This document shows positions 1 through 64,000 of a stretch of DNA of 64,000 bases, piece by piece. Below the pieces are notes generated by a model, which was not told the DNA's origin, searched no databases, and saw only the letters and a program-made list of their open reading frames with translations. The stretch's first letter is position 1. Each line of letters begins with the position of its first letter. Origin of the DNA: Psilocybe cubensis (Eukaryota); assembly GCA_017499595.2 (NCBI GenBank), contig CM039004.1, positions 2,046,001-2,110,000 on the forward strand, read 5' to 3'. A program made the translations under genes and the position numbers.

Positions 1-105
1 GACCAGGAGGCCTCCCGAACATTGGGAAACTCCTCATCCGATCCCCTATCAGGTACTTTCTTGAAGCCCATGGATGTTGGAAACAAAGAGTCTGACAGCC
101 TGTGA
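1..105 (+). CDS. Possible 3' end of a gene entering the window
   Basis: Frame 1 is open from base 1 (DQEASRTLGNSSSDPLSGTFLKPMDVGNKESDSL) to TGA at 103-105, followed by AT-rich sequence. No motif support. Confidence 0.25.
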   Translation, partial: DQEASRTLGNSSSDPLSGTFLKPMDVGNKESDSL

Positions 106-952
106 GCGCAGATCTAAATGTAGTATAACATGTTTATTTCTGTAGATAAATTTCCCTCAATTATGCCGTTGTAAAGAGGGGGAAAATAGCTTTTATATGA
201 CCTATTTTGCAGCATATTTGAATGAGTGAGTGAAATGCTATGAACAAAACTTGATTCAGAGATGCATAAAATGGACGTGATCCCATCATAAATGTACAAT
301 ATGATGCAGAATGACCCTTTCAGAACCACACTTTGGAGTGTTTTTGAAATATCTTTTCACTGGCTGGCCCCTCATTCCTCCGGCATATATCATATTAAAG
401 ATAATCTCAACAGCTACACAGAATGACATTTTTTGTAGAAGATGAGTCCTCATATTTATGGAGATATTCTCAATATACTAGAAAATGTGTCAAAATGAGC
501 TCACTGGGATCATTATATTTTTTGAAAAAAATTATGCATTTGAATACCTCTCATGGTCTCTGAGATGACTGCCGTTTTGGGTTTCACAAGTTTTGGGTGA
601 GAAGACGTGAATTTGAATTTTGTGTTTCTGTATCTTTACAGCCATCTAACAAGAATTTAAAACCTTGTAAAATTATCTTTATATAAAGCGCTAAATGTTT
701 ACAAAATTTCATGTTTATTGATTGAGTGCAGAGGGAACTATTGCAAAATCATGAGGTCAATGTATGTGACAGCGACCAGCATGCTTTGATCATCGTGGCC
801 GACGATGAAGCGGGATTACCTGATTGGGAAAAATATGACATCACATCATTCATTTAGTATGATCGGAAGCTTATTTTATCTCCGTATGACGTGAGATTTG
901 ACTAGATCACACAGATACTCATCGATAAGCTACTTGTTACATCGCTGCAATT

Positions 953-3263
953 ATGCCCACCAATGCATCCCCCGACGCGGATCCGCTTCCTTCCACCGCA
1001 AATGCCACAACCCACAACGGACCCAGAAGCGGACAGACGGCGGAGGGTGACTTTCCGCCGGAAGAATCAAATATATGGACCACAAAGGAAATGCGCGTGT
1101 TGAAAAAGCATGTACAGCCCTACAAAGATACATCAAAGTCATCCAAAGCAGACTACATACAGAACACTGTCATACCTGAGCTGCAAGCTACATGGGATCA
1201 CAGATACTCTAGACGTGCTAGGAAGGAAGATAAGCAACTACACAAAGAATAGAAGGTGAAGAAGCATGTGAGCTCGTTGTTTCTTTGAAAATTTTGTTAC
1301 ACACATAAACCATCACAATAGCGAATATTTAATTGGTTTAGAAACCATGCGTCAAATCGAATTGGTGTAAAATTGGAAGGATTGAACTCCCGTATAACCT
1401 TTCAGACGGTATTCCGTGAGGAGAAGTCGGCAGAGATTGACTCCGAGGTTGCGCTTCTATCAGGGAATGCTGCTCGTGGAAGTAAAGATTGGATGAAGTT
1501 TTATCAACAAGAACGTAAGCAGGTTGAGGCCAGATTGACTCAGGAGGAGCGGGACAGGTTCATGGAGATCCTTGAGGAATGGAATAAGAAAGGTGTTTCA
1601 AAATCAATGAAGGCAAAGTGAGTCGGTGGAACTTGTTTCCGCCGTCAATCTGACATCTGCAGGACTGCTGCCAGGCAAGGCAGAAAAATACTTCGACAAA
1701 TGGAGAAACTTAAGTGGCAGAGAATGGGTATGAGGTCCATTACCTTTGAGGGGCATTATGATATTGAGGGTAAAATTGAATACTCAATGTAAGTGTTAAA
1801 CACGGCATGAACAAGTTCCGCCGTGAATGCTTACGGCGGAAACTTTATCCGCCGTAGGGTGTTTACGGCGGATAAAGTTTCCGCCGTAAGCATTCACGGC
1901 GGAATAATTTGGCCCGTATTAATGTTGACTGATGGGCATTGAAGGACCCAGACAAGCAATCTAGCACTCGACGATGTCAGAATTCCTTCCTTTGGGCAAC
2001 TCTTTCCATCCGAGTTGGCCGCTTTTCGCAGAGCGTTTGTTCAATACCTCGTCCACATTTCAGAAATAGAGAAGGGTGTGGCCAATCCAGCACTGCCAGA
2101 TGCATCGTTTCATGAAAAATCCCTCAAGTTTAGCAGCAATGGATTTCCAATAGTACCTAGTCCTATCTATGGCTCAACTGGGAGAGAAGTCGCTTATGCG
2201 CAAAAGTCAATTATTAGAATTTACATGAACAAGGTTTATGGTGTGTAATTTGTCTATGTCCTCAACAAACTTGCTAACTATGTATACAGCTTTAGCCAAG
2301 GATAGGCCTGGTTCAAGTGTTCCTTGGGATGCTCTTGAAAGGCGTTCTGCAGAAATGATTGATCCAGAGTATTGGCCAAGTTCAATCCCCGTGACGGATC
2401 CGAGCCGGCTCCACCTGGAGTCAACTTCTGCAATTCTCAAGCTATGGAGGGACCGTCAAGCGCAAGGAGACATCCCCTTTAAATTCTCAAAGGTTTTTGG
2501 AAATGGCTATGACATTATGGAACCTCTCTATCCGTCCAACTTGTTTGACGGCCTAGAAGCCCACCCGATACCTCCACCTCCTGCAGCCATAACCAAACGT
2601 CGGCTGAGGCAAAAAGCTATACGACTTCAAACCCAATCTTCAAGCGACTCTGAATCATCCAATCTGTCAGAGTTTGATAATGGACGGGGCAGTCTGGCAT
2701 CCGCAATGCCACGCACTACTGCCAGATTTGAAGTCACGCCAGAGACGGATGAGACTCCTACCGACGCACCTTCAAGATCTAGCGAGCCACCCTCTCTACC
2801 AAGTAGATCCAGCCCAACAATTGTCAATCCATCATCCAGCCCAACTCCAGAGGTTGAGGAGGCGCCTCCCAAGCCAGCTAGAAAGATTATGCCAAGAAAA
2901 AGAACAAAGCCATATGTCGGAACGGCGGAAATGGACGGACCCGATGAAGAGAGTTCTGTACCCCCCCCAGTTAAGCCAAAACCAACTAGAAGGATTCAAC
3001 CTAGGAAAAGAACAAAGCCCTACTCAGATCCACTTGACACAGTGGAAGAAGATGGAGTCCAAACAGGAACAACCCAAGACACGGATAATACACGGGCCGG
3101 CAGGGACGTGACTTGTGATGCCTTTGTGGAGACAGTAACAAGTCCAGATACGGATGAAACACGGGCCCGCAGGAATGTGACTTCGGATGCCTTAGCACTT
3201 CAGGAAGCAAGTCTGCTTGTTGTAGCAGGTAAAAGACAAAGAAAAAAAACTTTGAAAGCCTAG
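953..3263 (+). pseudogene. Five-exon hypothetical protein gene (669 codons) with a homeodomain-like WFRN helix and an S/P/T-rich basic tail; one premature stop
   Basis: GT-AG introns 1268-1321, 1618-1662, 1789-1944 and 2241-2289 join ORF pieces 953-, 1373-, 2015- and 2238- in frame. Exon 2 begins RIFNWFRNH. In-frame TAG at 1250-1252 (probably from TGG). Confidence 0.75.
1816..1904. repeat. Perfect 41 bp inverted repeat with a 7 nt loop inside intron 3
   Basis: 1816-1856 ttccgccgtgaatgcttacggcggaaactttatccgccgta is the exact reverse complement of 1864-1904; loop gggtgtt. Confidence 0.95.
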
Positions 3264-3541
3264 CTGTTGAAGTAGATTCATGATACCTATTGAATGTGAT
3301 GCTTTTTATTCTTATCTTGATGTTTCTCAAACATGTTTTCACACAAAATCAAAACAGAAAGCGGGGTTCATTAAAAATCATCAAGTGCTACTTTTTGGGA
3401 GAGGTATAAAACAGATGAGCACATGAGAGTAAAAACTATATACAGTCCAAATGATGAAAAAATTGTATAGGGATGTGAGCAATGTAATATATGACAGGCA
3501 AAAAAGGAGACCAAAAAAAAGTTACAAAGAATTGAAATACA

Positions 3542-6109
3542 CTACTTTTTTTGGGCCTTGGATTTTTTGGGCGAGCGCGATGCTTCAGCCAGAGTCGTTT
3601 CCGCCTTTCGCTTTCGTCCAGCCCTTGTCTTTGTGGCTATGTTTGACGCGGGCAGCGTGGACGCCACAATCTCAACATCCTCCTCCTCCACAATTTCAAC
3701 CTTGTCGCTGTCCGAGGGATCAGACAACTCCAATGAGTGTCCATTCCCGGATGGCCCAGCCTTGGAGGATGGCTTAGCCTTTGACAATGGCTTAGCCTTT
3801 GAGGATGGGCCGGCCTTTGACGATGGCGCGGCCTTTGACGATGGTGCACCCTTTGACAACGGTGCGGCCTTTGACGTCGAACTTCGAGGACGTGGAGCTG
3901 GGAGAGGGGGTGGTGGAGACAGGGAAAGGATGGGCGGTACCGGTGGGAGCGAGGGTCGGCCAGCTGGGGGGGCGAAGGCGCTTCCGGAGTCGAACCGGGC
4001 AAGAATAGCGCTGTTGGTGGCGCAGACACGGCAGAGAGGACGGGTGCGGGTGGAGGTGGGGGAGGGGAAGGGAGGACAGGTGCTGGCGGTGGTGGAGGAG
4101 GGGAAGGGAGAATGGGTGCTGCTGGAGGTGGAGGTGGGGAAGGGAGGGGTGCTGGCGGTGGTGGTGCGCTTGGGGATTGTGGCACAGAGGTGGGTTCACG
4201 GGTCCGCGACGGACCCGATTCTTGTTCGACCTCCGTCTTGGAGGGTCCTGCTGCCTGTTTGGGGGCGGGATTCCTTTGTTCATCCTGCTCCAGCAAATCG
4301 TCGACCACATCTCGGATGTGGTTGATCCTCTTGGTGATGTCGTTGAACATCGTGACGGAAAGCGAGGTGCTTCCTGCCACTTGTTCTTTGGCCATGGTCC
4401 ATTCGGCCTTCACCTCTTGGATGCCGTCCTCGATGCTCTTCATCCTGTTCTCCACCGCCAAGTTCGTCTCGGCAAACGTCGCAATCCGTGCATTAATCGC
4501 CGTCATGGACGCGGATAACCCGTCCAGCCGTTCCATGATTCTGCCTTGGCGCTCAAAGAGCTGCACAAGCAGTTCTCCCACATCCTCGGGGAACGACCCT
4601 TCCCCGGCCTTCCCCTTCGCCGGAACATCTTCTCCCTCCTCCAACTTCAACGCCTCCCCATAGCTTCCCAGTGGCGTCGTCAAAAATTGACCCACGAAGG
4701 TGTTGCGCCCCGGGTAGAAGCTGCAGTGGATCTTGCGAGACTTGCAAGACTCGCAAGATTGGTGCTTCACGGGGACAAGAGGCTCAGTGCCTGTCTTCCC
4801 CTTGACATAGCATGGCACCTTGAATTTGATGCATGCCGTGCACCTTTCCACCATGTCCACCATCCCCTCTGGCACCTGGCGCACTTTCTGGGATCTCGAC
4901 CGCGCCTTCCTGATGGGGGGGACATCGTCCTCGGTGTCCTTCTTTACGGAACGCGTGCGCATCTTCCGGGTGGGGGTGGCAGTGGGGGTGGTAGGCGGTG
5001 CCCCTTTGTTATCGCCTTCGTCGTCCTCGTCGACGTCCGCGTCCGCGTCTTCGTCCGTGTGGCTTCCTATGATCGCCTTGCTCCTGAATTTCCCCTGCTT
5101 GGACTTCGCCAATCTTTCCAGCTTCTCCCTGTACGCTGGGTGACCGGGCATGTTGGAGGCGGTAATGTGGGGAATGATTTCCCCCTTCCTTGTCCGTGGG
5201 CCCCTGTAATCCGCTGGAGCCAACTGAATAGACTCCACGGGGTCCGCCGCTTTCCGTTTGCCCTTGTCTTTGTGGGCGTCTGTCACGGGTCCGTCTTCCA
5301 CCGGGGGTTCGACTGCCTTGCCCTTGCCCTTCTCGGCCCGTCTCTTCTCCGTCTCCTCCTTGTTCCTCTCCTCGTCTGTCTCCTACTCCTGCTCCTGCTC
5401 CTGCTCCCTCTTCCTCCTCTCCTCCGCCTTCTGCCTCTCCTGCTCCCTGGTCCTCCTCTCCTGCTCCCTCTTCCTCCTCTCATCCTTTCTCCTCTCCTCC
5501 ACCTTCTGCTTCTCTTCCTCCCTCTTCCTCCTCTCCTCCTCCCTCTGCCTCTCCTCCTCCTCCTCCCTCTGCCTCTCCTCTTCCTCCTCCCTCTTCTTCT
5601 TCTCCTCCCTCTTCCTCCTCACCTTCCTCTTCCTCCTCTCCTCCACCCTCTGCCTCTCCTCCTCCTCTTGCTCCTCCTTCTCCCTCCTCTTCTCTTGCTC
5701 TTCCTCCTCCCTCCTCTTCCTCTGTGCCTCCTGGCCTTCCTGGTAGGCCTTGAAGTTGGCGACTTGATGTTTGAGCGTCGCCCAGTCGACCTCAAACCTG
5801 TAGATGTTCTCGCCGTCCTTGCCCTGGATGACTTTGTACGAGTAGACAACGGGGCTCGCAACATAGTCAATGAGCCGGAAGCGGGCGGCGTCCCTGACAT
5901 GCTCCTGACACAATGGAACCTATTGGATTTTTTTTTTTTGTTGAGCAAGTCATGATCTTATAAAATTGAGAACTTACCAAGTCCCTGTAAAGCTGCTCCA
6001 ACTCAGCGTTGAACGCGCTTTCACCGTTGCGGTAGCACTCGGTAAACTTTTTTTCCCAGTCAGCAAGGCGTTGGGCGAAGGTGGCGGTGGTGGAAGATGA
6101 AGCGGCCAT
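3542..6109 (-). pseudogene. Hypothetical protein with E/K/R coiled coil, Zn2Cys6-like motif, second coiled coil and Pro-rich tail; one nonsense codon and one frameshift
   Basis: Exon 1 6109-5978; intron 5977-5920 (GTAAGT...TAG) joins in frame to ORF 5913-. In-frame TAG 5385-5383 is followed by ORF 5301- in the same frame. C-x2-C-x6-C-x18-C-x2-C-x6-C at 4842-4723. The frame shifts near the G run at about 3966-3972 into the 3859-3542 ORF (SKAAPS repeats, RKRK/KKSK tail). Confidence 0.75.
5385..5720 (-). repeat. Low-complexity GAG/AAG/AGG coding tract (E/K/R-rich)
   Basis: Almost pure C/T on the + strand; translates as REEEEERQREE... on the - strand. Confidence 0.85.
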
Positions 6110-6415
6110 TGCAAAAAGCGTGTTTTTATGGGGGAAGACGCGTTAAATGGGTGAGGCACGGTAGAACGTGAGGGTGGTGATCGTGGTTGGAGTTAGTCTA
6201 AAAAAAGTCTAAAAAAAAGCGGTCCCGCAAAACAAAACCATACACAAACATGTACAATCTGAGTCATGTGATTTCTTCACCAGATCCAGTTTGTGCAAAA
6301 GTTGCTAAGTTCGATACACGGGTGAATCTATTTCCGTGTCATGGAGAATCCTCGGATAGTATTGTATTCTGTGAGATATATAAACAAGCCCACCCAGTTG
6401 CACTTTCTGGACTGT

Positions 6416-7845
6416 ATGTCCTCCTACAACTTTATTCCCACCTCTAGCAAAAATTCCCCCATTGACTACACCAGTCTCAACAATCTTACCAGGCTTCTCG
6501 AAAAACTGAAGGAACCTCCTCCCGTAAAACCTATAAAATGTAAGACTAATTGCATTAATTCAAGTAAATTTAAATTGATTTCTGAGCATCAGCAATGTCT
6601 TCAAATATTAGCAACTCTAAGGAAAGCAAACGCACAGCAAGGACGGATGACCTGGCTCCGCCGCCAATGCCAGTCATTCCAGATAACCTGGCTCCACCCC
6701 CTATGCCTGTTATTCCAGCTAACCTGGCTCCTCCCCCTATGCCAGTCATTTCATCTAACCTGGCTCCGCCCCCTATGCCAGTCATCCGGAAAGACCTGGC
6801 TCCGCCGCCAATGCCAGTAATTCCAGCTAACCTGGCTCCACCCCCTATGCCTGTTATTCCAGCTAACCTGGCTCCGCCCCCTATGCCAGTCATCCGGAAA
6901 GACCTGGCTCCGCCGCCAATGCCAGTAATTCCAGCTAGCCTGGCTCCACCCCCTATGCCAGTCATTCCAGCTAACCTGGCTCCGCCGCCAATGCCAGTCA
7001 TCCGGAACGACACGGCTCCGCCGCCAATGCCAGTAATTCCAGCTAGCCTGGCTCCACCCCCTATGCCAGTCATTCCAGCTAACCTGGCTCCGCCGCCAAT
7101 GCCAGTCATCCGGAACGACACGGCTCCGCCGCCAATGCCTGTCATCCGGAACGACTTGGCTCCGCCGCCAATGCCAATCATTCCAAATAACCTAGCTCCT
7201 CCCCCTATGCCTGTCATTCCACCTACCCTGGATCCTCCCCCTATGCCTATTATTCCAGATACCCTGGATCCTCCACCTATGCCTGTCATCCGGGATGATG
7301 TGGCTCCGCCGTTGATGGCAGCACATGTTTCATACACGTCTGTCGTCGACAAAATCATTATGGACTCTCGTCCAGCTATTTCCTCTGAGAGGAAGCAAGG
7401 TCGCTATTCTCCACCCCCTGAAGCATGCCACCTGCTCCTTCAAAACCCTTATTTTCGAACCTACGGCAGGTTTGATCCCATGGGCGGCTACCCCGGTTCG
7501 CCTCCCACCCAGTCTGACATTGAGTTCGAGGATGTGACAGATCAGACGGCATATTTTAACCCTCCTTTTCTATATGTATGCACTCAGATATTACCAAGCA
7601 CTAGATACTGACAACTATTTTAGAATTATACCGAGCAGCAGCTACGGGCAACATACGACCAAATAATCGACAGTTCCGTCGGCGACAATAGTTATGACAG
7701 CAAGGTCACAACGTTTAAGAACCTCCGCCTGCATCAGCTGCAGTCAGAGATTCTGACTTATAATGCGCTGGAGGAAATTGACGCTGGGCTGGCAGGGATT
7801 GAATCGAGTTTGGAAAAGCATTTGTATACCGGTAGAGATGAATAA
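6416..7845 (+). CDS. Three-exon hypothetical proline-repeat protein (442 aa), apparently intact
   Basis: ATG 6416; intron 6540-6592 (GTAAGA...CAG) joins in frame to ORF 6595-; intron 7576-7623 (GTATGC...CTGAC...TAG); last exon NYTEQQLRATYDQII...RDE ends TAA 7843-7845. Confidence 0.7.
6646..7317 (+). repeat. 36 bp coding tandem repeat, 18 full units plus a partial (xxLAPPPMPVIx)
   Basis: Counted from the translation of ORF 6595-7611; a 3-unit (108 bp) higher-order period is visible in the middle of the array. Confidence 0.95.
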
Positions 7846-8070
7846 ATTATTTTTGGAGCCCTTGTGCTCATTGATTCGCAATACCTCTCAAATATCCCTC
7901 CCTCTCTGGGAAGATACGGGTCAAATGGGTCCGTCTGACAGCACAACACGGGTCAAGCGGATCTGTCTGCTTGCAATACACGGGATGCAAATGGACCCGT
8001 CCGGCTCATTTCCGGCCCGTGTTTCTTCCGTGTAGGTAGACGCGCGGATTCCGCAGGCCACCCGGTGGCT

Positions 8071-8088
8071 CCATTTAGCGCTAAATGG
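8071..8088. other. Perfect 18 bp palindrome CCATTTAGCGCTAAATGG
   Basis: Self-complementary as read; a one-mismatch copy lies at about 25336-25353. Confidence 0.9.
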
Positions 8089-8240
8089 CACGTCATGTAC
8101 GCTATGATTTGCCAGGCTAAATCACACGTACATCACACTAATCTCCTAATTAGGTAGCGGAAGTAAATCCACCGTGTCTCACGTAATATCCTTATTATTA
8201 AATCTTAGGTAATGTACGTTATAAATAAACTGTCTTATGT

Positions 8241-9827
8241 CAAACCCCAGGGAAAGAGTGGTCCAGACTGGATAGGACAAAACCTTCTCCTAAGTTTCTT
8301 AAGGGAGGACGCTGCCTAGGATTTAAGTAGATTAGGATAGTGTGGATTGTGAAGGGTAACAAAAGCGAAATAGTAAGAAGAGGATAACCGGGTAGTCTGG
8401 GTACGATAGTAAATAAGCCTTCCGAAAATGGGATGGAACCGTGGAATTGGATGGCGGGTGTATATGGAATGCGTGAAGAAGATACGTAGAATGCGTATGA
8501 AAAATCAATAAATGTGAATCTTAGAGGGGTTGTCTGAAGTGAGTGGGGAACGTTCCGAGGGGAGATGAGGAGATGACTAGGAGTTGGAATGTCGTTGAAT
8601 GGCTGAATCTTGATAAGCGAATGGTAAAGGCGAAAGTGTCCTTAAATTGACAATCTTTCTGAAGCTTGGAATGAAGCTATACGTCGCAGGAGTATCAACT
8701 GAATCGAGGATGAAAGACTAAGTCTGTCTCGAATGAAATCACTCTAGATGAGTTGACGGAGAGAAGAATGTCTTGGATTCCCTCCTAACGGTGATGGTTG
8801 GAAGATGTAAAAGGAGTAGGAGCAGTGACGAATTGGATGGGGGTGAGGAAGTAGGGAAGTACTAGATGTCTGGATAAAAGTTGGATATTCAACGCTGGGA
8901 AGAAGAGGCGTTGGAGGAGAAGGAGAACTGGTCTTGGATAAAATCTTCTGTCAATAGAAAGCAAGATGACTTTGGATGAATGGAAGTAAACTTGGTCTCG
9001 ACGGAGGGTGGAACTGATGACTGAATTGGACTTGGGTTTGGGCTTGGCTTGAACTTGAACTTGGAATTGAAATGAATCGATGTGGATTGACTTGAAATTG
9101 ACTTGACTTGGATGAAAATTGACTTGCTTTGAAGAAAGTGGGGACTGGGTGTAACTTTCCTGTCATTTCGTGTAATTCTACTACAGCTTTTATACTAAAA
9201 GCTACGTGAACGAAATACCAATCTGAGCTACTGAAAACCAAGTCATATACTGTACAAAGTGTCAAGAATGAGGCTACGCAAGTGTAACAATAAGCAAGAA
9301 CAATAAGACATGTCAATATCGACACGACGACAGATAAGAAATGAATAGGATGAGTAAGAAAGAAGTGTATGACGAAGGTGAATGGTAATACAGATTAGAT
9401 AAAAGAAGCAAGGATGAGTCAGAAAGCATAGAAGATTGGTAAGACAAAGACAATAAAAGCGCAACAGACAATAGAAAAGATATAAATAAACACAAAAGAA
9501 TGAGTAAGACAAACCAAAAATAAGTTGGAATGAGTAATCCGCAGCCTGACGCTGAGTAAGACCATTGAATTGATAAAAATAGAGTTGACAGTCCGGCTGT
9601 GCAAGGCAGTGTAGAAAGCTGTGCAGTTTGATGGTTGACTGATCCGTTGCATAGCCTTGATAATCCGACAAAGTGACATGATCCAGAATAACGTGGCTCC
9701 TATGTGACAAGTGTTGATAAGATAAGATGTGTGGATGACTTATGGAAAGAATGACTGCTTGGGTTGAGGGCGTCGTGTGTAGATCCAAAATGAACATCTC
9801 ATCTCCAATTAGGATTGGGGTATGATA
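8241..9827 (-). repeat. 3' LTR of Gypsy copy 1, missing about 50 bp at its distal end
   Basis: Matches the other LTRs from tatcatacccc (9827) to caaaccccaggg (8241); the terminal ...cttcgatcttca is absent. Confidence 0.9.
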
Positions 9828-9886
9828 TCCGTCCCAAACTTGAGAAATCAACCATCCCCGGTTGCGGAAGGAAGGGGGGGAATAGA

Positions 9887-12800
9887 TTAGAAGTCGTCCA
9901 TGTTGTCGCTCCATGTGTCTTTATCTTCCTGACTCTCATGTCCAAGTTCTCTGATCATCCGGTCTAGCTGAGGTCGAAGAATGACTGAACCGTCTTGTGG
10001 AAAATAGCAAAGAAGTCAGAAAGCAGCTACGCCTTGAGCCAGTTGCGTACCATTAAGTTCTCTAAGCACATATGATCCTCCTCGTGTCTGTCGTACAACT
10101 TCGTAAGGTCCAAGGTATCGTGGCTTGTGCTTGCGATTCATCTCCTTCTCAACTTGACTGTTCCTGACGAGGACTAGATCACCAAACTTGAAGCTTTCTT
10201 GTCGAAGACGTCGAGCAAATTGTTGTTCAAAAGTAGCTTTGGATTGAAGTCGTGATTGTTTCAGAACGTCGGCTATGTTGGCTAAGTCTTCATCTCGTTT
10301 CATGAGTTGTCAAACACGGAGAGCTAGGAGATCTTTGGAACTCATTCCTTGTCGGAATCCATCAACTAGAAATGTGGCTTCAAGGAGATCAAATGGAAGA
10401 ACAGGATGAACACCATGCATGACGTAGAAAGGGGAATGTCCAGTAGAGCGTTGAGTGATGCATTTGTCAGAGAAGAGTGTGTGATGAACGTACTGTGGCC
10501 AGTCTAGAGGTTGGTCGCCGCAAGCTTTGAGAATGGATTCACGGAAGTCAATGTGACCACGTTCAATAGATCCATTGGCTTTAGAGTTGTAAGGAGAAAT
10601 GCGAACTTGAGGAATGCCGTACTTTTCCATCAAAAGACTGAAAGCGCCAGAGACTTCTACTCCATTGTCCGTGCGTACAATAGCAATAGCACCATATCGG
10701 CATATGACTTCTTCCCAAAAGAAAGTGGCCAGCTCTTTGGAACGTAAAGACTTGAGGGCACGTCCTTCAGGTGCACGTGATAAGTCGTCTCGGGCTAGGA
10801 CTACGTATCGGAAGCGTCCAGATTTGGGCATGTACATGACATCGACATTGATGATAGTGAAGATAGTTGGGGGAGCTGTGATAGTGATAGGAACTTTGCT
10901 TTTCTTGGTGGATCTGATCTGACATTCATGGCAAGTAGCGAGATAATGCTTGATATCCTGAAAAAGAAATGGCCAGAAAAACCGAATGCAAATAACTCCA
11001 AACACACCGTATACTCCTCGATGTCCGAGTTCTTCATGAGCTTGAGTAAGAATGAGACGTCGCTTGTCTGGATCTAGAATAACCAAGAGTGGAGGTCTTC
11101 CTTGTCGTCATCAATAGAGTTGATCATCTTTGAGATAGTACTGAGTAGCGCGAGCAAGGAATCGTCGTCGGGACTGCAAATTGGGAAAAGGGGGTATAGT
11201 TTGGTCTGTAAGAAATTGAAGAATTTGTCGAAGTGTCCGTTCTTGAGAAGAAGAAGAAGCAATAAAAGAAGGAAGCAAGATAGAGTCATACGATGGCATA
11301 GAAGAGGGAGTAAAAAGAAAAGTAGGGAAAAATTTGACCGTATTAAGAAGAGCAATATCGTCAAGCCAGTCATCGTCTTTTTGAGGTTCCTCTAACTCTT
11401 CAGAAGTTGGTTGTCGCCTTGAAAGTCCATCAGGTCCACGATGATTACCGGCCTTTACATGGATGAGCTTGAAGTCAAAGAGAAGAATGCCTTGTATCCA
11501 TTGATTCATACTAGCACTAGGCTGCAAGTCAGGCTGATTGAGCATGCCTTTGATGTACTTGGCGTTGACTTCAACGTAGAGGTTCTTGACTCCAATAAGA
11601 TAGAGGCGGAATTCTCAAAGAGCACGGAAAAGACCATATAACTCGAGCTTGGGCTGACTGTATCGTGCTTCTTGTGGATTAAGTGAGATAGAACCATAGC
11701 GGACAGGTCGTCGGATGCCTTCTTTGTCAAGTTGATAGAGAATGATACCAATAGCAATGTGAGAAGTGTCCACAGCAAGAATAACTGGGCGATCGGATGA
11801 ATAGTCAATAGAAGTGAGAACAGGAGGATTGGAAATGATTTCTTTGAGAGTTTGGAAAGAGTCTTCTTGTTGTTGGGTCCAGACAAAGGGTTTGTCCTTA
11901 CGATAGAGTTCTGTGAGTGGTCGGACAAGGGCTGAGTAATTTCTGATCCAAACACGCATTGTTCCGCATAGACCTAGAAAGGATCGGATGTCGTGAACAG
12001 ACTTTGGTCATGGCCAATCAGTGACTTTCTGTATCTTGCTCTGATCGGGTAGTCGTCCATCCGGAGTGCATAACTGTCCAAGGATAAGAACTTCAGGCTG
12101 AGCAAGCTGAGTCTTTGGTCCAGAAAATGTAGCACCAGCACATCCCATGCGGTGCATAACTCGATGAACATCTTGAGCGTGTTCCCAGACAAATCGTCGT
12201 ATTTCTGGATTTTCTGGAAGTGTTTCTGGATTGCCGTCCTCGTCTAAGTACTGTGTTGGAGGGCCTTTGATAGGAACATCGTCGATAAAGACATTGGCTA
12301 CATGAGGGATCTCGTCACAAAGGATGAAGGTGGTACAGGCTTGAAATTCCGCTACTGCATTTGTATATCCCATAGGCATTGAAGTAAGTCGAAGAGGTCC
12401 AATAGGAGACTGGAACGTGGTAAGATCTCGGCTCATAGGATGGATTTTGCGTGCGTCATATCCCCAATATAAGTCAAAAACCGTATAAATAGAATGACCA
12501 GCAAAGGGAACCACAAAGTTGTCAAGAACTGGAGGAACTCCTGCGTCGCGATAGGAAATAGAGTTAAGAATCTGCAGATCATGAACTAGACGGATAGCAC
12601 CAGTTGTCTTCTTCTTGACCCAGAAAATTGGAGAGTGATACGGAGCTTGGCTTGGTTCGTATACTCCAGCATCTATCTTTTCACGTAAGAGACTGATAAC
12701 TTGATCCATGATGCCGGGTGGAATAGGAATATTTCGGACTACCCAGGGCTCGTGATCCTCAACAGGAAAGATGTATGGAGAGAAGTATTTTTCAGAAAAT

Positions 12801-13957
12801 GTTCCACGTTCGGACTGATGAAAAGCGAGTGAGCGTTCATTGAGTTTAAGAATATGAAGGAAAAGCTTTTCTTCTTCCGGCCATAGGAATTTGTTGGCGT
12901 TAATGTTCATTGATTGTATGCGTTCAAGAGTGAGTCTGGTCGTTAGTGTAAAGGCAGGGGGATGGAGTGGGAGAGGTGGGAGAGATAATAAGGGATCAAC
13001 AGGAATTCGTCGTATAACTTTGGCCGATTCTGGAGTAACCCGATTTATAGGTCTAACTTTCCGATCGACTCGTTTATAGGCTGTATTGGCAGAAGAGGAG
13101 GAAAGAATAGGTGATATGAATTGATTCATGGAGGCTCGGAAGGTTGATAGTGTCAATCCTGACGCGGCAGTGAATACAAAACCAATTGTAGGAGAGCTTG
13201 ACGACCTTGCCAAATTAGTTTGGTTGACGGTGGGTTTAGCAGTAATATCTGAATTGAGTGACCATGATCTCGCATAAATGCTTTGATCTATCCAAAATTT
13301 CTGTAGGTCTTGACCCATCAGAGGTAATGGAGTGGTCGTCCTTCTTATCTTGTCCGTAAGCTTGATTTTTTGCTCTTTGTGGATAAGATGAAGCCCTTCC
13401 CGATTCTGTAGGAGTTCAAGGTGTATTGGAGGCGTGATAGTGGTGTATATTGGAGATAGAGATTCCGTATAGCATTCCTTTGGGAGGTTGCGTGTGTTTC
13501 TCCAAGAACTCTGCAATAGGTGACCTAAGGATTCGGTTGCGGACTGAAGTGGTGAAGCGGGGGTGGAACAAATAAATAAAAGGGAGGAATAAATAAAGGT
13601 TAGTTTAACGACTTTTCGGTCGACGTACATACAAATGGATAAAGTGGAAAGAAAATGAAAATAAAAGGTAAAGGAAAAGGTTGTATGGCGTGGAGTTGCC
13701 ATTGAGAGTGTGAATGTGAGGAAAAGGCGCATAAAAGAAAAGTGGAGGCGTTCAAGAACTCGTTGCACAAATGAAAAATCTACATAAGTGTCCGTGAAAT
13801 GGAAAAGAGAAACACGAAATGTGGAAATAAAATGGGAGGTGGGATAAAGGCATAACAATGAGGAAGAAGAAACACCAGCAACAGCAAAGGTGACAAAGAA
13901 AAATTGAGGAGATCGGAGAACAAAGAGAGGGCGTTGAGGAAGCAAGCTGATGTCCAT
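9887..13957 (-). pseudogene. pol: Gypsy pol (RT, RNase H, integrase with HHCC and GPY motif), copy 1
   Basis: Same-frame ORF pieces 13957-12008, 11959-11615, 11545-11111, 11086-10310 and 10303-10016 are separated by TGA codons. Confidence 0.92.
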
Positions 13958-14307
13958 GCACCGTCCAGATAGTCAGTACAATGTGTTGGCGTCCAAGGGA
14001 TGTTCTTCCGTGTTGTCGATACCAAAGGGACTTTCTTCTCCATACTGATAATACCATTCGTTTCCATCGTCCATATTTGAAGCTCGCGATTCGTGCATTG
14101 TGCTGGTTATAGGAAGAGGTAAAAGGGAAGAATTGTGGTCGACCTCTTTGCCATTTTGGGTGATTCGTAGCTCTTCTTCATCCTCGTTTAATGGCTCCTT
14201 TGGACTGTCGTGGGCTACTCGCAGAGGATGTACCAAAGCTTTTGGGCCTCGATGATGCTTGTCTACATTTGCGGTGACCGTCAATGATACATGTATTTCT
14301 TGGTGAA

Positions 14308-17300
14308 TCATAATCGAAAGAGGTGTCTATGGAAGAGCAGAACTTTGGGAATGAGGTTGGGGAATAGAAGAAGCATTTGAAAGCAAATGGATTGGGGAAT
14401 AAAATGAGTCCAGGATGCTGAGTGACGTTGGCCCATTGGATAGGCACTGACTGAAGCAGAGTGGTTAGATTGAGACGAGATACCAGTGCGACTGAAGTGT
14501 AGAATAGTTGGAGTCGTCGTCAAGTTTATATGGCTGTCTCTCTGCGGATAAACATAATGGACAAAGGCCGTTCCTGTTCGGTCAGAAACAACACGAGTAG
14601 GAGAAGAATAGGTGGCGTCATATAGAATCCAGTCTTCAAAATGCAAGTGAGGGTTGAGCATTCCCATAGCCGTAAGATGAGTATTGTCAGAAGAGAATTG
14701 AATAGCTTCTACTTCAGGTGAGCTCAATTGTTCCATTTCTGGATTGTTGTCAGCTGGTTCTTCTTCATGTGGGTTGTTATTGTCTGAAGTGTGGGATTTG
14801 ATGGACGGATTGACAGATGGTGATGGTGGCTGTTCTATTTGTGGGGCCTCATGTGTGGAATTGTAAGGTGGTGTGGAAATATGACCATAATGGGCTGTTG
14901 CATTGAATTGAGAAGTTCCCGAGTCATCTTGATACATTGAGTCATAATCGGAAGCGTAGAGACCGTGAGAGGAGTCCTGAGTTGAGTCATGTTCGCAGTT
15001 GGAGTCAGAGAAAGAGGGTGCATCTTGTGAAGTGGATAAGTCCTCATTTGGGTTAGCAGATTTGTCCCGATTCAGAGATTATTGCCTAGTAAGGATAGAT
15101 AACTCGATCATGGAAGGGGTAGGTGATGGATAGCGAAGGTCGTCCAATAATTCACCGGGTTCTAAATCTTCTTCAATTTCACCTTCTTCGGCATCTGGAT
15201 TAGCTAAGGAGAGGTTGTTGTGTGCTAACATTGTGTGGGGAGTCTTGTCGTAAATGGTATCCGTGAAGTAACGCCGGTCGTGCTGAGTATCAGGTGTCAC
15301 AAGGAATTTCTGCTCACGTGTAGGATCTTTGACGTCATAGAAGGCAATGAAGGTCCCTTCGGGTCATTCTAGAATGTCCACATAGTTGTCACGGGTCCAT
15401 GGATGTCCCAAGAGTATATCAAACTGGACTTTGTTGGATACATAGCAATGAGCACGCGTCCTGACTGTACCAATATCAAGTTGAACATTTCCAACGAATC
15501 CAAGCATGTGGGATTTGCCGCCATGAATATCAACCATAACAATAGTATTCCGGCTGTCCATCGGCAACCTGACAATCTTCTTCCAAGCCTGTTCGCTTAG
15601 AATGTTCTGCGTAGATCCACTGTCAATCAAGGCATTGAGTTTGTGACCATTACACATTAATGTGATTCGAAGAAGGGGCTCGTGAGCACGAAGGGATTCA
15701 ACTGAATTGGTCTCGTGCATGTATTGAACAGGTACGTCCTTTTCGGCACTGCGAATGATGTCTAGAACTTCCTTATCAGAAAGCTTTAAGTTGCCGTTTG
15801 TCAATGAAGCTTTGAATTCGTCGACAGTAAGGGTCTTGCCTTTGATACTGTTGATAAGAAGGGTCCTAAGGTTCTTTGAAACTCCAAGTAACTCGCCGAA
15901 CGTCGCATTAACGGGTTGATTAAGGCATCGTCTGAGAATGGCCATAGTGTTGACAGTTTGGGATATGTCAGAGACACGTTTCTGAGGCGCTGCGTGTGGC
16001 TTGGTAACTGATTTGCCTCGTTCTAGACTAGGAGTGACATCTTCCATGATTTGATCATCATCGGCCGGATCAAAAACCTCGTATCGTTGCGCAGTCTCGG
16101 GATGTTCCGTTGGATTTGCCCTAATCGGGACATTGGGTTGAGCTTGTTTGACAGGAATTGATGGATTCATTTCGGCAGAAGGTTGATTAATTGACGGGAT
16201 TGGGACAGGTTGAATGGAAGTGGAGCTAGGCACATTGTTTGGCAATCCAGAGTTAGCCGGACGTTTAAGAATAGATGGGATCTGAGAAGAATCCTTAGCT
16301 TTACTTATTTCCGCTCGCTTTCCTTTGAGATACGCGGGTTCCGGAGGTACCACAGCGTCCATGACCTGTTTGCGTGCAGCACGTGTTCGCTTTTCAGTTG
16401 GGATTCGATTACCAGGACCTGCCAGCGTAAACTCAAACTCGTCTTCTCCATCCCAGGTTCCAATGTCGTCCTCTTCTTCTTTTGCGACCATGGCTCTGTA
16501 GTTCTTGAACATCTGACCATAATATGCTTCGGATACGGCTATGCTTGTGGTAGCGACTTGAGGAGGAGGAGGAGGCTGTTGTTGACGAAGGACTGCTTGT
16601 GCGATTGACTCTCCATTCTGGCGAATAATGCGGGATCTATCAGGAAAGACAACTCGATTGCTACTGTCTCTGGAAATAAGCTTGCGGTTCGTAAGATCAA
16701 TGAGCGTTGGGCAGTTGTTGATTCCATGGCCTTGTTGATGTCAACCATAGCAGATGATCTCGGATGCGGACTGACGTGGTGCTCGTGGTGCTGGAGGTGC
16801 TGTCTGACTTGCGATTGGGACTGGCTGAGCTGGCTGTGCACTTGGATTTATAATGGCCGGAGCAATGAGCATGTTAGCAAGAGCGGGTTCCAACTTGATG
16901 GCGCAAAGATAGTAAATAGTGTACGAAGAATCATGGATGGTGAGCTTCAACATCTGCTTGATCAAGTTCTTCACTTTGTCGTCCTTGTGTGCTTGCTTTT
17001 CTTCCTTGTCTAGATCCTGAAAGATGCGCTTGGTCTCTTCCGGGGGATTGTATGGACGTTCACAAGCATCGCATGTCTTGATGTTAGGAAACATCTCCTG
17101 TAAGTACTTCTTGATCTTGTCAAAGACTGATGAACGTTCAGGATACAAATCCTTTGGGGGAATAAGAGACGTGAAAGAACATGCAGAAGGATTGTCAAAG
17201 ATTCCAACGTCAAAGCGGTCTCGTTTAAAGATGATTTCAACTGCCTTGGTGACGTCTTCAATGGAAAAAGGTGAGGAGAGATCGATATGAGGATTAAAGA

Positions 17301-17850
17301 CCATGATCTTGCTTTCAAGCGCAGGTCGGAGGGATTCATTGATTCCTAGCCAGAAGTATTGATTGTATTCCGTCTTGGATATCTTGTTGTTGTTGAGAAG
17401 CCAACCAGCAATGCGAATATATTGCTTCTGATACTTGCGGAAGTCATCAAGAGAACGCATAGAAAGATTGGAGTGTTGGAAAGCGTAAGCACGAAGAGTA
17501 GTCAACGTGAACTTCTGCGTTGTCCTAGCATGGTCAAAGATCTTGAGCATATCAGTCTTGAGTCGTTCCCATTGCTTGGCATGGTGGCTGGGTAAACCTT
17601 CAATGATTTCTCTGCTCTCTTGGTTGCAGCATTGAACCATGTATCGTACTTTGTCATCGTTGAGAGTGACATTGTACTGATCAAAAATGCGGTCGCAGTG
17701 ATCCAAAAAGTTCTTGACGTCGACGTAAGATCCAGTGAATTTTGGAGGAGCACTAGATTTAGGAACAGGCATATCGACAGGAGTACGTTGGATGATGGTA
17801 GTAGCCATAGTGGGAGTAGAAGATGGAAACGGATTGCCAGAATCAGTCAT
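14308..17850 (-). pseudogene. gag: Gypsy gag plus aspartic protease and acidic extension, copy 1
   Basis: PKFTG gag motif, zinc knuckle CYG*HQQGHGINNC, protease ALIDSGS and DILLG; stops at 16741, 15364 and 15079. Confidence 0.9.
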
Positions 17851-18040
17851 AGCGTAAACCAGTTACAGAGTCAGAAAGTGTTGCCTAGAATTGTTGCCTA
17901 GAGTTGCCTAGAGTTGCCTAGAGAATAGACCAGCAAAGCGAAATAACCTGTAAAGAAAAAGAGTCGAAATGGATGGAATGGAAGTGATAAAGTGGTAGAT
18001 TGCTGTGTTCCTAATACAAAATCCTAATTAACCCTCCCTC

Positions 18041-18053
18041 GCGGTGGGCTCCA
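18041..18053 (-). promoter_or_regulatory. tRNA primer-binding site of Gypsy copy 1 (TGGAGCCCACCGC)
   Basis: Starts with TGG 2 nt after the 5' LTR end; identical site at 35210-35222. A U discriminator with a GCC stem would fit tRNA-Thr, not verified. Confidence 0.75.
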
Positions 18054-18055
18054 GA

Positions 18056-19694
18056 TGAAGATCGAAGTTTGTGATTGGTTATAAACTATATGTAATCCAA
18101 CAAACACAAACCCCAGGGAAAGAGTGGTCCAGACTGGATAGGACGAAACCTTCTCCTAAGTTTCTTAAGGGAGGACGCTGCCTAGGATTTAAGTAGATTA
18201 GGATAGTGTGGATTGTGAAGGGTAACAAAAGCGAAATAGTAAGAAGAGGATAACCGGGTAGTCTGGGTACGATAGTAAATAAGCCTTCCGAAAATGGGAT
18301 GGAACCGTGGAATTGGATGGCGGGTGTATATGGAATGCGTGAAGAAGATACGTAGAATGCGTATGAAAAATCAATAAATGTGAATCTTAGAGGGGTTGTC
18401 TGAAGTGAGTGGGGAACGTTCCGAGGGGAGATGAGGAGATGACTAGGAGTTGGAATGTTGTTGAATGGCTGAATCTTGATAAGCAAATGGTAAAGGCAAA
18501 AGTGTCCTTAAATTGACAATCTTTCTGAAGCTTGGAATGAAGCTATACGTCGCAGGAGTATCAACTGAATCGAGGATGAAAGACTAAGTCTGTCTCGAAT
18601 GAAATCACTCTAGATGAGTTGACGGAGGGAAAGGATGTCTTGAATACACTCCTAACGGCAATGGTTGGAAGGTGTAGAAGGAGTAGGAGCGGTGACGGAT
18701 TGAATGGAGGAGAGGAAGTAGGGAAGTACTGGAGGTCTGGATAGAAGTTAGATATTCAACGCTGAGAAGAAGAGGCGTTGGATGAGAAGGATGACTGGTC
18801 TTGGATGAAATCCTCTCTTAATGGAAAGCGAGATGACTTTGGATGAATGGAAGTAAGCTTGGTCTCGACGGAGGGTGGAACTGATGACTAAATTAGACTT
18901 GGGTTTGGGCTTGGCTTGAACTTGAACTTGGAATTGAAATGAATTGATGTGGATTGACTTGAAATTGACTTGACTTGGATGAAAATTGACTTGCTTTGAA
19001 GAAAGTGGGGACTGGGTGTAACTTTCCTGTCATTTTGTGTAATTCTACTACAGCTTTTATACTAAAAGCTACGTGAACGAAATACCAATCTGAGCTACTA
19101 AAAACTGAGTCATATACTGTACAAAGTGTCAAGAATGAGGCTACGCAAGTGTAACAATAAGCAAGAACAATAAGACATGTCAATATTGACACGACAACAG
19201 ATAAGAAATGAATAGGATGAGTAAGAAAGAAGTGTATGACGAAGGTGAATGGTAATACAGATTAGATAAAAGAAGCAAGGATGAGTCAGAAAGCATAGAA
19301 GATTGGTAAGACAAAGACAATAAAAGCGCAACAGACAATAGAAAAGATATAAATAAACACAAAAGAATGAGTAAGACAAACCAAAAATAAGTTGGAATGA
19401 GTAATCCGCAGCCTGACGCTGAGTAAGACCATTGAATTGATAAAAATAGAGTTGACAGTCCGGCTGTGCAAGGCAGTATAGAAAGCTGTGCAGTTTGATG
19501 GTTGACTGATCCGTCGCATAGTCTTGATGATCCGACAAAGTGACATGATCCGGAATAACGTGGCTCCTATGTGACAAGTGTTGATAAGATAAGATGTGTG
19601 GATGACTTATGGAAAGAATGACTGCTTGGGTTGAGGGCGTCGTGTGTAGATCCAAAATGAACATCTCATCTCCAATCAGGATTGGGGTATGATA
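18056..19694 (-). repeat. 5' LTR of Gypsy copy 1 (1639 bp, TATCA...CTTCA)
   Basis: Full-length match to the LTRs at 20999-22636 and 43436-45064; outer flank GCGC at 19695-19698. Confidence 0.95.
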
Positions 19695-20072
19695 GCGCCC
19701 TATGACGTGGCCAGCCTGTTCGTCCGCAATAGACAGGGTAGAGACAATCTTCTCAAGGGCGGCTTTGGTAGTAGTAGAGCGGATGGATTGGGAGTGCGGG
19801 GGCCCTGTAGTAGGAGTAGAGGTAGGTGCGGCCGGGCGTTCCTTCCTAGAGGTGTGTCGAGCGCGAGGTGCGCGAGCAGAGGGAGTGGGAGCGGCAGGCG
19901 GTTTGGGCAGGGAGGCCGTGAGGCGTTCAAGTTTAGACTCGATGGCAGACAGTTGGTCATCAACCTTTTTATCGGCATCGAACCTGACTTGCTGCGCCCT
20001 AAAGAGGAGGGCGAAACGGTCCTCGAGGGACATTGTCATGAACCCATTGTAAGGCGAAGGAGGGTCGGCCAT
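19695..20072 (-). pseudogene. N-terminal 126 codons of a KH-domain protein, cut by a Gypsy insertion
   Basis: MADPPS..., a predicted coiled-coil segment, a P/T-rich linker, then TLSIADEQAGHVIGR, which continues as AGTGLRQIHDISHAKISV at 45069. Confidence 0.9.
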
Positions 20073-20150
20073 AGAGTATAGTAGGTGGGGGCAAGGTAGA
20101 GTGGAGTAGACGAGCGCTGCAGTGGATAGAGTACCAGGGCAACGTTGGGT

Positions 20151-20161
20151 AGCTTCGATAT
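20151..20161 (-). promoter_or_regulatory. Putative self-priming PBS (ATATCGAAGCT) of the miniature element
   Basis: Lies 2 nt after the 5' LTR, does not start with TGG, and is the exact reverse complement of LTR positions 20225-20215, about 30-35 nt downstream of TATATA. Confidence 0.75.
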
Positions 20162-20440
20162 GCTGTTAGGAATCGACTTAAGTCAAGAGAGAAGAATGCC
20201 CAAAGACCAAGTTGATATCGAAGCTGGGGTCTGACTACTGACCCCAGGACCCTATATATACATGGAGACCGGAGTAACTACTTCCCGGACCAGAGTACTC
20301 GACATATGACAACTATCAATAGATGAAACAGGAGAACGATAGACGTGGGACCGAACACAAAGATAGAACAAGGCATAACAGCGTGGGACCGTAACAGATA
20401 ACGATAACGGATAGGGGTGGCACCAATACGTACCCTGACA

Positions 20441-20998
20441 ATAGTGTTGTCCTTATATACACCTAAGGTACGTTACATATGACTAGTGACAGTAACTATT
20501 GTATAGTTTTTAGTCATCTATCTAAATATAAAGTACTATTTGTAATCCACTCATATGACTTAGCACATGACTTGATAATCACATAGTCAAACATCACTGG
20601 CTTAACCAGTGTTGTCGTGGGTCAAATTGAACTGTGGCCAATGTTTCCCAATCAAATATGAACAAATACAAAACATGTGTGATTAAACTGTCCGCCAAGC
20701 CAGTGTGGGCCGCCCAAGGTGGCGCTTCTTAAGTGAATATAATTAACTACTTTAATAATAGTTGTTCAACACTCCTCAAGTGGTGTACGCACCGTAAGGC
20801 GGGACTCTACTTGTTTATAAATGGTCTAATCTAGTGGGTAAAACTCAAGGCCTAGAGTGGATCTATGTTTCAAGAATAGGTCAGGGCCTAGATTCTTAGT
20901 AAACATGTTGGCAACATTATTGGCAGTCAGAACTGCATATAACTTGATTGTGCTAAACTCTACTTGTTCCCGTATGTAATGATAACAAATATCCACAT
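20441..20998 (-). mobile_element. Degenerate Copia 3' end: RNase H tail, purine tract and most of the 3' LTR
   Basis: VDICYHYIREQV...NVANMFTK at 20998-20826; ttgaggag then TGTTGAAC at 20771; TATATAAG near 20459-20450. The LTR probably finishes at 45911-45968 (...AAGTAACA). Confidence 0.7.
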
Positions 20999-22636
20999 TA
21001 TCATACCCCAATCCTGATTGGAGATAAGATATTTAAATTGGATCTACACACAACGCCCTCAACCCAAGCAGTCATTCTTTTCATAAGTCATCCACTCATC
21101 TTATCTTATCAACACTTGTCACATGGGAGCCACATTATTCCGGATCACGTCATTCTGTCGGATCATCAAGGCTATGCGACGGATCAGTCAACCATCAAAC
21201 TGCACAGCACTCTGTACTGCCTTGCACAGCCGGACTGTCAACTCTATTTTTATCAATTCAATGGTCTTACTCAGCGTCAGGCTGCGGATTACTCATTCCA
21301 ACTTATTTTTGGTTTGTCTTACTCATTCTTTTGTGTTTATTTATATCTTTTCTATTGTCTGTTGCGCTTTTATTGTCTTTGTCTTACCAATCTTCTATGC
21401 TTTCTGACTCATCCTTGCTTCTTTTATCTAATCTGTATTACCATTCACCTTCGTCATACACTTCTTTCTTACTCATCCTATTCATTTCTTATCTGTCGTC
21501 GTGTCAATATTGACATGTCTTATTGTTCTTGCTTATTGTTACACTTGCGTAGCCTCATTCTTGACACTTTGTACAGTATATGACTCGGTTTTCAGTAGCT
21601 CAGATTGGTATTTCGTTCACGTAGCTTTTAGTATAAAAGCTGTAGTAGAATTACACGAAATGACAGGAAAGTTACACCCAGTCCCCACTTTCTTCAAAGC
21701 AAGTCAATTTTCATCCAAGTCAAGTCAATTTCAAGTCAATCCACATCGATTCATTTCAATTCCAAGTTCAAGTTCAAGCCAAGCCCAAACCCAAGTCCAA
21801 TTCAGTCATCAGTTCCACCCTCCGTCGAGACCAAGTTTACTTCCATTCATCCAAAGTCATCTTGCTTTCTATTGACAGAGGATTTTATCCAAGACCAGTT
21901 CTCCTTCTCCTCCAACGCCTCTTCTTCCCAGCGTTGAATATCCAACTTCTATCCAGACATCTAGTACTTCCCTACTTCCTCACCCCCATCCAATTCGTCA
22001 CTGCTCCTACTCCTTTTACATCTTCCAACCATCACCGTTAGGAGGGAATCCAAGACATTCTTCTCTCCGTCAACTCATCTGGAGTGATTTTATTTGAGAC
22101 AGACTTAGTCTTTCACCCTCAATCCAGTCAATACTCCCACGACGTATAGCTTCATTCCAAACATCAGAAAAATTGTCAATTTAAGGACACTTTCATCTTC
22201 ACCATCCGTTTACCAAGATTTGGCCATTCAATAACATTCCAACTTCCAGTCACCTTCTTATTTCCTTTCAAAACGTCTCCAATCCTCTTCAGACCACCCC
22301 TCTGAGGTTCACCTTTATTGATTTTTCCTATGCCTTCTACGCATCTTCATCACGCTTTCCCTATACACGTGCCATCCAATTTTACGGTTCTATTCCATTT
22401 TTTGAAGGTTTATTTACCATTGTACCCAGACAACCCGGCTATTCTCTTTTTACCATCTTGCTTTCTTTACCCTTCATAATCCACACCATCCTAATCTACT
22501 TAAATTCTAGGCAACGTCCTCCCTTAAGAAACTTAGGAGAAGGTTTCATCCTATCCAGTCTGGACTATTCTTTCCCTAGGGTTTGTGTTTGTTGGATTAC
22601 TTATAGTTTATAACCAATCACAAACTTCAATCTTCA
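20999..22636 (+). repeat. Solo Gypsy LTR (1638 bp), more diverged haplotype, no TSD
   Basis: TATCATACCCC...TCTTCA; flanks ACAT and CTGG differ; no internal domain adjacent. Confidence 0.92.
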
Positions 22637-22849
22637 CTGGGCATGGAATATGTTGGTTAGAGGCACAGAAGGTAAAAATGATGCATACCGCTCAGTATAT
22701 CAAGGTGAATCTGGAGACGGTGTACTGTTTTTATGCACATATATTAAGGGAATAATATCCAATATTTTGACTTTGTTTTGGCTAGTTAGAAACTTCACAA
22801 CAGCTTAAATATGGCAAGAACCACGTGGATTGGCTTCATTTGAAGAGCA

Positions 22850-23660
22850 ATTTGGGTTGTAGAATACAATCTTTAGAAAGTCTTCAACCAAATCAAAACT
22901 AGAGTTTTGTAAAAAATGCTCCATGCATGCAAACTTGGCATCAAGTTTCTTCTGATTACTTTGACAAGATTAAGCTAATCAAGGTTGGCTTGACATTACT
23001 GGCTCATTGAATGGAGATAGAAGGTCAGTTTCTTAGTGTATTTCCGGTAGACAGTCATGTTCTTGACCCAAATCTGCATGGAATCTAAGAGAAGTGTGGG
23101 GTGATAGCGGTGGATTGGAAAGAAATGCAGAAACATAGGCTGGGATTTTTGGGATCTTAGGGATTGGCTTTAATTTCTTGAATAATTGTATAATTTTGAA
23201 GTGTGTTTCTACTAATATTGAATTATTATCAGTTTATATTGTATAGAGTGCCAATACATAGGATGAATATAAGAAAAATGCATCAAAAGCTCCAGACACG
23301 TTTGGTCTTAATAATGCAACACAGTTTTAAAGTCTGCACTTTACATAATCATTTTTCTTTCCTGGTTTGGGGGTACAATAAGCACAGAACTACATCTAGC
23401 TCAGGCTGCCAGGTAAAGGTGTTAAAGGAGTCGGAGATAAAAGATGGGTTGAGTAGTATAAAGAATATCTACCCAAAAGTGTCTGTCTACCAAACACAAT
23501 GCTTGACAGGTGGGATCTGGCTCTGCACATTTGGGGAATGAATGGAGGTGATTCTGCTCTGGGGCCTTGATACAGACTGGTTGATTACAATTGGGAGAGT
23601 AGTAGATTATACCATCTTGTAAGAAGACAGAGCCCTTGGACCAGTCAAAGGTAGGCATAG
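22850..23660 (-). pseudogene. Possible decayed gene of unknown function
   Basis: ORF 23658-23422 (LQDGIIYYSPNCNQPV) reads as protein-like; surrounding frames are broken. Boundaries approximate. Confidence 0.3.
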
Positions 23661-23929
23661 TCTGTTGTATGTAGAGTTAGAAATCAAGTATACCTCAATA
23701 TTGTAGGATATATACAGGTGGCATTATGGACAGTTAAGAGAGCAGAAATTCCACTTTGATTTCAAACATTGGTGTATACTGCCCTGGCAATAAGCCTGGG
23801 TAGTGAAGAAGAACTAATAATGCAAGAATGTGTTAAGATTATCACACATGTTGGAGTTAGAAATTGCCATCAAGCAGAATTTAAATTTGGGTAGGGTTTC
23901 ATTTGTTGGCTCTGTTTACTTTTGCACCA

Positions 23930-24400
23930 CTATTACCCTTCAACCTATAGAAATACCTGGGGATTTGTTGGGTAGCAGCCTGCTGACCACGGTAATTCCA
24001 TAGTCTGTAGGCTGGTCCAGTTGGTGCTCACACTCTTCAACCCACGGAAATACTTAGGAGTTTATTGGGTGTGGCTGCTTGACTATGGTAATTCTGTAGT
24101 TTGGCAGTTGTTTGTCTTGGTGTTTACACACTACTACTACCCTTCAACCCACAGAGATACCTAAGAGTTTGTTGGGTGGCAGCCTGCTAATTACAGTGAT
24201 TCCGTAGTTTGTGGGCTGCTCCTATTGCTGCTATAGACTACCAGCCCCCTTCAATCCACGGAGATACCTGGAGGTTCATTTGGTATGTATGTATATACCA
24301 CTTCTTGTCATTAAAAGCCCTTGCCATAAACTTTAACACATAGATATACCTGGGACTTCTTGGGTGGCTGCCTCTTGGCTATAATAATTCCGTAGTTTGA
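23930..24400. repeat. Degenerate tandem repeat, about five units of roughly 100 bp
   Basis: Core cttcaacccacggaRatacctggRRRttYRttgggtggcWgcctgctgacYaYggtaattccgtagtt recurs near 23936, 24033, 24140, 24247 and 24330. Confidence 0.75.
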
Positions 24401-25249
24401 AGAACTCTGGGACCTCTGCACTGGATTGACTCCTCCATCCAAAGGGACCTTGTCAGGCTATATGATTTTGGCTATTTTTATTCTCTGACAGCTTGCTATT
24501 GATGGCAATTGTGCCTGCTTTGCCTACTAGTTATGGCAATGGCACAGAATAGCACAGACATTTGTATTTTTTTAGGTGTCTATTACATAACTACTGGGCT
24601 TGTTATATGAGGAAAGGAGTTTTTTCATCCTTTTTCATCCCTTATCACTATTACCCATCACCATGCTCACCCTAATCCAGCTTGAAAAAGCCCTTACTGC
24701 TATTAAGACCAACAAAAAACTCGAATAAGCCTTAATTCTCCCCCATCCCCATGTGTGTTTACCACTAACATTATTTGTAGATGCCCCAAACTAGCAGACA
24801 CTATAAAGAGTGCGAGATGGATTCACCAGTCTATCAAACCATTTTTGAACATAAAAAACACTATCCAAGAGGGTTTTGAGTTTCTAGCCAACAATGTAAC
24901 GGATGGTATGATCCAACAACAAATATTAGAGTAAATATATGCACCATTTTTTTCTGGTTTATTTATTTATGCATATATTAGATTACAATCCAAGCTCTGG
25001 TCCTTCTATGAGATGCAAGACTTGATGCTAGATCTTAGAAAGTTGCCTCTTCTCTCTTCTTATATACTAACACCCCAATTTCCCGTCTTTCCCCATCTCA
25101 ACAAGCAAGCTGCGTTTTGCACCCAGCCCCTGCCGCCCATCCGTCATGCCTGGTCTACCCTCATGGCATGCATGACACATCACATAGAGCAGTTTAAATA
25201 TAGTGTACTTTACCTAATATTAAATGTTGATCATATTATGTAATGTACA

Positions 25250-26170
25250 GATTGAGTTAGCGTGACTGACTAGCTAGGATATTGACGTGATACACGGGCT
25301 AGCTAGACTGCCTATGTGATAGTATAGGCAATGGGCCATTTAGTGCTAAATGGGCTGGCTCCTTTCCATCACGGACATGTACATTCCGGAAACCTAGCCC
25401 CTCGGGGAATGTGCATGTCCGGAAAATGAATTTTCCAGAAACATTTTCCAGGTTTGCAATAAATTTTTAAACATGCAAATTGTATCATTTCAATATATAT
25501 TAGAAAGTGTATAAACTTATTGTCATTGTATTATAATGATGTTTTGGCTTGCAAAATAGACTTTTAAGGAGGAATTATCTGGGTGCTATTATATAGTCTT
25601 TGGACTGCAACTTTTGGACTGTTGTGTAATTTTTGGTAGACAAATGATCTAGATACAATTGAGAAGACTTCAAAAATAAATTGTATCTTTGTTAATTTTT
25701 GAGCATTTTCTATCAAGTAAAATATACTCCAGAGGATACTTTATCCAGGCTCTACCATGGAGGTCTCGGATCCGGTGCATTCCGGTTTTTTTTTGGAATT
25801 TTTTAGTAGAAAAATCATCCGGAAAGCTCTGTACAGTTTATAGTATGCAAAATACAACATGTATTTCAATCAATCGTTAATTGTTTTTATCATATAAACT
25901 ATATCTTGGCGTAAGATTCTTCCAGATTCTAACATACATTCCTTGGACTGTGCCTTCCGGGCTGTTTGTAATTTCTTGGTAGAAGAATTTTCCGGGTACA
26001 CTGTATAATAGTCAAAACACAAGGTAATTGTATTAAATTTTGACTGTTTTCAATCATATAAAAAATACTTTGGAGGAAGATTTTTCCGGATTCTGGCACA
26101 CTATTCTTGGACTGTGCCTTTCAGGCTGTTTGTAATTTTTTGGTGGAAAGCTTTTCTGGAAAATTTACTA
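25250..26170. mobile_element. Probable terminus and subterminal region of an unclassified DNA element
   Basis: Near-palindrome ccatttagtgctaaatgg at about 25336, motif aggatattgacgtgatacacgg at 25276 related to 8173-8193, then dispersed TCCGGA/TTCCGG words and repeated cttggactgtgcctt units. Confidence 0.4.
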
Positions 26171-27658
26171 TTTTTCAAAGTCTATATACTAGAAGGATCA
26201 GACCTCTACTCTAATTGTACTTAACATTATTATCTGTGCTTCTTTGTAAGATTGCCTAAAAATACCCCAATTAAGGCTTACCATCATATAGTCAAGCTTT
26301 ATTATTCTATCTTGAGTCTATTAATAGTGCTCATCTAATTGATTTTGTGGTTTTGAAAGCATTTCTGGTCTGTTTTCTTTAATTTTTTGTGATAAACCTA
26401 TATTATTAAGATGTCCAAGTTTGAATCAGCCATTAAAATTGCAATATCTATATTTATTCCTACACAATTAAACAAACAATATTCTAGCCAAAAGGCATAT
26501 CTTAAATAGCACCCTCCAGTGATTGGTGTAAACATTTCTAACCCTGCCATTATTTTTCATTTATAGTGAATAAAGGCCTTGCCAAGTTTCAGCCTATTTG
26601 AATCATTGGAACCTACTAAATTGTCATGCTCTGTACCCTGCCTCTACCACCACCGCCCTCTCTGGCTCCACAATGCATGTTGTGCTTTCTGCCTTAATGA
26701 TGCTGCAGCCCACCCAACATGCCCACAATATGCATGCCACTGTATGTTGTACTTTGTACTCTGCCTTCACTGGCATCTTCACTCTGTGTGTCATGCTCTC
26801 TACCCTAACAACAATACTAACACCCATTCTATCCACCCTAACAGCACTGCAGCCGCCCTTTTCCAACATGCAGTGCTATACATATTGTGTTTTTGTTCCC
26901 AATAATGCCGCAGCCCACCACAACATGTCTACAATATGTATGCTACTGCATATCGTGATCTCTGCCTGGACAATAATACCATTGCCTCCTTTCTGCCCAC
27001 CCCAACAGTGCTATAGCCATCCTCTCCTGACACGCTATCATACCCCAATCCTGATTGGAGATGAGATGTTCATTTTGGATCTACACACAACGCCCTCAAC
27101 CCAAGCAGTCATTCTTTCCATAAGTCATCCACACATCTTATCTTATCAACACTTGTCACATGGGAGCCACGTTATTCCGGATCATTTCACTTTGTCGGAT
27201 CATCAAGGCTATGCGACGGATCAGTCAACCATCAAACTGCACAGCTTTCTACACTGCCTTGCACAGCCGGACTGTCAACTCTATTTTTATCAATTCAATG
27301 GTCTTACTCAGCGTCAGGCTGCGGATTACTCATTCCAACTTATTTTTGGTTTGTCTTACTCATTCTTTTGTGTTTATTTATATCTTTTCTATTGTCTGTT
27401 GCACTTTTATTGTCTTTGTCTTACCAATCTTCTATGCTTTCTAACTCATCCTTGCTTCTTTTATCTAATCTGTATTACCATTCACCTTTGTCATACACTT
27501 CTTTCTTACTCATCCTATTCATTTCTTATCTGTTGTCGTGTCAATATTGACATGTCTTATTGTTCTTGCTTATTGTTACACTTGCGTAGCCTCATTCTTG
27601 ACACTTTGTACAGTATATGACTCGGTTTTCAGTAGCTCAGATTGGTATTTTGTTCACG

Positions 27659-27697
<39 letters not shown>

Positions 27698-27945
27698 TTT
27701 TGTGTTAGAGCCTCTGAGGGGGGGACCCCTCCCTTGGCTTGGTTCTACCTAACTACCTACTATGCTCCTTTAGCGTTGGTGGCTTTCCTTGGCCTACTTC
27801 TGCACTATGGAGGGCCCTCACGTCCCTCCACCTAGCCCAGTCGTCCTAGACTGTTTGAAGTAGCGCTTCCGGCCTGATAGGCTCTCTCCCTCTCATTCCT
27901 GGGTCTTGTATTGACTCTTTTGTTTTTTGTGTTGGGTCTTTGCCT

Positions 27946-30900
27946 TTAGTTACAGCTCTCCTCGTCTTCTTCCGTCCCTTTTCGTAGTAAATCCTCCTTG
28001 TAGGGTTTTAGTCGTTTAGTCTTCGCAATGTATCGTAGTAGCGCCTTAACGTGATCTTGTTTTGTCGTGAGTTCCTCTATGCTCGTGCATTGTTCGCCTA
28101 GCTCTTCCCAGAGTTCTCGCCTTTGCCTTCTGTACCTTTTGCATTCGAATATGAAGTGCTCAACCGTTTCTACTGCCTTCCGCCCGCCTCTCCTTTCATA
28201 GCACTTTGGGCAATATTCCGTCTGGTTTTTGGTGAACTTACTGAGGTGGCTGTTTAGTGGGATATGTCGTGTCCGCAGCTGTATCAGCACGCTAGCCTGG
28301 GTCCTGTTGAGTTTCTTGATGGCTCTTCTGTACCTGGTGAAGGGGAATTCGGTGTCTATTGACGCAAATGCTTGTTTCCGTTTCGACGAGTTCCAGCGGT
28401 CCCTCCAGATGGTCATCAATTCTTCTTGGTACGCTTGCTTCTCGGCAGACGCACTGCGCTTCATCGTTTGTTTTAGGGGGGTGGGTAGTTCATCATCGGG
28501 GGAGGAGTCTCCCTCAGCCGCTCGTTTCGCTTCTTCGTCCGCTCGTTCGTTCCCCAGTACATTGGAGTGTCCGGATATCCAGTGCAGCGTGATGTTTCCC
28601 TGCAAGGTGCGGAAAGCTGCGTCAATGTCCATCATAATACATTGTCCTGACTTAGCTTTGGGTTGTCTTAGATTCTGTAGTAGCGACTGATTGTCGCTGA
28701 ACACGTCAATCACGTTGCGATGCGTTGTCGCCTCGTTCTCGATGAGCTTGGAGGCCAGCAGGCCTCCTACAGCCTCCGCCTCGTAGGTGTTGTGGTCCTC
28801 GTTGGTGCCCAGATACTTACGCAGGACTTTCCCGTGTCTGTCTTGACGTGTTCTGAACAAAACGGCTGCCCCTCCGGTTCCCTGATTGTGGCTGGATCCG
28901 TCCGTGTATACCCTTATGTCCGCCTTACTTCCCTTTTCGTATTGCATCGAGTCTTCCCTGGAGTTCGCGATTACGATTTTGAAGGGTGGTCGGTAGTTAG
29001 CTGGGTATGGCAAGGGTAGTATCGTCTCGATGGTGCTTGGCTTAAAGTCGAAGATGCGCAGGAGGTTGTTGATCGGAGCTTTGTGTCGTTTTGCTGGTCG
29101 GGTTTCTGCCCTCGCAATCGCGCGATGCAGTGGGTGCGTACTTGGTAGTGTGGCCATCCGAACGAGGGCCCTGTGGCATGCTTTGAGCAGCGCCAGCTCC
29201 AGTGGGAGGACGCCCGCATGGGCGTCCAGCAGCTCCGTAGGAGTCGATCTCATCGCACCTGTAATGGTCAGCGTAGCCTTCCTTTGTATAGAGGTCATCC
29301 TCTTGAGTGCTGCTATTGATCCCACGTTGTTTTTGTACCCGATTGGCTTTGTCGGTGGTGTATACCAGACGTCTATCCCATAGGTGAGTCTCGGTAGGAC
29401 GGTTGCGATGTACAGCTGCCGGAGTAGGTAGGGGTGTATGCCCGTTGTGGGTTTTGCCAGTCGTCTGAAATTGTTGACACAGGCTGTTGCGCGTTCTGTG
29501 GCCCTCTGTAGGTGTGTCTTCCACTTCAGCTGACAGTCTAGGTGAAAACCTAGACATTTAAAGTCTCGGACCAGTGGTACTAGCTCTCCGTTAACTTCTA
29601 GTCGGGGGTGTTCGACGGAGTCGGGATTGCGAGGATCGAGATGCATCACCGCTTGCTTCGCTGGTGCGAATTTTGAGTTGTGACTATCGCTCCAAGTGAG
29701 AGCTCCGTTCTCCTTATGAATTAAGATACTCAGCTTGTCTGTGGTTTTGTCGAAGTCCTTCCCCGTTGCTACCAGAGTCACGTCGTCCACGTATCCGATG
29801 GCGTCTTCTCCGTTGCTGCGGTTGACTATCTCGAGAAGGTCAGCATTGTAGATGATATACAGAATCATCGACAACGGGTCGCCTTGGCCGATCCCGTTGT
29901 CTATCTTTATCAGCTCCGATACGAAGTCGTCAAACTTCAGCTTGGTCTTCCTGTCTCTGAGCAATTTGCGGATAAATTTGATGTAGACCTCCGGTATTCG
30001 ACGTTTTCTCAGATTGTGCAGAAGGCGGTCCGTCACAGCGTTTGGGAAGGCTCCCTCAACGTCGAGGAATAGCATTGAGACTACTCTGCCTTTTCTCCAG
30101 GCCGTCTTTACCTTGTCTGCCATGTAGTGCATGGCATCCGCCGTGGTGCGACCTGGCCTTCCTCCAAAGTGTGTGTTTGGGAGGAGGTTGTGCTCCTCCA
30201 CCAGGTGACTGATCCGTTCTGCAACTATGGCCGTGAGGACTTTGGGTAGCGTGTTCAGCAGGGCAATCGGCCTGTACGCTTTCGCTGTCTTGTAATCGGG
30301 CTTGCCTCGTTTTTTGAGCACGACCGTTATGGAGTGTTTCCACGGTTCTGGGTAGTGACCCGTCTTGAGAATTGCATTGTAAATTGAGTGTAGGCGGTTG
30401 ATTATGAGCGGCGTCGTTTTTTGGAGGACCACGTTGGGTATCTCGTCGATACCGCAGGCTTTGTATGGTGATAGGCGTTCCAGTTGTCGTTGAATTTGCT
30501 GGCGCGTTACATACCCACTGTCTTGTATCGCCTCCGGATATTTGTATCTCTGTGGCACCGAAGAGCAGTCTGGCTTCTTTGGGAAAAAGGTATGTGCAAA
30601 CAACTTAGCTTTTTCTTCGTTTGACGTTATGTCTTCCCTCTCGTCGTACTCGTTGGTTATCGTCAGCGAGGGTATTCTGGGTCTGCCCCCGTCGCCTATA
30701 GGCCTCTTGAAGTACCAATTTGCCGTCCATATGTCGGTGCCTTCGGCTTTGAGAAGCCATTCGCTCCAGTGGTTGCGTTTCATGTCCAGAACCAGTCTGG
30801 CAAAGACTCTTTTTGCGGCTTTGAATTCGAGGTGGCAGGGGTGATCTGGGAGTGCACGGAACCTGTGGTGCAGGCTACCCATCCTGTTTTTATACCTTTT

Positions 30901-31905
30901 TGCTTCCTCCACTTCGCTGGTCCACCATCACTTTGCCTCCGGGAGAGGTTTGCGTAGCTTGACCTCTTCCCCGATGGTGTCCTGCAAGGCTTTGGTCAGT
31001 AATAAAACTTCCCTGTCAATCTCTTGTCCTGTGTTAAGCACCAGCGTCCCGTCGGTGGTTGCTAGCCGTTTTTCTAGTGACTTGTTGAAACGCTCCCAGT
31101 TGGTTGTGCGGAAATTTCTTTCCAGAACAACTTCTGCAGTCTTGCATTTGGCATCGATTTCGATAGTGATAGGGTAGTGGTCGGTGTTCGCCGGGCGGTT
31201 TTTGTAGTCCACGTCGCACTTAACAACATGTTCGAGCAGCGCCTCTGAAAGAAAAACGTTATCTGGTCTCGACATCTTTTTTGTTACCATATGTTCCAGG
31301 GTCGGCAGGCCCTTTGGTAATGCCATAGACAGTCCGTGTTCTTCAACAAACTCGATTAACCGATCAGCTTTGGATAGTGCCTGAGGTGTGAATAGCCTGT
31401 CATCCTTGTCGCGGTCCCACATTGGGTGGTGCTGATTAAAGTCGCCCGCCCAGATCTGGTACGTGTTTGGCCCTCGCATTTGTCTTTGGTGGCCGTCCAG
31501 GTAATTCCGAAGCGGTTGAAGTGTCCTCCCGACGCGGCCTGGGTGGTAGATGTTGAAGATATAGATAGTCCCCCTCGCGCACTCGAGCTTTATTGCAGTG
31601 ATATCGTTCGACTCTGGGAGCGTCACCTCGCACCAATGGCTTGTGTTCAGTCGTTTGTTGACCCATATGCCTGATCTTGTGGTAGCTGCGCCTGCGCGCC
31701 CAACAGGGTATATAGGGCGGAAGTGGGCACTGGTTCTTATGTTTCCAAAGTGTGTGATGTGGGGTTCCTGAATGAGTACAATGTCGTACTCGTTACCCAG
31801 GTTTGCGTTTACTAGTTCGAGGTGCGCCACTTCGGATTTATTCAGGTTTATCTGCAGGATTTTTATTCGGTGGATATACTGCTCAGGATCACAATTTCTA
31901 CTCAC
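27946..31905 (-). pseudogene. LINE ORF2: AP endonuclease, reverse transcriptase, RNase H, C-terminal cysteine motif; one nonsense codon
   Basis: LIQEP, AGDFNQHH, TDHYPI; YRPIALL, FLDVEGAF, QGDPLS, YVDD; YTDGS, WISGH, GNERAD; C-x2-C...HFIFEC. A single TGA at 30930-30928 lies between two same-frame ORFs. Confidence 0.95.
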
Positions 31906-31908
31906 CTT

Positions 31909-34003
31909 TTAGTCGTCGTCCTCTTCCCCTTGGCTTGCCCTCGACAGGTCCGCCTTGGATGAGCTGGGCTGCTGAGTAGTTTTGGGCTCCGGGCTTTGCT
32001 CGGGTGTCTTCAGCGTTGGCCCGCTCGATTTCGCGGGTGGTTCGACCGTCCAGCGTGGAGACTGACCCCTCGGCAGAGTCTTCTTCTGGAAAGTCGCCGG
32101 CGCTGCGCTAGTATCCATGCTCCATGTCCAAGGCTCATCTGTCGGGATGAATGGCAGCTTGTTCTCGGGTGTACGCTCGTCTTTTTCGGCTATCTTCTTG
32201 ATGAAGACTGGGCAGGCTCTGTCGTAGCTGGGGTGGTCATCGGCATTGCAAGACACGCAGTGGGTCTTCGTTTTCTCGCAGTCCGGTGTGCGATGGCCTC
32301 CCTTTTCGCCACAGTGGCCACAGACGTCGTGTTTTGAGGTGCATTCTTTTGCAAAGTGGTTGTAACCCTGGCATTTGAGACACCGGATAGGATCAGTTTT
32401 GCATTTCTGTACTCTCACCCTTTTGTTTGCCATGTACATGCCTATGGCTATCAGTCTGTTGGCCTCGCTGGCGTCGTTGACTGTGAGTATCACATGCGCG
32501 CTTTTCTGACCTACCGCTCGTCTCGATACTTTCTTGGCCCATCGCATCGAGACAATTGTGCCCTCGTCGACTCTGTTGGATTCTTCGACTTCCCTGAGGA
32601 AGTCCGCATCTGTCAGGGTTTCTCCAGTTTCCCCTCTTTATCTTCACAGAATTATCTTATCCTTTCATTATCTTATCAATTATCTGATTAGATAGTTTAT
32701 TTCTTTTATCACAGCCTTCTTGCTCCACTTTCTTCTAGTAAATTCTCTATGATTCCTAGTCTTACTCATCCTTTTTCTATATGATGTCACTTTTATTCTT
32801 TAACCTTCCTTTATGATGTAATGTAGGGAATATTCTAGAATAGCTGTAGAGTATAAATACTGGACTTGTAGGTAGCTGTAGCTTCAGCTTCAATCTCTTA
32901 GGATATCCACTATCATTGGTGTGATCTCTTAGAACCATTGAATCTCTCTCATTCTCTTATTCTCTCTTTGCTCTCTTACTCTCCCTCTGCTCTCTCTCTC
33001 TCTCTCTCTTGCTTAATCTTTGTTGGTGGCCTTGTCACACTGATTATAGTGTTGCCCTGACAGCATCTTTGGGTTCGGCAGTGATTGGGACACCCAGTGC
33101 TATCAACTCGTAAGTCCGTTTCTTTGTGGTGACATCGTCTCCGATGCGCTTGCACAAGTTGTTTCGGTTCTCTTCCACACGCATCCACGCGGCGCCAAAA
33201 TCCGAGTCGAATTCTATGAGGAGTCCCCCGTTTCTCTGCTTAATCGCTGACCTGATTCGTACAGAGCCCTCCGGTTCAAGCGACTGGAGTATTTTGTTGA
33301 CCGCGTCTTTCGCCTCTTTGTCGCCCATAGAGCTGATCTTTGCTTCTTTGTTTATACCTTCTAACATGGTCTGACGAGCTCGGATACCGTGACGCGCTAG
33401 CATCCTAGGGTTCGTAGCCATGTTAGCCTGTACCAAGATTTGGTTGACAATCGAGAGCCCCTTCGAGAGAGCTTGACTATACGAAGGTCCATTGCCTGAG
33501 GGTTGTTGCGGGGTCACTGCGCTAGCCGATTTGATTAGATTAGATGTCGCCTTGTTGATTTCGTCGAGTTTTTGGTCCACCTTGTCCTGCGCGTGCTGGA
33601 CCAGCGCTTTGATTTCGTTCGTGAAGGTTGCCAGTTCCTCTCCGAAGCCGTCGTGGTAAGTTTGGGTCGCCATTGGGATTTCCATGTCTTTGAGCATGAA
33701 GGCCAAGCCCCTCATAGCTTGGATCACGATGGGCGGGGTCTTATTCGACATCTGCGCAATCTGAAAAAGACACGCGGCGGCCCGGTGCGTCGTGAGGCCC
33801 TGTCCTGCTGGCACGAGCAGCTGGTGTTCCTCCAGGATTGCCCGTCCTCCCTTCGCGTTCTGGATCTGCTGAAGGTCTTCATTGACTACTGTTCCCTTGC
33901 TCCTGGTTGTTCTGTCGGCTGAGGCAGTGTCATTCTGACCCGGAGTGGGAGGGTTTCCCATGGCTGTCTTTTTGACACGCGCCGTGCCGGAATTGACGTT
34001 CAT
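31909..34003 (-). pseudogene. LINE ORF1 (gag-like, three CCHC-type knuckles), 545 aa after removing the inserted solo LTR
   Basis: Removing 32611-33062 and one GCATC restores ...TAEPKDADFLREVEESN...; CLKCQGYNHFAKEC, CGHCGEKGGHRTPDC, CVSCNADDHPSYDRAC. Confidence 0.92.
32611..33062 (+). mobile_element. 452 bp solo LTR inserted in LINE ORF1
   Basis: Termini TGTCAGGG...CCCTGACA, 5 bp TSD GCATC (32606-32610 and 33063-33067), TATAAA at about 32851, CT-rich 3' part. Confidence 0.9.
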
Positions 34004-35340
34004 TGACGAGATTAATGTGCGTGGGTGATTTTTTAGGTTGGTGGTGGGTTCAGGTACTTTTGGTACGTGTTTTTAGGTGGTTATTTACTCTACTCGATGG
34101 CTAATACGCCCGACAGACTGTTCCTTCACGCTCTAGGTGCGTGGGAAAAGTGCTGGAGGTGGTAGTTGCGGATCAAGGAGCGTCCTCCACGTAGCTTTTA
34201 GTATAAAAGCTGTAGTAGAATTACACGAAATGACAGGAAAGTTACACCCAGTCCCCACTTTCTTCAAAGCAAGTCAATTTTCATCCAAGTCAAGTCAATT
34301 TCAAGTCAATCCACATCGATTCATTTCAATTCCAAGTTCAAGTTCAAGCCAAGCCCAAACCCAAGTCCAATTCAGTCATTAGTTCCACCCTCCGTCGAGA
34401 CCAAGTTTACTTCCATTCATCCAAAGTCATCTCGCTTTCCATTAAGAGAGGATTTCATCTGAGACCAGTCATCCTTCTCATCCAACGCCTCCTCTTCTCA
34501 GCGTTGAATATCCAACTTCTATCCAGACCTCCAGTACTTCCCTACTTCCTCTCCTCCATTCAATCCGTCACCGCTCCTACTCCTTCTACACCTTCCAACC
34601 ATTGCCGTTAGGAGTGTATTCAAGACATCCTTTCCCTCCGTCAACTCATCTAGAGTGATTTCATTCGAGACAGACTTAGTCTTTCATCCTCGATTCAGTT
34701 GATACTCCTGCGACGTATAGCTTCATTCCAAGCTTCAGAAAGATTGTCAATTTAAGGACACTTTTGCCTTTACCATTCGCTTATCAAGATTCAGCCATTC
34801 AACGACATTCCAACTCCTAGTCATCTCCTCATCTCCCCTCGGAACGTTCCCCACTCACTTCAGACAACCCCTCTAAGATTCACATTTATTGATTTTTCAT
34901 ACGCATTCTACGTATCTTCTTCACGCATTCCATATACACCCGCCATCCAATTCCACGGTTCCATCCCATTTTCGGAAGGCTTATTTACTATCGTACCCAG
35001 ACTACCCGGTTATCCTCTTCTTACTATTTCGCTTTTGTTACCCTTCACAATCCACACTATCCTAATCTACTTAAATCCTAGGCAGCGTCCTCCCTTAAGA
35101 AACTTAGGAGAAGGTTTTGTCCTATCCAGTCTGGACTACTCTTTCCCTGGGGTTTGTGTTTGTTGGATTACATATAGTTTATAACCAATCACAAACTTCG
35201 ATCTTCATCTGGAGCCCACCGCGAGGGAGGGTTAATTAGGATTTTGTATTAGGAACACAGCAATCTACCACTTTATCACTTCCATTCCATCCATTTCGAC
35301 TCTTTTTCTTTACAGGTTATTTCGCTTTGCTGGTCTATTC

Positions 35341-35383
35341 TCTAGGCAACTCTAGGCAACTCTAGGCAACAATTCTAGGCAAC
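35341..35383 (+). repeat. Four copies of TCTAGGCAAC in the Gypsy leader
   Basis: tctaggcaac three times in tandem, aat, then a fourth; mirrored at about 17880-17922. Confidence 0.85.
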
Positions 35384-35412
35384 ACTTTCTGACTCTGTAA
35401 CTGGTTTACGCT

Positions 35413-38400
35413 ATGACTGATTCTGGCAATCCGTTTCCATCTTCTACTCCCACTATGGCTACTACCATCATCCAACGTACTCCTGTCGATATGCCTGTTC
35501 CTAAATCTAGTGCTCCTCCAAAATTCACTGGATCTTACGTCGACGTCAAGAACTTTTTGGATCACTGCGACCGCATTTTTGATCAGTACAATGTCACTCT
35601 CAACGATGACAAAGTACGATACATGGTTCAATGCTGCAACCAAGAGAGCAGAGAAATCATTGAAGGTTTACCCAGCCACCATGCCAAGCAATGGGAACGA
35701 CTCAAGACTGATATGCTCAAGATCTTTGACCATGCTAGGACAACGCAGAAGTTCACGTTGACTACTCTTCGTGCTTACGCTTTCCAACACTCCAATCTTT
35801 CTATGCATTCTCTTGATGACTTCCGCAAGTATCAGAAGCAATATATTCGCATTGCTGGTTGGCTTCTCAACAACAACAAGATATCCAAGACGGAATACAA
35901 TCAATACTTCTGGCTAGGAATCAATGAATCCCTCCGACCTGCGCTTGAAAGCAAGATCATGGTCTTTAATCCTCATATCGATCTCTCCTCACCTTTTTCC
36001 ATTGAAGACGTCACCAAGGCAGTTGAAATCATCTTTAAACGAGACCGCTTTGACGTTGGAATCTTTGACAATCCTTCTGCATGTTCTTTCACGTCTCTTA
36101 TTCCCCCAAAGGATTTGTATCCTGAACGTTCATCAGTCTTTGACAAGATCAAGAAGTACTTACAGGAGATGTTTCCTAACATCAAGACATGCGATGCTTG
36201 TGAACGTCCATACAATCCCCCGGAAGAGACCAAGCGCATCTTTCAGGATCTAGACAAGGAAGAAAAGCAAGCACACAAGGACGACAAAGTGAAGAACTTG
36301 ATCAAGCAGATGTTGAAGCTCACCATCCATGATTCTTCGTACACTATTTACTATCTTTGCGCCATCAAGTTGGAACCCGCTCTTGCTAACATGCTCATTG
36401 CTCCGGCCATTATAAATCCAAGTGCACAGCCAGCTCAGCCAGTCCCAATCGCAAGTCAGACAGCACCTCCAGCACCACGAGCACCACGTCAGTCCGCATC
36501 CGAGATCATCTGCTATGGTTGACATCAACAAGGCCATGGAATCAACAACTGCCCAACGCTCATTGATCTTACGAACCGCAAGCTCATTTCCAGAGACAGT
36601 AGCAATCGAGTTGTCTTTCCTGATGGATCCCGCATTATTCGCCAGAATGGAGAGTCAATCGCACAAGCAGTCCTTCGTCAACAACAGCCTCCTCCTCCTC
36701 CTCAAGTCGCTACCACAAGCATAGCCGTATCCGAAGCATATTATGGTCAGATGTTCAAGAACTACAGAGCCATGGTCGCAGAAGAAGAAGAGGACGACAT
36801 TGGAACCTGGGATGGAGAAGACGAGTTTGAGTTTACGCTGGCAGGTCCTGGTAATCGAATCCCAACTGAAAAGCGAACACGTGCTGCACGCAAACAGGTC
36901 ATGGACGCTGTGGTACCTCCGGAACCCGCGTATCTCAAAGGAAAGCGAGCGGAAATAAGTAAAGCTAAGGATTCTTCTCAGATCCCATCTATTCTTAAAC
37001 GTCCGGCTAACTCTGGATTGCCGAACAATGTGCCTAGCTCCACTTCCATTCAACCTGTCCCAATCCCGTCAATTAATCAACCTTCTGCCGAAATGAATCC
37101 ATCAATTCCTGTCAAACAAGCTCAACCCAATGTTCCGATTAGGGCAAATCCAACGGAACATCCCGAGACTGCGCAACGATACGAGGTTTTTGATCCGGCC
37201 GATGATGATCAAATCATGGAAGATGTCACTCCTAGTCTAGAACGAGGCAAATCAGTTACCAAGCCACACGCAGCGCCTCAGAAACGTGTCTCTGACATAT
37301 CCCAAACTGTCAACACTATGGCCATTCTCAGACGATGCCTTAATCAACCCGTTAATGCGACGTTCGGCGAGTTACTTGGAGTTTCAAAGAACCTTAGGAC
37401 CCTTCTTATCAACAGTATCAAAGGCAAGACCCTTACTGTCGACGAATTCAAAGCTTCATTGACAAACGGCAACTTAAAGCTTTCTGATAAGGAAGTTCTA
37501 GACATCATTTGCAGTGCCGAAAAGGACGTACCTGTTCAATACATGCACGAGACCAATTCAGTTGAATCCCTTCGTGCTCACGAGCCCCTTCTTCGAATCA
37601 CATTAATGTGTAATGGTCACGAACTCAATGCCTTGATTGACAGTGGATCTACGCAGAACATTCTAAGCGAACAGGCTTGGAAGAAGATTGTCAGGTTGCC
37701 GATGGACAGCCGGAATACTATTGTTATGGTTGATATTCATGGCGGCAAATCCCACATGCTTGGATTCGTTGGAAATGTTCAACTTGATATTGGTACAGTC
37801 AGGACGCGTGCTCATTGCTATGTATCCAACAAAGTCCAGTTTGATATACTCTTGGGACATCCATGGACCCGTGACAACTATGTGGACATTCTAGAACGAC
37901 CCGAAGGGACCTTCATTGCCTTCTATGACGTCAAAGATCCTACACGTGAGCAGAAATTCCTTGTGACACCTGATACTCAGCACGACCGGCGTTACTTCAC
38001 GGATACCATTTACGACAAGACTCCCCAAACAATGTTAGCACACAACGACCTCTCCTTAGCTAATCCAGATGCCGAAGAAGGTGAAATTGAAGAAGATTTA
38101 GAACCCGGTGAATTATTGGACGACCTTCGCTATCCATCACCTACCCCTTCCATGATCGAGTTATCTATCCTTACTAGGCAACAATCTCTGAATTGGGACG
38201 AATCTGCTAACCCAAATGAGGACTTATCCACTTCACAAGATGCACCCTCTTTTTCTGACTCCAACTGCAAACATGACTCGACTCAGGACTCCTCTCACGG
38301 TCTTTACGCTTCCGATTATGACTCAATGTATCAAGATGACTCGGGAACTTCTCAATTCAATGCAACAGCCCATTATGGTCATATTTCCACACCACCTTAC

Positions 38401-38853
38401 GATTCCACACATGAGGCCCCACAAATAGAACAGCCACCATCACCATCTGTCAATCCGTCCATCAAATCCCATACTTCAGACAATAACGACCCACATGAAG
38501 AAGAACCAGCTGACGACAATCCAGAAATGGAACAATTGAGCTTACCTGAAGTAGAAGCTATTCAATTCTCTTCTGACAATACTCATCTTACGGCTATGGG
38601 AATGCTCAACCCCCACTTGCGTTTTGAAGACTGGATTCTATATGACGCCACCTATTCTTCTCCTACTCGTGTTGTTTCTGACCGAACAGGAACGGCCTTT
38701 GTCTATTATGTTTATCCGCAGAGAAACAGCCATATAAACTTGACGACAACTCCAACTATTCTACACTTCAGTCGCACTGGTATCTCGTCTCAATCTAACC
38801 ACTCTGCTTCAGTCAGTGCCTATCCAATGGGCCAACGTCACTCAGCATCCTAG
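35413..38853 (+). pseudogene. gag: Gypsy gag plus aspartic protease and acidic extension, copy 2
   Basis: ORFs 35413-36522 and 36751-38853 share a frame across TGA 36520-36522; ALIDSGS protease motif; TAG 38851 is TGG in copy 1. Confidence 0.9.
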
Positions 38854-39305
38854 ACTCATTTTATTCCCCAATCTATTTGCTCTCAAACGCTTCTTCTATT
38901 CCCCAACCTCATTCCCAAAGTTCTGCTCTTCCATAGACACCTCTTTCGATTATGATTCACCAAGAAATACATGTATCATCGACGGTCACCACAAATGTAG
39001 ACGAGCATCATCGAGGCCCAAAAGCTTTGGTACATTCTCTGCGAGTAGCCCACAACAGTCCAAAGGAGCCATTAAACAAGGATGAAGAAGAGCTATGAAT
39101 CACCCAAAATGGCAAAGAGGTCGACCACAATTCTTCCCTTTTACCTCTTCCCATAACCAGCACAATGCACAAATCGCGAGCTTCAAATATGGATGATGGA
39201 AACGAATGGTACTATCAGTATGGAGAAGAAAGTCCCTTTGGTATCGACAACACGGAAGAACATCTCTTGGACGCCAACACATTGTACTGACTATCTGGAC
39301 GGTGC

Positions 39306-42300
39306 ATGGACATCAGCTTGCTTCCTCAACGCCCTCTCTTTGTTCTCCGATCCCCTCAATTTTTCTTTGTCACCTTTGCTGTTGCTGGTGTTTCTTCTTC
39401 CTCATCGTTATGCCTTTATCCCACCTCCCATTTTATTTCCACATTTTGTGTTTCTCTTTTCCATTTCACGGACACTTATGTAGATTTTTCATTTGTGCAA
39501 CGAGTTCTTGAACACCTCCACTTTTCTTTTATGCGCCTTTTACTCACATTCACACTCTCAATGGCAACTCCACGCCATACAACCTTTTCCTTTACCTTTT
39601 ATTTTCATTTTCTTTCCACTTTATCTATTTGTATGTACGTCGACCGAAAAGTCGTTAAACTAACCTTTATTTATTCCTTCCTTTTATTTATTTGTTCCAT
39701 CCCCGCTTCACCACTTCAGTCCGCAACCAAATCCTCAGGTCACCTATTGCAGAGTTCTTGGAGAAACACACGCAACCTCCCAAAGGAATGCTATACGGAA
39801 TCTCTATCTCCAATATACACCACTATCATGCCTCCAATACACCTCGAACTTCTACAGAATCGGGAAGGGCTTCATCTTATCCACAAAGAGCGAAAAATCA
39901 AGCTTACGGACAAGATAAGAAGGACGACCACTCCATTACCTCTGATGGGTCAAGACCTACAGAAATTTCGGATAGATCAAAGCATTTATGCAAGATCATG
40001 GTCACTCAATTCAGATATTACTGCTAAACCCACCGTCAACCAAACTAATTTGGCAAGGTCGTCAAGCTCTCCTACAATTGGTTTTGTATTCACTGCCGCG
40101 TCAGGATCGACACTATCAACCTTTCGAGCCTCCATGAATCAATTCATATCACCTATTCTTTCCCCCTCTTCTGCCAATACAGCCTATAAACGAGTCGATC
40201 GGAAAGTTAGACCTATAAATTGGGTTACTCCAGAATTGGCCAAAGTTATACGACGAATTCCTGTTGATCCCTTATTATCTCTCCCACCTCTCCCACTCCA
40301 TCCCCCTACCTTTACACCAACGACCAGACTCACTCTTGAACGCATACAATCAATAAACATTAACGCCAACAAATTCCTATGGCCGGAAGAAGAAAAGCTT
40401 TTCCTTCATATTCTTAAACTCAATGAACGCTCACTCGCTTTTCATCAGTCCGAACGTGGAACATTTTCTGAAGAATACTTCTCTCCATACATCTTTCATG
40501 TTGAGGATCACGAGCCCTGGGTAGTCCGAAATATTCCTATTCCACCCGGCATCATGGATCAAGTTATCAGTCTCTTACGTGAAAAGATAGATGCTGGAGT
40601 ATACGAACCAAGCCAAGCTCCGTATCACTCTCCAATTTTCTGGGTCAAGAAGAAGACAACTGGTGCTATCCGTCTAGTTCATGATCTGCAGATTCTTAAC
40701 TCTATTTCCTATCGCGACGCAGGAGTTCCTCCAGTTCTTGACAACTTTGTGGTTCCCTTTGCTGGTCATTCTATTTATACGGTCTTTGACTTATATTGGG
40801 GATATGACGCACGCAAAATCCATCCTATGAGCCGAGATCTTACCACGTTCCAGTCTCTTATTGGACCTCTTCGACTTACTTCAATGCCTATGGGATATAC
40901 AAATGCAGTAGCGGAATTTCAAGCCTGTACCACCTTCATCCTTCGTGACGAGATCCCTCATGTAGCCAATGTCTTTATCGACGATGTTCCTATCAAAGGC
41001 CCTCCAACACAGTACTTAGACGAGGACGGCAATCCAGAAACACTTCCAGAAAATCCAGAAATACGACGATTTGTCTGGGAACACGCTCAAGATGTTCATC
41101 GAGTTATGCACCGCATGGGATGTGCTGGTGCTACATTTTCTGGACCAAAGACTCAGCTTGCTCAGCCTGAAGTTCTTATCCTTGGACAGTTATGCACTCC
41201 GGATGGACGACTACCCGATCAGAGCAAGATACAGAAAGTCACTGATTGGCCATGACCAAAGTCTGTTCACAACATCCGATCCTTTCTAGGTCTATGCGGA
41301 ACAATGCGTGTTTGGATCAGAAATTACTCAGCCCTTGTCCGACCACTCACAGAACTCTATCGTAAGGACGAACCCTTTGTCTGGACCCAACAACAAGAAG
41401 ACTCTTTCCAAACTCTCAAAGAAATCATTTCCAATCCTCCTGTTCTCACTTCTATTGACTATTCATCCGATCGCCCAGTTATTCTTGCTGTGGACACTTC
41501 TCACATTGCTATTGGTATCATTCTCTATCAACTTGACAAAGAAGGCATCCGACGACCTGTCCGCTATGGTTCTATCTCACTTAATCCACAAGAAGCACGA
41601 TACAGTCAGCCCAAGCTCGAGTTATATGGTCTTTTCCGTGCTCTTCGAGAATTCCGCCTCTATCTTATTGGAGTCAAGAACCTCTACGTTGAAGTCAACG
41701 CCAAGTACATCAAAGGCATGCTCAATCAGCCTGACTTGCAGCCTAGTGCTAGTATGAATCAATGGATACAAGGCATTCTTCTCTTTGACTTCAAGCTCAT
41801 CTATGTAAAGGCCAGTAATCATCGTGGACCTGATGGACTTTCAAGGCGACAACCAACTTCTGAAGAGTTAGAGGAACCTCAAAAAGACGATGACTGGCTT
41901 GACGATATTGCTCTTCTTAATACGGTCAAATTTTTCCCTACTTTTCTTTTTACTCCCTCTTCTATGCCATCGTATGACTCTATCTTGCTTCCTTCTTTTA
42001 TTGCTTCTTCTTCTTCTCAAGAACGGACACTTCGACAAATTCTTCAATTTCTTACAGACCAAACTATACCCCCTTTTCCCAATTTGCAGTCCCGACAACG
42101 ATTCCTTGCTCGCGCTACTCAGTACTATCTCAAAGATGATCAACTCTATTGATGACGACAAGGAAGACCTCCACTCTTGGTTATTCTAGATCCAGACAAG
42201 CGACGTCTCATTCTTACTCAAGCTCATGAAGAACTCGGACATCGAGGAATATACGGTGTGTTTGGAGTTATTTGCATTCGGTTTTTCTGGCCATTTCTTT

Positions 42301-43376
42301 TTCAGGATATCAAGCATTATCTCGCTACTTGCCATGAATGTCAGATCAGATCCACCAAGAAAAGCAAAGTTCCTATCACTATCACAGCTCCCCCAACTAT
42401 CTTCACTATCATCAATGTTGACGTCATGTACATGCCCAAATCTGGACGCTTCCGATACGTAGTCCTAGCCCGAGACGACTTATCACGTGCACCTGAAGGA
42501 CGTGCCCTCAAGTCTTTACGTTCCGAAGAGCTGGCCACTTTCTTTTGGGAAGAAGTCATATGCCGATATGGTGCTATTGCTATTGTACGCACGGACAATG
42601 GAGTAGAAGTCTCTGGCGCTTTCAGTCTTTTGATGGAAAAGTACGGCATTCCTCAAGTTCGCATTTCTCCTTACAACTCTAAAGCCAATGGATCTATTGA
42701 ACGTGGTCACATTGACTTCCGTGAATCCATTCTCAAAGCTTGCGGCGACCGACCTCTAGACTGGCCACAGTACATTCATCACACACTCTTCTCTGACAAA
42801 TGCATCACTCAACGCTCTACTGGACATTCCCCTTTCTACGTCATGCATGGTGTTCATCCTGTTCTTCCATTTGATCTCCTTGAAGCCACATTTCTAGTTG
42901 ATGGATTCCGACAAGGAATGAGTTCCGAAGATCTCCTAGCTCTCCGTGTTTGACAACTCATGAAACGAGATGAAGACTTAGCCAACATAGCCGACGTTCT
43001 GAAACAATCACGACTTCAATCCAAAGCTACTTTTGAACGACAATTTGCTCGACGTCTTCGACAAGAAAGCTTCAAGTTTGGTGATCTAGTCCTCGTCAGG
43101 AACAGTCAAGTTGAGAAGAAGATGAATCGCAAGCATAAGCCACGATACCTTGGACCTTACGAAGTTGTACGACAGACACGAGGAGGATTATATGTGCTTA
43201 GAGAACTTAATGGTACGCAACTGGCTCAAGGCGTAGCTGCTTTCCGACTTCTTTGCTATTTTCCACAAGACGGTTCAGTCATTCCTCGACCTCAGCTAGA
43301 CCGGATGATCAGAGAACTTGGACATGAGAGTCAGGAAGATAAAGACACATGGAGCGACAACATGGACGACTTCTAA
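39306..43376 (+). pseudogene. pol: Gypsy pol (RT, RNase H, integrase), copy 2
   Basis: Same-frame pieces split by TGA at 41253, 42150, 42153 and 42951. Recognisable pol sequence starts near AYKRVDRKV (about 40180). No chromodomain after the GPY motif. Confidence 0.92.
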
Positions 43377-43435
43377 TCTATTCCCCCCCTTCCTTCCGCA
43401 ACCGGGGACGGTTGATTTCTCAAGTTTGGGACGGA

Positions 43436-45064
43436 TATCATACCCCAATCCTAATTGGAGATGAGATGTTCATTTTGGATCTACACACGACGCCCTCAAC
43501 CCAAGCAGTCATTCTTTCCATAAGTCATCCACACATCTTATCTTATCAACACTTGTCACATAGGAGCCACGTTATTCCGGATCATGTTACTTTGTCGGAT
43601 CATCAAGGCTATGCAACGGATCAGTCAACCATCAAACTGCACAGCTTTCTACACTGCCTTGCACAGCCGGACTGTCAACTCTATTTTTATCAATTCAATG
43701 GTCTTACTCAGCGTCAGGCTGCGGATTACTCATTCCAACTTATTTTTGGTTTGTCTTACTCATTCTTTTGTGTTTATTTATATCTTTTCTATTGTCTGTT
43801 GCGCTTTTATTGTCTTTGTCTTACCAATCTTCTATGCTTTCTGACTCATCCTTGCTTCTTTTATCTAATCTGTATTACCATTCACCTTCGTCATACACTT
43901 CTTTCTTACTCATCCTATTCATTTCTTATCTGTCGTCGTGTCAATATTGACATGTCTTATTGTTCTTGCTTATTGTTACACTTGTGTAGCCTCATTCTTG
44001 ACACTTTGTACAGTATATGACTCGGTTTTCAGTAGCTCAGATTGGTATTTCGTTCACGTAGCTTTTAGTATAAAAGCTGTAGTAGAATTACACGAAATGA
44101 CAGGAAAGTTACACCCAGTCCCCACTTTCTTCAAAGCAAGTCAATTTTCATTCAAGTCAAGTCAATTTCAAGTCAATCCACATTGATTCATTTCAATTCC
44201 AAGTTCAAGTTCAAGCCAAGCCCAAACCCAAGTCCAATTCAGTCATCAGTTCCACCCTCCGTGGAGACCAAGTTTACTTCCATTCATCCAAAGTCATCTC
44301 GCTTTCCATTAAGAGAGGATTTCATCTGAGACCAGTCATCCTTCTCATCCAACGCCTCTTCTTCTCAGCGTTGAATATCCAACTTCTATCCAGACCTCCA
44401 GTACTTCCCTACTTCCTCTCCTCCATTCAATCCGTCACTGCTCCTACTTCTTCTACACCTTCCAACCATTGCCGTTAGGAGTGTATTCAAGACATCCTTT
44501 CCCTCCGTCAACTCATCTGGAGTGATTTCATTCGAGACAGACTTAGTCTTTCATCCTCGATTCAGTCAATACTCCTGCGACGTATAGCTTCATTCCAAGC
44601 TTCAGAAAGATTGTCAATTTAAAGACACTTTCACCATTCTCCAAGATTCAGCCCGTTAACGACATTCCAACCCCTAGTCATCTTCTCATCTCCCCTCGGA
44701 ACGTTCCCCACTCACTTCAGACAACCCCTCTAAGATTCACATTTATTAATTTCTCATACGCATTCTACGCATCTTCTTCACGCTTTCCATATACACCCGC
44801 CATCCAATTCTACGGTTCCATCCCATTTTCGGAAGGCTTATTTACTATCGTACCCAGACGACCCGGTTATCCTCTTCTTACTATTTCGCTTTTGTTACCC
44901 TTCACAATCCACACTATCCTAATCTACTTAAATCCTAGGCAGCGTCCTCCCTTAAGAAACTTAGGAGAAGGTTTTGTCCTATCCAGTCTGGACTACTCTT
45001 TCCCTGGGGTTTGTGTTTGTTGGATTACATATAGTTTATAACCAATCACAAACTTCGATCTTCA
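43436..45064 (+). repeat. 3' LTR of Gypsy copy 2 (1629 bp)
   Basis: Preceded by gggacgga; TATCA...CTTCA; followed by GCGC. Confidence 0.95.
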
Positions 45065-45905
45065 GCGCGCGGGAACTGGCTTACGCCAAATCCACGACAT
45101 CTCGCATGCAAAGATCTCGGTCTCCCCCATCGTCACCTCCGGTTTGCATGCCGTCACTATCAGGGGCACTGCTCGTGAAGTCGGTGATGCTCTCTCTGCT
45201 ATCGGCAAGCGGATTGCCCATCGTTGCATCCGCAACCCTAGGTCCAAGAAGCCTAAACAGCCTCCTGCGCCCACTGCCGCCCCTCCTACCCTCGTCGTTG
45301 AACCTCCTTCTTCTACTCCAACCTCGAGCTCTACCCCAACTACGCGGACACCCCGTTCCGGGACGGCTTCTCCGCACTTGCCCATTCCTACGGCTGTCGA
45401 CACTCGCTCCAGCCCATCCTCGTCGTTCGCCCCTGGTTTGCCTATGGAGGTGGACGCTCTTAGGGCTCCGCAGCAACACTCTGACGGTTACTCTCGCCCC
45501 GGGCCTGTTCAGCCTAGGGAGGGAATTCAGACCGCGCGTCGTGGCGGTGGACCGCCTTGTGTCTTTGGTGCAAACCGTCCACGGTGAAGACCAGGCCGTT
45601 GGGACACCGACCTTTAGAGGGGAGGTGATGTCAGGGTACGTATTGGTGCCACCTCTATCCGTTATTGTTATCTGTTACGGTCCCACGCTGTCATGCCTTG
45701 TTCTATCTTTGTGTTTGGTCCCACGTCTATCGTTCTCCTGTTTCATCCATTGATAGTTGTCATATGTCGAGTACTCTGGTCCGGGAAGTAGTTACTCTGG
45801 TCTCCATGTATATATAGGGTCCTGGGGTCAGTAGTCAGACCCCAGCTTTGATATCAACTTGGTCTTTGGGCATTCTTCTCTCTTGACTTAAGTCGATTCC
45901 TAACA
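45065..45905 (+). mobile_element. 3' half of the miniature KH-encoding LTR element
   Basis: GCGC target duplication, ORF remainder 45069-45587, PPT agaggggaggtga 45616-45628, 277 bp LTR 45629-45905, then ACTAT 45906-45910. Confidence 0.92.
45069..45587 (+). pseudogene. C-terminal 172 aa of the KH-domain protein
   Basis: AGTGLRQIHDISHAKISVSPIVTSGLHAVTIRGTAREVGDALSAI completes a type I KH pattern; then a basic patch, a P/S/T tract, PMEVD (45441-45455) and an R/G tail. Confidence 0.9.
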
Positions 45906-46524
45906 ACTATTGCCCTAAAATACAAGCGGTTTTCACAACCCATTTGAGCAACTACAGCTCAAGTAACATGACCCACAGGGTAAGTATTAAGTCAAGTCTG
46001 CCATCCTTTTCATATTATTTTGATTGTATTTAGATAATAAATATCTTAGTTTATTACTATATAATAGTGGTGGTACAAATATCAAGTCTAAATCAAGTTG
46101 GTTAGAGGTATACCCAGACTGGTCACATGTATCGATAGCATCATTGATAGGGACAATTGGCGGTAACACTTTTCAGTCTAGTCTATTGTCGGATTAAAAA
46201 AACTTGCTTTACTTACATAAAGACTTGTAATCTGAGCTCATACTCATTGGAATTTAATAATTCTATATACTACAGATAGGTATCATTTGGGAATACACAT
46301 CTGTATTATATTTGTATTTTTTGAATAATATCCTGCCCATTATATCTAGCTTTTTTGGTATTTTTGAAAACAATTTTTATTCTTCTTATACCATCTTTTG
46401 AATTGTTTTGGCTATTTAGCACTCTGAATATAATATGTAAGAGATGTTAATAGATATCCGTAGATATATAATATGTGCATTTTGGTGAAGAATAAGAGGT
46501 GATATACTAATATTGTAATGGAAA

Positions 46525-47150
46525 TCCAACCCCTTCTTGTTTGCCTTATAAACAAGGTAATTTTCTATATTCAGAATGTTTCAAAGGTATGTATTGTGTC
46601 TATAGTACTATGTAAAACAGGTTTAAATACTTATATGTACTAGAAATGTCCATTCGATTCTGTAATAAAATATCTAATTTCTGGAGGGAATAGAGGATGG
46701 TACCCTTTAATCTTAGAATTTAATCAAGATTGAGGGCTTTAAAAATTGATATAATAGATGTTTAATTAATTCTAGCTGAGCCTGAATTTATCTAATCAAG
46801 AAGGCATTTATACAAGGGATAGGAGGAGGGGTAGGATGCACATTCTAGTTCAATAGGTTTCACTACTCTAAATAAGCTGAAACTTAGCATGTACTCTGTC
46901 TAACATAAATAAAAAATAATGGCATGGTAAAAAGCATGAATACCAACCTCTGGAGGGTGTTATTCAAGGTGCACTTTTGATTAAAATATTGTACACTTAA
47001 TTGCAGAATAATAAGTAAAGATGTTGCAATTCTAATTTCAGATTTAGATTGGGATACTTTAAAATTATAGGTCTACTAAAAAAAACCAAGAGAAAATAGT
47101 TAAGAAATGCCTCCAAAAGTGCCCAATCCATTGCCAGTAATGCACAAAAC
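46525..47150 (-). repeat. Degenerate AT-rich dispersed repeat, inverted relative to 55180-55808; partial copy near 26400-26620
   Basis: Shared blocks in the same order: aatagcaccctccag, gccaagtttYagc, aaacctattga, tttgaaacattctg, aggcaaacaag. Confidence 0.65.
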
Positions 47151-47519
47151 TAGCATAGGATGAGCTCTATTTATAGAGCTAGGGACCAAGGCAAAGAGAA
47201 AGGCCTAAGACCCTAATTGAGCATGATGTCATGTCCATTAATGATAGTCCAAAGCCTAATTTTAATCAGATCAATGACATCAGAATCATTTTATTAAATA
47301 ATCTAGAAAGCATGATGTAGCCATTAACTAATCTAAAAAAAATGATGCAGCTCTTAAACAATTAATAATGCAGCTCCAGAAATTAATAATATAGCTTTCA
47401 AAATTAATGATACAAACTTTGGGAAGCTATGATATAGATTTGGGTGGCAATGATATATTTTTTATGATATAGCTTGGCCTATAATGGGGTTGCACAATCT
47501 CTGATAGCTGTTTTGGCAT

Positions 47520-49231
47520 GTGACATCATGTCACATGCCCGAAAGCATCACATATCTTATAACAAGCTCCCTTCATCCTTCCTTCCTCACAAACACCGCC
47601 TGGTCCACCACGCATCTCGAGAAGCCAAGGTGCTTCACCATAATCTCAACCAACTGCTTGTACCAGCCCCGACCCGCCTGCTTGAGGCTGTACAAGGCCT
47701 TTCGAAGATGATAGACCTGGGTGGAGGATGATAAGGTTGCAATAGTGTAACCAGGTACTTGTTGCATGTAAATGACCTTGTCGGGCTTGAGAACTCCGTT
47801 AAAATAAGCCCCTTTGATGTTGATTTGCTAAATTTTGTAGTCATTGACTAGAGCAACTACAAGAATAGCCCAGATCAAAGCAAGACACAAAACGGGGGCG
47901 AACATGTTGAAGTAGTCGATACCTGGCACCTGGGAGAAGCCCTGCGCAATGAAACGCGCCTTGTAGCGTACAACATTGCCTACATTGTCTTTTTTCGCAC
48001 AGTACACCCATTTTAAACCAACAATATTTGTGTTTTCAGGTGCATTAATAATTTCCCATGTCCCTGCTTTCTTCAGCAGCTCCATCTCCTTATCCATCGC
48101 CGCCTTCCATAGCAGCCAGTCTGGATGCCTCTTTGCCTCTGTCAACAACCGCGGTTCAAATGCCTCCGCATCAGCAGCATCAGCAACAAGTGCGTACACG
48201 TCATTGTACTCGATGACATCATATTCAGCCAGGAGCAATGCATCCTTCCCCTCAATCTCGGCAGATTGTAAAGACGGGGTGCAGAAAGATCAGTGGAGGG
48301 CAGGGTGACACCTGGATCGCAAAGATGGGGGTGCAGGAGGATTAATAGAGGGCAGGGTGACGCCTTTGGTGATCTTGGGATCACTGGGACGATACAAAGC
48401 AATGCCTATGCCTTTGAGGATGTCGCGGATGCGCCAGGTGGGCTTTCAAGCATGTTTTGGACACACCTCGGGCTCTGAGGCGCTATCCATGGCGTTATTG
48501 GGTTCAATTTTGATGCAAGGTTTTGCTTGGGACATGGTAGGGGTTGCCTGAGATTTGATAGTGGCTTTGATAGGCTGATTTGTAGCCCAATCATCGGTGA
48601 GTTTGTCTGTCTTTGCCTTGACTATTTCCCATTCCTCCCCCTCAAGACAAGAGACTGACGAGAGTGTTTTGTCATAATAGACATTACGCTCTACCGTTAC
48701 CATCATTTTATCCAGCCAGTACACCCTCACACCCTTCGACTTCTCATCAACGCCCAGCCATTATCCTTCCTTCACCCACCCGCCCAGCTTCATAGCATCC
48801 ATCTCCAGTCGCACCCAGACCTTTTTGCCGAACTCGCAAAGCTTGCTAAAGTTGGGCTTCTTGCTGAATGCGGCCTCATAGGGTGTTACACCCTTGAGTG
48901 CCCTTGTCGACATGCGGTTCAACAACCAGACAACATAATGATAGGCTTTGCCCCACAACAAATTCAGAAGGCCGCTGGCATGCAGAAGCGCACGCACACA
49001 CTCGATGATGGTGCGGTTGTGCCATTCCGCAACTCTGTTGAATTGCGGTGTGTCATGGACAGTTTGCTTCTGGGTGGTACCTCGGGTCTTTAGGTGAGCT
49101 ATAAACACTTTTCCTTCGTATTTGCCACCCTTATCCGAGTGCAAGCAGTTAATGTGAACACCGAATTGTGTTTCACACCACACTTTGTATTTGCAATAGG
49201 CCTTGAAAGTGTTGGATTTGAGTCGGAGCAC
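47520..49231 (-). mobile_element. Degenerate Copia fragment (integrase core to RT) from a different family
   Basis: LHSDKGGKY, HDTPQFNRVAE, YKARFIAQGFSQVPGIDY, LRKALYSLKQAGRGW, with stops; no LTRs seen. Confidence 0.85.
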
Positions 49232-49244
49232 TAGTAGCTGCCAC

Positions 49245-49640
49245 CTATTTCATTATATTATAGGTAACTGCCTGCAAGGCAATCTGCAAGTTTGCCTAAA
49301 ACTTTTAATGATGTATTTCATAAAATGTCTAAGGCATTTCATTTTCTGTACAGAGGTGTATTTCATGGCACATTAGCATGCATTTCATTATATTTCATTT
49401 TATTCTTGTATGGATTTTATAGAATATTTCATTGCATATATAATATGCTTTCATTCTGATTTCATTCCGCTTTCTGATCATTTTATTACATTTTTCATTT
49501 GATTTCATTACTTGTTGGCTTGATTTCAATTCAATTAAAGGCTATTTCATTCCACTGTTCTCATCAATTTCATTGTGATTTCATTTCTATCTTGAAGTAT
49601 TTCATTAGCTGTAGGGGTAATTTCATTATGATTTCATATC
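49245..49640 (+). repeat. Cluster of about 17 same-strand TTTCAT words
   Basis: Irregularly spaced tttcat in about 400 bp of AT-rich DNA, counted by eye. Confidence 0.7.
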
Positions 49641-50108
49641 TAATCTTATGATTATCTAGGCTTGATATGTTGAAGCAGGCGAGCTCGGGGCAGTGTGAGC
49701 TACTCGGCGACCTAGTTATAGAATGTAGAGCGCAGGGATAAGCGAGCACGAAGCGTCTGAAGTCCAAAGTGAGTAACTAGATGAATTAAGCAAAGTGCTA
49801 ACAAACTAACCTGAAGTCCAAAGTGAGTAACTGGGGACCTCAGGATGTAAACTAGAGTGACTATATACTATGTAGACTCAAGTACTCTGGTCTACCTAGG
49901 TCTACTCTGGTCCGGTCCAGACCAGTCTATAGACTGATAAATATCATGTGTCTAGAATGGTCTGGAGAGCAAATGAAGTTAAGAAGAAAGTAATCTAATC
50001 TGATAAGATAGCAAAGTGAGGGAGACATAGAGAGCAGTTTTAACACTCCCCCCTGTTCTGACAAGTCTCCAGAACAAAGAAAAATAAAGCAAAACAGAAA
50101 AAGAAAGA

Positions 50109-53006
50109 TTAAAGTTTGAGACCCATTTTATCTCTACAAAAGTCCACTTTAGGAGGTGAGAGGGGTTTGGTAAGAATATCAGCAGCTTGCTGATCAGTAG
50201 GAATATAAGAAGGAGAAATCTTTCCAACATTAACAGCATCCCTAAGCCAATAATAGCGCAAATCAAGGTGCTTCATCCGTCCATGGTGCTCTGGATTCTT
50301 GGAAACACTGATAGATGACTGGTTGTCCATATGCAGCACAGAGGGCTCAGTGACTGTGTAGCCAAACTCCTCAAGGATATTGCGCATCCACACAATTTCC
50401 TTGGCTGCCTCCACCGCAGCAATGTACTCTGCCTCAGTAGTAGACAGAGTTACAACAGTTTGGAGTTTGCTTGCCCAGCCAATAGCACCTCCAGCTAGAA
50501 CGGTCAAATAACCACTCGTAGAGCGTCCAGTATCTACACAATCACCATGTGCAGCATCAGTGTAGGTAACAAAGTTATCATGGCCCATAGCGCCAGAATA
50601 AGTCAACTTGTAATCCAGAGTGCCTCTGAGGTAGCTGAATAAATGTTTAACCGCAGCCCAATGCTTAGGCCCAGGATTGGAGTTGAAGCATGCCAGATAG
50701 GACACAGTAAAAGCAATGTCAGGACGGGTCATGGTGGCTAGATACTGCAAAGAGCCAACTGCATTGAGGTAGGGAACATTTCGCATAAATTCCACCTCAT
50801 CTCCATTCTGAGGTCCATCTGCCTTGGAAAGAACAGTGCCCACAGCCATAGGTGTTTTGACCGGATTAGAATCAGTCATGCCATATGTATTAAGCATATC
50901 GAGGATATACTGACGCTGATGCAAGGAAATGGTTTTAGCAGCCATATCTCGCTCAATGGCAACACCAAGTAAATACTGTGTAGGACCCAGATCACGGAGT
51001 TTAAAATGCGCAGCTAGCTGCTTAACAGCTCTATCTATGGCAGTGTCCGATTTGGAGGCAAAGGTAATGTCATCAATGTAAATGGGAACAATAATCTTTA
51101 CATCTCCATCCGAATAGATGTAGACAGAGCGATCTGATTCTATACGCTTGAACCCCATATCTGACAATGCCTCATGCAACTTGAGGTTCCATTGACGTGC
51201 AGACTGCTTAAGACCATAGAGCGACTTTTTGAGTTTCAAAACCATGTTAGGACCACCTTGGTGAAATCCTTCAGGTTGTAACATGTAAATCTCCTCGTCA
51301 AGGTCACCTTTAGTGAAAGCAGCTGTAATATCAACAGAGCGCAACTTCAAGTCTCCAATGGCGGCCAGAGCCACAATCAAGCGGAAAGTAGCAGGGCGGA
51401 AAGTAGGAGCAAAGACCTCATGGTAATCAATGCCAGGGCGCTGACTGTAGCCCTTGGCAACAATACGAGCCTTGTAGCGCTCTATACTGCCATCTGCATT
51501 TCGCTTGATTTTAAAGACCCAACCACAGCCAATTGCCTTTTGACCCGGAGGGAGCTCAACTCGCTCCCAAGTTTGATTGTGCTGCAACAGATTGAATTCT
51601 GTGTTAGCAGCCTCTTCCCACATGTGCGCATCAGGCGCTTTCATTGCCTGTTTGAATGTGCGCGGATCTGCGCTTGAAACAAGCCCAGCAAACTCCACCT
51701 CTTCAAATCCAGGATCATTGGCTTCAGAAGGTTCAGGATCATGTGAGACCTTCCACCATTCACCAGGCTGCTTAGGAACGCGAGTAGTGCGTCTTAACGT
51801 TGCAGGATCAACTGGAGCACGCTGGCGGCGTGCAGGCTTAGGAGGAGGTGCAGGAACGGCCTCAGGCTGTGGCGGTTCAGCTGGCTGTTCAGGAGGCGCA
51901 ATAGGCACTTCTGGCTCAATGACAGGACTTGGAGTAGAGTCATCCTCATCATCATCAAAATTGAAGCCATTAGAGTCCCCCCCTGAATTGGGAGGTGGTG
52001 CACTTGCAGAAGAAGTGGGAAGAAGGTCAAACTTTGGCATAGGGCCAGTGGACACCCCAGGGAAGCACCTTTCGTCGAAATCAGCTCTCTCAGAGATAAT
52101 AAACCTTTTGGTGACTGGGTTGTAAAACTCCCAACCCTTGTACCCAGTAGGATACCCAACAAAGATACACTTCTCCATATGAGGCTGCAACGATTTGCGC
52201 TTATCTCCCTGAACATAAACATATGCAAGGCAACCCCAAACCCTCAAATGACTAACATCAGGTTTGTGCTTGTTCCAGCTTTCATACGGAGTCTTGTCCG
52301 GTAGAGGAGCTGTAGGAACACGATTCCATACATGCATGTATGCTGCAACACAGCGACCCCAAAACGAAGGTGGAACACGAGCCTCATTGAGCATGGAAGT
52401 AACATGTTCTGCCATGGTGCGATTTGCACGCTCTGCAACTCCGTTCTGTTGTGGGCGATTTCGCGTTGTATGACGACGCTCAATGCCACACTGGTCAGTG
52501 AATTTGATGAAAGCATTTGACATGTATTCACCAGCTTTGTCATCCTGCAGCGCTTTGATCTTAAAGCTTAATTTGTTCTCAGCCCATGCTTTGTACGTTT
52601 GAAATGCACTGAATGCATCGCTTTTGCGCTTAAGAAGCACAGCAGCTCTACTCTTTGTATGGTCATCAATAAAGGTTATCCAGTAGCGATAGCCTTCAGG
52701 AGTAGGGGGCAAGATAGGACCTTCCAGATCTGAGAAGATAAGCGCAAGCGGAACATCTGACATGCTTGGTGAAGAAGGAAATGGGTTGGAATGCATCTTG
52801 CCTGCAAGGCAAGGTTCACAAATGGGGTCAGGCTGTTGCTGTGAATTCAGCTTGAGTCCGGTAACCATACCCTCTCTAATCATCTTCTGGATGTCAGTGT
52901 AGCTATGATGAGCAAAGCGACGATGCCAGAGACTGATATCAAGGGGTAGAGTGGAATTGGAGGAAATAAAGGCAGACTCCGAAATAGGAACTGTATAACC
53001 GTTCAA
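50109..53006 (-). CDS. pol: Copia A pol: GAG-pre-integrase, integrase, RT, RNase H (open, but out of frame with gag-PR)
   Basis: LWHRRFAH, CEPC, QQNGVAER, YKARIVAKG, SLYGLKQS, YIDD, KHLDLRYY, ADILTK. Confidence 0.93.
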   Translation of the reverse strand: MNGYTVPISESAFISSNSTLPLDISLWHRRFAHHSYTDIQKMIREGMVTGLKLNSQQQPDPICEPCLAGKMHSNPFPSSPSMSDVPLALIFSDLEGPILPPTPEGYRYWITFIDDHTKSRAAVLLKRKSDAFSAFQTYKAWAENKLSFKIKALQDDKAGEYMSNAFIKFTDQCGIERRHTTRNRPQQNGVAERANRTMAEHVTSMLNEARVPPSFWGRCVAAYMHVWNRVPTAPLPDKTPYESWNKHKPDVSHLRVWGCLAYVYVQGDKRKSLQPHMEKCIFVGYPTGYKGWEFYNPVTKRFIISERADFDERCFPGVSTGPMPKFDLLPTSSASAPPPNSGGDSNGFNFDDDEDDSTPSPVIEPEVPIAPPEQPAEPPQPEAVPAPPPKPARRQRAPVDPATLRRTTRVPKQPGEWWKVSHDPEPSEANDPGFEEVEFAGLVSSADPRTFKQAMKAPDAHMWEEAANTEFNLLQHNQTWERVELPPGQKAIGCGWVFKIKRNADGSIERYKARIVAKGYSQRPGIDYHEVFAPTFRPATFRLIVALAAIGDLKLRSVDITAAFTKGDLDEEIYMLQPEGFHQGGPNMVLKLKKSLYGLKQSARQWNLKLHEALSDMGFKRIESDRSVYIYSDGDVKIIVPIYIDDITFASKSDTAIDRAVKQLAAHFKLRDLGPTQYLLGVAIERDMAAKTISLHQRQYILDMLNTYGMTDSNPVKTPMAVGTVLSKADGPQNGDEVEFMRNVPYLNAVGSLQYLATMTRPDIAFTVSYLACFNSNPGPKHWAAVKHLFSYLRGTLDYKLTYSGAMGHDNFVTYTDAAHGDCVDTGRSTSGYLTVLAGGAIGWASKLQTVVTLSTTEAEYIAAVEAAKEIVWMRNILEEFGYTVTEPSVLHMDNQSSISVSKNPEHHGRMKHLDLRYYWLRDAVNVGKISPSYIPTDQQAADILTKPLSPPKVDFCRDKMGLKL

Positions 53007-54247
53007 TAAAGCGCAGTTTGATGTACTAACATCTGCAGAGAAGAGACAAGCTCCTTTGCGATGAGATTAGCATCAATGGTGATTTTGAAGCCTTTGTGCT
53101 TTGTGAGGTATAGAACAGACAGTAGATTGTTTCGGAGATCTGGTACATGTAAAACTCTAGTTAACTCGACGCCTCTTGACTTTATTCCATTTACAACTGG
53201 TTCAAAGAACACAGTGCCCACCCCTGCAGAATAAATAACTCGTTCATCTGCTAATCGGATTGGAATGCGAAGGGGGGTGTAATTTCTAACCCAATTGCGA
53301 TGGGGCGTCATATGAGAAGTCGCCCCTGTGTCTGCAATCCAATCGTCATTAGTTTGGGGTGAAATGGAAGAGGGAACATCGGTATTAAGAGCACTTGCAT
53401 TTCCAGCAAATTCCATGTCCTTGGACTCTTTTTCCTCACTGGATGCCTCTGAGGCCTTGTGCGCTCTATTGCCTTTGCGAGCCGCTTTGACACGCTCCTT
53501 CGCATCCTTTTGCGCAGCAATAAACTTGTGACACTTGTCCATTGCATGGTTGGTCATATCACAAAATGCGCACTTGGGCTTGGATGCAGAAGGGGCTGGA
53601 GCGGTTTGGAACGCGGTGGCGAGTGCAGGCAACTCCGAAGCGCGGCGACGTCGCTGTATGTCCTCTGTGACAAAGGCTTGATGAATTGTAGCCTTGTCCA
53701 ACTTGTCCAAAAGGAGAAGTGAGGATGCAAATGAACTGTACTCTTCTGGGAGTGCCCTGACCAGAGCAAGCGAAGCAAGCTCTTCATCAAGCTTAGCCAG
53801 ATCAAACCCCTTAGGGCGAAGCTGCTGAATTAGCAACATGGCTTGCTCAACTCTATTGATCAGGGTTTGAAGGTTTTCACCTTCCTCCTTTCGGATTGAG
53901 AACAGATCATCATATGCATTAAAGCGGTTGCCAGGGCGCTTTTGCTGATGTACAGCAGCGAGGGCATCCCACATCTTGATAGGATCATCCTTGATGGCTT
54001 CCACATGAACCCTCTGATCATTCTCCAAACTGAGATAGATCAAACCACATGCTTTGTCTCTCTGCTCAAAGTAGATTTCAAGCAAAGCTTCCTCCTGAGC
54101 AGTAGGCTTGTCTGAGAGCGTTGGCTGTGCTCTAGCACCGCTGACAATGCGCCATATCCCTTTAGACTGGAGATAGGCGGTCATCTGGCCTGCCCAGGTG
54201 TTGTAGTTGGTTGAGTTCAATGGAGTGATTTGGGGATCAGAAGTCAT
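53003..54247 (-). CDS. gag: Copia A gag plus protease
   Basis: Likely start MTSDPQ at 54247; LNSTNYNTW, knuckle CAFCDMTNHAMDKC, WIADTGATSHM, VLHVPDL. Confidence 0.9.
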   Translation of the reverse strand: MTSDPQITPLNSTNYNTWAGQMTAYLQSKGIWRIVSGARAQPTLSDKPTAQEEALLEIYFEQRDKACGLIYLSLENDQRVHVEAIKDDPIKMWDALAAVHQQKRPGNRFNAYDDLFSIRKEEGENLQTLINRVEQAMLLIQQLRPKGFDLAKLDEELASLALVRALPEEYSSFASSLLLLDKLDKATIHQAFVTEDIQRRRRASELPALATAFQTAPAPSASKPKCAFCDMTNHAMDKCHKFIAAQKDAKERVKAARKGNRAHKASEASSEEKESKDMEFAGNASALNTDVPSSISPQTNDDWIADTGATSHMTPHRNWVRNYTPLRIPIRLADERVIYSAGVGTVFFEPVVNGIKSRGVELTRVLHVPDLRNNLLSVLYLTKHKGFKITIDANLIAKELVSSLQMLVHQTALY

Positions 54248-54636
54248 TATTGCGAATTGCGAAGGAACGCGTAAGCGGATGGATACGAGTGTTGGTAGTA
54301 ATGTGTGGGGATGTGTAATAATGTGTGGAAACAAACTAGGCGTTACCCGGAGCTCGGGGTGCGATGCGAACGCAAGTGGAAAAGACGAAGTTAAACTAGC
54401 CTAATTTAAAAGGGTTACTTTAACTAGAAATAACTCGGGGATTAGGCGACGGGGGCCCGCTCAACCGAGGTTAACAAGTCGCGTAAGGCGTGCTCGTTCA
54501 ACCCTACTAGCAGCGGCAATGTATGGCCGGGCCTGGTAGAGGATAAAAAGCAAAAAAGACTAAAATGACCGTTTTGTGAAAACTATGCAGAAAGCAACTT
54601 GGTTCGCAAAACACGGAATTGGAGCGCTTAGAGCGC

Positions 54637-54649
54637 GGGGCCCATAACC
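54637..54649 (-). promoter_or_regulatory. Copia A PBS GGTTATGGGCCCG, internal (half-molecule) tRNA-iMet type
   Basis: Directly follows the 5' LTR; the GGTTATGGGCCC core is the anticodon-arm type site used by Drosophila copia and similar elements. Confidence 0.8.
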
Positions 54650-55808
54650 TGTTGAAGCAGGCGAGCTCGGGGCAGTGTGAGCTACTCGGCGACCTAGTTA
54701 TAGAACGTAGGGCGCAGGGATAAGCGAGCACGAAGCGTCTGAAGTCCAAAGTGAGTAACTAGATGAATTAAGCAAAGTGCTAACAAACTAACCTGAAGTC
54801 CAAAGTGAGTAACTGGGGACCTCAGGATGTAAACTAGAGTGACTATATACTATGTAGACTCAAGTACTCTGGTCTACCTAGGTCTACTCTGGTCCGGTCC
54901 AGACCAGTCTATAGACTGATAAATATCATGTGTCTAGAATGGTCTGGAGAGCAAATGAAGATAAGAAGAAAGTAATCTAATCTGATAAGATAGCAAAGTG
55001 AGGGAGACATAGAGAGCAGTTTTAACATGATAATCTTATACCAGATTGATTAGTGCATGCTATTTTTGGCCCAGGAACTTGGACTAAATATATTAGAATT
55101 AAGGCTAACAGCCATCACATCAGGGCCCTGTCCCTGCCCCTTTCTTTGGCTCCTGGCTTTATAAATAATACTCATCCTATGCTACTTTTGTGCATTGCTG
55201 GCAATGGATTGGGCACTTTTAGGGGCATTTCTAGACCGTTTCCCTTGGTGTTTCTTGGTAAACCTATAGTTTCAAGGTGTCCCAATCCAAATTTAAAATT
55301 AAAATTGAATCATCTTTACTTATTATTGTGCAATTAAGCGTATGATGTTTTGGCCAAAAAGCGCACCTTGAATAGCACCCTCCAGGGGTTGGTATGCACT
55401 TTTCTGACTATGCTATTATTTTTTATTTATGTTGGATGGAGTACATGCCAAGTTTTAGCTTAATTGGAGCAGTAAAACCTATTGATCTAGATTATGCACT
55501 CTATCTCTCTTCCTGCCCCTTGTATAAATGTCTTTCTGATCAGATACATGTAGGCCCCACTGGGGATGAGTTGGTGCCTACCATACTAATTTTTGGAGCC
55601 TAAAATCTTAGTACAACTCTCTACTATTTAAGGGTACTACCCCCCATCCTCACCATAATTTGTATATTTTATTATGGGATAGAATAGTCATTTCTAGCAC
55701 ATCTAGGTATGTAAAGCTGCTCTATACAGTGCCACAAACACAATACATATGTTTGAAACATTCTGGATGAAGAAGAACACCTTGGTTATGAGGCAAACAA
55801 GTAGGGGT

Positions 55809-55931
55809 TAGATATGGGGTTCAAGCATATAGAATCAGATTGCTCTATCTATATTTATTCAGATGAAAATGTGAAGATTATTGTGCCTATTTATATTGAT
55901 GATATTATCTTTGTCTCCAAATTGGACATTG
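55809..55931 (+). mobile_element. Short decayed Copia RT fragment (YIDD region)
   Basis: Aligns by eye to about 60708-60830 with many transitions. Confidence 0.7.
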
Positions 55932-57690
55932 TGCAAATGGTAGTAGTATAGAGTGCTACAAGGCTTATATCATTGCCAAGGGCTATAGTTAGTGCCCTGG
56001 TGTTGATTACCATGAAGTCTTTGCTCCTACTTTCTGTCCTGCCATTTTCCGCTTGATTGTGGCTCTGGCCGCCATTGGAGACTTGAAGTTATGTGATGTT
56101 GATATTACAACTGCTTTTATTTAAGCAGTCTATATGTCAATAGAATCTCAAGTTGTTGAAGCAGGCGAGCTCGGGGCAGTGTGAGCTACTCGGCGACCTA
56201 GTTATAGAACGTAGGGCGCAGGGATAAGCGAGCACGAAGCGTCTGAAGTCCGAAGTGAGTAACTGAGTGAATTGAGCAAAGTGCTAACAAACTAACCTGA
56301 AGTCCGAAGTGAGTAACTGGGGACTTCAGGATGTAAACTAGAGTGACTATATACTGTGTAGACTCAAGTACTCTGGTCTACCTAGGTCTCTCTGGTCCGG
56401 TCCAGACCAGTCTATGGACTGATAAATATCATGTGTCTAGAATGGTCTGGAGAGCAAATGAAGATAAGAAGAAAGTAATCTAATCTGATAAGATAGCAAA
56501 GTGAGGGAGACATAGAGAGCAGTTTTAACACTCCTCCCTGTTCTGACAAGTCTCCAGAACAAAGAAAAATAAAGCAAAACAGAAAAAGAAAGATTAAAGT
56601 TTGAGACCCATTTTATCTCTACAAAAGTCCACTTTAGGAGGTGAGAGGGGTTTGGTAAGAATATCAGCAGCTTGCTGATCAGTAGGAATATAAGAAGGAG
56701 AAATCTTTCCAACATTAACAGCATCCCTAAGCCAATAATAGCGCAAATCAAGGTGCTTCATCCGTCCATGGTGCTCTGGATTCTTGGAAACACTAATAGA
56801 TGACTGGTTGTCCATATGCAGCACAGAGGGCTCAGTGACTGTGTAGCCAAACTCCTCAAGGATATTGCGCATCCACACAATTTCCTTGGCTGCCTCCACC
56901 GCAGCAATGTACTCTGCCTCAGTAGTAGACAGAGTTACAACAGTTTGGAGTTTGCTTGCCCAGCCAATAGCACCTCCAGCTAGAACGGTCAAATAACCAT
57001 TCGTAGAGCGTCCAGTATCTACACAATCACCATGTGCAGCATCAGTGTAGATGACAAAGTTATCATGGCCCACAGCGCCAGAATAAGTCAACTTGTAATC
57101 CAGAGTGCCTCTGAGGTAGCGGAATAAATGTTTAACCGCAGCGCAATGCTTAGGCCCAGGATTGGAGTTGAAGCATGCCAGATAGGACACAGTAAAAGGA
57201 ATGTCAGGACAGGTCATGGTGGCTAGATACTGCAATGAACTGCATTGAGTAGGGAACATTTTGCATAAATTTCACCTCATCTCCATTCTGAGATCCATCT
57301 GCCTTGGACAGAACAGTGCCCACAACCATAGGTGTTTTGACCAGATTAGAATCAGTCATGCCATATGTATCAAGCATATTGAGGATATACTGATGCTGAT
57401 GCAAGAAAATGGTTTTAGCAGCCATATCTCACTCAATGGCAACACTAAGTAAATACTGTGTAGGACCCAGATCACGGAGTTCAAAACGCGCAGCTAGCTG
57501 CTTAACAGCTCTATCTATGGCGGCGTCCGATTTGGAGGCAAAGGTGATGTCATCAATGTAAATGGGAACAATAATCTTCACATCTCCATCTGAATAGATG
57601 TAGACAGAGCAATCTGATTCTATACGCTTTAACCCCATATCTGACAATGCCTCATGCAACTTGAGGTTCCATTGACGTGCAGACTGCTTA
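55932..57690 (-). repeat. Inverted duplicate of 60661-62424: Copia RT/RNase H 3' part, LTR 56154-56530 and about 220 bp of flank
   Basis: Similarity extends past the LTR into the flank (atctcaagt|tgttgaagc versus gcttcaaca|acttgagat). Confidence 0.92.
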
Positions 57691-60600
57691 CCGCCTATCT
57701 CCAGTCTAAAGGGATATGGTGCATTGTCAGCGGTGCTAGAGCACAGCCAACGCTCTCAGACAAGACTACTGCTCAGGAGGAAGCTTTGCTTGAAACCTAC
57801 TTTGAGCAGAGAGACAAAGCATGTGGTTTGATCTATCTCAGTTTGGAGAATGATCAGAGGGTTCATGTGGAAGCCATCAAGGATGATCCTATCAAGATGT
57901 GGGATGCCCTCGCTGCTGTACATCAGCAAAAGCGCCCTGGCAACCGCTTTAATGCATATGATGATCTGTTCTCAATCCGAAAGGAGGAAGGTGAAAACCT
58001 TCAAACCCTGATCAATAGAGTTGAGCAAGCCATGTTGCTAATTCAGCAGCTTCGCCCTAAGGGGTTTGATCTGGCTAAGCTTGATGAAGAGCTTGCTTCG
58101 CTTGCTCTGGTCAGGGCACTCCCAGAAGAGTACAGTTCATTTGCATCCTCACTTCTCCTTTTGGACAAGTTGGACAAGGCTACAATTCATCAAGCCTTTG
58201 TCACAGAGGACATACAGCGACGTCGCCGCGCTTCGGAGTTGCCTGCACTCGCCACCGCGTTCCAAACCGCTCCAGCCCCTTCTGCATCCAAGCCCAAGTG
58301 CGCATTTTGTGATATGACCAACCATGCAATGGACAAGTGTCACAAGTTTATTGCTGCGCAAAAGGATGCGAAGGAGCGTGTCAAAGCGGCTCGCAAAGGC
58401 AATAGAGCGCACAAGGCCTCAGAGGCATCCAGTGAGGAAAAAGAGTCCAAGGACATGGAATTTGCTGGAAATGCAAGTGCTCTTAATACCAATGTTCCCT
58501 CTTCCATTTCACCCCAAACTAATGACGATTGGATTGCAGACACAGGGGCGACTTCTCATATGACGCCCCATCGCAATTGGGTTAGAAATTACACCCCCCT
58601 TCGCATTCCAATCCGATTAGCAGATGAACGAGTTATTTATTCTGCAGGGGTGGGCACTGTGTTCTTTGAACCAGTTGTAAATGGAATCAAGTCAAGAGGC
58701 GTCGAGTTAACTAGAGTTTTACATGTACCAGATCTCCGAAACAATCTACTGTCTGTTCTATACCTCACAAAGCACAAAGGCTTCAAAATCACCATTGATG
58801 CTAATCTCATCGCAAAGGAGCTTGTCTCTTCTCTGCAGATGTTAGTACATCAAACTGCGCTTTATTGAACGGTTATACAGTTCCTATTTCGGAGTCTGCC
58901 TTTATTTCCTCCAATTCCACTCTACCCCTTGATATCAGTCTCTGGCATCGTCGCTTTGCTCATCATAGCTACACTGACATCCAGAAGATGATTAGAGAGG
59001 GTATGGTTACCGGACTCAAGCTGAATTCACAGCAACAGCCTGACCCCATTTGTGAACCTTGCCTTGCAGGCAAGATGCATTCAAACCCATTTCCTTCTTC
59101 ACCAAGCATGTCAGATGTTCCGCTTGCGCTTATCTTCTCAGATCTGAAAGGTCCTATCTCGCCCCCTACTCCTGAAGGCTATCGCTACTGGATAATCTTT
59201 ATTGATGACCATACAAAGAGTAGAGCTGCTGTGCTTCTTAAGCGCAAAAGCGATGCATTCAGTGCGTTTCAAACGTACAAAGCATGGGCTGAGAACAAAT
59301 TAGGCTTTAAGATCACAGCGCTGCAGGATGACAAAGCTGGTGAATACATGTCAAATGCTTTCATCAAATTCACTGACCAGTGTGGCATTGAGCGTCGTCA
59401 TACAACGCGAAATCGCCCACAACAGAACGGAGTTGCAGAGCATGCAAATCGCACCATGGCAGAACATGTTACTTCCATGCTCAATGAGGCTCGTGTACCA
59501 CCTTCGTTTTGGGGTCGCTGTGTTGCAGCATACATGCATGTATGGAATCGTGTTCCTACAGCTCCTTTACCGGACAAGACTCCGTATGAAAGCTGGAATA
59601 AGCGCAAACCTGATGTTAGTCATTTGAGGGTTTGGGGTTGTCTTGCATATGTTTATGTTCAGGGAGATAAGCGCAAATCGTTGCAGCCTCATATGGAGAA
59701 GTGTATCTTTGTTGGGTATCCTACTGGGTACAAGGGCTGGGAGTTTTACAACCCACGCACCAAAAGGTTCATTATCTCAGAGAGAGCTGATTTCGACGAA
59801 AGGTGCTTCCCTGGGGTGTCCACTGGCCCTATGCCAAAGTTTGACCTTCTTCCCACTTCTTCTGCAAGTGCACCACCTCCCAATTCAGGGGGGGACTCTA
59901 ATGGCTTCAATTTTGATGATGATGAGGATGACTCTACTCCAAGTCCTGTCATTGAGCCAGAAGTGCCTATTGCGCCTCCTGAACAGCCAGCTGAACCGCC
60001 ACAGCCTGAGGCCGTTCCTGCACCTCCTCCTAAGCCTGCACGCCGCCAGCGTGCTCCAGTTGATCCTGCAACGTTAAGACGCACTACTCGCGTTCCTAAG
60101 CAGCCTGGTGAATGGTGGAAGGTCTCACATGATCCTGAACCTTCTGAAGCCAATGATCCTGGATTTGAAGAGGTGGAGTTTGCTGGGCTTGTTTCAAGCG
60201 CAGATCCGCGCACATTCAAACAGGCAATGAAAGCGCCTGATGCGCACATGTGGGAAGAGGCTGCTAACACAGAATTCAATCTGTTGCAGCACAATCAAAC
60301 TTGGGAGCGAGTTGAGCTCCCTCCGGGTCAAAAGGCAATTGGCTGTGGTTGGGTCTTTAAAATCAAGCGAAATGCAGATGGCAGTATAGAGCGCTACAAG
60401 GCTCGTATTGTTGCCAAGGGCTACAGTCAGCGCCCTGGCATTGATTACCATGAGGTCTTTGCTCCTACTTTCCGCCCTGCTACTTTCCGCTTGATTGTGG
60501 CTCTGGCCGCCATTGGAGACTTGAAGTTGCGCTCTGTTGATATTACAGCTGCTTTCACTAAAGGTGACCTTGACGAGGAGATTTACATGTTACAACCTGA

Positions 60601-62202
60601 AGGATTTCACCAAGGTGGTCCTAACATGGTTTTGAAACTCAAAAAGTCGCTCTATGGTCTTAAGCAGTCTGCACGTCAATGGAACCTCAAGTTGCATGAG
60701 GCATTGTCAGATATGGGGTTCAAGCGTATAGAATCAGATCGCTCTGTCTACATCTATTCGGATGGAGATGTAAAGATTATTGTTCCCATTTACATTGATG
60801 ACATTACCTTTGCCTCCAAATCGGACACTGCCATAGATAGAGCTGTTAAGCAGCTAGCTGCGCATTTTAAACTCCGTGATCTGGGTCCTACACAGTATTT
60901 ACTTGGTGTTGCCATTGAGCGAGATATGGCTGCTAAAACCATTTCCTTGCATCAGCGTCAGTATATCCTCGATATGCTTAATACATATGGCATGACTGAT
61001 TCTAATCCGGTCAAAACACCTATGGCTGTGGGCACTGTTCTTTCCAAGGCAGATGGACCTCAGAATGGAGATGAGGTGGAATTTATGCGAAATGTTCCCT
61101 ACCTCAATGCAGTTGGCTCTTTGCAGTATCTAGCCACCATGACCCGTCCTGACATTGCTTTTACTGTGTCCTATCTGGCATGCTTCAACTCCAATCCTGG
61201 GCCTAAGCATTGGGCTGCGGTTAAACATTTATTCAGCTACCTCAGAGGCACTCTGGATTACAAGTTGACTTATTCTGGCGCTATGGGCCATGATAACTTT
61301 GTTACCTACACTGATGCTGCACATGGTGATTGTGTAGATACTGGACGCTCTACGAGTGGTTATTTGACCGTTCTAGCTGGAGGTGCTATTGGCTGGGCAA
61401 GCAAACTCCAAACTGTTGTAACTCTGTCTACTACTGAGGCAGAGTACATTGCTGCGGTGGAGGCAGCCAAGGAAATTGTGTGGATGCGCAATATCCTTGA
61501 GGAGTTTGGCTACACAGTCACTGAGCCCTCTGTGCTGCATATGGACAACCAGTCATCTATTAGTGTTTCCAAGAATCCAGAGCACCATGGACGGATGAAG
61601 CACCTTGATTTGCGCTATTATTGGCTTAGGGATGCTGTTAATGTTGGAAAGATTTCTCCTTCTTATATTCCTACTGATCAGCAAGTTGCTGATATTCTTA
61701 CCAAACCCCTCTCACCTCCTAAAGTGGACTTTTGTAGAGATAAAATGGGTCTCAAACTTTAATCTTTCTTTTTCTGTTTTGCTTTATTTTTCTTTGTTCT
61801 GGAGACTTGTCAGAACAGGGAGGAGTGTTAAAACTGCTCTCTATGTCTCCCTCACTTTGCTATCTTATCAGATTAGATTACTTTCTTCTTATCTTCATTT
61901 GCTCTCCAGACCATTCTAGACACATGATATTTATCAGTCCATAGACTGGTCTGGACCGGACCAGAGAGACCTAGGTAGACCAGAGTACTTGAGTCTACAC
62001 AGTATATAGTCACTCTAGTTTACATCCTGAAGTCCCCAGTTACTCACTTCGGACTTCAGGTTAGTTTGTTAGCACTTTGCTCAATTCACTCAGTTACTCA
62101 CTTCGGACTTCAGACGCTTTGTGCTCGCTTATCCCTGCGCCCTACGTTCTATAACTAGGTCGCCGAGTAGCTCACACTGCCCCGAGCTCGCCTGCTTCAA
62201 CA
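57690..62202 (+). mobile_element. Copia element B, same family as A, lacking its 5' LTR and gag start
   Basis: Begins abruptly at gag TAYLQSKG; gag-PR to 58868, pol 58865-61762, PPT agggaggag, 377 bp LTR 61826-62202. Confidence 0.93.
58865..61762 (+). CDS. pol: Copia B pol (965 aa open frame)
   Basis: Nearly identical to 50109-53006 with the same motifs. Confidence 0.92.
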   Translation: MNGYTVPISESAFISSNSTLPLDISLWHRRFAHHSYTDIQKMIREGMVTGLKLNSQQQPDPICEPCLAGKMHSNPFPSSPSMSDVPLALIFSDLKGPISPPTPEGYRYWIIFIDDHTKSRAAVLLKRKSDAFSAFQTYKAWAENKLGFKITALQDDKAGEYMSNAFIKFTDQCGIERRHTTRNRPQQNGVAEHANRTMAEHVTSMLNEARVPPSFWGRCVAAYMHVWNRVPTAPLPDKTPYESWNKRKPDVSHLRVWGCLAYVYVQGDKRKSLQPHMEKCIFVGYPTGYKGWEFYNPRTKRFIISERADFDERCFPGVSTGPMPKFDLLPTSSASAPPPNSGGDSNGFNFDDDEDDSTPSPVIEPEVPIAPPEQPAEPPQPEAVPAPPPKPARRQRAPVDPATLRRTTRVPKQPGEWWKVSHDPEPSEANDPGFEEVEFAGLVSSADPRTFKQAMKAPDAHMWEEAANTEFNLLQHNQTWERVELPPGQKAIGCGWVFKIKRNADGSIERYKARIVAKGYSQRPGIDYHEVFAPTFRPATFRLIVALAAIGDLKLRSVDITAAFTKGDLDEEIYMLQPEGFHQGGPNMVLKLKKSLYGLKQSARQWNLKLHEALSDMGFKRIESDRSVYIYSDGDVKIIVPIYIDDITFASKSDTAIDRAVKQLAAHFKLRDLGPTQYLLGVAIERDMAAKTISLHQRQYILDMLNTYGMTDSNPVKTPMAVGTVLSKADGPQNGDEVEFMRNVPYLNAVGSLQYLATMTRPDIAFTVSYLACFNSNPGPKHWAAVKHLFSYLRGTLDYKLTYSGAMGHDNFVTYTDAAHGDCVDTGRSTSGYLTVLAGGAIGWASKLQTVVTLSTTEAEYIAAVEAAKEIVWMRNILEEFGYTVTEPSVLHMDNQSSISVSKNPEHHGRMKHLDLRYYWLRDAVNVGKISPSYIPTDQQVADILTKPLSPPKVDFCRDKMGLKL

Positions 62203-63400
62203 ACTTGAGATTATATTGACATATAGACTGCTTAAATAAAAGCAGTTGTAATATCAACATCACATAACTTCAAGTCTCCAATGGCGGCCAGAGCCACAAT
62301 CAAGCGGAAAATGGCAGGACAGAAAGTAGGAGCAAAGACTTCATGGTAATCAACACCAGGGCACTAACTATAGCCCTTGGCAATGATATAAGCCTTGTAG
62401 CACTCTATACTACTACCATTTGCATTTTGCTTGATTTTAAATACCCAATCACAGCCAATTGTCTTTTGACCCAGAGAGAACTCAACTCATTTCCAAGTTT
62501 GGTTGTGCTGCAACAGATTGAATTCTGTATTAGCAGCCTCTTTCCACATTTGCACATTAAGTGCTTTTATGGCCTGCTTAAATGTGCATAAATCTGTGCT
62601 TGAAACAATCCCAGCAAACACCACCTTTTTAAATCCAGGATTATTGGCTTTAGGTGGTTTAAGATCATGTAAGACCTTTCATCATTCACCAGATTGCTTA
62701 GGAATACAAATAGTGCGTCTCAGCATTGCAGAATCCACTAGAGCATACTGGCAATGTGCAGACTTAGGACGAGGTGCAGAAATGGGTGACTGGGTTGTAA
62801 AATTCTTAGTTTTTATATTCAGTAAGATACCCAACAAAGATACACTTTGCCATATGAGGTAGCAATGATTTGCACTTATTTCTCTATATATAAACATATG
62901 CAAGGCAATTCCAAACCCTCAAATGACAAACATTGGGTTTGCATTTATTTCAGCTCTTGTATGGAGTCTTGTATAGTAAAAAAACTGTAGGAATGCAATT
63001 CCATATATGTATGTATCCTGCAATATAACAACCCCAAACAAAGATGGTATATGAGCCTCATTGAGCATGGAAGTAACATATTTTACCATAGTGCAATTTG
63101 CATGCTCTGCAACTCTGTTCTGTTGTGGGCAATTTTGCATTGTATGATGACACTCAATACCACACTGATCAGTAAATTTAATGAAAGCATTTGACATGTA
63201 TTCACTAGTTTTGTCATCCTGTAGTACTTTGATCTTAAAGCCTAATTTGCTCTCAGCCCATGCTTTGGATGTTTGGAACATATTAAATGCATTGCTTTTG
63301 CGCTTAAGAAGCACATCAGCTCTACTTTTTGTATGGTTATCAATAAAGGTTATCTAGGAGTTGGAGGCCAGATAGGTCTTTTATATCTGACAAAATAATG
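62203..63400 (-). mobile_element. Older decayed copy (C) of the same Copia family: integrase and RT start
   Basis: MLLKRKSNAFNMFQTSKAWAE... at 63314-62919 and RT-like sequence at 62240-62640, with stops and an internal deletion near 62780. Confidence 0.85.
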
Positions 63401-63407
63401 CAAACAA

Positions 63408-63785
63408 TGCTAAAACTGCTTTCTGTGTTTTCCTCATATTGCTATCTTATCAGATTAGATTACTTTCTTTTTTATTTTCATTTGCTCTCTAGACCATTCT
63501 AAACATAAGATATTTATCAGTCCATAGACTAGTCTGGACCAGACCAGAATAGATTTAGATAGACTGGAGTACTTAAATCTATACAGTATATGCTCACTCT
63601 AGTTTACATCTTGAAGTCCTAGTTACTTACTTTGGACCTTAGGTTAGTTTGTTAGAACTTTGCTCAATTCACCTAGTTACTTACTTTGGACTTCAGATGC
63701 TTTGTGCTTGTTTATCCCTGTACCCTATGTTTTATAATTAGATTGCCAAGTAGCTCACACTATTCCAAGCTCCCTTGCTTCAATA
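63408..63785 (+). repeat. Decayed LTR of the Copia A/B family
   Basis: tgctaaaactgct...cttgcttcaata aligns to 61826-62202 with many C>T and G>A changes. Confidence 0.85.
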
Positions 63786-64000
63786 GCATTAGCTGTGTCT
63801 TTGTCAAATTGTTTTCCATATGATTAAGTTGCAGTTTATTGCTGGTAGCAACACTAGTATTTTAATGATACATTTAAGACAATACCTATGTGACTACTGT
63901 GTGATTGGTCACTCTTCTGCCAGCTGCGCATCTCAACTGCTTTCACTTGTCATTGTTGCTTTCTCCGCCTCCAGTTACTTTCTGCCACTCAATGTTAACA

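Follow-up and report, generated by a model that had tools for sequence, protein, structure and literature searches.

What kind of mobile element is it whose only gene, set between LTRs, encodes a KH-domain RNA-binding protein? The question is raised by a 64,000-nucleotide stretch of the Psilocybe cubensis genome (the window, in whose coordinates all positions are given), in which two segments, 20440-19695 (-) and 45069-45905 (+), can be rejoined into an element of 1583 bp. The first-pass annotation had proposed this join, together with 277 bp TG...CA LTRs, the target site duplication (TSD) ACTAT, a polypurine tract (PPT) and a 298 aa ORF, and the reconstruction has been confirmed independently: a contig of run X1 that extends leftwards beyond 45065 enters the 5' half precisely at its end, and an intact 298 aa paralogue, P0004, aligns through the joint at 94–95% identity. 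The parts of the element are:

20441..20445 (-), left TSD ACTAT, the same letters as 45906-45910
20164..20440 (-), 5' LTR of 277 nt, TGTCAGG...CCTAACA, 270/277 identities with the 3' LTR
20253..20260 (-), TATA box TATATATA at LTR position 181 within the 5' LTR, the self-primer arm lying 35 nt downstream
20215..20225 (-), AGCTTCGATAT, predicted 5' end of the transcript and self-primer (5' arm), the start being put here by inference
20151..20161 (-), ATATCGAAGCT, putative self-priming primer-binding site (PBS), beginning 2 nt past the 5' LTR, a perfect 11 nt complement of 20225-20215
20073..20150 (-), C-rich, G-poor leader (C 44%, G 12%), by base composition a candidate target of the KH protein
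19695..20072 (-), ORF codons 1-126: coiled-coil helix (residues 16-52), P/T/S linker, first KH strand and start of the GRAG loop
45069..45587 (+), ORF codons 127-298 and stop: remainder of the KH domain, basic patch, P/S/T tail, PMEVD, QTARRGGG
45616..45628 (+), polypurine tract AGAGGGGAGGTGA, directly adjoining the 3' LTR
45629..45905 (+), 3' LTR of 277 nt, TGTCAGG...CCTAACA, by comparison with the 5' LTR
45906..45910 (+), right TSD ACTAT, the same letters as the left TSD

The two LTRs differ at seven positions, all of them C/T transitions. The sole ORF of the rejoined element begins with the ATG at 20072, runs through 126 codons down to 19695 (-), resumes for 172 codons at 45069-45584 (+) and ends with a TGA stop at 45585-45587; the KH domain ends at residue 181, nucleotide 45233. 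All the structural marks of an LTR retrotransposon are present (TG...CA direct repeats, a TSD in the 4–6 bp range, PBS and PPT, multiple dispersed copies). Protease, reverse transcriptase (RT), RNase H and integrase are lacking, as is characteristic of a non-autonomous element; KH_1 is the only domain in the ORF, and the internal region of 1029 nt is too small to hold pol.

The copy was split by the insertion of an 11 kb Ty3/gypsy element with the 4 bp TSD GCGC, and the separation of its halves is due to an inversion, or to a misassembly, involving two copies of that element in opposite orientation, situated as follows:

45065..45068 (+), TSD GCGC of the interrupting Ty3/gypsy element, the other copy at 19695-19698 (19698-19695 on the minus strand)
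8241..19694 (-), interrupting element, copy A, LTRs of about 1.6 kb, the left one truncated
27036..45064 (+), interrupting element, inverted copy B, 99% identical to copy A over 10317 nt

Copy B has itself received a LINE-like insertion (27667-34182, inside its 5' LTR), and its PBS is of the tRNA type (TGGAGCCCACC), so that it is not the helper of the mini element. Within the window, neither LTR ends nor PBS are shared between the mini element and the gypsy and copia elements, and no helper was found. The window copy, which sits among nested transposons, is dead, owing to the insertion within its KH domain and to C>T/G>A decay. One of the proteins annotated here, P0002, is chimeric, combining an integrase SH3 domain with half of the KH ORF.

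The assignment of the ORF product to the type I KH class with a GxxG loop, made initially from the letters alone, is upheld by profile, model and structural comparison. P0004 matches Pfam KH_1 with 35.7 bits against a gathering cut-off of 21.5, and KH_1 is matched by 18 of the 20 family members; owing to the split of the domain, the C-terminal half encoded in the window scores no more than 12.8 bits by itself. AlphaFold2 predicts a β-α-α-β-β-α fold over residues 109-181 (strands 109-116, 141-149 and 152-159; helices 117-124, 126-138 and 161-181), with block-mean pLDDT of 87–92 over 111-170 and lower values at the edges, and the GxxG loop appears as GRAG (residues 125-128) between helices 1 and 2. 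The best Foldseek match is KH3 of PCBP2 (target TM 0.89, rmsd 1.4 Å, 32% identity), and the family profile matches KH3 of PCBP1 (E 4e-6) and of PCBP2 (E 7e-6). Since its nearest relative is the cellular PCBP/hnRNP K KH3, a host origin of the domain is likely.

Apart from the KH domain, the model contains one long helix at residues 16-52, and the stretches outside these two parts mostly have pLDDT below 50. When three copies of residues 1-60 were modelled together, an in-register bundle was obtained (run agreement at least 88%, partner pLDDT at least 80) with a score of 0.67, the best control scoring 0.02; the mark for this score is attained by 21 of 30 proteins whose solved structure is a pair of one chain and by none of 23 whose structure is a single chain, a calibration made with two copies that is only roughly valid for the trimer, which was modelled without an alignment. 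As modelled, the ORF product is a protein with a predicted N-terminal coiled coil, a type I KH domain closest to KH3 of PCBP/hnRNP K, and predicted disordered basic tails.

No Gag, protease, RT or integrase family is matched at E ≤ 0.01 by any of the 20 family members, and the model, long helix and KH, includes neither a capsid fold nor a zinc knuckle, in agreement with the first inspection, at which no motif of capsid, knuckle, protease, RT or integrase had been recognised. The idea that the element had kept Gag-like ends finds no support in the same data. In addition to the missing Gag match and capsid fold, no longer protein sharing the whole KH protein or its tail was found (in a search that would miss gag and pol encoded as separate ORFs), and the motif PM[EDQH][IVLM][DG], to which the PMEVD of the tail conforms, is absent from the gypsy and copia gag ORFs of the window; the six-frame translation of the window has this motif in just two places, the KH ORF and, at position 67, a stop-interrupted stretch.

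The candidate PBS turns out to be of the self-priming and not of the tRNA type. The 11 nt following the 5' LTR complement, without mismatch, a stretch of equal length situated 35 nt past the TATA box of the LTR, a complementarity equalled in 2 of 2000 shuffles; the self-primer complement of Tf1 is likewise 11 nt long. Nine of ten elements tested have a complement of at least 10 nt, in each case equalled by no more than 8 of 2000 shuffles, and in the tenth (L006) the LTR is cut off at the contig end. A match to TATA[TA]A is present in six of the ten, and all six place the box 33–35 nt upstream of the 5' arm, which, from the TATA spacing only, is taken as the probable transcript start. RNAalifold, applied to six sequences, predicts 14 pairs, seven with pair-keeping changes on both sides and none with one-sided changes, and in the minimum free energy fold the predicted 5' end is paired to the PBS (z = -2.6). 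On sequence evidence, the primer site is a Tf1-like self-primer, its predicted duplex conserved and covarying among relatives. The leaders beyond the PBS are C-rich and G-poor in 7/7 elements (C 35–47%, G 8–15%), which would suit binding by a poly(C)-type KH domain. At the other end, the junction of PPT and 3' LTR, G[GA]TGA followed by TGTYA, recurs in L005, L008, L010, L012, L013 and L015.

The family is multi-copy and spread over the Agaricomycetes. That the element is a non-autonomous, multi-copy LTR element with a KH protein as its only gene has been corroborated, and relatives in other fungi keep the layout. The P. cubensis cluster has 14 members; 11 of these are intact 298 aa proteins that differ from one another, and they lie on contigs of seven different lengths. 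In two other isolates the read depth of the internal part is roughly 7–15 times that of the adjacent low-copy flank, and LTR depth is about four times that of the internal part, an excess that implies solo LTRs. At E ≤ 1e-3 the family profile finds 593 matches, of which 152 reach E ≤ 1e-10. Relatives with a species name come from Agrocybe pediades, Psilocybe cf. subviscida, Dendrothele bispora and Sphaerobolus stellatus; many clusters of relatives (50% identity) lie on element-sized contigs, and the ORF is linked to LTRs, self-primer and PPT across lineages. Among 16 metagenome loci, eight have direct repeats around the ORF, spaced 1254–1612 nt, and three more show partial LTR signatures; L004 and L011, both long enough to show an LTR pair, have none. 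In L014 a copia RT-like fragment, judged by eye, lies upstream. Annotators label the copies as ordinary hypothetical or "KH domain-containing" host proteins.

Neutral evolution of the ORF, named at the outset as a point that would count against the proposal, is seen among the P. cubensis copies and, for the KH domain, not between lineages. By the Nei–Gojobori method, applied to 66 pairs of 12 ORFs, strong purifying selection acts on this domain between lineages: in the four closest independent pairs, pN versus pS is 0.039 versus 0.230 (L007-L008), 0.000 versus 0.411 (L009-L004), 0.086 versus 0.449 (L010-L011) and 0.108 versus 0.504 (L001-L003). Outside the KH domain, pN/pS is about 0.56–0.66. 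The 11 intact P. cubensis copies show no deficit of variable sites in the KH domain (13/81, against 43/298 for the whole protein), which implies that copies decay neutrally once inserted; the family may no longer be active.

We consider it slightly more likely than not that the copy in the window is a dead member of a self-priming, non-autonomous LTR family from mushroom-forming fungi, in which gag-pol has been replaced by a coil-KH-basic-tail protein and the ribonucleoprotein (RNP) is copied in trans. By analogy, the KH protein is most likely an ORF1p-like RNA binder standing in for Gag. Transcription would begin some 35 nt past the TATA box of the LTR, and the first 10–13 nt of the RNA would fold back onto the PBS and prime reverse transcription in the fashion of Tf1. 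The oligomeric KH protein would bind the C-rich RNA of its own element, probably in cis during translation, and the bound protein would serve as a substitute for Gag/nucleocapsid, analogous to LINE-1 ORF1p. The RNP would then be copied and integrated by RT/RNase H and integrase supplied in trans, presumably by a self-priming Ty3/gypsy helper able to recognise the TGTCAGG...CCTAACA ends. The first-pass annotation had likewise suggested that the protein may load the element's own RNA into helper particles, or else act by interference.

The second of these functions is the alternative that fares best, although we regard it as unlikely: the KH protein of a satellite element would be an antagonist, sequestering helper RNA or binding small or single-stranded RNAs against host silencing. 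The modelled architecture, an oligomeric RNA binder with basic tails, fits this role equally well, and conservation of the KH domain shows only that it matters to the element lineage, not how. However, nothing specific indicates silencing, pure interference would bring a non-autonomous element no obvious copying gain unless its own RNA were also favoured, and the presence of a C-rich leader beside the PBS in all seven elements fits self-recognition.

It is a little more doubtful still that the element is a deletion derivative, of the gag-only BARE-2/TR-GAG kind, of an autonomous Ty3/gypsy element that has the KH protein as its first ORF. Separate gag and pol ORFs would escape the searches for longer proteins, which are weak evidence on this point, and proteins of 759–781 aa with the same coil-KH-basic-patch layout do exist on contigs of 3–6.5 kb; these long proteins, however, match no RT, protease or integrase family. 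Moreover, LTR spacing is 1.25–1.6 kb in all eight loci where it can be measured, no pol-like ORF adjoins the KH ORF in the eight loci for which ORFs of at least 90 aa were listed (L004, L010-L016), and in P. cubensis read depth is even from the KH region past the stop codon to the PPT, with none of the best-supported loose ends listed (217 further ones exist) falling between ORF and 3' LTR.

A transduced fragment of a host PCBP-like gene, riding as a passenger with no role for the element, would account for the proximity of the domain to cellular KH3 and for the neutral decay within the genome, yet it is improbable, as passengers are not retained in the way that the linkage of ORF, LTRs, self-primer and PPT persists across lineages, named species included, and KH pN lies far below pS between them. 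A non-mobile host gene family, lying between repeats or domesticated with an LTR promoter, agrees with the names given by annotators and is very improbable in view of the perfect 5 bp TSD, the PPT, the covarying PBS, the 11 near-identical intact copies on contigs of seven different lengths, the LTR depth exceeding internal depth and the nested-transposon setting of the window copy.

Taking the preferred reading, of an RNP copied in trans, a step further, we raise as a tentative possibility, with the odds somewhat against it, that the family is an ancient Agaricomycete LTR lineage without capsid or enzymes, whose C-rich, self-priming RNA of 1.3–1.9 kb encodes only a coiled-coil KH protein, is coated with this protein in cis and is brought by it to the RT and integrase of unrelated self-priming Ty3/gypsy elements, and that it would represent a previously undescribed protein-coding hyperparasite; our literature search found no description of such an element. 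Non-autonomous LTR elements are thought to be either non-coding (TRIM, LARD) or Gag-keeping (TR-GAG, BARE-2), and a selected RNA-binding domain of cellular type combined with a covarying self-primer would be a third strategy of parasitising retrotransposon machinery. With a single ORF in some 1.3 kb of unique sequence, the family would offer a compact, testable system for the choice of RNA for reverse transcription without a capsid protein of its own. In practical terms, mini-element ORFs are now annotated as host genes in mushroom genomes.

Comparison with known systems places the family beside several of them. BARE-2, like TR-GAG, is a gag-only non-autonomous LTR retrotransposon of plants. 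Like BARE-2 and TR-GAG, the mini element is short, has PBS, PPT and one ORF, lacks pol and would obtain RT and integrase in trans; unlike them it lives in a fungus, and its ORF is KH rather than the Gag that defines the gag-only class: none of the 20 members matches a Gag family at E ≤ 0.01, there is no knuckle, and a helix and KH domain are modelled instead of a capsid fold. With TRIM, LARD and SMART elements it shares the size class (1.3–1.9 kb), terminal repeats and presumed helper dependence, but those have no conserved coding capacity, whereas the mini family keeps an ORF under purifying selection; LARD elements have been reported in Laccaria (PMC3411680). As in Tf1, Tf2 and Tj1 of the Tf1/sushi group of Ty3/gypsy elements, for which self-priming has been described in Tf1 and Tj1 (PMC4600332), the PBS just past the 5' LTR is complementary to the start of the RNA made from the element itself, here a predicted start; that group is autonomous, with Gag, protease, RT and integrase, of which the mini element has none. 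KH3 of PCBP1/2 and hnRNP K provides the best matches in sequence and structure, with GxxG present as GRAG, but those proteins carry three KH domains and lack a coiled coil, and the mini-element protein has a single KH and resides on a mobile element. LINE-1 ORF1p forms a coiled-coil-mediated trimer with nucleic acid binding and chaperone activity (PMC3258132), and like it the KH protein is encoded by a retroelement and combines an N-terminal coiled-coil oligomer (here modelled), a single RNA-binding domain, a basic tail and a similar proposed role. ORF1p has an RRM and belongs to a non-LTR element with its own ORF2p, whereas the mini element has a KH domain, LTRs and no polymerase; the resemblance is one of analogy, not homology, and the KH protein would be a convergent parallel of ORF1p.

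The miniature element lies in a transposon-rich part of the mushroom genome, in two pieces (20440-19695 on the minus strand and 45069-45905 on the plus strand), each adjoining one of two inverted copies, A and B, of an 11 kb Ty3/gypsy element. The first-pass annotation had read these pieces as one element, and the LTRs, the ACTAT flanks, the polypurine tract (PPT) and the continuous frame all fit. Once rejoined, the element is 1583 nt long and its open reading frame encodes a 298 aa protein; the two LTRs differ at 7 positions, all of them transitions.

Features of the interrupted element and of the copies that separate its halves
8241-19694, Ty3/gypsy copy A, adjoining the 5' half
20072 (start) to 19695 (end), minus strand, first 126 codons of the ORF
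20164-20440, minus strand, 5' LTR, 277 nt
27036-45064, Ty3/gypsy copy B, inverted relative to copy A, adjoining the 3' half
from 45069, plus strand, a further 172 codons of the ORF, then TGA
abutting the 3' LTR, PPT
45629-45905, plus strand, 3' LTR, 277 nt
both outer ends, target-site duplication ACTAT

The join is supported by the bases GCGC at 45065-45068, which repeat the 4 nt that close the 5' half, by a contig from read run X1 that continues leftwards from 45065 and enters the 5' half exactly at its end, and by intact 298 aa paralogues that span the joint. Over its C-terminal half, the ORF matches part of a Psilocybe cubensis protein at 100% identity. The nested insertion misled the gene model for P0002, a 264 aa protein annotated at this locus: this artefactual chimera joins a Tf2-type integrase SH3 segment, from the interrupting gypsy element, to the C-terminal half of the KH ORF. 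The element itself sits within another repeat, as the 77 nt on its right-hand side (45922-45998) have a read depth of ~700, compared with ~22 in the low-copy flank beyond. The left flank (20441-20470) bears GTGTATATAAGG, ending ~12 nt before the insertion point, and on this basis the insertion target may have been the promoter region of another LTR.

Copies A and B, in which Pfam recognises DUF4100, aspartyl protease and RNase H, are 99% complementary across 10317 nt and thus form an inverted repeat of ~10.3 kb around an apparently inverted segment of 25 kb; copy A is missing the terminal ~51 nt of its left LTR. In the simplest history for the separated halves, one gypsy element would have inserted within the KH domain, leaving behind the 4 bp GCGC duplication, and recombination with a second, inverted gypsy copy would then have flipped the intervening segment. 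Misassembly through the 10 kb repeats would give the same picture as the recombination inversion, and either one may have produced it; in both cases the element is broken by a transposon insertion. Several other repeats share the neighbourhood. A LINE-like element (27667-34182; GC ~0.51, strong AT skew) lies within the 5' LTR of copy B, with minus-strand ORFs for endonuclease, RVT_1 and RNase H, and two copia elements with Retrotran_gag_2, rve and RVT_2 domains occupy 49647-62223 in inverted orientation, 99% alike across 4.3 kb. A solo LTR of the interrupting gypsy family (20999-22636; 93-95% identical) is flanked by CACAT and CTGGG, which do not form a target duplication. At 5340-5729 and 6543-7442, a GC-rich stretch with long ORFs overlapping on both strands contains two tandem-repeat arrays (periods 18-21 nt and 36 nt).

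The element is a member of a multi-copy family. Clustered at 90% identity, the P. cubensis copies form a group of 14, among which 11 different 298 aa proteins are intact; the contigs that carry these come in 7 lengths. In the paralogue P0005 the reading frame continues into what, judged by eye, is translated LTR. Raw reads from two further isolates cover the internal part at ~7-15x the depth of the adjacent low-copy flank and the LTR ~4x more deeply again, which indicates solo LTRs; the consensus of the loose read ends past the LTR is the element's own primer-binding site (PBS) and leader. RNA data from one run yielded a single contig, which matches a neighbouring repeat only. Beyond this species, a family profile compared with 1.84 billion representatives gave 593 matches at E<=1e-3 and 152 at E<=1e-10, headed mainly by single-KH proteins of ~250-360 aa; named relatives come from Agrocybe pediades, Psilocybe cf. 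subviscida, Dendrothele bispora and Sphaerobolus stellatus, and most of the family members looked up are carried on contigs of 1.3-1.7 kb. Among 16 metagenome loci with relatives, eight have direct repeats on either side of the ORF, spaced 1254-1612 nt apart: in four, an LTR pair of 82-99% identity lies within flanking sequence, and in the other four the contig has identical ends, which is expected when identical LTRs collapse in assembly. One further locus (L003) shows a second PBS after an LTR end, and two (L013, L015) have the PPT and LTR-start junction; L004 and L011 show no LTR pair, though long enough to do so, and the remaining three are truncated. No matching target-site duplication was found at L012 (CAAAT on one side, TCAAG on the other), and in the eight loci for which ORFs of at least 90 aa were listed (L004, L010-L016) no pol-like ORF lies beside the KH ORF.

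The assignment of the encoded protein to the KH domain, proposed from the sequence, was borne out both by Pfam KH_1 and by structure prediction. The intact 298 aa P. cubensis paralogue P0004 scores 35.7 bits (cut-off, 21.5) and 18 of 20 family members match, while the C-terminal half in the window alone reaches 12.8 bits, below threshold because the insertion splits the domain. An AlphaFold2 model built with a 20-sequence alignment comprises a 37-residue helix (residues 16-52) and a β-α-α-β-β-α KH fold at 109-181, with block-mean pLDDT of 87-92 across 111-170, falling off towards the edges; outside these two elements, pLDDT is below 50 over long stretches. The GxxG loop reads GRAG. The nearest solved relatives in a family profile search are the KH3 domains of PCBP1, PCBP2 and hnRNP K (E from 4e-6 upward), and the top Foldseek match to the model is PCBP2 KH3 (target TM 0.89, rmsd 1.4 Å, 32% identity). 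The N-terminal helix has a heptad pattern, and three copies of residues 1-60 were modelled as an in-register bundle scoring 0.67, compared with 0.02 for the best control, with run agreement of at least 88% and partner pLDDT of at least 80; the mark applied to this score, which 21 of 30 proteins known as one-chain pairs and 0 of 23 known as single chains attain, was calibrated on two copies and is only rough here. The modelling supports an oligomeric KH protein and does not fix the number of chains. Downstream of the KH domain is a conserved basic patch, RRRIRNPRSKKPK, which we take to resemble a nuclear localisation signal, and near the C-terminus PM(E/D/Q)(V/I)D and QTARRG motifs are conserved. 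The first-pass annotation had regarded PMxxD as Gag-like, a reading that loses ground, as none of the other retroelement ORFs in the window contains the motif; its statement that no capsid, protease, RT or integrase motif is recognisable agrees with a family-library search of the KH protein family, which gave no match to Gag, protease, RT or integrase families.

The multi-KH matches ranking behind the family in the profile search include a dinoflagellate transcript and point to no donor gene for the KH domain; a protein-atlas search leads to basidiomycete KH clusters at 0.84 and 0.79, both sub-threshold. Searches with the whole protein or with tail residues 225-298 found no fused or longer forms, which is weak evidence in both cases. 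Three database proteins of 759-781 aa from outside the window (P0113, P0117, P0143), on contigs of 3-6.5 kb, have the N-terminal helix, the KH domain (their only Pfam match) and the GKRIA..R.PNPR basic patch of the mini-element protein, followed by a disordered tail of ~400 aa and a conserved C-terminal segment, and may belong to a larger sister element.

Selection was assessed by the Nei-Gojobori method on 12 ORFs (66 pairs). Synonymous sites are saturated in most pairs. The four closest independent pairs of loci were compared across the 81 codons of the KH domain.

Divergence within the KH domain in the four closest independent pairs
L007-L008: pN 0.039, pS 0.230
L009-L004: pN 0.000, pS 0.411
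L010-L011: pN 0.086, pS 0.449
L001-L003: pN 0.108, pS 0.504

In all four pairs pN is far below pS in the KH domain, and pN/pS is ~0.56-0.66 in the rest of the protein. The comparison across copies suggested by the first-pass annotation gives a divided answer: constraint on the KH domain is evident between lineages but not among P. cubensis copies, where 13 of the 43 variable sites in the 11 intact proteins fall in the 81-residue KH domain, which is hence not depleted of them. Such a pattern would follow from selection on the lineage that replicates, with neutral decay of copies once they are inserted, and it lends no support to present-day activity. At 15 residues the window copy departs from the intact-copy consensus, R>H, R>C or R>Q accounting for many of the changes, and at 18 of the 23 variant places listed within 45069-45905 it has T or A where most X14 and X15 reads have C or G. 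It thus shows a C>T/G>A decay pattern, and the R>H and R>C changes in this dead copy suggest CpG deamination or a RIP-like process.

The PBS consists of 11 nt beginning 2 nt past the 5' LTR, ATATCGAAGCT, and is the perfect complement of AGCTTCGATAT within the LTR, a 5' arm located 35 nt downstream of TATATATA; a complement of 11 nt was reached by just 2 of 2000 shuffles. The same relation holds in nine of ten elements (in the tenth the LTR is cut off at the contig end), with arms of 10-13 nt, each matched by at most 8 of 2000 shuffles. Arm sequences vary among elements and the complementarity is kept: in an RNAalifold alignment of six sequences, 7 of 14 pairs show two-sided, pair-keeping changes and none shows one-sided changes. 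Six of the ten elements contain a TATA[TA]A match, and in each of these the arm lies 33-35 nt from the TATA, a spacing from which we infer that the 5' arm is probably the true start of the transcript. In the minimum-energy fold the predicted 5' end of the RNA is paired with the PBS (z = -2.6).

The element retains all cis signals for reverse transcription and integration and encodes none of the enzymes, and must therefore be copied in trans. As self-priming needs an RT/RNase H able to cut an RNA duplex, a self-priming Ty3/gypsy element is the expected helper. The window yielded no such element: LTR blastn and motif scans returned the element's own two LTRs and chance matches of 13-25 nt, and tblastn with P0004 returned the two ORF halves and nothing else. 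The interrupting gypsy element is ruled out as helper by its tRNA-type PBS and different LTR ends. The sole product of the mini element is a basic single-KH protein, predicted to oligomerise, whose conserved part is the RNA-binding domain. The leader between PBS and ATG is C-rich and G-poor in seven of seven elements (C 35-47%, G 8-15%), and sequence of this kind is bound by poly(C)-type KH domains such as those of PCBP and hnRNP K; by analogy, the leader is a candidate target of the KH protein. On the most economical reading, the protein would mark and coat its own RNA in place of Gag or nucleocapsid, a role close to that of LINE-1 ORF1p for L1 RNA. PMC3258132 describes ORF1p as a trimer, formed through a coiled coil, with nucleic-acid chaperone activity.

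The literature covered, with term look-ups in PMC10799480 and PMC3411680, describes no LTR element whose product is a KH protein (Repbase, supplements and subscription journals lie outside this scope). Self-priming, according to PMC4600332, has been demonstrated for Tf1 and proposed for Tj1. The priming arrangement of the mini element is like that of Tf1, and, as the mini element encodes no RT by which to place it in a phylogeny, the likeness is one of priming mode. As its ORF is not a Gag, the element falls outside the gag-only non-autonomous LTR elements, although its mode of working is like theirs.
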